64,000 bases of DNA from Octopus bimaculoides (lineage: Eukaryota): positions 62,624,538 to 62,688,537 of the forward strand of contig NC_068985.1 in assembly GCF_001194135.2 (NCBI RefSeq). The letters run 5' to 3'. How positions within the stretch are numbered: position 1 is the first letter of the stretch; each line of letters starts with the position of its first letter. Position numbers and translations under genes: made by a program. This document shows positions 1 to 64,000 of this stretch, piece by piece. The notes under the pieces are model-generated. The model was not told the origin of the DNA. It saw nothing but the letters and a program-made list of their open reading frames with translations, and did not search any database.

Positions 1-2599
1 TAGAACTGAACCAAACCCAAGAAAGACTTTAAGCTAGAGACATCTATAGGGGGTGGCATCTTCATGACTGCCTCAACCTTGGATCCCTTCCCAATTCCTT
101 CGACTATTAAGGTGTGGACAAGATATTCCACATTGGTTTGTGTGAACAAGCACTTTTCATGGTGACATCTGAGTCCTTTGTCGTTCAGATGAGAGAGCAA
201 ATGCCTCAGGTTGCTCAAGTGATCATTTGTGTCTTTCTTGCTAACAAGCATATCATCTTGGAAAACAGCAACTCCAGACAGATCACTGGTCAGATTTTCC
301 ATAATCTCCTGGAAGTAACTAAGCACTGATTTGATTCCAAATGGGAGTTGTTGTTGCAGGAGTACTCCACGGAGAGTGCTGAGAGCTAGCTTTCGTTGAC
401 TCTCTGGTACCTGTTTGATCTGGTTGCAGACATCAGCAAGGTCAATCTTTGTATAACCGTATCCACCTCCCAGCTTTTTCATCAGTACCTCTGGGAGTGG
501 CATTGGATGATGGTGTTCAAGCTGATTGTTGATGCCAACTGAGTAGACATCACAAATCCGTAACTTGGGCTTCAGAGTGCCCAGATTATGTGCTCTGCAA
601 ATCGGTACCACTGGTGTTCTGTATTCATTGAACTGGACTTGCTTCCAGACTCCTTTGCGATACCTTCTTCGTAATATTTGGCCAGGTCAGCACAATGAGT
701 GAATGGAACCAGTCATGCCTTGTGAAAAAACAGCTTGGCATCAGACTTGCATTTTACTTCCAGTTTGAAATCCTTAAGAGATTGTGACAATGTCGTTGCA
801 GGGAAGTATAAAGCTCGTTAGAGGATTTAGGATGTGATGTTTTTGTACGCTTACTTGTCTTAACTCCCTATGCATTTCAGTCCAAGAGTATTGTCTACAG
901 AAATTCCTAGTGTCTGGATAGTGTTTCATCCCAGCAAGTTCAGGTCAAGGATCTTGGTGACAATGTAAGAAATTGTGCTTTGTTTACCAGTCATTGAATC
1001 CTTGGTTTCAGCCATGAAAGTTCCCAGCACAGGCAGGTCATGCTTGCTGGCAGACTTGTAGCAATGTCCGACATCATCCAGCTTCAGTTTCCCTAGTTGT
1101 TTCCAGATCAGCAAAGAAACGAAATTTCCAGTAGTTGCAGTGTCAAGTTCCATCACGAACTGTCGGTCCTGGATAGTTATTGGCACAACATCAGGAAATT
1201 TACTTGGGATTACTTTGACAAGCTCTGCTTTTGTGATTCTCTTCGCAGGTTTGGAACGATGTTCCCATTGCTTTTTCTTACAAACAGCTTCCAAATGTTC
1301 TTTCTTGTCACAAAAGTGGCATTTGATTTCTTTGTAGGAGCAGTTTGTCACTTTATGGGCCTTTCCACATCTGTAACACTTCAACTCAAGATCTGTGGAA
1401 TTAGATTGCTGGTGGTTTATTCATTCTGGGTTTACTTGACCTTGTTGACAGGCCTGGTCTTGGAATTGTAAACAGTTTCTTTGGCAATCTTTACTGCGTC
1501 TTTGGACTCAGTTGCGACTTGGGCAAAGTCCAGCTCTGTGTCCTTGATCTTAAAAAGAGCCCTTAAGACAGCTTTATTGCTGACATGACATATGAATCTC
1601 TGTCTAAGAGCTTCATCTTGAGGGTTTGTGATAGAAGGAAAGTCACAGGTAGCAGTGTCCTGAAGAGTTTCACCTGGCTTCTGTTGCATGTCACTCCATA
1701 ACTTGAAACGTTCTCGCACAATGAAATGTTCTGGGTTAAATTGTTTCTTCATAAAGCTGGCAATTTCCTCCATTGTCAGCTCATTAATATCCTTTGGTGG
1801 ACTCTATTGATTAGCCAAATTCGCCAGTTGTTTATAAATGGCAACAGTTTGATTTGTCAAAAAACATTTGAGCCTTGTGCTGGTCAGGCACAGCGTTTGC
1901 TATCATAAAGGTGCAGAATCTTGACCAATAATCAGGCCACAATTCAGATGCTGAATCAAAAGCAACAAATGGTGGGATAGCAGTAGAAGCTGAAATACGA
2001 AAACTTGGACTGGAATCTTTTTCAGAAATTTGAACTTGAATCAGCCTTCTCAAAGCTTCCATATCTTCTCTGTGCTGTTGCGTCTATACCTCCATTTGTT
2101 CCCTCTGAAGTTGAGTAACTTTATCAGCTCACCACTTTGTTTTGCCATTGTTACCAATGTAAAAATAGTTGAATTATTGTTTTATCTAAATTGAAGCTTT
2201 TGAGCAAAACTGGTTGTTTACCTTTCAAATAATTATATCTGAGTGTCGAAGTAAAAAGTCCACTCTACAAGAATAGTCTTTCTTATCCTTTCATAAGAAT
2301 CCACTTCACAAAAATGACAACAGTATCCTATTGGCGATGCCAATTTGTTATATTTCTCTAGTTTATTTACAAAGAATAGAGCAATAATACAGATAAGTGT
2401 GTTTGTGGTTCAATATACTTCTCTCATTTACTCACAAAGAAGAAAACACAGTGGTATTCCAGATAGGTGTGAAGTCTGTTTATTCCAACTGTAAAACTCA
2501 AGACTGTAGTAATAACGTAAACCAAAAATCGAGACACCTTGTGAATATTCTCGCAAGTTCCAGAACTTTGAATTCTATTGACTAGTGATCTTCACAACA
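1..2599 (-). mobile_element. Ty3/Gypsy LTR retrotransposon, 5' half (LTR, gag, protease, RT), decayed and cut by the window start
   Basis: Minus-strand gag fragments (FDSASELWPDYWSRFCTF; VRERFKLWSDMQQKPGE), CCHC knuckles (CYRCGKAHKVTNC, CHFCDKKEHLEAVC), protease MELDTAT, and RT motifs in 1-800 (LPFGIKS, FQDD, SFLGL) with stops and frameshifts. Confidence 0.92.
2346..2599 (-). repeat. Putative 5' LTR of the Gypsy copy at 1-2599
   Basis: On the minus strand it starts TGTTGTG, ends ATAACA, contains AATAAA, and is followed by a PBS-like TTGGCATCGCCAATAGGAT. The second LTR is outside the window, so this cannot be confirmed by pairing. Confidence 0.65.
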
Positions 2600-2600
2600 C

Positions 2601-2643
<43 letters not shown>

Positions 2644-2991
2644 NNNNNNNNNNNNNNNNNNNNNNNNNNNNNNNNNNNNNNNNNNNNNNNNNNNNNNNNN
2701 NNNNNNNNNNNNNNNNNNNNNNNNNNNNNNNNNNNNNNNNNNNNNNNNNNNNNNNNNNNNNNNNNNNNNNNNNNNNNNNNNNNNNNNNNNNNNNNNNNNN
2801 NNNNNNNNNNNNNNNNNNNNNATATATAATGGAGAAATTGTACAAAATGTATAAATGAATAATGAGTAAAGCACCGGCACAGTTTCAATTACCTGTTGTA
2901 ATCCATAGATTTACTGCAGGAACTTCATAGTGGTGGTTGGGGTAACAGTATTAATAAAATAGGAGATGGAATGTGTAATAGACTTTATTGG

Positions 2992-3031
2992 GTACAACAC
3001 ACTTCGACCCGTTCTAGGTCTCTTCAGGTAC
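2992..3031 (-). ncRNA. Degenerate (fossil) type I hammerhead ribozyme motif
   Basis: Minus strand GTAC-CTGAAGA-GACC(TAGAACG)GGTC-GAAGTGT-GTT-GTAC. Stems I and II pair, but GAAAC has changed to GAAGT. Confidence 0.55.
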
Positions 3032-3159
3032 ATCAATAAAAAGCTTCACAAGAGATTTCTTGAGTTAGCTTGTGTACTGCTATATGTCCATCAAATTCAA
3101 ATGGTTCATCTGGAAAGGCAGCTTAGACCCCACCACATGTCTAAATTCAAGAACTGAAC

Positions 3160-4040
3160 TTTTCGGATCATGTCCACATGTGGCTAAATATTTGCTACGT
3201 TTTTGGTCCACCTGAGTTTACTGATGGGACTTGCTTTCTACATTGTGCCTATGTATAAGCTTTTTATCTCTCTATACTTTTTACTTAGTTTTCTTATATA
3301 CTTTTAATATTTTTTTACATATTTATAATGTTTTGTATATTTTCCACATATATTTTTTCTGTATTCTCCCCTCCACCCCACTTTTTTCCTGTGCGTCTAT
3401 AGACACGTACATGGAACCTTATGTGCGCACTTGTGAATGTGTGCATGTGTGTGGGTACGTGCGTATATAGATGTGTGTGTGCATGCAAAAATATGCGCAT
3501 ATAGACACGTTTTAACCTTATAGCATTTTCACACTTTCTTCTCTATTTTGCTTTTAGACCTGTGATTTTTTTTTTGCATGCGTGTGTATGGGTGCGAGGG
3601 TGTTGAGCGTGGGTGTGTGTGGGTGTGTATGCGGGTATATATATGTATATGTATATATATATATAGTTTTTGGCGAGTATGTGGGTGAGAATGTGTGTTT
3701 TCAAGCGAGCGTGGTTGAGTATATACATATAGGCAAATGTACGGATTGGTGCACTTACGCGAACACTATAGACTTTTCTACTCCCTTACCTTTACTCCTT
3801 CCCTTTACTTAGCAGTCCATAGCTCTTTTGTCTTAATAACGGTCAACAACACAGTAATTTGTTTTTGTTTAACGGTCATTTTTCACAGGAATTTTCAAAG
3901 GCCGGATAACTGAAGAGATGGCGGCGTGGGTTCCCACCCCGGCATCCGAAACTCAGAGTTTTATCATGGCTACCGAATAAGTGTCACATATTTTTACAGA
4001 TAAATTCCTCTATTTACATAATATCGAGGTCTCTTTCTTT
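3160..4040 (+). mobile_element. Non-autonomous Penelope-associated repeat unit carrying a hammerhead motif
   Basis: Reverse-complement homolog of about 60830-61830; contains the hammerhead at 3905-3965 and a GT-rich middle. Confidence 0.6.
3905..3965 (+). ncRNA. Type I hammerhead ribozyme motif (family A)
   Basis: GATAA / CTGAAGA / stem II GATG.CGG...CCG.CATC / GAAAC-TCAGA-GTT / TTATC. Stem I is GATAA:TTATC, stem III is the near-palindromic AACTCAGAGTT, and the predicted cleavage triplet is GUU. Confidence 0.75.
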
Positions 4041-4744
4041 CTTGTGTTGTCCTTTCTATCAATATATATATATACATATGTATGTATATATGTATGTATG
4101 TATATGTACATATATATATATATATATATGCATACATACATATATGTTTATGTATATATCTATACCTTCTTCTCTCAAGCTATTTTGTTGTTTATTTCTG
4201 CGTCATCTTAAAAGTTTCGTTTTAGAAGTTGCATTGTTTTAGCTTGTTGAATAGTTTATCTGGTCTCCTGTATTACAATGTTTCTGCTATGGGATAGCCA
4301 TGTGGCTTGGTTAGTCTTGGTGCATGCTCCCATCCCACCATCACTGCCTATATCAAAAGTCTTTCACTTGAAACCTTTCTTCTCTACAGGAAACCCCCTC
4401 CCTCCAGCTCACATCAGTTTACTAGCAGCAACAGTACTATGATATTAAAAGGCACAACTAGCTTGCTTGCATAGGAAATGGACAAATGACAAGTGTACTT
4501 GCCAACTGGTTAATAACCAGTACTATTTTATCTTTATGTAAGCAATGGATTATACCACTCCATCTTCTTCTGGTATATGTGGCTAATGTGAATGACAGTA
4601 AATTAAATGCAAAGTGAAACTTATATGAACTTATATAATATATCTTGCAAATGTCCATGCAAACCTTCTTTTCAGATGCAGAATGCTGTCCTCCATCCCT
4701 CTGCTCCCTCTTGCCACCCCTTCATCACCCTTATCCACCCTTCC

Positions 4745-6780
4745 GCACCCTTAGAGTTGGCACACTCAACGTGGGCACATTAAAAGGTAGATCTGGTGAG
4801 ATTGTTGAGATGCTGGAATGAAGGTGTGTAGACATGTGTTGTATTCAAGAAGTAAGATGAAGAGCAGCTTCAGCTAGGTTCTTCACAATCAAAAAACATA
4901 AGTACAAAATCTTCTTGGCAGGAAATAGTGATGCAGTTGGTGGTGTGGGCATACTTCTTGCTGAGAAATAGGTTAATAAGGTGATCAAAGTAATCAGGGA
5001 TTGTGATAGCATACTTAAGCTTAGACGAGTATTGCAAAGTAGAACAGTAACTATTATTTATGCCCTATGCTCCTCAACCAGGGTTGCCAAATGAACAGAA
5101 AGATCGATTTTATAACACCCTTTTGCAGATTACCTCATCAACAAATGACACTGACCTTCTCTTTGTAGTTGGTAACTTCAATGAGCATGCTGGGCAGCAT
5201 CCAGGTGGCTCCCATAGAGTGCATGGAGTCAGTTCCCACAATGAGGAGGGAACTAGGCTGCTGCAGTTCTGCAATGTAAATGACCTTATGATCTGCAATA
5301 CTGACTTCAGGAAACTAGCCAGTTACCAGTTCATCTAGCAGTCAGATAGCCATACAAGACAGATTGATTACATTCTCACCAGAAAGTGAGAAAAATGGTT
5401 GCTTATAAATGCAAAGATCTTCCCAAGTGAAGAGTGCACTCCTGAACATAAGGTTAGTCATTAGTGACTTCACACACCAGGCTAAAAGGATGCCAAAAAG
5501 CAAACCAGTCTAGAAAAGAAACATCTGGAAGCTTAAAGATCCTCTACGATTTAGAGAGATTCTAACTGAAGCATTTGGTGAGAGGGAGGAGATAGTAACA
5601 TATAACATAGAGACAAATGGAGGTTTGTACAGAACAATTTAATGAGGACCACTGACCAAATTTGTGGCTTGTGCAAAGTCCCAACCAGACCTAAGATGAC
5701 CTGATCATGGAACAGTATAGTAGACAGAGCAATTAGAGTAAAGAAATAGGCCTAAAAAGACTGGAAAAGCTCCCAGTCCATCATGAATCATGGCTAAAAT
5801 ACTTAAAATATTTGACAGAGTAAGATATAGCCTAGTCACCCATATAGTTAATAAGGTTCTCCATGAAGGAGTCAAACCCAACAACTGGTGTGCATTATAG
5901 TGAACTGTAACAAGGGTAAAGGTGATGCCTTAGACAAAAATAATTACAGAGGTATCAAATAGCTGGACCAGGTGATGAAAATTACAGAGAGGGTCATAGC
6001 TCAACTAATTAGGAAGAGAGTTAATCTAGATGAGATGCAGTTTGGTTTTGCACCAGGGAAAAGCACTACTGATGCCATCTTCCTGGTAAGGTAACTGCAG
6101 AAGATTTTTAGCAAACAAATTGTAGATGCAAGTGCTACCAATTGAAAGTTCTGCATATTAGATGCAAGCAAGTTTATGGGGTCATCAGAAGAGAATGCAT
6201 GCCATTTTGGGGGGCCTTCCTCTCAACAGCATCATTGCACACCAGCACCATCTCACTGAAATGAGGCCCTGCTTGCTACATCAACTGGTTATTAGGTCAA
6301 TATTCTTCTAACCATTGCTCATCATCTCTTTTTAACCAAATCCAGTGGTTTCTCTTCCCCACTAAAGTCTGGATATCACCCATGGTGATATTTGCTTTAG
6401 CCAAAAATAAACCTCTGTACTTGGCTTTTGCCAACAAAGAGAAAGCCTTTGACAAGGTAACACTACTCCCTTATCTGGTCAATGCAGAAACTAGGAATAG
6501 ATGAGTGGTTGGTGGGAGCTGTACAAGCCATGTACAGGGATGTTGTCAATAAGATGCAAGTCGACAATGAATATAGCAATGAATTTAGTGTACATGTTGG
6601 AGTTCATGAAAAATCAGTTCTCAGGCCCCCTCTTGTTTATCAGTTCTCCAGGCCATAACAGATGAATTTAAGACTAGCTACCCTTGGGAGCTCCTCTGTG
6701 CTGATGACCTTGTTCTCATAGCTGAATTACTACCAGAACAAGAGAAATTTCAGGTGTGGAAGCAAGGTCTGGAACCTTAT
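4745..6780 (+). mobile_element. RTE-clade LINE remnant (AP endonuclease and RT)
   Basis: GTLNVGTLKGRSGE and CCIQEVR endonuclease start, AYAPQPG, NNYRGIKLLD, QFGFAPGKSTTDAIF, EKAFD and ADDL motifs; many stops; about 270 bp unrelated insert near 6116-6387. Confidence 0.88.
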
Positions 6781-6939
6781 GCAGTACCAGGTAGTGGCTC
6801 TCATGGCATTTGGTCTAAACTGATTGGAAGTGTTATCATGTACATTGTTTTGTCTTGGTATAAAAGATGGGCTACAGCAAATATTATTCTCAATACCACA
6901 GATTTGCTTGTCGGTTGTTTGACCATGACAAGTTGAGCA

Positions 6940-7330
6940 TGTCCCTTAGTGGCTGACACTATGAGCATCTCCAATCACAAGCAGAAGTGGTGGGGTAGCA
7001 TCATAGCCGTGTGTTGAGAGGAATTCTTTGGGGTTTGAATAATTCGCCTCTGGTAATATGGGTGTTTTGTTCATCATCCTTAAACAAACCTTATTCAGGG
7101 ACCTTTTGAGCAGGATGGGCTACTCAACCTGAAGAAAATTCTAACTGAACCTACCTGCAAGGCCATGTGCTGTTTATCTTGATATGAAATCACCATGTCG
7201 CACTTATATGGTTGTGATGCATGTGCCTAATGTACCCTTATCAGACAGGTAGTCATGATGGGTATATTGGACTTTGTATATTTGTACACCAGTGTCACTT
7301 TGATTGCATGTGCTACTCTCTCACTCAATG
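6940..7330. repeat. SINE-like interspersed repeat (family not assigned)
   Basis: GC-richer non-coding block ending in a short ATA-type tail; resembles repeats recalled from octopus DNA. Not verified. Confidence 0.3.
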
Positions 7331-8199
7331 ATAATAACGATAATTACCTATTAATTAAAACTTGTTCTGCAATTGACTTTTTATGGTGTTGATACATTTG
7401 CTTCTCATTAATATTTCTTCTTGGGAAATTAGACTGATCGCCAGAAGATATATTCTTTCTAAATAAAAGTAAACAAAATATATGAGAGAGATTATTGACT
7501 CAAAAAAGAATAATTTTTGTAGAGTGCATGTTCATAAATGGGGCAGTACTTTAGTATCCAGCATTAATTAGATGACAGTGTACTTCAATATTCAGTATTA
7601 ATATAAGGCAGAGTACAAGAGTAATCAATATTAGGTAGACTACATCAGTATTCAACATTAGGAAGAGTACTGTGTTATTCAGTATTAGATATAGTTTTTA
7701 TACAATGGTCATTTATCAACTTTCACCTCCATACTCTCACCTTTGATGTTCAACATTCTTATAGATACAATCATTAAACCTTGACACCATTTCACATTAC
7801 ACTTCCATATAAAATGTGATAGTAATGTAGTGTGGTATGATAATGTAATGTGATGTGATGGTGGTGTAATGAGGTGATTGAAATGTATAAAAGGTTGCAA
7901 ATAATTGATATTTTTGTTGCCCCTTGTTGTTACAACATCACAGAACAAGCATCCAATTTAACAGAAAATTTTCAAACATTTCCAAAACTAGCCACCAAAT
8001 TCCCAGGAAAATAAAATATGAGATTCACACCATACACCTTGGACACAAACTAAATCCTTGCCTTCCATCAGACACCAGAAATAAGGAAATCCAGAAACTC
8101 CAAGAACTCAGTGTCTGACAGAATGATAGACCTTCATCAAAAACACCTAAAGATTAATGGAATTGTTACATTCACCATTTTCTTTTATCTTTTACTTGT

Positions 8200-8400
8200 T
8201 TCAATCATTAGACTGCAGTCATGCTGGGGCACCACTTTGAAGAGTTTTTAGTTTGATGAATCAACCCCAGTACTTTTTTTCTTTAGACATGGTACTTTTC
8301 CTATCAATCTCTTTAGACGAACTGCTAAGTTACAGGAATGTAAGCACACTAACACCAGTTGTGAAGTGATGGTGGGGAACAAACACAGACACACACACAT
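8200..8400 (-). mobile_element. 3' part of a tRNA-derived SINE
   Basis: Reverse complement of the GTGCCCCAGCATG...GACT tail and AACTTAGCAG body also seen at 9630-9815 and 53060-53263. Confidence 0.7.
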
Positions 8401-8437
8401 ACATACATACACACACACACATATATANNNNNNNNNN

Positions 8438-8471
<34 letters not shown>

Positions 8472-9565
8472 AAATATAAGATATGTATGAGTCCACTACA
8501 TATAAATATAAGATCCATGGATTGAGATGTAGGAAAAAAGTTGACTTCAAGCAATCTGTAGTAAATATAAAAAACAACTTTCAGGGACAATAGTGGTTTG
8601 TTGAGAAGGAAGGTTGTGGATTTTTTAATGTATTGAAGTATAATAAACTGAAAAAAGTTCTTTGTATAGGTAACCAGGGTTGCCGGGTGTGCAAATAAGA
8701 ATAGAAGAGTTAAGGAATGGAGTAGNNNNNNNNNNNNNNNNNNNNNNNNNNNNNNNNNNNNNNNNNNNNNNNNNNNNNNNNNNNNNNNNNNNNNNNNNNN
8801 NNNNNNNNNNNNNNNNNNNNNNNNNNNNNNNNNNNNNNNNNNNNNNNNNNNNNNNNNNNNNNNNNNNNNNNNNNNNNNNNNNNNNNNNNNNNNNNNNNNN
8901 NNNNNNNNNNNNNNNNNNNNNNNNNNNNNNNNNNNNNNNNNNNNNNNNNNNNNNNNNNNNNNNNNNNNNNNNNNNNNNNNNNNNNNNNNNNNNNNNNNNN
9001 NNNNNNNNNNNNNNNNNNNNNNNNNNNNNNNNNNNNNNNNNNNNNNNNNNNNNNNNNNNNNNNNNNNNNNNNNNNNNNNNNNNNNNNNNNNNNNNNNNNN
9101 NNNNNNNNNNNNNNNNNNNNNNNNNNNNNNNNNNNNNNNNNNNNNNNNNNNNNNNNNNNNNNNNNNNNNNNNNNNNNNNNNNNNNNNNNNNNNNNNNNNN
9201 NNNNNNNNNNNNNNNNNNNNNNNNNNNNNNNNNNNNNNNNNNNNNNNNNNNNNNNNNNNNNNNNNNNNNNNNNNNNNNNNNNNNNNNNNNNNNNNNNNNN
9301 NNNNNNNNNNNNNNNNNNNNNNNNNNNNNNNNNNNNNNNNNNNNNNNNNNNNNNNNNNNNNNNNNNNNNNNNNNNNNNNNNNNNNNNNNNNNNNNNNNNN
9401 NNNNNNNNNNNNNNNNNNNNNNNNNNNNNNNNNNNNNNNNNNNNNNNNNNNNNNNNNNNNNNNNNNNNNNNNNNNNNNNNNNNNNNNNNNNNNNNNNNNN
9501 NNNNNNNNNNNNNNNNNNNNNNNNNNNNNNNNNNNNNNNNNNNNNNNNNNNNNNNNNNNNNNNNN

Positions 9566-9604
<39 letters not shown>

Positions 9605-9629
9605 CGCGCGCGTGTGCATGCTTGCGTGC

Positions 9630-9815
9630 GTGCGTGTCCCACTACTGCTTCACAGCCGGTGCTGGTGTGTTTACATCTCCGTAACTTAGCAGTTTAGCAA
9701 AGAGATCAATAGAATAAGTATCAGGCTTTTAAAAAAATAAGTACTGGGGTCAATTCATTTAACTAAAAATTCTTCAAGGCAGTGCCCCAGCATGGTCACA
9801 GTCTAATACCTGAAG
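9630..9815 (+). mobile_element. 3' part of a tRNA-derived SINE
   Basis: Colinear with 53085-53263 (TTTACATC.CCGTAACTTAGC...GTGCCCCAGCATGG); follows a (TG)n(CG)n tract. Confidence 0.7.
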
Positions 9816-12800
9816 TAGTATATCATATTTAATCTTTATAACATTCTAAATAAAGTACCACATTGATATGTCCCTGCTAAATACACCGTATCTTATGTAG
9901 ATGATATCACACACCTTGCCATCATTTCCCAACTACTGCAACTTTGTATCAAACAAATATCTTCACTGAAAATTGTGTTTTAATAGATTAACTTACATTT
10001 CATGCCAGTCTCTTTCTTAACCTAATTAGAATCTATGACTCTTGATCTTTGAAGTGAGGCAGAATAGGAGGTGAGATACAAGTAGAAGGTAGGATTTGAT
10101 AACAGGTATGATACAGTAGGTAGGGCAATGGAAAGAGAGATAGATGTGTGTGATAGAGAGAAGACAAAGAGAGTATTGTAATAGCAGTGATAAAAGAAGC
10201 ACTGTAAGGTATACCAGTGGTCAAGTGTTGTTGGTGAGTAAATCCTTGCTAATCAGTGGAACAGCTTCGTTTTTTTTGTTTGTATAGCAGCAACAGCAGA
10301 GTACTTACATAGTACTTACCAGAGCTCTACCTTTACACCCTTTTTATTTATTATAATTCAAATATTTCTTGCACTTCAAAAAGTATACAATATAACCAGT
10401 GAAGAAAAATATATGGGGAAACAAGTTGCTATCTGCATAATACAAACACAATTAATTTGGAATAAAGTTATTTTCCTTTCTTTTTTAAAATGAAAGAGTT
10501 ACCACATGATTTGTGTGTTATATGATTAACGATTTCACAAAAATCAACTTACAAGTTTTGCTGTGGCAAATTCATACTAATTAGCTGGAAAGCATCATCT
10601 AATAAGTTATGCATTTTAACACATGTTTGTTGTAAAGTGTCAGGTTGTCTCCTCCATAGTTTATCATCATCATACAGTTCATTCTGCAAATATTCATTAT
10701 TTTGATGAAAAATATCAAAGAACGTTTCCTTTTTTCATTTAAATCTCAGTGAAGTTAAAATGTTACATTTCATCAAAATAAAAATACAATAAAATGAATA
10801 AATAAAATACAAAACATTCCTATTATTTAAATCTAATTAAATACAAATGAGTACTTATTTAACAATATACTTTGCAGAGTATTATTGATATTTAATCAAT
10901 TGTTGATTGAGTTTAAATTGAGAAAGCCAACAACAAAAGCTTATATTTCAGATGGTTGCAAAATATTAATTTAAAATAAATGCAATACTAAAAATATAAA
11001 AAATATTTTTATCAATTATTGTAATTATTTGCAATATTTTAAGAATACAAAACAGTTTGACAGTGAAAAGATAAAAAAAAAAATAACCAGAAACATTGGT
11101 TAAATTTTTTTTTAAAGTTAAAAATAAAACAAAACAATAGGAAACAACTATATTGTGGATTTTCATTAAATTGTTACAATTTATTTTTGCTTTTCAAGAT
11201 ACCACAAAGAAGAGGGCATAACAATTACTAAAACCCTGAATATATAATTTAACAAAGTAGAATATTCACAAAATGATATTCAATAAATCCTAATCAAAAA
11301 TGGTACTTAAAAGATGGAACTCAATAAATGATACTTACTAAACTGCTTTCTTTGAAAGAGTTCACATCAGAAGCATGCTTGAGGTTGCATTTTCTTAGAG
11401 GATATGAAAAGACAAGATATTATAACACATCATAAATAACAACTAGCTTGCCACAGCACCACATTATAAGGAACCAAAATTTGTATAACATTATAAATAG
11501 TATGATTTGTTAAATGGGCAATGACATGTCCCATATAAGGACACACTGGGTAGTCTTGTCCAAATTACAGTATGTCAGAAAAATTTCAGGATGATTACCT
11601 TAAGTCATCAGTCTACTTGATCAAATTGACTTGATGTCAGTCCTTTTGATTTCATTCTACCTGAGACAGTCTCTGGTTCAATAATATAAATTTTCTGTTG
11701 TAAAGTGAGCTAAATTAAAATCTTCCATCACAATTTCAAGTCAATTTATGTTCCAAATACTAGTTTAGTAATGACAAAGTTACTTTACAGTCTGAAGGAT
11801 ATTGTTGTAGAGCAAACTGACACCCCTGCACATGACTATCAGTGGACCAGGCGAGTCTATAAATAGATGAGCCAGTAAAGATTTAAGGTCGAAATGTGAG
11901 AGCATTAGTCTCGTAATTGATTCTGCGTTGGAGTGTTATTGTGCAAACGGTTATAATAAGGTAACCAATTCTTGTTACACTGTTTTTTATTATACAGTTA
12001 TATTTGGTATTGTGATATATTGTTACACACACACATCATATATCATCAATGACGATATAACAATCGGTGATGAGAAGTGTTTGAGGCTCACTTGAATTAT
12101 TGTGAATTGTACATTTTTTGTTTATGAGAACAAAAAATTCATCTTGTTTATCATGGAAGAATTATAATCAACCATGATAGAGTTGCAAAAACAGCAACAC
12201 AGGGTTTTACATGTTCTCCTCAAGGAAATGAAAAATGCTACAAATGCATTTACACCAGATTCATTGGCAAGCTCTATCAACAAATTTAGATATAATCCAG
12301 ACAAAGGTGTCACATTTGCTGCTTATTATAGTCAGTTTGAGGAAATATTAAAGCATATTCAGACTGGGAAGAAGACCAGAAGACTAGCTTTTGCTAAGAA
12401 AATTAGCACTAGTGAAACATGAAAAGTATATTAATTATATACTACTCCCAAAATCTGGAGAATTACGATTTGAAGATACAATAAGCACACTATCAAAACT
12501 TTTTAGTGAAAAAAGATCTTTGTTCAACACAAAATGGTCCAGTTTAAATTTGACAAAAAAATGTAGAGAATGATTTCATAATATATGCCAGAATAGTAAA
12601 CCGTGAGTGTGAAAAGTTCGAGTTAAATGAACTATCAATGGATATGTTTAAGTTCCTGATAATTCATTCAAGGACTAACAGCACAATAGGATTCAGAAAT
12701 TCGCATAAGGATATTGAACTATGATATCACTCTTCAACAGATATCAGAAGACTGCCAATGGATAATAAATCTTAAACAGGAATGCGATATATCAAACATA

Positions 12801-14207
12801 CAGGCTATAAGGTCAAAGAAAAACATTAGAAAGTGCAAAGTGGATCCATGCACAAGATGTGGTCAAATACATGACCGTTATAACTGTCCATTCAAAAAAC
12901 TTAAATGTTTCAGGTGTGGTTTTCAAGGTTACAAAAGTTCTCATTGTTGCACAAAAATAAGAAAAGAATCCAAAAATTATGCATATAGGAAACACAGGAT
13001 CACAAAACACATAGTTTTTAAATAAATGGAACAAAAGTCAGATTACAGCTTAATACTGGCAGTGATATAACCATATTAAATAACAAAACATGGAGTGTAA
13101 ACTGGTACTAAGTAAAAATACAAAAGCTGCAAGAGATGTTTCAGGAAGAAAATTACTGTTTAGAGGTGAATTCAATTGCAATGTGACTTTCTGAGGTAGA
13201 ACAATAAGAGCAAAGGCTTATGTACTAAATAATACCAATAATTTATTTGGAATGAATTGGATGGAGAAATTTGATCTCTGGGATTTACTCATTAGCCACT
13301 ATTGCAAAAATGTAATAGGTACAGGCACAAGTTTTAACACCAGCTTGGACAAATTGCAAAAAGAATTAAAGAAAAAATTCCCAGATGTGTTTTCAGATGA
13401 ACTAGGTGCATATTTGTAAACAAAAGCAAAATTTGAGATAACAGAGAATGCAGTACCAATTTTTAAACCAAAAAGAAATGTGCCGTCATACACAGCATTA
13501 GAACAGATAAACTTAAAGATACTAGAAAAAATTGGAGCTGTTCAAAAAGTAAAATATTCTCAATGAGCATCACTAACTGTATACGTTAAGAAAAAGAATA
13601 AAATCAGAGTGTGTGCTGATTTTTCCACTAGGTTAAACAAATGTTCAACTATCTGCTACCTACTCCAGAGGACACATTTACAAAATTAAATAGTGGCAAG
13701 ATATTTTTTAAATTGGGTTTCTCTAATATATATATATCTATAAATTAAAGTAGATAATGAATGCTCTAAGTACCTAACAATGAACACAAATAAAGGACTG
13801 CATAAATACAACAGGTTACCGTTTGGCATAAAAGTCATACCAGCAATCTTCCAACAGATTATGGATGTAATGTTAACGGACTATGAATTTGCAATTGCAT
13901 ATCTCGATGACATTGATTAAGAGTGAATCAAGAAGTCTGTATGTACAACATGTGAAAATGGTATTTAAATAACTGAGTGAATACAGGTTCAAACTGAGAA
14001 CAGATAAGTGTGATTTCTTTTTGCCTAAAATTAGATATTTAAGGCAATTCATAGATAGAAAGGGTTTGCGTCCAGATCCTTTTAGGGCATCAGCAAGTAA
14101 AAATATGCCCCTGCCAAAGAATGTGGCAACATTACAAACGTTTTTGGGTTTGGTGAATTATTACCAGATTTACATCTCTAATTTTCATAACTTGCATGCA
14201 CCATTAA

Positions 14208-14428
14208 CCCTTTGATGCCAACGTGCCTGAAACCACCTCTGGCTCTGTAGTACAAATGTCTTTGTTTCAAAAGTTCTGAATTAAAATCTTCCACCAAATT
14301 TTAGTCACAATTTATACTCCTAACACTAGCTTAATGATAACTAAGTTAGTTTACTAAATTCTTTGTAACATTTAAAATTAATTGAAAGAGACACAGAGCA
14401 CCTCAACAGAAATATGGTAACAAAAGGG
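14208..14428. mobile_element. piggyBac-like MITE (221 bp) with TTAA TSD
   Basis: TTAA|CCCTTTGATGCCA ... TGGTAACAAAAGGG|TTAA. Removing it restores the Gypsy reading frame HAPLN-YLLKK. Confidence 0.85.
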
Positions 14429-14540
14429 TTAAATTACCTGCTAAAGAAAGGAATAAAATGGAATTGGACACAAAAATGCCAAGAAGCCTTCAAACAGTTA
14501 AGATTTACTAACTTCTGAGATATCTTTAGCACACTATGAT

Positions 14541-14862
14541 CATCATCATCGTCGTTTAACGTCCGCTTTCCATGCTAGCATGGGTTGGATGATTTGACTG
14601 AGGACTGGTGGACCAGGAGGTGACACCAGGCTCCAATCTGATTTGGCAGAGTTTCTACAGCTGGATGCCCTTCCTAATGCCAACCACTCCGAGAATGTAG
14701 TGGGTGCTTTTACGTGCCACTGGCACAAGGGCCAGTCAGGCGGTACTGGCGATGGCCACGCTCGAAATGGTGTATTTTACATGCCACCTGCACAGGAGCC
14801 AGTCCATCGGCACTGGCAACGATCTCGCTCGAATGTCTTTTCACGTGCCAGTGGCACATGAA
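14541..14862 (-). mobile_element. (GAT)n-tailed retroposon (RTE 3'UTR fragment or RTE-dependent SINE) inserted in the Gypsy RNase H
   Basis: (CAT)n tail on the plus strand and the GGATGCCCTTCCTAA.GCCAACCAC core; it separates AHYD from REIIVANASEYGI. Confidence 0.8.
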
Positions 14863-17800
14863 AAGGGAAATTATAGTAGCAAATGCCAGTGAATATGGCA
14901 TCAGAGTGGTAATTTTGCGTAAGTATGAAGATGGTAATACAAAACCTGTAGCACATGCATCACGTACACTATTGCCTGCTGAGAGGAATTACAGCTAGAT
15001 TGACTAAGGAATCTTTGGCAATTATTTATGCTGTAAAAAAGTTCCATAAATTCATGCATGGCAGAAGGTTTTGTCTGCAAACCAATCATTGCCCGTTATT
15101 GACAATATTTGGCTCTAAGAAGGCCATCCCAGCACATACTGCCAATAGATTGCAGAGATGAGGAACCATTTTGTTGAACTACAATTTCAAAATGGAATAC
15201 TCCTCTCAAAAAAGTTAAGCCACCCAGGCAGGTTATCTAGGTTAATACCTAAAACTGTTGAACCATTCAAAGAAAGTGTAATTGTACCATTAAAACTGAA
15301 ATGGAGATAAAAAGCATTTTGTGTTATGTGATTAATGAATTGCCTGTAACCTTAGAAGAAATTAAAGCCAAAGCACTGAAAGATGACTATGAAAAAAATG
15401 AAGTAAATATATGCTGGATACACTGTATAAGTTTTTATTATGTTTCCTGTATGCATCATTTTTGGATTCTTTGAAAGAAAATAAAGTAAATATATGCCGG
15501 ACTGAAAATTTAAATTCAAACTCATATTCTGCATGAGACAACATTCTAATGTATGCACAGAGGATTGTTGTACCATTTCCACTGCAAAAAAGAATTCTGA
15601 AAGATTTTCATGTTGGACATCCAGGAATGTTGTGCATGAGAAGCTATGTGCAATGTCTGAAGATGGATAAAGATATTGCAGATCCTGCAGAGGCTGACAA
15701 CAAAATCACCTATTGTAAGACATCAACTATAGTCATAGACTGAGACACCATGGTCCAGGCTTCACATAGACTTCACTGGCCCAATATATGGAAACTATTT
15801 TCTTGTAGTAGTGGATAGTTACACAAAATGGCCAGAAGTAAATGTAGATATCCTATGTATCTACAATAATTGATTTCCTCCATGAAATATTTGCTCGATA
15901 TGGTATACTGGATACCATAGTAATGGGACAACTGCGATAATGGGACACAGTTTACAGGATCTCAATTCAGAGATGCCTGCCAGATGTTCCAAACTGATCA
16001 TGTATCCATGCCACCATATCACCCATGGTCAAATGGTCAGGTGGAACGGTTCGTGAACACTTTCAAGAGGGCACTAAGAAAAGTGAACCACAGAAGGATT
16101 TATGACCTGGCATTAATAAAATTTCTAAGGGTATATAGGGTATATAGAGTTACTCCAAACCCAAATGCACCATCTAGTAAATCTAGAACAAATGTTCACG
16201 AGAAAGACTAAGCCCCTATTCAACAAAGAAAAAAGACTTGAAATAACAATAACGACAAAAGCACTACAACGAAAAGTTTTAAAGTAGGCGAAAAAGTGCT
16301 TTTTAAAATATACAGATATGGGAAACAATCATGGGAGGATGGTATTATTTGAAATAGGATTAGGAAAATGATCTAAATGGTAAAAAAGGCAAAAGGACAA
16401 GGGATTGATTTCAAAAGACATGCAAACCAGTTGAGAAAAAGATACACTGAGAATAATAATAAAAGAATTGAAGAACCAATGGATTTTATGTACACTATGT
16501 TCGAAGTATTATTACCAGATGAAACTGACACATCTATTCGGAGTAGTATTAGAAGGAGGAAGTTTCCAGAGCATTTAATGGTTGGCTCAAAGAGGAAAAA
16601 GTATTGAATTCTGTTCGGAGTTGATTTGTCTTTTAAATGTGGGGGAGAAATTAAATTTTTAAAAATAAATGTGTTCACCCACACTCTACAGGAAGTGTAT
16701 AGTTTAAAGGGGAGATGTGGAGTGAATTGACACACCCGCATATGACTGTCAATGGACTGGACAAGTCTATAAATAGATGAGCCAGTAGACAGTTGAGGTG
16801 GAACTGTGAGAGCGTTAGTCTCGTTATTGATTCTGCATTTGGAGTGTTATTGTGCAAACGGTTATAAGGTAACCAACTCTTGTTATATTGTTATATGGTT
16901 ATATTTGATACAGTGACATACTGTTACACACACACACATCATATATTGTCACTGATGACATAACAGATATCTCACTAGTTCACAAGGACACAGAAATACC
17001 AAAATTATACACTGTTTCTTTGTGGATGACTTGAAACTAGATGCAAAGAATATGCATAAGATGAAAAAAAGCCTTGACCTGGTTACAACATTCTCAAAGA
17101 ATGTAGGATTAGAGTGTGGTCACGATAAATGTTATATAGCAACATCTCCATCAATGACTTGACTGTTCCTCCTATATCAGATAAGGAATGTTACAGGTAT
17201 ATAGGGGTAGATGAAAACATATCTTACAATGGCACCTGTAACAAAACACGTGTCGCTAAAAAATATTACAGCTGAATAAGGAAAATTTGAACCGCAGAAC
17301 TCTCTGCATGCAATAAAACAGTGGACCACAATGTGATAGCAATGCCAGTACTCATACCAACATTTGGGCTGCTTGAATGGATGCTTGATGAAATCCAAGC
17401 CATTGATGTGAAAATCTGGAAGATATGAACAGGCACACATAATTTCCACATCAACAGTGATATAGACTGCCTGTACCTAAAATGAAAACAAGACAGCAGA
17501 GGCTTAACATCAATCCAAAATGCCTTTGAATGTTGTATCATATCCCTTTGGCAGCATCTTTTAACCACTAGGTGTCGAAGTGCATCCTTTGACAAACTTT
17601 GCATACATTAGGCTGAAACATCATAAGACTTGGAAGGCAGCTTCCTGAGCAGCATTCCTTGTCTGATAATCTTAAATACATGCCCAAAGAAGTCACACGG
17701 CTCTACTGCAATGTAGCATCAGATTAAAGGATGAGCATATATGAGCAGAAGACCATGCATGGATATGTTAGTAGAAAGCTTAGAGATGATAGTAACATTG

Positions 17801-18039
17801 ATCATCAAAGCAGTCTATCTTGACCAACAACTGGATTACTACTTCCCATTTTTAAGGGTATGCATTTGCAATCCAGTAACAGGAAATATCAACCAAATAT
17901 CTCATGCACAAAAGGGACAGAGATGCAGGAAAAGCAGTAAAATGTGACAACTGATGTAGATTTTCTGGAATTAACACCAAAGATGCCACTCACATCATAA
18001 ACAGTTGTCCAAAAATATCATCACAGTATTATCTACCAG

Positions 18040-19083
18040 AGTTCATTGTGGTGCATCGCTTGTGACTTTGGCATTTCCGAGTGCTTCGTCAATGCCTTTC
18101 AGAGCCTTTATTGCGAGTCTAGATGCTGTGTTCAGATGGAGACAGGCTACATCAACTACTTTACCATTGAGACCGGTGTACAGCAAGAGTGCATTCTATC
18201 CCCTTTCCTATTTCTTATGGCAATCGACTTCGTCATGCATGGGGTGATGCACCAACACAGATTTAGGATTCCGTGGTGTGGATCGAGGCGCCTGACTGAC
18301 CTTGACTTTACCAAATTACACTGATGAAGAATGTCGTTCACACAATGACAGAGAGATTGGAATGGGAAGCAGCCAAGATCAGACTCTGCATAAGTGCAAA
18401 CAAGATGAAGATCATGAGGATTGGATGTGTCGACAGGAACAACAATGACATCCCCTTGATGATTGGACAACACCAAATCAAGGAAGTTGATGAGTTCACA
18501 TATTTGGCCAGCATCGTGGTCAATGATGGAGACACCAAATGCGACGTTGCCTGCCAGATTGGGAAGGCCTTGGCTGTCTTTCAAAGACTCAAACCCATCT
18601 GGGCAGGCAGGGCAATCTCTACCAAGACCAAAGTGCACCTCTTCAACAGTATTGGCAATATATGTGGCGGAAACATGGAAGATACCGACAAAGATTGCAC
18701 GAAGGCTCAATGTATTTCAATTACAATGCCTCCAGCAGAGACTGTGAATGTCATCCAGGACCACATCACCAATGACGAGGTACATCGCTGAACTGATACC
18801 TGTCCATGCCATGATGTTGTCACTGAGCGTCGCTTGTGATTCGCAGGCCATGTTCTCTGATTATCATCATCATGGCATGCAAAAACCGCCATTCAGTGGA
18901 AGGCACCACATAACAAGAGAAAACAAGGGCAACCTAAAGTGACTTGGCACAGCACCTTCATTGATGACCTCAAAGGTATTGACATTTCATGGGATGAAGC
19001 TGAAATCGCCACAGTCAACCAACCATGTTGGAGAAACCTTGCCACCCAATGCACCACATGGCACAGGAGGACCTAAGATTAAA
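18040..19083 (+). mobile_element. 5'-truncated RTE LINE with a 12-bp TSD (ATTATCTACCAG), from a different RTE subfamily
   Basis: ETGVQQECILSPFLF, RLTDLDF and EVDEFTYL motifs; TSD at 18028-18039 and 19084-19095. Confidence 0.88.
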
Positions 19084-19794
19084 ATTATCTACCAGTGAGA
19101 CATGATGTTGTAGCAAGGACACTGTATAATGAGATCCGTCGAAAGGATAACTCTGAGGACAAAAAAATAAGAATCCACAGTATGGTGGAAGCCATAGCCA
19201 CTCATAATAAAAAGGAGTACTGATGGAATGTCCCAGTGAAAACCTCAATAAAATGTAAACACAATAGACCTGATATAATAATTTGGGACAGAGAAGAGAA
19301 ACTGTACAGTTGTGGAAATCAGCTACCCAGCAGATGTTAACATAAAACTGAAGATCAGTGAAAACAGAATATCTACGCTGAACTATTGAGAAATCTGCAG
19401 TTACTCTATCCAGATTACAAGTTCAGGTTTATACCTGTAATTTTGGTGCTCTGGGATATGTAACATATTGCCTAAATATCAATCTTGAGAATTTAGGCTT
19501 CTCAAAACCAGAAAGGAGAAAGCTAATTTGAAGACTACAGATCTAAGCTATCACAGGAACTGTAAAAATCTGTAAAACTTTCCAGAAATTTATCATTTAA
19601 GTATATATGAGCATGTCTAGGTATGCAAGTATATGCATGAAAAGACATACAAATCTGCACACACACACACATACATACCCTGTTGTTGATGTTGAAATTC
19701 CAATAAAGGAGCCTTGGATCTAGGTTTGAAACTGGCTCTTTCTCTATTGGCAAGAAATCTTGAAATAAAACTGAATAATGACAAACAGACATAT

Positions 19795-20050
19795 CATAAT
19801 CATCATCATCATTTAATGTCCATTTTCTATGCTGGCAAGAAAGGGTTGGATGTTCTTCAGAAGCTAGCAAGTCAGAGAACTGCACCAAGCTCCAATGGCT
19901 GCTCTGATACAGTATCTATATATATGGCTGGATGCCCTTCCAAATACCAGCCACTTTACAGAGAGTACTGGGCATTTTGTATGTAGCACTGACAATAGTG
20001 AGGGCCAAGTAACTCACAAAACAAGACCTTTCAACTGAAAGTGACAGTGT
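19795..20050 (-). repeat. Diverged (GAT)n-tailed retroposon followed by a purine-rich low-complexity tract extending to about 20700
   Basis: CATCATCATTTAATGTCC and CTGGATGCCCTTCC core; similar purine-rich blocks occur at 34260-34430 and 59990-60400. Confidence 0.5.
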
Positions 20051-21799
20051 AGTATTGAGGGAGGTGGCTTTCTAGGTGATGAGAGATTAAAGTATGATAA
20101 AAGGACAAGCGTCTTGCTCTAGGAGAGATACATGAAAGAGAAAGAGGTTGGTGATGAAGATGTGATGGGGCAGTGAATAAAAGAGAAGCAGTATAGGTTG
20201 GTAAATAAGTTTGTGGGAGTGTGAGAGGTGAGCAGCAGATAGATAACAAGAAATGCAGTGAGTGGTGAACACTGTGGAGCCATGGTCAATCATGAGTTTC
20301 TGTTAGAGGGGAAGGTGGAGGAAGTAGTTGTGCATCAGGCGGGTAATCGGTGGAAGTAAAGATGGTGCAAAATGTGTGGTGGATGATGTGAAAGAGAGAT
20401 GCTAGGAATGGGGTGTGAGGCACATGGGAGTGGAAATGGTTGGAGATGGACAGAGGGAATAGTGGGTGGGGGCTGCTGTTGCAAAACGGTGGGGTGTACA
20501 GGGGAAGAGGGCTGAAAGCAGCATTCTGTGGAAAAGGAGGTAATGGATGATACTGTGATACAGTGCAAAACAATGTGGTTCCAGGGAGAGAGAGAGAGAG
20601 CAGTAGAAGTAAGGGATGAAATACACGAGTTCCCTTCTCATAATTACAGCAGTTGGGTGAGTAGTGCTGTAATCCAAAGAGTAATAGAGGGTGGTGGTTA
20701 GGAATATGAGTTGTGGAAGGGAAGGTTTATCAGGGACAAATTGAGTGCAGGGACACAAACAAAAGCAACGTGTTTTTAGGTTCTTATTTTTGCTTAGATG
20801 TATGGGTTTTCTCAAGCACAGGAAATTGCCAAACATCTCAGTCCTTTGTCATCTACTCCCTGAGGTTCAACATCCAGGGGTCGTCCCTTACTACTTCATC
20901 TCACATCTTCCACATTCCTTTCCACACCCATATATATATATATATATATATATAGGGTGAGAGAAAGACTGTTATCTCCAACGATAAGTCTATTGTATTA
21001 CTATTTAGTATTAGTTTTCACAACTTGTCGGAAGTGAGTCACTTCCGGATCGTATCTGAGATCAAGGTTGTTTTGTTTTCATAAAAATGGATGGGGTCTT
21101 TTTACGTCCATCTATATCTTAGAAAACACACTGTCATCCCTGAATGTTCTCCTTCTTTGGTTATTTCATGTTACTGCAAACATGGCTTTGTACCAGTGAG
21201 ACCAATTTTCTGCTGCTTCTAGAATGATGAGCCGACAAAGTTTTTGTAAGATAATTTAAATATATGTAGTTGTTTTCCTTATATTAACCTGAGACATATA
21301 ATGATGTGTAGATAATTGTATATCCATGGGCGAAAGTGTTTGGTGTATCCAACATTTTTTCCTCATTCAGTACTTTTCGCCCATGTGTGTCAGTCATAAT
21401 AAACATGTTGAATGTATTTTGTAATCAAACTTTGTTTCAAGAAAGTTGTATATCGGGAAGTCAAATATTAGTAAAACCCTGTTCGAATAATTTTTGTATT
21501 TAAGTTTGTCGTATTTTTGTATTTTTCTTATTTTGTAGTCTACCATACACTTGCCATACATTTGTATAAACATGCAGTACACCTGCACGATATAATGTAC
21601 AAATAGAAAATAAATGGCTCCAAAAGTTTAAACCATTGTTCATCTTTCTTATCCCAGTGATGATTATGACTCTGTTCACCTACATTTCTACACAAAGCAG
21701 CAACAGTAGAAAAAAATTCTGCATAGGACTTCCAAGTCATTGGAAAGGACTTAAAAAGTGAAGTTGTACCAGTGATTCATCTGAATAGCATAAGTTCTA

Positions 21800-24700
21800 T
21801 AATGACAGATCTCAAAAAAGAAAGGACACTGTGTAAGAGAGCCCTAACATTTGTAATAAACTATGTGAAACAATGCATTGTGGAAGACGCTTTCAATGCT
21901 CTTGCCGAGCAAGGAAAAAAAAATAAAACACTTGTTCAAAAGATTCTCTGAGGCTCATAACACTTTTCATGAAACACTAGATGAAGATGAAATTGATGAA
22001 AGTGAAAACTATTTCAACAGTGTGCAAACTGACTATGTAAAAAATTTTATACAAGGTAAAAAATGCATTCAAAGATATGAAGCCCAAAACTGTACAAAGT
22101 GTGGTTGAAAAACCCCATGTTGAAGTCAAAGAGTTGCTTACAAACTTACAAATGCTAAAAGTAGAGTTGGAAACCTTCAAGGGTGATCCGCTCATGTATC
22201 ATCAATTTATTAAATCGTTTCAACTCAATGTTGATTCAATTTGTATTGATAATGATTTCAAACTGAAACGTTTACTTCAGTATACACAAGGTCCTGTGAG
22301 AGATGCCATCAGGAGCTGTCTTTTAATCGCTGGTGAGGCAGGATATCATTAAGCACTTGCTATTCTCGAGAATAGATTTGGCAATTCCCACTTGGTAACT
22401 GAGGAAATCCTCAATAATTTGAAACAAAGTAAACCAGTGAAAACACCACGAGAATTACAGAAACTAGTGGATGATCTGAAAAATTCTGAGTTGATTTTGA
22501 CAAAGCTAAACATGCTTCAAGAAGTGAATTCACAATCTAACATTTTGAACATTGTTAACCGTTTACAACTTTATTTACATACTCTTAAATACAAAAGTTC
22601 CAAGGAAGATTACCTTAAGTTCAATTTTCTGGTAGAGTTTACTGCTAAAGCTGCATCAGATGTGAATGACTCTGTCTATGGCAAAATGATAAAGAAACAT
22701 CACAATCGTGCATCAAAGACTGCTACTACAACAAGCTTGACTATTAGTGCTACTTATCACAGAGACAATATACATCATACTGGTACTTATGCACATTCAG
22801 TGCCAGCATGTGTATTGTGTAATGAACATCATCAATTGTGGCATTGCCAAATGTTTCGGAGAATGACACCTAAAGACAGGTTGGGCCTTGTAACAGAATG
22901 CACATTGTGTCATAATTGCCTTTTATCTAGTCACAATACAGAATCATGTAAGAAACAATTTATCTGTAATGTGGTAGGTTGTGGTAAAAAACACACCATG
23001 TACATTTGTGTAAATGAAAATCCACCAAGTCAAGATAGTAGTGTGTCAAATGCTAATATATCTGCTAGTACTGATTCAGTTACACACATGCCAGTTATAC
23101 AAATTAAAGTGGATAGTGGTACGAAAGTGTTTGTCTTGCTTGATACAGGATCAAGCAATTCCTTTTGTAAAACGAGTGCACTTGCAGGGTGAATTTGTGT
23201 CATATCATTTGAATACATTGAACAAGTCTACATCTGCTAAGTCAGAAATGGTCAGTTTATTTTTGTGTACTGAAGATGATGATAGTTTAGAGATTTCTGG
23301 TGTATATGTAGTTGATGAAATCCCAGCAAAAACAACAAGGATAGATTTGAGCAAATATGAACATCTTCATGATATCGGCTTGCCACATTTTGATAGTTCT
23401 TGCCATGTAGATCTATTACTAGGTCAAGATCATGCAGAAGCCTTTATACCATTAGAGGTATGTAAGGGTAACAAAGGCGAACCCTTTGCTGTTAGAACAA
23501 TCTTTGGTTGGTGTATCAATGGTCAGTCACCGGTTAAAAAGGCTAGTTGTCAATTCATATCTAACTTTGTTACTATTTCGCCCCCGGTAGTTACAAATGA
23601 CATATATAAATTATGGAAATTGGAAAACGAGGGGATTAATGAATTTGGTTGGTCACAAGATGATCATTCAGTGATTGAATTATGAGATAGGGAGTGTTTG
23701 AAAGTGGATGGTCATTATCAGTTACCAATTCCCTGGAAAGATAGGAATGAACCATTGCCAAATAATTATGTAGTAGCTAAATCCAGGCTAAAATCTACAT
23801 TCAGAAAACTTAAAGGGCAAGATCTTATTCAAAGATATGGCTTAGAAATCAAGAAGTTAGTTAGCAATGGATATGCTGAGGTTTGTTCCTCCAGAGCAAA
23901 TTCATGGTATCAAACATATATCGTATCTTCCTCATCATGCAGTTATTTCTGATAAGAAACTTGGCAAAGTGCGCACTGTATTTGATTGTGCAACAAAATA
24001 TCAGGGCAAATCTCTCAATGAATGTTGCAAACAAGGTCCTGACCTAGTTAGCAAACTTTTGCATGTATTGTTGAGATTTAGACAGTATCACTATTCCATT
24101 CTAGCTGACATTGAATCTATGTATCATCAAGTCAAGATTCCACTGGAAGATAGAGATGCTTTGAGATTTTTGTGGTATCAAGGTGGTGAGGTTGTTCACT
24201 ATCGCATGACGTCACATTTTTTGGGGGGGAGGGTGCTAGTTCTACCTATGCTCTTAAACAGATTGTTGCAGAATGTGAAGACGCCAGTACATTAGCAATT
24301 GATTCAATTGACAAGTCATTCTATGTAGATAATTTATTGAAATCTATAGAAGAGAAAGATGAAGCTAGAATAATTCTGCATGAAGTTCCCTTGGTTTTAG
24401 CTAGTGGTGGTTTCAATCTCATAAAATTTGTTGTCAAATATAGTCAGTTGTTGGAAGAAATTCCAGAGAATCACAGGGCAAAAGAGGTGAAGAGATTCAC
24501 CAGGAAGGGTATTTGGTGTAAAATGGAATATCATGTCAATGCCTTTGCCTTTGAGGTCAATGTAGAGATAAATCAGATAGTCACGAGGAGGAAAATGTTG
24601 AGCATTGTGTCATTGATGTATGACTCACTTGGGTTTGTTGGTCCCCAGATATTATTGGGCAAGATTATTTTTCAGGATGCTACCCATTATAAGTATGATT

Positions 24701-26660
24701 GGGATGAACCAGTTCCTTTGGGACTTTGTGTGCAGTGGAACAAATGGTTGGAAACATTGGAGTTTCTCAATCAAGTGCAAATTCCGCACCGTATTAAACC
24801 ACTGGGTTTTGATGAGGCATATTTGGAATTATATCATTTTTCAGATGCAAGCCTGTCAGCCTATGGTTGTTGTAGCTATATCAGGCGTGTCAACAAGTTT
24901 GGAAAGATCCCTACACAGCTTATCATAAACAAAAGTAGAGTTGCACCTCTCGAACAATGTACCATACCACGACTGGAATTACAAGCAACCACTTTGTCAG
25001 TCAGAGTTAACACTCTCCTGAGAAAGGAATTGGAAATCAGAATTGATCGGACGTTCTTTTCGTCAGATTCAAAAGTAGTTTTGGCTTACATTATAAACGA
25101 AACCAAACGATTCCAGATATTTATAGAAAATAGAGTTAGTCTTATCAGTGGCATTATGTGTCAAGCAGAAACAATCCTGCGGACATTGTTAGTCGAGGTC
25201 TGGTGTTTGGTAAATTAGATAGCGAATTGTGGTTCAGTGGACCCACCTTCTTGAGGCAACAAAAAACTGATGAATGGCAACTATACAAGAATAGTGAGGA
25301 ATTGTTATTGGGTGATATGGAGATCAGAAAAGACTCATTTAGGATGTGCAATGCTCATAGGTAGTATGAATCCTATAGACAGGGTCATGGAACATTATTC
25401 AGACTGGTGCAGGATGAAACATGCTTTAGCATGGTTGCTTCGATTTGCAAAAATGTGCAAAAACAGAAATGTCAAACAGGGACCTTTATGTGTTGAAGAA
25501 ATGCATTATGCAGAGTTGCTTCTGATCATGAGAGCTCAGCGAATACATTATAAAGATGAATTAGTTTATTGGGAAAAAAATGTATCAGCAAATCCAGTTC
25601 CCTCAGATCACTCCACCCATTTCTGGATGATGATAGTATTCTCAGGGTAGGTGGTAGATTGGTTGAGTCTACAGCTGAAATCAAGAATCCGGTTATAATA
25701 TCAGGTAAACATGCCATTGCTGAGTGTATTGCTGCTCATTTTCACAGAAAAGCTCATGTAGGGAGAGAATGGACTTTATGACTTATTAGACAGTATTATT
25801 GGATAACAGGTGGCAGATCTGTTGTTAAGAAAGTAATCCGTTCATGTGTAGGAAGTTATTTGCCAAGCCAGCTTCTCAAATTATGGCAAATATCCCCAGG
25901 GAGAGAGTTGAAACAGACAAACCTACTTTTACATACATTGGTGTAGATGTCTTTGGGTATTTCATGGTCAAAGTCAACTGTTCAGAAGTAAAGTGTTACA
26001 GTTGTATATTCACATGTCCTGTAACTAGAGCAGTATATATTGAGATGTTACATAGTCTAGACACCAAATCTTTCATCAATTGTTTTCACAGATTTATATC
26101 TAGAAGGGGTCACCTACAGAAGGTTTACTCAGACAATGGTACAAACTTTGTTGGGGCTATAGCTGAGTTAGAAAGGGGTTTACAGAAGTTATCTCAGACT
26201 GATATCCAAGCTTATACATTGAATCGAAACATAAATTGGCATTTTAAACCACCAGCAGTTTCTCATATGAGGAGAGCTTGGGAACGCATGATAGGTTGTG
26301 CTAGGAGAGTTATGGAAAGGTTACTGTCTGGTCCTGTTAGACTCACTGATGAAATTCTAGAGACAGCGTTTGCAGTGGTTGAATCTATTTTGAATGGTAG
26401 GCTGCTAACAAATTTAAGTGACAATCCAAAGGATCCTTTTCCATTAACACCCAATCGTTTACTTTTGCTTAGGGAAGGTTCAACAGTACCTCCAGGTAAA
26501 TTTGATGAGAGGGACACTTTTCGTAGGAGATGGAAAATGTACATTTAGCAGATCAGTTCTGGTCTAAATGAGTAAAATTGTATTTACCTGATTTACATAA
26601 ACGGGTCAAGTGGACAGAATTACATAGGAATATATCAGTTGGAGATCGAGTGCTCATGCC
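21800..26660 (+). mobile_element. BEL/Pao LTR retrotransposon internal region, decayed and 3'-truncated
   Basis: Gag (VELETFKGDPLMYHQF), three Cys/His knuckles, protease LLDTGS, RT (YLPHHAVI, KVRTVFDCA, QGPDL, YVDN), RNase H (HFSDAS, ELQA, SDS) and integrase (GVDVFG, SDNGTNF, AWERMIG), in BEL/Pao domain order. No LTRs were identified. Confidence 0.93.
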
Positions 26661-26679
26661 AGGAGAAAACATGTGATGA

Positions 26680-27870
26680 GTTCGCCTTCCTACTTACTAG
26701 AACTTTGGTCTTTGCTACATTGACTCTAAGGTCTTTCGATTCTACTAGTTCTGGTAGTGATTCTGCTATGAGGGCCAGGTCATCAGCCTACAGGAGCTCC
26801 CAGGGGCAACCTGTCTTGAATTCCTCTGTTATTGCTTGGAGGACTATGATGAATAAAAGGGGACTGAGAGCTGAACCTTGGTGAATCCCTACTTCTACCC
26901 GGAATTCTTCACTATACTCATTGCCAATCCTAACCTTATTAATAGCCTCTCTATATAGGGCCTCTACAGCCCTTATTAACCATTCATCAATCCCAAGTTT
27001 CCACATTGCCCACCAGATAAAGGATCGGGGGACCCTGTCAAAGGCTTTCTCCAAGTCCACAAAAGCTAAGTATAGGGGTTTATCTTTAGCTAGGTATTTC
27101 TCCTGCAGTTGTCGAACCAGGAATAAAGAATCATATGCTTCTACTTGGCACAAAACTGAACTGCAGATTCTCTCCCTAATGAGATGGGCTATGACCCTCT
27201 CCATGACCATCACTTGATCCAGTAGTTTGATACCCCTGTAGTTATTTCTATCTAGAGCATCACCTTTACCCTTGTAGCAGTTGACTATGGTGCTGCTATG
27301 CCAGTCATTGGGTATGACTCCATCATGAACTACCTGGTTTACAATGCAGGTGACTAGGCCATAGCCCACACCACCAGATATTTTAAGCATCTCAGCAGTG
27401 ATTCCTGATGGGCCAGGGACCTTTCCTGGCTTCATACACTTAATTGCTTTATCTATCAAGCAGCTGTCTATTTGGATAGCTGGTCCCTCAACTGGGTCAA
27501 CATTTGGCAGGCTCTCCTCCTCCCATTCATTCTCCACATTCAGCAGTCTTTCATAATGGCTACTCCAAGCCTCTTTCTTTTCAGAATCATTAAAAGCAAG
27601 TGCACCATCATCCATGCAGACACATTTCTCTCCTGTGACATTATTACAATTTTCTCTCACACTGTCTTGCAATCCCAAAAACTTCAGTTCTTTGGTCCTC
27701 ACGTCGCTGGACATTGGCAAACTTCTTCTTTTCTGCTTCGCCTTTGGCTATGTATACCTGCCTCCCTTTTGGCTACCTGGTACAGTTCTCTGCTACCCCC
27801 ACCAATGTTATTAGAAATGCTATCTTAGGCATTAAAAGTATTTCCCAAATGAAACTTAGTTTTTTTCTGG
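26680..27870 (-). mobile_element. RTE LINE RT fragment
   Basis: ORF 26788-27720 (310 aa): NNYRGIKLLD, FVDLEKAFDRVPR, VGIHQGSALSPLLF, followed by ADDL. Same family as 4745-6780 and 34430-39230. Confidence 0.9.
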
Positions 27871-28149
27871 TCATCTGCCAAGTATTTAGGAACATGAACT
27901 GGCAGAAGACCCAATAACTTTACTCAGTTTTAAAATCTTCTTGAAAATATTTTACAACATTTGTGATACAGCTGTCTCATTTTAACTCATTTGACACTTG
28001 TACCAGTAGTTAGAAACAGTTCTTTCATGTATTTTTTAATACTAGTATAAATCCATCACTATACAACTGTATAAAAATATTTCTAAATCATGCCTGTAAG
28101 TCATAAATTGTATAAATAATGTTTAGATTAATTTTGTTAGTGAACATTT

Positions 28150-30597
28150 GGAAATATGCTGTGTGTGAGAAGACCCGGCAAGCCAAGTGAGACCTAATCT
28201 AAGGCCTCTGACAGTCCACTTATGTGTACCTTCCTTCATTGGACACTAAACTCCACTTGCAAAGACCTGTTGATGCAAGTGAAATCAAAATCGAGTTAAG
28301 TTGGACACTAAACTCCACTTGCGAAGACCTGTTGCGGCAAGTGAAATCGAAATCGAGTTAAATTCGACGACTGGCACCCATACCAACACCGTCTCCTTCA
28401 CTGGACACGAAACTCAGCTTGCGAAGACTTATTGGGGCAATCGAAATCGTGAAGGCACCTGTGCCTAGCGTCACCTTTCTGACACTTGTGCCCATGGCAT
28501 GTGTAAGGACTTTCGAGCGAGATCATTGCCAGTGCCCCTGGACTGGCTCTTGTGCGGGTAGCACATGAAATACACCATTTTGAGCATAGCCGTTGCCAGT
28601 ACCACTTGACTGGCCTTCGTGCTGATGGCACATAAAAGCACCCNNNNNNNNNNNNNNNNNNNNNNNNNNNNNNNNNNNNNNNNNNNNNNNNNNNNNNNNN
28701 NNNNNNNNNNNNNNNNNNNNNNNNNNNNNNNNNNNNNNNNNNNNNNNNNNNNNNNNNNNNNNNNNNNNNNNNNNNNNNNNNNNNNNNNNNNNNNNNNNNN
28801 NNNNNNNNNNNNNNNNNNNNNNNNNNNNNNNNNNNNNNNNNNNNNNNNNNNNNNNNNNNNNNNNNNNNNNNNNNNNNNNNNNNNNNNNNNNNNNNNNNNN
28901 NNNNNNNNNNNNNNNNNNNNNNNNNNNNNNNNNNNNNNNNNNNNNNNNNNNNNNNNNNNNNNNNNNNNNNNNNNNNNNNNNNNNNNNNNNNNNNNNNNNN
29001 NNNNNNNNNNNNNNNNNNNNNNNNNNNNNNNNNNNNNNNNNNNNNNNNNNNNNNNNNNNNNNNNNNNNNNNNNNNNNNNNNNNNNNNNNNNNNNNNNNNN
29101 NNNNNNNNNNNNNNNNNNNNNNNNNNNNNNNNNNNNNNNNNNNNNNNNNNNNNNNNNNNNNNNNNNNNNNNNNNNNNNNNNNNNNNNNNNNNNNNNNNNN
29201 NNNNNNNNNNNNNNNNNNNNNNNNNNNNNNNNNNNNNNNNNNNNNNNNNNNNNNNNNNNNNNNNNNNNNNNNNNNNNNNNNNNNGTGCTGATGGCACATA
29301 AAAGCACCCACTACACTCTCTGGGTGGTTGGCGTTAGGAAGGGCATCCAGCTGTAGAAACTCTGCCAATTGGAAATATGCTGTGCGTGAGAAGACCCGGC
29401 AAGCCAAGTGAGACCTAAATCTAAGGCCTCAACCAGTCCACTTATGCGTACCTTCCTTCCTTCATTGGACACTAAACTCCACTTGCGAAGACCTGTTGAG
29501 GCAAGTGAAATCAAAATAGAGTTAAATTGGACACTAAACTTCCACTTGTGAAGACCTGTTGAGGCAAGTGAAATCGAAATCGAGTTAAATTGGACACTAA
29601 ACTTCCACTTGCGAAGACCTGTTGAAGCAAGTGAAATCGAAGTTAAGTAAAATTTGACGACTGGCACCCATGCCAACGCCGTCTCCTTCACTGGACATGA
29701 AACTCAGCTTGCTTATTGAGACTTATAGGAAAGACTTATTGGGGCAATCGAAATCGTGATGGCACCTGTGCCCAGCATCGCCTTTCTGACACTTGTGCCC
29801 GCGGCATGTATAAGGACTTTCGAGCAAGATCGTTGCCAGTGCCCCTGGACTGACTCTTGTGCGGGTGGCACATAAAATACACCATTTTGAGCGTGGCCAT
29901 TGCCAGTACTGCCTGACTGGTCTTCGTGTTGATGGTACGTAAAAGCACCCACTACATTCTCTGGTTGGTTGGCGTTAGGAAGGGCATCCAGCTGTAGAAA
30001 CTCTGCCAATTGGAAATATGTTGTGCGTGAGAAGACCCGGCAAGCCAAGTGAGACCTAAATCTAAGGCCTCAGCCAGTCCACTTATGCGTACCTTCCTTC
30101 ATTGGACACTAAACTCCACTTGCGAAGACCTGTTGAGGCAAGTGAAACCGAAATCGAGTTAAATTGGACACTAAACTCCACTTGTGAAGACCTGTTGAGG
30201 CAAATGAAATCGAAGTCGAGTTAAATTTGATGNNNNNNNNNNNNNNNNNNNNNNNNNNNNNTTTCTGGCACTTGTGCCCGCGCCATGTGTAAGGACTTTC
30301 GAGCGAGATCGTTGCCAGTGCCCCTGGACTGGCTCTTGTGTGGGTGGCACATAAAATACACCATTTTGAGCGTGGCCGTTGCCAGTACCGCCTGACTGGC
30401 CTTCGTGCGGGTGACACTTAAAAGCACCCACTACACTCTCTGAGTGGTTGGCGTTAGGAAGGGCATCCAGCTGTAGAAACTCTGCGAAATCAGATTGGAG
30501 CCTGGTGTAGCCATTTGGTTCGCCAGTCCTCAGTCAAATCGTCCAACCCATGCTAGCATGGAAAGCGAATGTTAAACGACGACGACGAGGACGACGA
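28150..30597 (+). repeat. Head-to-tail multimer of an RTE 3' end (about 640-bp unit) with an internal 60-61-bp VNTR
   Basis: Units start at about 28151, 29371 and 30011 with WKYAV.EKTRQAK*. The subrepeat GGACACTAAACT(T)CCACTTG.GAAGACC occurs 2, 3 and 2 times. Only the last unit has the (GAC)n tail. Confidence 0.8.
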
Positions 30598-30687
30598 ACA
30601 TTAGTAACAGTTTGAATATTGTTGAACATTTATTTAGAATACTTTTCTTCATATTCTACAGAATAAATATATTCATTGAAGAATATC

Positions 30688-30736
30688 TCATACTATAACT
30701 TCAAGATAAACAACATTCCTTGTCAAAGTTCTTTTT
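30688..30736 (-). CDS. Host gene, putative terminal coding exon (R)KRTLTRNVVYLEVIV*
   Basis: Acceptor T-tract-CTAG; phase 2 entry matches the AG left by the 32506 exon; TGA at 30688-30690; AATAAA at 30629-30634 (minus strand). Confidence 0.55.
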
Positions 30737-30999
30737 CTAGAAAAAAAAAAAAGCAAAATTATATGGTGACCTCTCACCTTATATACTTTGGCTGGCCAAT
30801 AATACAGTCATTATTACTGGAACTATGTATAATTTGCCTCGTACGGCATGGCCAATATGAGTTACAGCCCCATTTTCCCTCCCCTTGTCCCTCCCTCTAC
30901 CTCTAAATGTTTCTCCTGAAATAAGATATTATGGACAGCCAGACGGAGTTCAGTGTTCCTTTTATAATGTAAGACATAAGCTGATATAAGATAAGAAAA

Positions 31000-31210
31000 T
31001 AAGATTATATATATTATGCATGTCATGGCACTCCATCGGTTATGACAATGAGGATTCCATTTGATCCGATCAACGGAACAGCCTGCTAGTGAAATTAACA
31101 TGTAAGTGGCTGAGCACTCTGCAGACACATGTACCCTTAATGTAGTTCTCTTTGGAATACAGGTGCAACAGAAACAGGAAGAAAAGGTGAGAGAAAGTTG
31201 TGGTGAAAGA
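31000..31210. repeat. SINE-like interspersed repeat (family not assigned)
   Basis: GC-richer non-coding block in AT-rich intron; resembles octopus SINEs from memory only. Confidence 0.3.
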
Positions 31211-32011
31211 GTACAGCAGGGTTCACACCCAAATATTTTGAAAAATGAACCTGAAGATGTGTTGGTAGAATTATAAATCTGATGATTACATATATTCTGA
31301 TCTCCCAATACAGAAACGCGTGTAGTTCCTTTCTAATTATAATTTTAACTCAAGTAAGGGCTAATTAAGGTAGTATATTTTATACCCTGCTGTTGTACTG
31401 GTTTTATCCTCAAGTATTATTTCTTGATGTGCATATAAATACCATGAGTTTTCCATCAAAAATACTCATTATGTTCTTTTTGCATTATCTGAAATGGAAT
31501 ACCCAGAAATCTATTGATTGAAATCCCAATAATTGAACTATATATATATATATATATCCAAATTGAGGGAATGGAGCAGGTAAAATCCAAGCTACATATG
31601 TTTCCTAGCTAGCAGAACCTTGCAGTATAAGGTAATGTCTTTTTTTGTAATTATCATTTATACTTTGGCTAAGTAATAAAAAAATTTTAATGAATTAATT
31701 ACTTTTGGGGGAAATTAGATTTAAATCACATATATTATGAAGATAAAAAATTATGGTAATCTAAATTTTATTATGATAATAAATATATGATGAATAATCA
31801 ACAGCAGATAAAACAGTGAGAATCAATACAATGGCATACATATTCATTCTTAGCACATTCTGGCAAATTTGAATATGAATATGTTAGTTGTTATTGTATT
31901 TCGTCTCTTTAGAGATCACCTTTCAAACAATGTGTGTTGACAACACACTCAATACATCTCCATAGAAGGACTTTGAGGCACCAGTGGTTTGACCTGGTTG
32001 TGCCTCTTTGA

Positions 32012-32157
32012 GTTCAACTGGTACTTATTTTATTGACCCTGAAAGGAGGAAAGACAAAGTTGATCCCAGCAGTATTTGAACTCAGAACATAAGGATGGAG
32101 AAAATGCTGCTAAGAATTTTGCCCAGCATGCTAACAATTCTGCCAGTTTTCCACCTT
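32012..32157 (-). mobile_element. Nin-domain-like SINE
   Basis: Reverse complement of the TTTGCCTTTC..GGGGTC.ATAAAATAAGTACC domain also found at 32240, 33288 and 33675. Confidence 0.6.
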
Positions 32158-32239
32158 ATTGATCATTAATATTGACAGATAATCTATATTAATTGGTAAT
32201 TTAATATCTAGAAGAACTGATAATATGGACCTCTATCTA

Positions 32240-32432
32240 AGGTGGTGATCAGGCAAAATCATTAGCACACCAAGCAAAATGCTTAATGGCATTTTATCCA
32301 TCTTTACACTCTGGGTTCAAATCTGCTGAGGCTAACTTTGCCTTTCGGGGTCAAAAAAATAAGCACCAATTGAGTACTGAGGTCAATGCAATAGACTTCC
32401 CCCTCTCCAACATTGCTGGTCTCGTGCCATAA
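32240..32432 (+). mobile_element. Nin-domain-like SINE
   Basis: tRNA-like head (GGTTCAAATC B-box-like) followed by AACTTTGCCTTTCGGGGTC...ATAAGCACC. Confidence 0.6.
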
Positions 32433-32505
32433 TTTGAAATTAATATTGATCTCCATCTATATGAATTGATATTGTAGAAATGTCAAAGTTGAAAGTAATA
32501 TTTAC

Positions 32506-32623
32506 CTTTGTTTAGACACTTTTCTTTTATTTTTCCTAGTGTAATTGCTTCTGTTACATTCTGCACAGCCAATCTCTTCACACTCAGCATTCAGGTTAAT
32601 ATATAATTCATTTGGAGATAAAT
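32506..32623 (-). CDS. Host gene internal exon, 118 nt: (D)LSPNELYINLNAECEEIGCAECNRSNYTRKNKRKVSKQ(R)
   Basis: Acceptor TTTCATTTTCAG, donor AAG|GTAAAT; only the phase 1 frame is open, matching the upstream exon's phase 1 end. Confidence 0.75.
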
Positions 32624-33287
32624 CTGAAAATGAAACATAGAAAGTTAATTCATTTTATAGAATATCTCATATAAAAAGAGATTGTTTAAGGTTCACTTCT
32701 AAATAAAACACATTTCTTCTAATTCATAGTTAAAGTTTGAGAATCTTTGTCAAAACTCTCCATATTGGAAGTTACTAAGTACCATGCTTCTTCAGAAAAT
32801 AACCATTCCACTGCTACCATCTGCCAACTGTTGCTAGATTTAATTCAGGATAAGAAAGAATCCCAAAGATTTCTCTAATTACATAAATACAATTTTAAAT
32901 ATTTATGTGAAATAGATATAGCCAAGGTTTAAAGTCCTATCTTTAAAGATAGAACACTTAACTCTTGAGTATCCCATTTTCTACAACCAGCTTCAACAAG
33001 CACATCTACCTTTTTTATTTTCAGTTATACATTTTAAAACATGCACCCATACAATTTATGAGATAGCAGTCATGGCTAACAAACATCTGTCACAATCAAG
33101 AGAAAACAGACAATAGAAGACATAAAATAATTGAATATTACTGGATAATATTAATATTTTATGTAACAATGTGTATAGCATACAAACATAGAATGGTGCT
33201 AGTTGTAATATTTTATTACAAAGTTTCTCATGAGACATTGTGAGCTAAAAACACACAGCTCACTCATCTTAACTATATTGTAATATT

Positions 33288-33496
33288 CAAATTTTGGCAC
33301 AAGGTCAATAATTTTGGGGGAGGGTTAAGTCAATTACATTGACCCCAGTGCTCAACAGGTACTTATTCTTTCGACCCTGAATGGATGAAATACAAAGTTG
33401 ACCTCGGCAGAATTTGAACACAGAATGCAATGATATACAAAATACCACAAAGCATTTTGCTCTGTGTACAAACAATTCTGCCAGCTCACCACCTTT
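33288..33496 (-). mobile_element. Nin-domain-like SINE
   Basis: Inverted homolog of 32240-32432. Confidence 0.6.
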
Positions 33497-33674
33497 TAAC
33501 TATATTATGATATTGGATATCATAAACAATATCAATGATATTACAACACAAGAATGATAAAATAGCTAATCATAAAATATTTTAGATAAATCATTATGAT
33601 CAGATCATTAAAAATTATAATTTACTGGACTTTTATCCTCATCTTTAATGTTTTCAATATCATATCCACACAAA

Positions 33675-33838
33675 GATGTTTCATCAGTCTTCATATTCTA
33701 AGTTCAAATTCCACCAAGATCAACTTTGCCTTTCAGACTTTTGGGGTCGGTTAAATAAGTATCGGTTGAACACTCAGGTCGATATAATTGACTTCACCAT
33801 TCCCTCAAACTTGTGACCTTGTACCAAGATTTGAAACC
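33675..33838 (+). mobile_element. Nin-domain-like SINE
   Basis: AACTTTGCCTTTCAGACTTTTGGGGTCGGTTAAATAAGTATC domain. Confidence 0.6.
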
Positions 33839-34141
33839 AAAATTATATCTACACTAAGTTTAAATTGGTTTATCTCTGATCATAATCAAATGTTTTATTT
33901 TTGGAGACCTAACTAAATCGTGTAGATGTAAATATTGAAAATATTTCTAAAGATGAAGTTAATAGTCTTGAATATCAATAAATAAAATCAAATATTAATA
34001 ATAATATTTAACATACTGACATCCATCACTTCCAATAAAAGTTAGTATATTTTATGATGTAAGAATGATGTGAAAGCACTCTAGTTATAGAAGTGAAGAG
34101 AACAATGATGTTTCATATAGGGAAATAATGTTGTTTGGTAC

Positions 34142-34205
34142 CTTGTTGCATCTGCAGTTCTTGTTGTTGCAGATTTTGTCTTCTTTCACAACAAGCCTTG
34201 TCAAA
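34142..34205 (-). CDS. Host gene internal exon, 64 nt: FDKACCERRQNLQQQELQMQQ(D)
   Basis: Acceptor TTTCTGTTTGTTGTAG, donor AAG|GTACCA; phase 0 to 1 links the 41424 and 32623 exons in one open frame. Confidence 0.7.
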
Positions 34206-35441
34206 CTACAACAAACAGAAATTGTCAATTAGACACATTAGATACTAAAACTTGTAGAAAATGGCTATGGAGGTGAATAGAAGAGAGAGTAATGATAGAT
34301 GAGGAACCAGAATGGGTAGGTGGAGGGAGTATCAGTGTGATTAGAGTGGGTAAGAGTGTGGGATAGTGATATAGAGGTGAGAGGGTGGTGAACAGTAACT
34401 GAGATGAGTAATGCTAAAAGTGAATGATGGATGTCAATAACAAAAGGCCTGGAGGATGACACTTGCCCAAAGTACTGCACAGTATGTGTACCTGGGGGCT
34501 ATGACTTCAATCCTAGAAATGAAGAGGAAACAAGGCTCTTAGAGTTCTCTGATGCAAATGTTCTGATGACCTGCGACATGAACTTCAAGAAACCAGCCAA
34601 TCATCAGATCACCTACCAATCATGTGAGCACACAAGGCATTACAGAAAGTCGCTTGCTTCTCGGATGAGCAATGTATAACCTAACTTAGGTTAATAGCTA
34701 GTGACTTCAGATTAAGAGCTAAAAGGACTCAGAGACACAAACTACTTTGGAAAAGGAAGTTCTGGAAATTTAAAGATCCAGTGAACAGTCAGAAATTTAG
34801 GGATGTAAAAATTGAAGCATTTAACTCATAATTTCATCAGGACAACCTATAGAGGGCAACAGACCAAATCTGTGGCTAATACAATGTTCCAGTCAGACCA
34901 AGGGTGACATGAATATGGAACAGGGAAGCTGACAAAGCCATAAATGTAAAGAGACAGGCCTGGACAGACTGGAACAATGGAGTAGCAGAGAAATCAGAAG
35001 AGAAGCTAGCTGACAGGTCAATCTAGTAATGAAAGAAGTAGAAAGGAAGAAGTTTGCCAATGTTCTGACATAAGGATCAGAGGTAGGCATGAGGTTTTCT
35101 GGATTGCAAGACAGTGCTTGAGAAAATCATGAAGTTGTGGGAGAGAAGTGCATACAGTTGGATAATGATACACTTGCACTTAACAATTTTGAAAAGAAAG
35201 AGGCTACAATGGAAAACTACTAAATGTGGATAGTGCATCGGAGAAAGATAAATTTCCTACTGGACCAAACAGAGAAACCAGCTGAATTGACAACAGTATG
35301 ATAGACAAAGCAGTGAAGGATATGAAGGCAGGAAAAGCGTCTGGTCCATCAGGAATTATTGCCAAGATGATGTCACCTGTATAACTAATTAGGTTGTACA
35401 GGAAGGTATCATACCCAATAACTGATGTAGCAGAATTATAA

Positions 35442-37799
35442 CACTAGGTAACAAATTTCAATTTTTTTTTGTTACAGACATATAAACTACTGATTCCTAC
35501 TAAATTTCTGATGCTAATTTCAGATCTGATATCTAAATTTCTTTATCATGTGCAGATTTTGTATAACCAAAACCCCCTATTTTAAATTTTTTCTCACTCA
35601 CTCCTATTATGAAAGCCATCTAAGCAACTTTTCCATGCCACATTTTATGTTAAGCAATCAAACTTAAATAATTAGTGAATAGAGATGTCTTTCCTGCTTT
35701 TTCCAGCTTAGAACAGACAATGGAATTCTGCTGGCAGAGTTACCACCCCAGTGTCCAACCAGCCACCCAAAGTACATTAGTATTTTGTTGTTACTATCAA
35801 AAGGCAACTTCCTGTTCTTAAGTGAAACTTTGATATTTCCTCTTCTTTTGCCATGTGTAGGATGACAAACTCTCCTTTTACTGGAACCAACAATAATCTC
35901 CCATCATATTTAAGTTGAAATTACCTTGGTATTTGTTTTCCATAATTGAGATCTGTTAGTGGAAGCATTCACCATGCTCGTCACTCACAGCCCCAAGGTT
36001 GGCTGGGAAGAAGTCAAGATGAGAATCTAAAAAATCCATTTTCAAAGAAAACTCTGCATCCCATTTTTTCATAAGATTTAAGCATGTTTTCTATGAGTTC
36101 ATGGTGGTTTTCAGCTTCATGGTTTCCAAGAAAATTTTTGACAATTTCAACAAAATATGTCCATGCTCCTAGTTCATTCTCATTTAGATTAGATGGAAAC
36201 AATGAGTTGTGGAGAACGCTGTGCATTTGTAGTCCAGTGAAAACTCCAGCTTAGCATCTGTCAATATCCCTTTAAATATTGGAAACCACTACCTTAATGA
36301 TCCACACCCTACACAAATTTTTTTATAAAGCCAGTTATATGTGAAGTAGTGGAAGATGTACTTTCTGAGGGTCAATAAGTGCTGGGTGTTTCACATTTTC
36401 TTTACCAACAACATATTCTAGATGGCTGATCATATTTTTTGTTCTGGTCATCTCCGTTATTCTATAGACATGGCACAAAACTGTTATGATATTTTGCATC
36501 ATTGACTGAAGAGAAAAACTCAGTTGCAAATATTCCATGTATCATGTCTTTGTCTAATTTCTCGTCCATTTAGTTTTCGTTTAGTTTCCCATTTGCTCTG
36601 CTTTCATTTAACTTTTCTCCTTGTTGTATTCTTTCTGTTCAATCCTTGATACATACATGTTTTGTGTAGCCCAACAGTAACCCAAAAAGTAATGATACAA
36701 CTTTAGAGTCACCACAAATATGTGGTCCTTATATTTGATGAGTCTTAGCAGCAGTTCCATTGGTTCATAAGTCTCATTAAGGCCAGTGGCATATGCTACA
36801 GTAATACAGCTTTAAGGTCAGTTTTACTAGAGTCAATGAACGGTCTCCATTCTTTTGGATCATAGTGAAAGTCAATCCTTTCCATCAGACCACTGATGTG
36901 GCAGAAACAAAGGTTTACCTTTTGTAAGTAAAATGATGAAAACTGCAGATGGTGTTGGTAGAAATGGGAAACTTTGGTATTTGGCTGGAGAAAATTCCAT
37001 TCTTGAATCTGGGAACCAAGCAACTCTGCCTTTTCTTTTGGTAATTCCAAATTGTGCAGCACTAAGTCATTTAACATCCACTTGACTTAACAAATGTGAG
37101 GAACTAGTTGCATCTGGAACATATACACTATATTTCCCTATTTCTATATCACTAGCAGAATCTCCAGTTGAACTGCTGTCTTCAAAAACCACTCTACTTG
37201 ACTTTCACGTAGCAACTGACTGTTGAGCTGTTACTATGCTCTTGACTCAGTGTTTCCAGTTTGGGATAAATTTAATTGATCAAAATTGTTAGAATTTGTA
37301 TATAGTTGGCGAATAAAAATTGCTTTAACCTTAAAGGGCAAGTTTCATATCAAAACCAGCACCATCCAAACGTGGTCGATGCCAGGTCCACCTGACTGGC
37401 TCCTGTGCCGGTGGCACATAAAAAGCACCAATGAATCATGCCCAATGCGAATATTGCCTGACTGGCTCCTGTGCTGGTGGCATGTAAAAAGCACCCACTA
37501 CACTCTCAGTGGTTAGCGTTAGGAAGGGCATCCAGCTGTAGAAACATTGCCAAATCAGATTGGTGCAGCCACTGGCTCTCCAGACCTCAGTCAAACTGTC
37601 TAACCCATGCCAGCATGGAAAATGAACATTAAACAATGATGATGATGATGATGATTTAGATGCAGTAGGAAAGTTTACTAAGTGATTTGCATTTTAAACA
37701 AAATTTAGACATGATAGAAAAATCTAATTATAGAGTTGAAATCAGCATACCAAAATTAGCTAGGAACACCTACTGTAACAAAACCTTTGTTGCCTAGTG
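35442..37799 (-). mobile_element. CMC-superfamily DNA transposon, probably Chapaev-like, decayed
   Basis: TIRs CACTAGG(T/C)AACAAA at both ends; apparent AA duplication at 35440-35441 and 37800-37801; transposase remnants LNDLV..LELPKEKAELLGS, EWRPFIDSSK..LKAVLL, HLPLLHI, RYQG...MMGDYCW. Family name is from recall, not a search. Confidence 0.75.
37340..37657 (+). mobile_element. (GAT)n-tailed retroposon inserted in the DNA transposon
   Basis: GGTTAGCGTTAGGAAGGGCATCCAGCTGTAGAAAC core and a (GAT)n tail. Confidence 0.75.
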
Positions 37800-40151
37800 A
37801 ATCAACTGTTACAAGGATAAAGGTGATGTCTTAGAGAGAAGTAATTATAAAAGTATCAAATTGCTAGGCCAGGTCATGGCAGTCACAGAAAGGATTACAG
37901 CCCAACTAATTAGGAAGAGAGTTAACTTAGGTAAGGTGCAGTTTGTACCAGGGAGAAGTACTACTGATGCTCTCTTCACAGTAAGACAACCGCAGGAGAA
38001 GTATTTAGCCAAAAATAAATCACTGTACTCTTGGTATTTGTTGACATGGAGACAAGGTCTCTTGCTCACTCATCTGGTAGTCACTGCAGAAGTTTGGGAT
38101 AGATACATGAATGCCTGGTGAGAGCCATCCAAACAATGTATAGAGGTGTTGTCAGTAAGGTGAGAGTTAGTAATGACTATAGTAATGAATTTAATGAGTA
38201 TAATAATGAATTTTAGTAGTTCACTATAGCTTGATTCTCAATTACCTCTTATTTATTATAGACTTCCAGGCTATAACAGAGGAGTTTGAGACTGTTGATA
38301 ACCTTGTTCTTATAGCCAAATCTATAGTAGAATTAGAAAGAAATTCCAGGTGTGGAAGCAAAACCTAGAATCAAAGGGCCTTAAAGCTAACTTAGCAAAG
38401 ACCAAAGTTCTACTAAGCAAGAAAATAGACAAATCTCTAATCCCTTCAGGAAAATGGCCCTGCTCATTATGTATAAAAGGTGTAGGTAAAAATTCCATAT
38501 GATGTACCAACTGTAAACATAAGAGGTACAGGGCAATCACAGGAAGGTTAATAGAGAAAGCGGACTTTGGACTTTGTGTGCAGAAGATTCCTAGGAGCAA
38601 TACACATGAATACAATATGAATGAAGAGGGAATGGATTTCCTTGAATGACCAGAAGGATCCTTAGAAGTAGTAGACACTTTTTGTTACCTAAGTGATCTG
38701 TTTAGCAGCAGAAGAGATAGTTCTGAAAGTATAGCTGCTACAATAAGAATAAGATGGAGGAAATTCAGAGAGCTATTACCTCTGTTGGCAACAAAGGTCT
38801 CTCTCTCAGAATGAAAGGTACATGGTATAATACTTGTGTATGAACAGTAATGCTACATGGTAGTGAGATGTGGGCTGTGGATGCTGCAGACAAGTAAAGG
38901 CATGAAACAAACAAAACTAGCATGTTCCACTGACTGTGCCGCATGTACAACAAAGTATGTGCAAAGAGGGAAACTGGGCATAAGAGACATCAGATGTAGT
39001 GTGCAGAAGAGAAGACTGGTCATGTGATGCATATGATGAGGACAGCTGCATACAGAAGTGCTGATCACTGAGTGTGGATGGAACCTGTGAAAAGGGAAAC
39101 CCAGGATGACATTGTATGATGTGAAAAACTACCTTCAGATGTTGAGCCTTACCAATGATATGACAAAAGATTGAGACGGGTGACAATTTGCTGTGCATGA
39201 GAAAACCCATTGATCTAAGTAAAAATGAGGCTCTAAAGCAGGGGTGTGCATAAGACACTTACCCAAAGTACCATGCAGTAGGACTGAACCCAAAACCATG
39301 TAGTTATGAAGCAAACTTCTGACCCCACAACACCTTGAGATCAATCTTTACCATTTTATTCCAAAATTTCTTCAGTCTGGCTCTCTTCCACAACACTTCT
39401 TTATACAGCTGTGCTCTTCTATATACATCACAAACCCATACTAATACAGCCTGCACATTATATATAATTCCTCTTGCATCCAGTTTTTGTTTTTCTTGGC
39501 TAATTTGTACTTTGCCATTCTGTAGATAACATTACATGGCCATTAAAACTTGCTTCATTTTTTGTCAGTCTTTACAAATTCTCTACCATGCAGCATTATA
39601 TTTCATACATTAAACATCACACAGTTCAATCTGCCCTTCACTCTGAGGTAGAGGCCCTTTGTTGTCAACTGAGGTTACACACACACACTACAAATGATCG
39701 CAATATCTGGAACAATAAAAGTCCGCAAGACCTTAAGATTTAAAGGATGATGAACAAAATAAGATGCTTTCCTTCACAACCTTGCTACCAAGGCTGGTCA
39801 AAATTTACTCTAAATTAAAAAGAGGAAGAGCATACATGCATGTATGCATCTATCCATGCATGCATGCATCCATCCATCCATCCATACATACATACATACA
39901 TTCACATCCAGTGGACGTGAATGTACAATCAAAATTCTAAGAAAAAGAGACCATTTATGGTGAATTAATGTGGAAATCACAGCTCTTGCACCCTGACTGT
40001 GAATTCTCATTTGTACCTCTTATCATAGGTGCATTAGGTTATGCACCAACAAATTTGCACAAAAGCCTTATATCTCTCAGTGTCTTATCTGTAATTTGTA
40101 GCTTACAAAAAAATTATGAAACAATGAGCAGACAAAAGTGTTAGAAATGAT

Positions 40152-40350
40152 ATCATCATCATCATCATCGTTTAACATCCACTTTCCATGCTAGCATGGG
40201 TTGGACGATTTGACTGAGGACTGGCGAACCAAATGGCTGCACTAGGCTCCAATCTGATCTGGCAGAGTTTCTACAGCTGGATGCCCTTCCTAATGCCAAC
40301 CACTCCGAGAGTATAGTGGGTGCTTTTACGTGCTACTGGCACAAGGGCCA
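40152..40350 (-). mobile_element. (GAT)n-tailed retroposon 3' fragment
   Basis: Same family as 14541, 57530 and 63657. Confidence 0.75.
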
Positions 40351-41423
40351 ATCAACTGAAGTCATTGAAGACAGAGCTCCATAAGCTTAATCCAGTGAAA
40401 GTAAGGGGGAAAGTTAATCTTCAAAGATAAAACCATTTAGTGTAATCTGCTTCACTAAGACACAACTAATATGGAACTGTACTATTACAGTATCTATATC
40501 ATTGATAGTTAATTATTGGTAACTAATGTCTAATTACTGGTATATATATATGTATGTATGTAGCTTGTGGTTAATTACAAGCACAGTAAAGATATAACCC
40601 CGAAGTTAATTTAGCAGACATAAAACAATGATGTTAACAATAAAATTAACACATAATGATCAACATATTGTACATTAACACATAACAATTGACACATAGA
40701 GGTTAACATGTTATAACAGTTAACCTCTCTCATATCATGTACCACACCTACAAGCATCGGCAATCATGGATCTTCATGCTGAAGTCTGAAGATTAATGAT
40801 CTTTCTTGAAGAAAAATACAACAGTGGTTTCCTGTAACCTTCTGCTAATCTCTTGCTCTCCTGAGTCTGTACTTGAGACACATGGCCTTAAGAAGGGAGA
40901 CTGGTTCATGTGAAATGATGGCATGTCCACACACCAGTGAACCCGTGTGACACATGTCTAGTAACCATCTCTCTTCTAAGTCCTTTTATACCTTTAGCCA
41001 CTGAACCCTTTTCTGCTATTTGATGCATTATTAGGTCCCTTGATAGGTACTACCACTCTAAAACTGAACAGAACTGGGAGTATGGGTGACTAAGATGTAA
41101 CTTCATAGCTCCTCAGCTGGAATCTCACTTCTGAATGCAGATTGCAATCTTGCCCAGAACAATACATAACAAATACATAACATACAACAACAGATACCAC
41201 ATTAAAGTAGCTAAGACATAGTGTTTAACACACTATAATAGTTAACACATTATAGAGGCTAATAGTGTTTAACACATAAGAGTTAACACAGCACAGTGAT
41301 TAACACATTATAACAGTTAATACATTATAGAGGTTAATACATTGAAATGATATGAAACAAAGGAATCAAGAGAAATAAAAAGACCTTTCAATGCTAGCTG
41401 ACTATTTATATCCAAAAATTTAC

Positions 41424-41566
41424 CTTTGGTTTTGTGGCTACTAAACTGACATGGGATGGTATTGGAGGTAAATTCACATAACATGATGAAGAAACATCTT
41501 CATTGTTTTTTAACTTTTCCATATTCTGATCAAAATTTCCAAATTTTAGTGGTTTCTCATCATAAT
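41424..41566 (-). CDS. Host gene internal exon, 143 nt: YDEKPLKFGNFDQNMEKLKNNEDVSSSCYVNLPPIPSHVSLVATKPK
   Basis: Acceptor TTCTTTTATTTAG, donor AAG|GTAAAT; phase 1 to 0; lies within ORF 41406-41603. Confidence 0.75.
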
Positions 41567-42129
41567 CTAAATAAAAGAAGTAAACTGAATGACATATCAC
41601 CAAAAAATCAGGTTCAATAATAAATTGTTGCTTAAATCTATTAATTTATTGGCAAAATGTAAGAATTAATGATCTTTGTTTAATTAATTAGATACTTTGT
41701 ATCAAATGTTTTATTTTTTTAAGAACATGAATGAACATAAGTCATAAATGGGTTAAACCATAGCTGTGGGTTTAGAAGTTTGTTTCACGACATGGTTTCA
41801 GGTTCAATCTCACTGTGTGAAATCTTGGACAAGTATCTTCTATTATAGCTTTGGATTAATGCTCCGTGAGTGTAATTGAGTAAACAGTATCTGTATTTGG
41901 GCCTGTATTAAGGATCATCCATGTTTTTTGGAAGAGTAAGACAGACTTGATCTTTCAGTCAGTTTAACAGTACACCTTGGTCCTTGAATTGTTCAACAGA
42001 ATCCAGTCTGTTACAATTACTTGCATTAGGGATTAGGGACAGGTGTGTGTGTGTGTGTGTGTGTGTGAACGTGTATGCATGCATGTGTGAGTGTGTGTGT
42101 GTGCAAGCACATATGTACACATATGAAGA

Positions 42130-45100
42130 CGAGGATGTGCAAATTTTACCTGCAAGTCAAATGTTGGCATGGGGAGGACGGTACAAACTGCCAGTTTACT
42201 CACCAGAGACACCACTAAAACTGCAGGGGCCTCAAGGAGAAATACTTCCCAGAGGAAAGGTACCAATCATCTCCAAAAAGGAACTATACAGATACAGTGT
42301 GCTCTTCAGATGTTATATGAAAGGCAGCAGCTGAGCAAAAGTCTTTTTTCTGCATGGCGCAAAAGATTGTGCACTAGCTGACCTGGCTACATCAAGCGCA
42401 ATTACAGAACCTTGCCCACCACTGCACAAGACAACCACCATCAACAGACATGGGATGGCCTCCCCTAACACCAACACAGTCGTCGCGTAAATATTTCTAC
42501 TAAATATTGGAAGCTTGTTGCATCACAACAAAAACAAAATCTTTTCCTGAGAGACCTTGCTGCATGCAATCAAGCCCTATGCATAGCACTCATGGAAACT
42601 CATCTGAGGCCTGATATAGAGGATGCAGAAGTACAAGTACCAAAATATACCATACTGCGAACAGACAGAACGGAAAGGAGCCATGGTGGAGTTGCTGCAT
42701 ACATCCGTGAGGACCTCACACACCAGGTCCTACTGTCATATTCAAATTCCGTTATGTCTCAAGCTACTGCTATCTAGCACCTTCGGATGATCTCTACTCA
42801 ACCACTACACAACTGCTACTCGACTGCTACACAACACTCCTACCACGGCCAGATTACCTCTATTTATATGTCTTGGGAGATCCTACTTCTTCACCTGGGG
42901 GCTTCGACACAACACGGCTCCCTTTTGAGTTTTGTTTTTTCTTTTCAAAAAATAAACGAATTTATCAATTTTATTTCCTCGGTGAGAAACTGGCATATCT
43001 TTTTCTCTTAGCATTTATTTCCATCATTTCTGTAGGTTTTCTCTTCCTACTTGACCTACGTGTCGGTTCCGCTTTCACTTGTAGTTCTGGGACCTCGAAC
43101 AAATCATACCATGTATCCATTTGTTCCTCTCGCCTCTCTTGGTTTTTGGTATATCTTTTTTTTTAATTGGTTTAAATGCCTTCTGTGTTCATATTTCGGT
43201 CCTTTTAATGTGTACATCACATTACCCAGATGTCCCGTTATACTTCCTTGTTCCCAGTCCTGTTTTCCATTATTATATACTCTAAAATACACTTTGTCAC
43301 CTGTTTCCTGCTCGACAACCATTTGTCAAAAATAGAACGAATTTTTCTGGAAAACATCAAATCTGCGGGTGACCTATCCGACTCTGCATTTGGATTCGGT
43401 GTTATTCTATACACCTGCAAAAACTTTGTCATCTTTGTATCTTCAAAGGTTTCCCGTCTGGTCTTCCTTAAAGCTCTCTTGAATGTGTCGACGAATCTTT
43501 CCACTAACCCATTTGACTTTGGGTGGTATGGCGGAGTTAACACATGCTTCATCTGAACTGACTTACAGAATCTTTTGAACTCCTTCGCTGTGAATTGTGT
43601 CCCATTATCTGACACGATAGTATCTGGCACTCCATACCGAGCGAACAGTTCTTCCAAGAAGTCAATCGTCACACTTGTGGTTGGCCTTGAACATTTACAC
43701 ACTTCAGGCCATTTGGAATAGCTATCCACCACAATGATATAATAGGAGCCATTTAATGGTCCTGCGAAATCCACATGTAGTCTAGACCATGCTGAATCCG
43801 TTTTTGGCCAAGGCTGTAGCTGCACTGGAAGCGCCCTTGCTGCCATCGTGCATCCCCTACACTGTTGTACCAGTCTCTCAATTTGCTTGTCCATATTTGG
43901 CCAATAAGGCTCTATATCCGGACAATCCCCGGATGTCCAACATGAAAATCTTTTAATACTCTGTTTTGCAGTACTTCATTTATTACCACTCCTTGCTCAT
44001 ATAATAATACCTCATCACATACTGAATAGTACTTTGAACCTACGTCCCGCTCATTTATATTTTTTGTGTTACACAAAATATTTTTAATCTTATTTATAAA
44101 CCTTTCATTTTCCGATTTCAATTTAATTTCTTCCAGCATTACTGGCAAATCACATACTACATTGCACAAAATGTTCTTCAGTTCCTTTTCTAGTTTTAAC
44201 AATGCAATCACCGTGTCTTCAAAAAGTTCCTCATATTAAGGAATCAGCCTAGACAACCTGTCTGCATGTCCCATTTTCATTGATGGCAAAAACTCCATCT
44301 GAAAATTGTAGTTCAACAGAGTAGTTCCCCAGCGTTGTAAGCGGTTTGCTGAGTGCGTGGGGATACCCTTTTTCGAACCGAAAATAGACAATAACGGTCG
44401 GTGATCCGTTTGCAGTGTAAACTTCTTCCCATGTAAGAATTTATGGAATTTTTTAACTGCGAAGATTAATGATAACGCCTCTTTTTCAATCTGGCTGTAG
44501 TTTCTTTCCGCTGGGACAGAACTTTTGATGCATATGCAATAGCTTTGATTTTACCATCATTAAATTTATGCAATATAACCGCTCCTATACCATATTCACT
44601 GGCGTCCGGTGCTACAATTATTTTCAATTTTGGGTTGAAATGAGTTAATGATAACTCTGAAGTTAACCNNNNNNNNNNNNNNNNNNNNNNNNNNNNNNNN
44701 NNNNNNNNNNNNNNNNNNNNNNNNNNNNNNNNNNNNNNNNNNNNNNNNNNNNNNNNNNNNNNNNNNNNNNNNNNNNNNNNNNNNNNNNNNNNNNNNNNNN
44801 NNNNNNNNNNNNNNNNNNNNNNNNNNNNNNNNNNNNNNNNNNNNNNNNNNNNNNNNNNNNNNNNNNNNNNNNNNNNNNNNNNNNNNNNNNNNNNNNNNNN
44901 NNNNNNNNNNNNNNNNNNNNNNNNNNNNNNNNNNNNNNNNNNNNNNNNNNNNNNNNNNNNNNNNNNNNNNNNNNNNNNNNNNNNNNNNNNNNNNNNNNNN
45001 NNNNNNNNNNNNNNNNNNNNNNNNNNNNNNNNNNNNNNNNNNNNNNNNNNNNNNNNNNNNNNNNNNNNNNNNNNNNNNNNNNNNNNNNNNNNNNNNNNNN

Positions 45101-48100
45101 NNNNNNNNNNNNNNNNNNNNNNNNNNNNNNNNNNNNNNNNNNNNNNNNNNNAATACTTTAGCACATTCTTCATCTACCTGTAATTGGAGGTAGGCCTCAG
45201 ACAAATCCAGCTTGGAAAAAATTTTCCCACCATTGCACTTGGCAAATACTTCTTCTGGGTTTGGAAGTGGATAATTATACTTTTTTAAACAGTCATTCAG
45301 CCCAGTTGAGAAGTCAGCACATACTTTTACCTCGTTATTCTTCTTTTTTATATATACCGTAGGAGCCACCCACTCTGAGTAATCCACTTTTTCAATTACT
45401 TCCAGGTCTTCCAATCGTTTTAATTCCTTCTCTGTTTGATTCAACGCCGCAAACAGTACATTCCTTTTCGGTTTAAACACAAGCACCACATTTTCTTTTA
45501 ACTCAAACTTTACTTTAATTTTTTCACACATACCGAGCTCTTTCGAAAAGATATCCGAGTACATCCTTTTCAGTTTTAATTTCATTTTTTCCGATGCTTT
45601 CTCTGACACGGGCTGTGACGCATTCACCTTGTTACACAATGTATTCAGTGATAGATCCCACAGGTCGAATCTTTCCATTAAATCTGTCCCAAACAGATTC
45701 ATTGTATTTTTTTCTATCATTAGTTTACATTTCCGTGTCCTGTTTTTAAGTTTCATTTCTGTTGAGGTTTCACCCAAGAATCGAACTTGTTCTCCTGACA
45801 CACGATGGGCTATCCTAGTAGTCTTTTTATGCAACGGCCTGCCTATTTTACTCGATGTTGCCATATTTATTATTGATACGTCTGAACCAGTATCTAATTG
45901 CATTTTGGTCTGAAACCCATTTATTTCTACCGACACAAATTTTCAGTTTTGTCTGGTATAATTTACTTTTGTTGAGTAGACTTTCTTTTGTTTTACCGTT
46001 TTCTTTGACTGGCATTTTGTCTGTATATGCTCAATTTTACCACACTTAAAACAGGTTTTATCTTTAAAGGGGCAATCTTTCCTCAAATGTTGCTCTCCGC
46101 AACCATAGCACCGTTTTGAATTAAAATTTTTCCTTCTTTGTATACTTTCTTTACACATTTGTACATTATTCTTGTCTTCTGTTTTCCTTGTATCATCTCG
46201 AAGGTTTATTATTTGTTGNNNNNNNNNNNNNNNNNNNNNNNNNNNNNNNNNNNNNNNNNNNNNNNNNNNNNNNNNNNNNNNNNNNNNNNNNNNNNNNNNN
46301 NNNNNNNNNNNNNNNNNNNNNNNNNNNNNNNNNNNNNNNNNNNNNNNNNNNNNNNNNNNNNNNNNNNNNNNNNNNNNNNNNNNNNNNNNNNNNNNNNNNN
46401 NNNNNNNNNNNNNNNNNNNNNNNNNNNNNNNNNNNNNNNNNNNNNNNNNNNNNNNNNNNNNNNNNNNNNNNNNNNNNNNNNNNNNNNNNNNNNNNNNNNN
46501 NNNNNNNNNNNNNNNNNNNNNNNNNNNNNNNNNNNNNNNNNNNNNNNNNNNNNNNNNNNNNNNNNNNNNNNNNNNNNNNNNNNNNNNNNNNNNNNNNNNN
46601 NNNNNNNNNNNNNNNNNNNNNNNNNNNNNNNNNNNNNNNNNNNNNNNNNNNNNNNNNNNNNNNNNNNNNNNNNNNNNNNNNNNNNNNNNNNNNNNNNNNN
46701 NNNNNNNNNNNNNNNNNNNNNNNNNNNNNNNNNNNNNNNNNNNNNNNNNNNNNNNNNNNNNNNNNNNNNNNNNNNNNNNNNNNNNNNNNNNNNNNNNNNN
46801 NNNNNNNNNNNNNNNNNNNNNNNNNNNNNNNNNNNNNNNNNNNNNNNNNNNNNNNNNNNNNNNNNNNNNNNNNNNNNNNNNNNNNNNNNNNNNNNNNNNN
46901 NNNNNNNNNNNNNNNNNNNNNNNNNNNNNNNNNNNNNNNNNNNNNNNNNNNNNNNNNNNNNNNNNNNNNNNNNNNNNNNNCTTTCGCAAAAGGAGTCTTA
47001 CCTTCCTTTCACTAGACCATCCCTTGCATTCCTCTCGCAATATATCTTCGTATCATCTGTAATATGCCACAAAAGTAGTTCCTTCATCTGGATTGTACTG
47101 AAATTCTTCGATGGAATTTGCAACACCATCTGCTGAAAATGATTCTGTCATATTTCTTGACTGCAGTAACAATTCTGTTAACTTCTGTAGTTGCTGATGC
47201 TCTTGTTGTTTCACTTGCTGCTCTTGTTTCACAACTGCTTTCAGTAACTCTTCCATTTTTGGTGCTATTAGAAACCTTGTCGCCACTGTTATATCGCAAT
47301 ACTACACAGTGGTTGTGTGAGCTGCAAATCCTCGTCGCCACTGTTATGTCTCAACCTACTGCTATCTAGCACCTTCGGATGATCTCTACTCAACCGCTAC
47401 ACAACTGCTACTCGACCGCTACTCAACACTCCTACCACGGCCAGACTACTTCTATTTATATGTCTTGGGAGATCCTTACTTCTTCGCCTGGGGGCATCAA
47501 CACAACAAATTCAATATGTGACATTCTAGTTGCATACATAAGATAACACAATATAGTTATATGCAATACATATCACCTACCAGATGCTCCAAACCATGCA
47601 GGCAAGTTTGAAGATTGCCACACAAGAATAAAAGAAACCCTCATGAAATTGGAACATCACGTGAATGTGTTTCTTATGGGTGATTTCAACTTACCCAGTG
47701 TCAAATGGCCCGAAGGTCTCATGCTCTCAGGAATGACTCCTTGCAAACAAGTACAGGTGGAGTCCCTGCTCAACCTCACCAATGCCCTATTCATGGAGCA
47801 AATTGTGCTCTGACCAACCAGGGTGAATAACATATTGGATCTCTGCTTCACAAACAATATGGACATCGTTCATGATGTGAAAGTGACACCGACATAAGTT
47901 TTGGATCACAACATAATAGAGCTGTCTATGTATAGACCAAAAGTAACCAGAAACATACAGCCTAAAGGAAGCACCCAAAATCTCTCCATTCTGAATTTGC
48001 ACAAAGCAGACTGGAAATCGTTCCAAAAAGAGAATCCTCAGACAGGACTGGCTGAAATGTCCTTCGACACCAGACATACCAATGTCTGGTGTTGAGGGAC

Positions 48101-49300
48101 AAAGTAGAATATTTCATGTCAGTTATGCAAACCATATGCCATAGATATGTCCCAGAGCACAAGGCCAACACAAAACGGAACAAGATTCAAAGGGAGAGGA
48201 AGGTCCTCATGAGGCAATGGACAAAAGTTGCAAATCGCTTCAACCAACATCAAAAAAGTAGTGAAAGGTCACGCCTAAAAACAACACTGATGGAGATAGA
48301 AAACAGCCTGCAACAATCCTATGTGAAAGAGAGAGCAAACAAAGAAGACTTCTTTCATTATGCCAAAGAAACAACCTCAATACGCTGCAAAACAGAACCC
48401 CGTCTTCCAGAATGATGGCTCCCTCACAGATAACCCAACCAAGATCAGTGAGGTACTGAACGACCAGTTCAAAAGTGTCTTTACCACCCCATACAACATA
48501 GACAAGTAAACAAGCCAGTGGATTTCTTTGCCACCTCACCTATAACCAGCAAGCCAGTTACAATGGATTACATTGACATTGGGGAACAAGAAAATACTGA
48601 CCATAGATAAGGTGGACGCAGGCTCAACTGCTAGCCCTGATGGCTTCCCAGTAGTCCCCCTCAAATCGTGTAAACATGCCCTGGCAAAATCACTACAGAT
48701 TCCCTTCCAGAGCTCTCTTGCAAATGGCAAGCTACCAAGTAAACTGAAGGAGGGAATAATATGCCCAATCCATAAAGGAGGAAGCAGAGCTGATGTCAAA
48801 ACCTATAGGTCTATCTCTCTTACTTCACACATCAGCAAAGTCATTGAACAAATAGTTAGAGGGAAACTAATTGCATTCCTTGAAGAAAATGACTTGCTGA
48901 GTGATACCCAGCATGGCTTTCAACCAGGTAGGAGCTGCCTATCCAGCTCCTACAGTACTATGACTGGGTGTTGAGGCAGTTACTCAACAACTCAAATGTG
49001 GACATAATATACCTTGACTTTGCAAAAGCTTTTGATAAAGTTGATCATGGTATGATATGCCACAAACTGCATGATCTCAGCATAGCTGAAAAACTCGGAA
49101 CTGGATAATAGTGGCCCTCAGCTGCCCAGATAGCCACCCTTGCTAGCTATGCAAACGATATGAAAGTCTCACAGAAAATACAAAACCCTAGCGATGTTGC
49201 AGTAGGAGCTGGACTCAATTTACAGATGGGCTAAGAACAATAATATCCAGTTAAATGCTGGAAAGTTTCAAGCCCTTTGCTACCATCACCCAAAACTGAA
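42130..49300 (+). mobile_element. CR1-like LINE (ORF1 end, AP endonuclease, RT) split by a Gypsy insertion
   Basis: ALMETHL, RTDR..RSHGGVAAYIR; rejoined LSYSNS|ICDILVAYI; MGDFNLP, NILDLCFTN, YRSISLTSHISK, QHGF, YLDFAKAFDKVDH. Confidence 0.85.
42750..47507 (-). mobile_element. Full-length Ty3/Gypsy element with 165/166-bp LTRs and a 5-bp TSD (AATTC)
   Basis: LTRs 42750-42914 and 47342-47507; AATTC at 42745-42749 and 47508-47512; PBS TGGCGACGAGGAT; PPT-like AAAAGGGAG; gag, CCHC, protease LDTGS, RT, RNase H (DASEYGIG) and integrase (HVDFAGP, SDNG, SNGLVERFVDTFKRAL). Confidence 0.95.
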
Positions 49301-49807
49301 TTTTGGGTGATGGTAGTTTTTTTTTAGATTTTAGTTTTCTTAGTTTGTATTTTAAGTTTAAGTTTTAAATTTAAACCTTGAATTTTAGGTTTAATTCTTA
49401 ATCTTTTATCTCATATCATTTAATGGCTATGAAGCTTGAAATACAATTTTAAATATCTGCACTAAACTATTGTCCTTATAACCTTACCTAGATTAAACTT
49501 CCACCCAAGCTCTACTGAAACTTTAACGTTTGACCTCTAACCTCCATACAATACTGACATATCTAAACTTTTATTTATTTATATTTATCTTATCATTCTT
49601 TACCCTGTTACCTCTATCTTATTTTATTTTTACTCCTTTTCTCTTCTCTCCCATACACACTCACTCACAAAATCCATTTAGGACATATGTCATTACCTTT
49701 TCTTTTATTTTAGTATTTTTATTATTTATATTTATACTTTTATTTATTCTTATTTTCCATTTTACCACTATCTTCTAACCCTTTCTCCTATCCCTATTTC
49801 TCTCTTT

Positions 49808-49854
<47 letters not shown>

Positions 49855-49956
49855 CACCCACTCACAAAACCCACTTATGTCCATCATACTTTCTCACTCA
49901 ATATACACATCTACAACTTGAATACCTCATTCAGAACACTGCCAAAATATTGCATC

Positions 49957-50280
49957 CATATCCTCTGGACAAAGACGAGTTGCGAACATTATTCTCCTTC
50001 TAACTACTTTTACTCTTTATTCTTCTATTTTACTACTTTATTCTTCTATTTTATTCCTTATAAACTGTGAATTTTATTCCTTGTAAACTGTAAATTTTCC
50101 CAGTCTAAAATATTCATACCTTGTCTCTGATGATGGAATTTCCAGTGTACAGATATGCTAGCCAACTACTTGGGTAATCCTAGAAACAGCCGTAAGACTT
50201 CAAATTCACCTTACCCTAATAAAATTATTCTAAATGACTTGAGATACTCATTCTGCTTTAGTTTTGATTTTTCCTCTAAT
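49957..50280 (+). repeat. 324-bp direct repeat, copy 1 (pLTR/retrozyme-like, carries a hammerhead)
   Basis: Colinear with 52378-52701 at a constant offset of 2421. Confidence 0.85.
50123..50198 (+). ncRNA. Type I hammerhead ribozyme motif (family B, copy 1)
   Basis: GTCT / CTGATGA / long imperfect stem II / GAAAC-AGCC-GTA / AGAC. Stem I is GTCT:AGAC; predicted cleavage after GUA at 50194. Confidence 0.75.
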
Positions 50281-50779
50281 ATATATATATATATATATAT
50301 AAACATAATTAAGGGATCAGCAAACATTTGCTTCACCATATACCGAAGTTCAGAAATAGCAGCTAAAAAAGCTGCTATTTCTGAACTTCGGTATATGGTG
50401 AAGCAAATGTTTNNNNNNNNNNNNNNNNNNNNNNNNNNNNNNNNNNNNNNNNNNNNNNNNNNNNNNNNNNNNNNNNNNNNNNNNNNNNNNNNNNNNNNNN
50501 NNNNNNNNNNNNNNNNNNNNNNNNNNNNNNNNNNNNNNNNNNNNNNNNNNNNNNNNNNNNNNNNNNNNNNNNNNNNNNNNNNNNNNNNNNNNNNNNNNNN
50601 NNNNNNNNNNNNNNNNNNNNNNNNNNNNNNNNNNNNNNNNNNNNNNNNNNNNNNNNNNNNNNNNNNNNNNNNNNNNNNNNNNNNNNNNNNNNNNNNNNNN
50701 NNNNNNNNNNNNNNNNNNNNNNNNNNNNNNNNNNNNNNNNNNNNNNNNNNNNNNNNNNNNNNNNNNNNNNNNNNNNNNN

Positions 50780-52370
50780 TCTAGGACTCTTGACAGGAAG
50801 AGATCCAGTTTTGATTTGAAAACACCTACATCCACTTTATGTAGGTCCCTCAGGCTCTTTGGAAGAATATTAAAAAGCTGTGGGCCCCTGAAATCCAGGC
50901 TTCATGCTTCAGTACCTGGCCCTGAAGCTTGAAGGCATTGCTGGGATCTTTGGTACTGTGCAGTGTCGACCTGTCCTGGCATTGTGTAGCTTTCAATGCC
51001 AAAATTTGGCACAATCCCTCCAGGATCTTCCAGATGTATATTATTGCACATGCCTCCCACCTTCACTCCAGGGAGTAGAGTCTTAGCTGTTTCAGCCTTT
51101 CCCAGTAGCTGATCCTCTTTGTGAAGCTTTGCTGGATTGCTTCAAGATCTGCTGTTAATTTACCACTGTGGGGTGACCATAGCTGGGAGCAGTAGTCCAG
51201 GTGGCTGAGGACGAATGTCCTCCAGCGGACCATCATGGCTTCCTTCTCTCTGGTTCTGAAGGTTCTCAGGTTCCAGCTAACCAGCCGTCTGCACTTTGTC
51301 ACCATCTTGGTAATGTGCATTCGGAAAGAGGTATCATCACTCATGTCAATATCCAGGTCTCACACTGATTTAAGTTCTGGGATTGTAATCCCCTCAGGCC
51401 AGTGTATCCTGTGAGTTTTACATTCAGTTTTGGGTGATGGTAGAAAAGGGCTTGGAACTTTCCAGCATTTAACTGGATATTATTGTTCTCAGCCCATCTG
51501 TAAATTGAGTCCAACTCCTACTGCAACATCGCTAGAGTTTTGTATTTTCTGTGAGACTTTCATATCGTCTGCATAGCTAGCAAGGGTGGCTATCCGGGCA
51601 TCTGAGGGCATATCTGAGAGGGCCACTATGAAAAGCTGTGGTCCTAAGACAGTGCCCTGTGGAATACCACTCATTATTTGTGTTTTCTTTGAGGTGGCTC
51701 AGAAAGTCACGTAACTACTCTCCAAGTTTTCCAGCTATGCTGAGATCACGCAGTTTGTGGCATATTAAACCATGATCAACTTTATCAAAAGATTTGCAAA
51801 GTCAAGGTATATTATGTCCACATTTGAGTTGTTGAGTAACTGCCTCAACACCCAGTCATAGTACTGTAGAAGCTGGATAGGCAGCTCCTACCTGGTTGAA
51901 AGCCATGCTGGGTATCACTCAGCAAGTCATTTTCTTCAAGGAATGCAATTAGTTTCCCTCTAACTATTTGTTCAATGACTTTGCTGATGCGTGAAGTAAG
52001 AGAGATAGACCTATAGGTTTTGGCATCTGCTCTGCTTCCTCCTTTATGGATTGGGCATATTATCCCCTACTTCAGTTTGCTTGTATCTTGCCATTTGCAA
52101 GAGAGCTCTGGAAGAGAATCTGTAGTGGTTTTGCCAGGGCACGTTTACACGATTTGAGGGGGACTACTGGGAAGCCAACAGGGCCAGCAGTTGAGCCTGC
52201 ATCCACCTCATCTATGGCTAGTATTGTCTTCTTCCCCAATGTCAATGTAATCCATTGTAACTGCCTTGCTGGTTATAGGTGAGGTGGCAAAGAAATCCAC
52301 TGGCTCATTTACTTGTCTATGTTGTACGGAGTGATAAACTGGTCGTTCAGTACCTCACTGATCTTGGTTG
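50780..52370 (-). mobile_element. Inverted copy of the CR1-like RT region (duplicates about 48437-49300 and continues 3' of it)
   Basis: SGIPQGTVLGPQLF, SYADDMK, LSHLDYCSQLWSP; reverse-complement match to the plus-strand copy, including shared frameshifts. Confidence 0.88.
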
Positions 52371-52377
52371 CAACTTT

Positions 52378-52701
52378 CATATCCTCTGGAAAAAGATGAG
52401 TTGTGAACATTATTCTTCTTCTAACTACTTTTACTCTTTATTCTTCTATTTTACTACTTTATTCTTCTATTTTATTCCTTATAAACTGTGAATTTTATTC
52501 CTTGTAAACTGTAAATTTTCCCAGTCTAAAATATTCGTTCCTTGTCTCTGATGATGGAATTCCCAGTGCACAGACATGCTAGCCAACCACTTGGGTAATC
52601 CTAGAAACAACTGTAAGACTTCAAATTCACCTTACCCTAATAAAATTATTCTAAATGACTTGAGATACTCATTCTGCCTTGATTTTGATTTTTCCTCTAA
52701 T
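52378..52701 (+). repeat. 324-bp direct repeat, copy 2
   Basis: Colinear with 49957-50280 at a constant offset of 2421. Confidence 0.85.
52544..52619 (+). ncRNA. Type I hammerhead ribozyme motif (family B, copy 2)
   Basis: GTCT / CTGATGA / TGGAATTCCCAGTG...CACTTGGGTAATCCTA / GAAAC-AACT-GTA / AGAC. The two-copy consensus for stem III is the palindrome ACAGCTGT. Confidence 0.75.
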
Positions 52702-52873
52702 ATAATATATACACGCTATAACAGAACCCTAACACAGATCTCTAGATCCAGCCTTAGCTGTGATCTTGGAACCTAATGGTCAACCATTTGTATCACTTAC
52801 TCAGCATATATATTCATTTAGATCACAAATGAACAAAACCTCTCATATTTTATATATATATATATATATATAT

Positions 52874-53263
52874 GGCGCAGGCGTGGCTGTGTGGTAAGAA
52901 GCTTGCTTCATAACCACATGGTTCCAGGTTCAAATTATGTGGCATCTTGGGCAAGTGTCTTCTACTATAGATTCAAGCCAACCAAATCCTTGTAAGTGAA
53001 TTTGGTAGATGGAAACGGAAAGCCCACCATATATATGTGTGTGTGCGTGTATACTATGTGCGTGTCTTTGTGTCTGTGTTTGTGCCCCACCACCACTTGA
53101 CAACCAGTGTTGTTATGTTTACATCCCCATAACTTAGCAGTTCAGCAAAAGTGATCAAGAGAATAAGCACCAGGCTTTAAAAAAATAAGCCCTAGAGTCG
53201 ATTTGTTCGACTAAAAACTCTTCCAGGCAGTGCCCCAGCATGGCTGCAGTCAAATGACTGAAA
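52874..53263 (+). mobile_element. Near full-length tRNA-derived SINE
   Basis: A-box-like TGGCTGTGTGGTAAG, B-box-like GGTTCAAA, CORE-like CTTGGGCAAGTGTCTT, internal (TG)n, and GTGCCCCAGCATGG...AATGACTGAA tail. Confidence 0.75.
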
Positions 53264-53273
53264 NNNNNNNNNN

Positions 53274-53338
53274 ATGAAGACTAATCAAATTTACGATGAC
53301 AAACGTATTTGAAGAGTCCGAAATCTAGGTACTGGATT
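53274..53338 (+). ncRNA. Type I hammerhead motif (family C, copy 1; 5' end lost in the gap)
   Basis: (nnn)ATGA-AGACT...AGTCC-GAAAT-CTAG-GTA-CTGGATT; C15.2 has changed to T. Confidence 0.65.
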
Positions 53339-53694
53339 AACTGATTCTGGGTTGTCCATTTATATAATGTTCTTCCTAGAGGTAAGGCAAAAATTTTTTT
53401 GTGTTTGCTGCCCTCACACATCTTTGCCAATAGATACACATTGAAGTTTTACTATAGCGTCATAAATGTATCAATTGCTATTTCCAGTAAACATTGGTGC
53501 TTTGTTGTACCACGCCTCTATATTTATACTTCTACCTTTATGGTGCTTTATTTTACTGGAAAGTAAATACATTTGCATTGCAATATTCTAATTTCCATTG
53601 GAAATTTTTTCACTGTTCTTGGTCTGTTAATGGCTAGGCATTCAGGCGAGTATACTGATATTGATGTAGCAACATTTGAAATATTGTCCAGGTA

Positions 53695-53769
53695 AATCCA
53701 GCTGATAAAGACTAATCAAATTTACGATGACAAACGTATTTGAAGAGTCCGAAACCTAGGTACTGGATT
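53695..53769 (+). ncRNA. Type I hammerhead motif (family C, copy 2)
   Basis: AATCCAG / CTGATAA / AGACT..TCAAAT...ATTTGA..AGTCC / GAAAC-CTAG-GTA / CTGGATT. Stem I is a perfect 7 bp and stem III is the palindrome ACCTAGGT; core G8 has changed to A. Confidence 0.75.
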
Positions 53770-55989
53770 ATCCGATTCTGGGTTGTCCATTTATATAATG
53801 TTCTTCCAAGAGGTAAGACAAATTTTTTTTTTCTGTTTGCTGCTCTCACACGTCTTTGCCAGGATGTACACATTGAAGTTTTACTATAGTGTCGTAAATG
53901 TATTGACTGCTATTTCCAGTAAACATTGCTTTGTTGTACCATTCCTCTATATTTATATATATATATATGATACATATAAAACATATTAGTAAAGTTAATT
54001 TTAACCACATTTGTTGGTCAATTCACTCAAATGTCTTGAGATTAATTTACTGCTAATTTTACAAATGTTTGTTACCTTTTGTTGAACCAACAGACTGGGC
54101 CAACTTTGCCTTTAGCATTTTATTTTTAACTGGTACCTCTTGTTCTTCAGAAACTATTTTACTGAAATGAGTTAAACATGAAAGATTAAAATTACAGATT
54201 TGTAGGAAATTAAACAGAAACACTTATGAAAGAACTTACAAACCTTTTCTTATTATTTCAACTAACAAGTCAATATTTTAGAGATATTTTTCTTCTTTGT
54301 TTTGACAGCAATAATGAAACTTCTACAGCTGACACTATCACTTGACTTCGAATATTCTAGATTTTGGTGAGATGATTACAACTGTTTAAACATTATTTTC
54401 CTAATGGATAAATTTCTAATACATTATCCTTCCATGCATCTCAACATTGTATTGAGAAAAACTTAACCTATTCTGATTATTAACCCCAATCCTTCTATAA
54501 TCTACTTGTAAATTTTTATGACTAGTACACTTGTGACTTTCTACAGTCTACATCATATTTTTTGTGATCTCATACAGTTTGCTGCTAGATTTTTGTGATA
54601 TCAACTGCTTTTTCAAGACATTTCTCTTAATATACATCATCCATTTTCACTAACTATGATGTATGTTTTCCTTATAATTCTCAAGACAATGTTTTAGATC
54701 TCAAGCAGTTTCTGAACCTATTGTATTCAGTTTACCTTGTGCACCTGACAAACTCTATTTAATCCAATATATCTGTATATTTAGTCCAATAGATTTGTAA
54801 ATTTAGCCCAACAGATTTGCATACATATATTTGAATCAATAGATTTCAGCCATAGTCATCTCCTCTAGTTTAGCCCACATTGATCCATAATTATCATCTA
54901 TTCCTACTCAAGCCACATCTTATTCAAAGCCAGTCTATCCAAGCCAAGCCATATCCCATTTAAAGCCAATCCATCTACACTGAATCAGTGAAGGCTGTGG
55001 ATATTTAGAGTCGTAGCCTACATTAATATGTTCAATTATCTGCCATAGCAATCAATTCCCCATTCAAAACATACTTATTTTGACCACTAATCAATGAATT
55101 GACAGTAAATGTCATAAGGTAATAAATAAATAAATAAATGCAGAGAAAAAGTAAAAAATATATATTTAAAGTTCATGTCAAAGTCCAATGTCAGAGTCTC
55201 CTGGCGGTGGATACAACTGAAATAAGCTGGAAGGGGCTGAGATTAGTGGACATAAAAAATATATATATAAAAATAGCTGAAGGCTTATAGAAACAATAAT
55301 ATACACAAGCCACAAAACTGTAAATTAGAAGTAAAGAAGACTGGTTTTATAGTGAAAGTGGCAACTCACATAGCAATGTGGCAATTTACATAGCAATGTA
55401 GCAATTTACTTAGCTATGGTTAATATATTTAATCAACATGTACAAGTCATTCAAAGAAATAACCAATACAACTCTTACATTTCAAGTAATTCTAATTAAT
55501 ATTCAATTGTGAAATATTAATGAAAAGATTTCCACTCAAACCACTGAATATAAACAGTGTTATTTGTTTTTGCTTTATTCAAGCTTTTGTAAACATGTTT
55601 GTTGAAATTAAGTAAAAATCTATCATCAATTGATCCATAGGATTTTAGATTTTATTTGTTTGTAATCTCATGAACTTCCATGGAGATGTTTAGTTTCATT
55701 TTCCTGTTTTGGTTACATTTTATTTTCATACAACTAAAATATTTGGTACAAACAATCATCTAAGAGAATATATATTCAAACCCTGAAAGAATTATTCAGA
55801 CATTTATATATTTTGCTTTTATCAGTCTAAAGTATCCTACTTGAATATATAATATATGCATCAAGGAATTCAAAGTATTCATAATAAAAACTTTAATTAA
55901 GTTCAGATTTGGAAATAATCTACAGCTATTCATATTTTAGATTAATTAAAATTCTAAAAAATGTCAATAAATATTTCCTTGTTACTGAC

Positions 55990-56174
55990 CAAGATTTTTT
56001 ATTGGAACTTTTCTTGGTATTCTTTGGCTTTGACATTTCTTCAAGTGGAATTTTCACATAATGTTTCTCAACTTCATTCTGGTTCTTTAGGCTGTCTCTT
56101 TCCTCGAGTGATCTTTGGTTTTCTTTCTTTGATATTAAATCCTCTGGCACCAATTCTGGGTTACATTTGATTTC
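55990..56174 (-). CDS. Host gene exon, Lys/Glu-rich cytoplasmic segment: EIKCNPELVPEDLISKKENQRSLEERDSLKNQNEVEKHYVKIPLEEMSKPKNTKKSSNKKS
   Basis: Acceptor CCTTGGCAG at phase 0 matches the TM exon's phase 0 end; only one frame is open. The donor is uncertain (TG|GTCAGT chosen; TCA|GTAACA is possible). Confidence 0.6.
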
Positions 56175-56319
56175 CTGCCAAGGTTTTAATGAATTAATAC
56201 CAAGATTCCATTAAGATGGAAGTAATTAAGACAAAAAGGAAATCTCACTTGACTTGCTAGAAAGAGCATCTAAATCTCCCTCATAGCACACCCTACTGTC
56301 TTAAGAAAATAGAAGGATA

Positions 56320-56560
56320 TGTAGTACTAAATTTTAATATATAAAGCTGAAGTTGTGTGTCTGTGTGTAGCCTTTTTAAAAGTTTATAGAAATCCACATT
56401 TTCCACTTTTTCGTGAAAATTTTTACATCAATGGAATTTTCTCGATGTGAACTTTCCAGTGCAGTAATTAGATTTTTTAAAATTCCGTTTACTTTGTGTG
56501 ATTTAAGGGAGATTTGGCTTTTATTTCTAGCAACTTTTATATTTCTTCCATTCTATCTGT
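56320..56560 (+). repeat. Possible non-autonomous Helitron-like repeat start
   Basis: ACTAAATTTTAATATATAAAGCTGAAGTTGTGTGTCTG resembles Helitron/HINE 5' ends; no 3' hairpin or CTRR end was confirmed. Confidence 0.25.
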
Positions 56561-57529
56561 ACCGGTGTTCTTACACATCAATCATGCGCTCAACATATAA
56601 TATAGAGGGTAAGAGTAAAAGAGAGAGTGAGAGAAAGTGATACATACAAAGTCAAAGATTAACTTGGTTTAAAACAATTCTTCCCTTTCTATTCTTTCAT
56701 TCTACCTACCTTTTCACTCTTACTTCATTCTTCTTCCTCTCTCCCATTTAATAGCTTTCTTCTATCCCTCTACCTCTAACTATCCACGTGACCTGGTCAT
56801 CTGGTGCTTATCGCCATTTCTCTGCTTCGACCATTATCAGTGCACATCTCTTTTTCCTCGCTTCACTTTCTCATTTCCTACACACACCAGCATCACTGTT
56901 CTTTCTTCCAAGGAATCTGGAGCTCTTAGCTTCCTTTTGCCGAAGTTGCAAAGATAATTTGTAACTAGACTGAATAAGGAATACCCCATTTCACGCGTTC
57001 ATGTTTTCGTTACATTGTCTGTCTGCATGTTCAGCGTCCTTGTCTCCTCTTAGTATTTTTTACAGATTTTTCGTAACATAGAGATGTAAAAACACACACA
57101 ACCACACATACGTGATCTGTGACAACAACATACACATAAATACATACACACATCAACATTATAGATATAAGATTTAGTTTGTGTATGTTTCTTATATAAA
57201 CACACACATGCATTGCTATTTTATAACTGTCCTTTGTTCTCCCTTCCTCTCTTTCTCTCTCTTCATTGCTCCCATTCTCTATTCCTTTCTCCCCCCCCTC
57301 TCTCTCTTTCTCTCTCCCTCTTCTCTCTCACTCTCTCAAACGCACACACGCACACGTACACACAAGCATTCACTACAATATAACTAGATCTTACCTTACT
57401 ACATGTTCGTCAATGTTTTGTAAATATACAAACTACGGAGCTTATGTAGACAGGACAACACATTGCAAATCAGTGAACTTCATTAGAAATGTGAAAACTA
57501 CCTACCCTGCCATCTGTTATAACTTTTTG

Positions 57530-57638
57530 TGACACGTAAAAGCACCCACTACACTCTCTGAGTGGTTGGCGTTAGGAAGGGCATCCAGCTCATCCAGCTG
57601 TAGAAACACTGCCAAATCAGATTGGAGCCTGGTGTAGC
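57530..57638 (+). mobile_element. (GAT)n-tailed retroposon fragment running into a gap
   Basis: GTGGTTGGCGTTAGGAAGGGCATCCAGCT core, with a small CATCCAGCT duplication. Confidence 0.7.
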
Positions 57639-59371
57639 NNNNNNNNNNNNNNNNNNNNNNNNNNNNNNNNNNNNNNNNNNNNNNNNNNNNNNNNNNNNNN
57701 NNNNNNNNNNNNNNNNNNNNNNNNNNNNNNNNNNNNNNNNNNNNNNNNNNNNNNNNNNNNNNNNNNNNNNNNNNNNNNNNNNNNNNNNNNNNNNNNNNNN
57801 NNNNNNNNNNNNNNNNNNNNNNNNNNNNNNNNNNNNNNNNNNNNNNNNNNNNNNNNNNNNNNNNNNNNNNNNNNNNNNNNNNNNNNNNNNNNNNNNNNNN
57901 NNNNNNNNNNNNNNNNNNNNNNNNNNNNNNNNNNNNNNNNNNNNNNNNNNNNNNNNNNNNNNNNNNNNNNNNNNNNNNNNNNNNNNNNNNNNNNNNNNNN
58001 NNNNNNNNNNNNNNNNNNNNNNNNNNNNNNNNNNNNNNNNNNNNNNNNNNNNNNNNNNNNNNNNNNNNNNNNNNNNNNNNNNNNNNNNNNNNNNNNNNNN
58101 NNNNNNNNNNNNNNNNNNNNNNNNNNNNNNNNNNNNNNNNNNNNNNNNNNNNNNNNNNNNNNNNNNNNNNNNNNNNNNNNNNNNNNNNNNNNNNNNNNNN
58201 NNNNNNNNNNNNNNNNNNNNNNNNNNNNNNNNNNNNNNNNNNNNNNNNNNNNNNNNNNNNNNNNNNNNNNNNNNNNNNNNNNNNNNNNNNNNNNNNNNNN
58301 NNNNNNNNNNNNNNNNNNNNNNNNNNNNNNNNNNNNNNNNNNNNNNNNNNNNNNNNNNNNNNNNNNNNNNNNNNNNNNNNNNNNNNNNNNNNNNNNNNNN
58401 NNNNNNNNNNNNNNNNNNNNNNCAGAAATTGCCGTCCTAGCTCCTGCGAAAAGGGATTATCCTGCTATGTATAATCAGGGCAGCGCAAAAAGTTGTTTTG
58501 CACACGCATTTGTATAGCCAATTAGACGGATGAAATTTATGTACACTTAATAATGTTATGCAAAACAGCCTTCAGACTTTCCCTATTAATTTCGTCGTCT
58601 TTTGAATTATGAACATATTTACATCATAAGGGTTTTTTCGTTGTAAGGCTTTCTTTTTTAGTTGATTTTCACCTAGCAAGACTTATCGTAGATGGCGTAA
58701 TAAGTCACACCCGGACAATGTCGGGTTATACTGCTAGTACAGTATACATGAAGGGGAAAATAGCAACGTCATGGTAGTACTGATTGTCACAGATCAGTCT
58801 GGGTTAATATTTATTTGCTGTTGATAGGATGGGCTTCAATGACAACATATTTATGTATATATTCATTCTCTGCAAATTTTTTCCCTGAACAATTTCTTCC
58901 TTGTGTAGAATCAATGACGATTTTTCACCTCTTTCATTCTCCACCCTGTATTCATTATAAGCTGCATTACATAACCTCATTGTATCTCTCACATAAAATT
59001 AGTAATTCTTTGATAAAATGTACATATCCAGGAATGTAAGACACTTTGGAGATCAAGCTAAGAAATGAAGGTTAATGTAAATATTACAAAAATCTTCCAT
59101 CCTTGAAGATGGGCTTTAAAAGTTCAATTAATTATAATCTTAAATTCTTTGACATAATGTAAAAAACTATAATTTAGTACTTTAATTGAAAACAAGATTA
59201 TCAGAAAATTCCAAACATTTGTTAGAGATTTTAGTCTAATGGCATCACAGGAATCTTCAGGATATTTGAATGTTGGAATTGAACTTTTAGGTGTTTATCT
59301 CTGGTCTAAACTATTTCCTCTGTTTTCATACTCTGAGCCCAATAAAAACATAATAAATATTTAAAAAATAC

Positions 59372-59559
59372 CTGTAATGAAGAAGCAAGAGAGGAGTTGA
59401 TAGGTTTTACTTCTTGAATCTTTAGAGGTGGGCGTCGGAAGCATTTAAAGAAGATAAACAGAACACACCACATGAAAAGGAGAACTACAGCAACTGATCC
59501 AAGAACAACTCCAATGATCCAGTTCTCAGAATATTTTCCATCAGGAGTTTTAAGGTAGG
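59372..59559 (-). CDS. Host gene transmembrane exon, 188 nt: YLKTPDGKYSENWIIGVVLGSVAVVLLFMWCVLFIFFKCFRRPPLKIQEVKPINSSLASSLQ
   Basis: Acceptor TTGTTTACAG, donor CAG|GTATTT; a roughly 24-residue hydrophobic helix followed by KCFRR (positive-inside rule); phase 1 to 0. Confidence 0.8.
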
Positions 59560-60399
59560 CTGTAAACAATAATAGATTAATGTTAAATTTATGGATCTTC
59601 TCTTCAAAAAGATACTTGTTGCTGTCCCTCTATCATATTTTCACTTCCCTCAATACTATCCCCCCACTCAGTTGATGGGTCATGTCTTGCAAGTTACTTA
59701 GTAACCTTACTAATAAAAGTGTCATGAAAAAAAGTACCCAGTTCACTCTGTAAAATGGTTGACATTAGGAAAGGCATCCAGCAGTTCTCATCAGTTCCTT
59801 CATGGTTTGACAGAAGCTAGTTAACCAAAGGACTGTATCATGCTCTTTTGCCTACTTCAGCATGGTTACTACCGCTGAATACTGTTTCTAATGCTTTACA
59901 GAGAGTACTGGGAGACTTTTACCAACACCTGTAAGATCATCAAGTAATATACAAGACAAAGATAAATACTCTTCAACTGAGGGAGTAGTAGTATTGAGAG
60001 AGGTGGCTTCTAGCCAGGTGATGAGAGGTTGAGCAATAATAGAGAGACAGATGCTATAGATGCAATACATGGCTACCCCAGTCAGAGAAGAGAGAGAGAG
60101 TGAATGGTGGTGAAGGTGTGCCACACCATACCCTCAAGGTACAAGGAGGTGAATTTAAGTGGAGTAGTACAGAGGATTAGGCAGAGTCAGCAAGTAAAGA
60201 ATTCATGAGAGTAAAAGATATAGGGGATGGAAGGGGAGTGCAGTAAATGGTGAACATGGGTATATAGGGAAGTGTCAGGATAGCAATGATATAGCTGGCA
60301 AAGTGAGGACAGGAGAGATATATGACAAAGTGGTGTTGGGGAGCAGGGGGTGAGGTAGAAAGACAGTAGTGCATGATGAGATGTAGTTTAGTTTATTGT

Positions 60400-60780
60400 G
60401 GGAGGGGAGAGATTAATGTAACATGGTGGAAAGCACATAATACACAGCTAAGGTACAAATTAACAACTTCCCTACATACAAAATTTATACTGGTATCACA
60501 GAAAACAGTTTCAAAACAAGGCTTAACTCACACAGAAGTTCCTTCAAATATCCTGAAAACAGGAGAACGAGCCTAGCTAAGCACATATGGCAATTAAAAG
60601 AAGTTGGCTCTACCCCTTTTAAGATATATTGGTCTATTTTAGAGAAAGCTAACTCATACAGGCATGGTTTATACTGAAATTTTATGAGATGTTCGTTGTG
60701 CTTGAGTGAAAAGCATTTTATATCATTCCAAGACAAATCTCATTGAAATACAAAACAGAACTCCTCAACTTCTGCAGACG
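60400..60780 (+). mobile_element. Penelope-like element, GIY-YIG endonuclease remnant
   Basis: KIYTGITENSFKTRLNSHRSSFKY...SLAKHIWQLK...WSILEKA...CSLCLSEKHFI. Confidence 0.8.
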
Positions 60781-60931
60781 CACATCTGGGTATCTTATAT
60801 ACTGCGATATATATATATATATATATATATTGATAGAAATGGCAAGACAACAAAAGAATGAAAGAGACCTTGATATTATGTAAATAGAGGAATTTATCTG
60901 TAAATATATGTGACAATTAAACGGTAGCCAT

Positions 60932-60992
60932 GATAAAACTCTGAGTTTTGGATGTCAGGGCGGAAACCCACGCCGGCATCTCTTCAGTTATC
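60932..60992 (-). ncRNA. Hammerhead motif family A, core-mutated
   Basis: GATAA-CTGAAGA-stem II-AAAAC-TCAGA-GTT-TTATC; G12 has changed to A. Confidence 0.65.
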
Positions 60993-61446
60993 GGGCCATC
61001 GAAAAAATGCTATGAAAATGACCGTTAAAACAAAGGGAAATTACTGTGTGATTGACCGTTATTAAGACAAAAGAGCTATTAGAATGACCGCTAAGTAAGG
61101 GGAGGGAGTAAAGGCAAAGGAGTAAAAATGTTCATAGTAATTGCGTAAGCGTGCATGTCCATACATACACATGCACGCCCACACACCCACGTACATGCAC
61201 CTATGTGTATATACTCATCCACCTTCGCTTGAAACACACACATGCTCACCCACACATTCACCAAAAAATATACACATACACGCTCGCACACACACGCATG
61301 CACAAAAAAGGTTCATACACACGTCTATATACGCACATGCACAAGAAAAAACAGGGCTAAAGACAAAATACAGAAAAATATGTAAAAAAAAGTGTAAAAA
61401 ATAAGCAATAAGAGTAAAACACGTCTATATACGCACATACTCGCAT

Positions 61447-61479
<33 letters not shown>

Positions 61480-61959
61480 TATATACACACATACCCGCAC
61501 ACATGTGCACATCCACATGCACACACATCCATATGCGCGCACAAAAAATTCCATGTATACGTCTATATACGCACAGGAAAAATGCAGGGCGGAACGTAGA
61601 AAACAAAAAAATTATGTGTAAAAAAATATATGAACAATAAAACTATAAACCAATATCTCTATAAATATGTAAAAAAATATATAAAAAATATATAAGAAAT
61701 ATAAGTAAAAAGTATTGAGATAAAAAGCTTGTATGTAGACACAATATAGATAGCAAGTCCTATCTGTAATCTCGAGGGACCAAAAAACGTAACAAATATT
61801 TAGCCACATGTGGACATGATCCAAAAAGTTCCGTTACCTTTAATCCCTCCCCTTACTTAGCAGTCATTCTAATAGCCCTTTTGTTTTAATAATGGTCAAT
61901 CACACAGTAATTTCCCTTTGCTTTAACGGTCATTTCCATAGCATTTTTTTCGATGGTCT

Positions 61960-62020
61960 GATAACTGAAGAAATGCCGGCGTGGGTTTCCGCCCCGACAT
62001 CTGAAACTCAGAGTTTTATC
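61960..62020 (+). ncRNA. Hammerhead motif family A
   Basis: GATAA-CTGAAGA-AATGCCGG...CCGACATCT-GAAAC-TCAGA-GTT-TTATC. Confidence 0.7.
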
Positions 62021-62357
62021 GTGGCTACTGAATAATTGTCACATATTATAAAGAATAAAAAGTTTTGAATGGTACAACAATGCACTATAATACAAAAAAA
62101 ATGGACTCTATACCTGTTGTAATTTAGTTATCTATAGTCCGATGATATTTCGGAATACAATTCCTTCTTCAGATATTCTTAGATACTTCATCTGCACTGT
62201 TGTACCATTCAAAACTTTTTATTCTTTACAAACAATACACAATGCTTCAAGCGAACTACAATACTCTCCTGTCACATATTATATTTATTTATATATATAT
62301 ATATCAATCGTCGTCATCGTCCGCTTTCCATACTGGCATGGTATATATACACATATA

Positions 62358-63633
62358 TGAGGGATACTGAAAAGTTCTTGGCTTCAAGGGTATCACAAAA
62401 GAGTAGAGCTGTTACCGTTATGAGGGGAGGAGGGTAGGACAACTATTTAGAAGATATGCAAAAAATCATTATGGTATACAATATATCTTTCTCTTTTTTG
62501 CAGATTTAATGTATGATGGCAGATCTTACAGTAAATTTTGGTAAAACTGAAGCTCAGGTAGTCATGAAGTTCCTTTTCACAAGGCAAAAGAGCAGCAGAA
62601 ATCTAAAGCAAGATGAAGGAAGTCTTGAAGGCTGCTACTCATCTTACTCCTCATTGAAAATCTGGGTGTCAAGGTTTGGGACTAGTCATTCCGAGGTCAC
62701 AGATGAACCCTGGTCAAGACAGCCAACTCCTGCAACCACAGAGGACAAAGCCAATGCTGTGCACATGATTCTCAAGGACTGCTGGATTTCAACTAAAGTC
62801 ATAGCTGAGACACTGGGGATTTCCCACAAAAGAGTTGGCTGCATCATCCACAACATTCTGGACATGAGAAAGCTTTCCATAAAATGGGTGCTGAAATACC
62901 TCAACACAGATCAGAAGTGCATCAGAGTGATGACATCAAAGGCAATTTGGGATCAGTTTGCAGCAGGAGAGGCTGATTTTATAACTTGTTTAGTCACCAT
63001 GAATGAAACTTGTCTTCATCATTATGATCATTATGACCAAACAGCACTCAATGGAGTGATGCCACAGTTGTTCACTGCCTCCCAAGAAGTTTCAGACAAG
63101 AATTCAGCTGAAAAGATTTTGGCTTCAGTGTTCTGGGACAAAGACAGAAGACGCCTCATAAAATACCTGTCAAAGGGTCACACCATCAACATAGAATATT
63201 ACATCTCTGTTGGATGAAGTGCAAGAAGCTTTGAAGCAGAAATGCCACAGAAAGCAAAGTCATGGTGTCCTGTTTTTGCAGGACAATGCACCAGCACACA
63301 CACCACATGAAACTCTATGAAAAATTGGTTTCGAATTGGTAGACCAACTACCTTACTTGATCTCCTCCAACTATTACCTCCAAACTTGTCCCCCTCAAAC
63401 TATCACCCCATTCCACAATGGAAAAAACATTTCAAGGGAATGAAATTTCACCCTGATTTGGAAGTGATTGCTGCTACAGAGGCCTAGTTGGAGGCCCAAC
63501 CTTCCAAGTTCTTTTTATAGGGCTTAGAAAAACTGAAGGACTACTGCAATAAGTGTTTGAATCTGAGAGAGGAATATGTTGAATGAAATCATAATTAACT
63601 GATCCAAAGACAGGAACTTTTCAGCACCCATTG
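62358..63633 (+). mobile_element. Mariner (Tc1/mariner) transposon, about 1.28 kb, inactive
   Basis: Imperfect TIRs (TGAGGGATACTGAAAAGTTC and GAACTTTTCAGCACCCATTG), TA on the left; ORF 62513-63217 with helix-turn-helix and WVL (WVP-like); catalytic region TMNET, LQDNA, PNLSPSNY with two of three Asp changed to Asn. Confidence 0.92.
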
Positions 63634-63656
63634 TGTGTGTGTGTGTGTGTGTGTGT

Positions 63657-64000
63657 ATCATCATCATCGTCATTGTTTAACATTCGCTTTCCATGCTAGC
63701 ATGGGTTGGACGATTTGACTGAGGACTGGTGAACCAGGTGGCTACACCAGGCTCCAATCTGATTTGGCAGAGTTTCTACAGCTGGATGCCCTTCCTAACG
63801 CCAACCACTCCGAGAGAGTGTAGTAGGTGCTTTTACGTGCCACCGGCACAAAGGCCAGTCAGGCAGTACTGGCAACGGCCACGCTCAGAATGGTGTATTT
63901 TATGTGCCACCTGCACAGGAGTCAGTCCAGCGGCACTGGCAACGAACCTCGCTCAAATGTCTTTTCATGTGCCAGGAAGGCAACGCTGGTAATGATCAGT
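63657..64000 (-). mobile_element. (GAT)n-tailed retroposon, cut by the window end
   Basis: Same family as 14541-14862. Confidence 0.8.

Follow-up and report, generated by a model that had tools for sequence, protein, structure and literature searches.

Short open segments on the minus strand of transposon-rich octopus DNA raise the question whether they are exons and, if so, what kind of protein they encode. They lie in a 64,000-nucleotide stretch from Octopus bimaculoides (the window, i.e. all the DNA that was analysed), which is the reverse complement of chromosome CM046605.1. An earlier note had chained six of them into a receptor with a transmembrane (TM) helix and three tyrosine motifs in its tail. 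We conclude with high confidence that they are the membrane-spanning and cytoplasmic middle part of LOC106878674, which represents the KIAA1549/UPF0606 family of mucin-like membrane proteins in octopus.

Exon structure and identity of the gene

The window exons belong to O. bimaculoides LOC106878674 (XP_014783445.2; UniProt A0A0L8G8G3), which has been in RefSeq and UniProt, labelled uncharacterised, since the 2015 octopus genome. The gene is thus already known, although it had looked unannotated, and its KIAA1549/UPF0606 family is a curated Pfam entry. Nine small exons (Table 1) splice to 360 amino acids (aa), identical to residues 135-494 of XP_014783445.2 with no break in the annotated protein, and cover the TM helix plus ~320 residues at the start of the tail. 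Introns range from 0.7 to 21 kb and are packed with retrotransposons. The earlier note was right that several minus-strand exons, set among transposon-rich introns, form a real gene and that its product crosses the membrane once, here as a type I protein. Its four motifs are on the minus strand (KCFRR at 59432-59446, SCYVNL at 41469-41486, LYINL at 32592-32606, and VVYLEV at 30697-30714), and its limits coincide with a splice acceptor (59559) and with the last base of a stop codon (30688). Five of the six proposed exons are real, with AG/GT borders and 100% identity to XP_014783445.2, which places SCYVNL and LYINL within the genuine cytoplasmic tail, whereas the sixth is in no retrieved model.

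The TM exon opens with 2 nt of a split codon, codes for 13 extracellular aa, the helix WIIGVVLGSVAVVLLFMWCVLFIFF, the stop-transfer sequence KCFRR and 20 cytoplasmic aa, and closes in phase 0. The following exon (56174-55990) is entered in phase 0, leaves 2 extra nt, and shares 59 of 61 residues with Octopus sinensis. Four of five junctions had been reported to be in phase, and the out-of-phase one is indeed at 55990/41566; the frames mismatch there because an 86-nt exon, located by tblastn of O. sinensis XP_036358607.1, was missing from that model. A 51-nt exon-like segment at 56299-56249 (SRVCYEGDLDALSSKS) is in no gene model and was rejected.

Table 1. Features of the locus, in window coordinates.
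Feature	Position	Strand	Encoded sequence or content	Remarks
TM exon, 188 nt	59372-59559	-	XP_014783445.2 residues 134-196	AG/GT borders
Assembly gap	57639-58422			In intron between TM exon and exon 56174-55990
Coding exon, 185 nt	55990-56174	-	EIKCNPELVPED...HYVKIPLEEMSKPKNTKKSSNKKS	100% identical to XP_014783445.2
Coding exon, 86 nt	54076-54161	-	(C)KIVSEEQEVPVKNKMLKAKLAQSVGSTK	Missed in the earlier note; borders tttcag/gtaaca; 100% identical to XP_014783445.2
LTR retrotransposon	42751-47476	-	gag zinc knuckle, aspartic protease, RT/RNase H, integrase	Intronic; Pfam rve, gag-asp_proteas, zf-CCHC
Coding exon with SCYVNL, 143 nt	41424-41566	-	DYDEKPLKFGNFDQNMEKLKNNEDVSSSCYVNLPPIPSHVSLVATKPK	46/48 residues shared with O. 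sinensis and O. vulgaris
Coding exon, 64 nt	34142-34205	-	FDKACCERRQNLQQQELQMQQ	100% identity across three Octopus species
Coding exon with LYINL, 118 nt	32506-32623	-	DLSPNELYINLNAECEEIGCAECNRSNYTRKNKRKVSKQ(R)	AG/GT borders; identical to XP_014783445.2
Proposed last exon, rejected	30688-30736	-	KRTLTRNVVYLEVIV*	Intronic, outside all retrieved gene models
Coding exon, 55 nt	11339-11393	-	(R)KCNLKHASDVNSFKESSL	True partner of LYINL exon over a 21.1-kb intron
Coding exon, 131 nt	10553-10683	-	NELYDDDKLWRRQPDTLQQTCVKMHNLLDDAFQLISMNLPQQN(L)	Part of peptide identical to XP_014783445.2
Cassette exon, 111 nt	7348-7458	-	KNISSGDQSNFPRRNINEKQMYQHHKKSIAEQVLIN(R)	In O. sinensis isoform X1, missing from X2

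No exon 5' of the TM exon was found in 59560-64000. As had been predicted, the ectodomain exons lie beyond 59559; upstream extension puts them past the window end, at window-equivalent positions ~75975-77723 and further. At the other end, coding continues past the window start beyond 7458-7348. A comparison with the repeats internal to the window showed none of the gene exons to be a repeat copy.

The orthologue in O. sinensis, LOC115212170 (XP_036358606.1 and XP_036358607.1), has the same exon order and differs from the window peptide at 13 of 360 positions (96.4% identity), with no indels. There are five assembly gaps in the range, all of which are intronic. One is listed in Table 1 and the remaining four are in the intron that separates exon 54161-54076 from exon 41566-41424; those at 44669-45151 and 46219-46980 are inside the LTR retrotransposon, the ends of which are 134-nt direct repeats (42751-42884 and 47343-47476) with 96% identity. 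The gaps persist in GCA_001194135.2; no coding residue is missing. Since the 360 aa are contiguous and collinear without indels with an independent assembly, that of O. sinensis, there is no gap-hidden exon, and exon order and orientation are supported.

The orthologue is a single gene encoding 1864-1901 residues, whereas in O. bimaculoides the ectodomain is annotated separately as LOC106873933. Judging from the continuity in O. sinensis, LOC106873933 and LOC106878674 are probably one gene, in which case its splitting is an annotation error that this analysis brings to light as a by-product. Two O. vulgaris models were also retrieved, one without the TM exons and the other fused to unrelated domains.

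Family membership and the TM helix

A word-indexed protein search with four joined exons gave no match in an index that was incomplete, as P0003 and P0009 were also missed despite being in the profile-query alignment; an exhaustive representative search did retrieve the orthologue. Similarly, a Pfam scan of the in-window peptide by itself matched no family. The protein containing the window exons (P0044), on the other hand, matches PF12877 (KIAA1549/UPF0606) over residues 16-164 with 48.5 bits (E 6e-13), and P0041 does so with 59 bits, the gathering cut-off being 24 bits. PF12877 is the only Pfam family on the full-length orthologue, in which Pfam identified no Ig-superfamily or C-type-lectin ectodomain.

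The TM exon points to the same family. A profile search with this exon returned 36 relatives, 16 of which carry PF12877, and our own Pfam scan confirmed the domain in eight of those relatives (24.3-42.6 bits). As assessed by hhalign, the TM-exon alignment matches PF12877-positive sequences with a probability of 99.4% (E 2.6e-21). The exon carries the invariant WIIGxVxG…KC motif of the family (membership motif LWIIGxVxG ... Y/F-K-C), with W, I, I, G, V, G, W, F, and C as invariant alignment columns. Within ±10 kb, it is the sole block conserved with a distant genome, where both splice sites are at the same positions. Of the 12 hydrophobic stretches that six-frame translation yields, its helix is the strongest and the only one to precede a basic cluster.

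The PF12877 match covers profile positions 101-280 only, which is part of the SEA-like region, and the cytoplasmic tail has no match to profile positions 290-676, whether P0044, P0041 or the tail alone is used. The case for family membership is thus built on the juxtamembrane ectodomain and the TM helix. A search of the distant contig L001 for homologues of the tail exons found none; the tail is either specific to its lineage or has diverged too far. In this poorly understood family, the TM helix stays nearly unchanged between arthropod-like sequences and cephalopods, an indication of a specific role. Its invariant residues suggest that it could make a specific helix-helix contact (self-association or with a partner) rather than being a plain anchor, a proposal to which we give even weight.

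Predicted architecture and comparison with KIAA1549 and MUC1

A type I single-pass topology is supported as a prediction. The O. sinensis model starts with a signal peptide (MVSSDDIFKTSQLLIIIFWIIFNSQVQC), followed by 1156 residues with 27% Ser+Thr and 2 Cys (an ectodomain of ~1150 residues). Within the PF12877 region, outside the window (L002 10001-10237), there is an RKKR motif that ends 82 residues ahead of the TM motif. Then come a single TM helix, whose WIIGxVxG motif is of the GxxxG type, an invariant Cys in juxtamembrane position, and a cytoplasmic tail of ~560 residues.

This layout is close to that of human KIAA1549 (UPF0606; PF12877), which, like its paralogue KIAA1549L, is a type I single-pass protein (PMC13570299). 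In human KIAA1549, too, a signal peptide leads into a very long ectodomain rich in Ser/Thr, PF12877 matches a membrane-proximal domain, and the tail is long (~630 residues). Its basic convertase-type site (RMWR1211, 88 residues before TM residue 1299; PMC13570299) would have the octopus RKKR motif as its putative counterpart. In the octopus tail, past the TM helix, no similarity to the family profile is detectable. The ectodomain of KIAA1549 undergoes POMT1/2-dependent O-mannosylation, which is known for the human protein only (PMC13570299). By analogy with human KIAA1549 (PMC13570299; bioRxiv 10.1101/2025.08.18.670743), the octopus ectodomain would be heavily O-glycosylated in the ER, the protein would be displayed on the cell surface in the manner of a membrane mucin, and its long tail might be phosphorylated and act as a docking/signalling platform, possibly freed by further cleavage. 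Glycosylation, furin cleavage and signalling in octopus would all be carried over from the human work.

The authors of PMC13570299 have drawn a resemblance to MUC1-type membrane mucins, which have an O-glycosylated ectodomain, a SEA-type juxtamembrane module, one TM helix and, in a tail that signals, tyrosine motifs; the likeness is one of layout. The two differ in cleavage, as MUC1 is cut autocatalytically within its SEA domain and KIAA1549 by a furin-like protease.

Tyrosine motifs and the end of the tail

The tail contains four YxN motifs (YVN, YIN, YKN, and YNN) among its 15 Tyr, vs ~1.4 expected at 9.3% Asn. By our own binomial estimate, this excess has a probability of ~0.05 before correction for the several motif types that the earlier note had considered, so the number of YxN motifs in this Asn-rich tail is not clearly above chance. 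The YVN and YIN motifs in the window are identical in O. sinensis, as are 96% of the 360 residues. The tail of MUC1 contains a Grb2-binding YTNP. That the YVNL and YINL tyrosines are phosphorylated Grb2 docking sites in the octopus KIAA1549-family tail is improbable. If they were, a mucin-like protein would natively feed Ras-MAPK, providing a physiological link to the pathway activated by the human KIAA1549::BRAF fusion.

The third motif, VVYLEV, which had been taken for an ITIM-like C terminus, lies on a spurious terminal exon (30736-30688, ending ...VVYLEVIV*), which none of the models retrieved for O. bimaculoides, O. sinensis, and O. vulgaris contains. The LYINL exon instead splices 21 kb onward to 11393, and the protein is then ~340 residues longer. 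It is very unlikely that 30736-30688 is truly used as an alternative last exon, giving a short-tailed isoform that ends in VVYLEVIV. It has a strong polypyrimidine tract followed by AG and is in phase with the LYINL exon, yet the same 21-kb intron holds 53 comparable acceptor-like sites, each opening an in-phase terminal peptide of 8 codons or more; six of these peptides have an ITIM-like motif. Chance therefore accounts for the VVYLEV exon. Our own splice-site score does not separate true acceptors (-5.1 to 4.3) from the false one (5.7) and was dropped as evidence. Phase-chaining short open frames in AT-rich introns thus easily yields a spurious last exon whose signalling motif looks plausible, which calls for caution with this method.

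Two broader readings of the locus were weighed against membership of the KIAA1549/UPF0606 family. We regard it as highly improbable that the gene encodes an unannotated immune, adhesion or phagocytic receptor with a short tail ending in VVYLEV and signalling through SH2 proteins (Grb2 for YxN, SHP phosphatases for the ITIM). It is true that SCYVNL, LYINL, and the TM helix followed by KCFRR exist, and SCYVNL fits the loose ITIM consensus [IVLS]xYxx[LVI], giving the octopus protein one such motif and a single-pass layout like the ITIM inhibitory receptors. Those receptors, however, have Ig or C-type-lectin ectodomains, whereas here the ectodomain is mucin-like and SEA-like, not Ig, lectin or EGF, which assigns the protein to another type than the earlier note proposed. 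Furthermore, the gene is annotated, VVYLEV is not part of the protein and decoys like it are frequent, a search of the tail for ITAM, ITSM, and NPxY motifs found none, and its YxN count is only marginally above expectation. The chance that the exon-like segments are mere random open frames in transposon-rich DNA is negligible. The window does contain exon-like AG...GT open segments, at 13-18 loci on each strand, and hydrophobic 21-mers number 12 in six frames, but the peptide obtained by splicing shows no difference from a RefSeq protein and aligns without indels, at 96% identity, with the orthologue of an independently assembled species, and conservation of the TM exon, splice positions included, extends across phyla.

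Identification of the gene and its exons

The window is AT-rich (37% GC), interrupted by ten N runs and dense in retroelement reading frames. The four peptide motifs quoted in the earlier note all lie on the minus strand at the positions it claimed, each within an open stretch with AG and GT at its borders, and the limits of its feature coincide with the base directly after an acceptor (59559) and the final base of a TGA (30688). Five candidate exons were recovered without a database, none overlapping gaps or window-internal repeats. The TM exon, which encodes the transmembrane helix, is phase-compatible with the hydrophilic exon, and there is a phase conflict at junction 55990/41566. Open segments that look like exons, and hydrophobic stretches, occur so often in the DNA of the window that statistics alone were indecisive.

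Coordinates of candidate and additional exons and of the split-gene site
Feature	Position	Strand	Remark
TM exon	59559-59372	-	candidate recovered without database
Hydrophilic exon	56174-55990	-	candidate recovered without database
Additional 29-residue exon of the O. sinensis protein	54161-54076	-	maps to window with good splice sites
SCYVNL exon	41566-41424	-	candidate recovered without database
LYINL exon	32623-32506	-	candidate recovered without database
Proposed terminal exon	30736-30688	-	candidate recovered without database
Split-gene site	L002 (beyond window end) 10001-10237, window-equivalent 77723-77487		outside window; proteins P0042, P0044, P0041

Querying a word index with the joined peptide gave zero matches. 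When 1.84 billion representatives were searched exhaustively with HMMER, the matches were P0002, an O. vulgaris gene model (E 4e-40), and short relatives of the TM exon. Mapping P0002 onto the window bore out the SCYVNL and LYINL exons, with 96-97.5% identity, exposed an exon between them (34205-34142, 100% identity) and showed that the LYINL exon runs on into 11393-11339 and 10683-10553 rather than into the proposed terminal exon. With P0002 as query, the matches were the O. sinensis RefSeq protein of LOC115212170 and O. bimaculoides proteins; XP_014783445.2 (LOC106878674) and UniProt A0A0L8G8G3 were added from the cluster listing. In the O. sinensis protein, the TM exon is followed by the hydrophilic exon, 29 additional residues and the SCYVNL exon. 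The exon encoding these residues has a length of 2 mod 3, which resolves the phase conflict. Splicing the nine in-window exons yields 360 residues identical to residues 135-494 of XP_014783445.2; the two exons that precede the TM exon fall outside the window on one side, and the final three on the other. The gene, called unannotated-looking in the earlier note, is already known as LOC106878674, and the exon set proposed there is mostly real, the terminal exon excepted.

Family membership and predicted architecture

Searching with a profile of the TM exon and related sequences yielded 36 proteins, and PF12877 (the KIAA1549/UPF0606 family) is present in 16; a separate Pfam scan placed eight of them above cut-off. 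Profile-profile comparison of the TM-exon alignment gave a probability of 99.4% (E 2.6e-21). The annotated octopus proteins match PF12877 at 48.5 and 59 bits (cut-off 24). The earlier note, which likened the layout to immune, adhesion or phagocytic receptors, was wrong about the family; its reading of the topology was right. W-I-I-G-x-V-x-G, W, F and a juxtamembrane C are invariant in the TM segment, and in a 20-kb locus of a distant genome the TM exon is the sole block alignable to the window, with both splice sites at the same positions. Many arthropod-like exon fragments turn V-initial and non-conserved ∼20-25 residues past the helix, a readthrough that fits a GT donor and suggests that this intron position is old.

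The helix itself (59441-59521, minus strand) carries WIIGxVxG (GxxxG-type), W, F and a juxtamembrane KC, near-invariant family-wide. Judged by sequence, this conservation is well above the need of a plain membrane anchor; we infer that helix-helix contact and Cys palmitoylation are possible.

Human KIAA1549, a type I protein, comprises a signal peptide, a Ser/Thr-rich, O-mannosylated ectodomain, three SEA-like domains that include a furin site (RMWR1211), one TM helix (1299-1319) and a cytoplasmic domain that is phosphorylated; its normal role is mostly unexplored (PMC13570299; bioRxiv 10.1101/2025.08.18.670743). The predicted layout of the octopus protein is the same, with RKKR 82 residues ahead of the TM motif. 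Its tail shows no similarity to the family profile. By analogy, the octopus protein would mature as the human one does and may be a membrane mucin whose tail has a signalling or scaffolding role.

The 3' end and the cytoplasmic tail

The proposed terminal exon is phase-compatible with the LYINL exon. Its peptide (VVYLEVIV and a stop) is absent from all five gene models retrieved, which come from three species, and the C terminus in VVYLEV put forward in the earlier note was wrong. Among the acceptor-like sites of the 21-kb intron holding this segment, 53 open an in-phase peptide that runs for at least 8 codons up to a stop, and an ITIM-like motif occurs in six. With in-phase decoys so frequent and no retrieved model including it, 30736-30688 was rejected as last exon, and it is very improbable that it represents an unannotated alternative 3' end. 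In another frame (30710-30736, minus strand), it translates as KKNFDKECC, similar (E 0.28) to KPKFDKACC at the junction into exon 34205-34142, which is either chance or a weak remnant of local duplication.

The tail contains one ITIM-like motif (SCYVNL), and four of its 15 tyrosines are in YxN; with Asn at 9.3%, these numbers do not clearly exceed chance. Conservation of the motifs within Octopus carries little information, as overall identity across the tail sequence compared is 96%. Two alike contexts, SPNELYINL (32592-32609, minus strand) and SLNELYDDD (10672-10683, minus strand), have NELY in common, possibly a repeated short linear motif.

Assembly gaps, repeats and neighboring gene models

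In GCA_001194135.2 CM046605.1, the window sequence lies in reverse-complement orientation, with identical gaps. All gaps fall within introns, the coding sequence across them is complete, and the orthologue of a species with an independent assembly is collinear and indel-free (13 differences in 360 residues); the gaps therefore hide no exon, and the order is correct. Two gaps lie inside a single LTR retrotransposon bounded by a 134-nt repeat pair (96% identical).

Judged by eye, a run of long ORFs in the 21-kb intron (22077-26548, plus strand) has translations resembling retroelement parts (gag-like, protease, RT, RNase H and integrase), adjoined by an antisense RT ORF of 310 residues (26788-27720, minus strand). 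A transposon-like ORF of 155 residues (18324-18791, plus strand) is a UniRef entry, apparently a transposon fragment in a LOC106878674 intron annotated as a protein. Two copies of one LINE-type RT in opposite orientation (48089-48974, plus; 51063-51983, minus) have KVIEQIVRGKLIAFLEENDLLSDTQHGFQP in common, and identical tandem-repeat blocks (50008-50098 and 52429-52519), 2421 nt apart, surround gap 50413-50779. Short interspersed repeats with the translation ...GAFMCHQHEGQSGGTGNGHAQNGVFYVP... recur at 28400-30430 and 63831-63974, along with 62-67-nt tandem units, and probably represent a SINE family abundant in octopus.

In O. bimaculoides, the ectodomain gene LOC106873933 ends in ...FQHFWIVT plus unrelated residues, and the start ATG of LOC106878674 lies within sequence that is intronic in O. 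sinensis (MDNLTVNYYDAIISVTV preceding IKVRSD). In O. sinensis, ...FQHFWIVT is joined to IIKVRSD in a single protein of 1864-1901 residues. From these sequences, a single gene appears to have been divided in two by the O. bimaculoides annotation. Two O. vulgaris models (GCA_951406725.2) both look faulty: P0002 lacks the SEA-like and TM exons and the two that follow and reads into the intron 5' of the SCYVNL exon, and in P0043 the ectodomain and TM region of KIAA1549 are fused with uDENN/DENN and reprolysin/ADAMTS domains.
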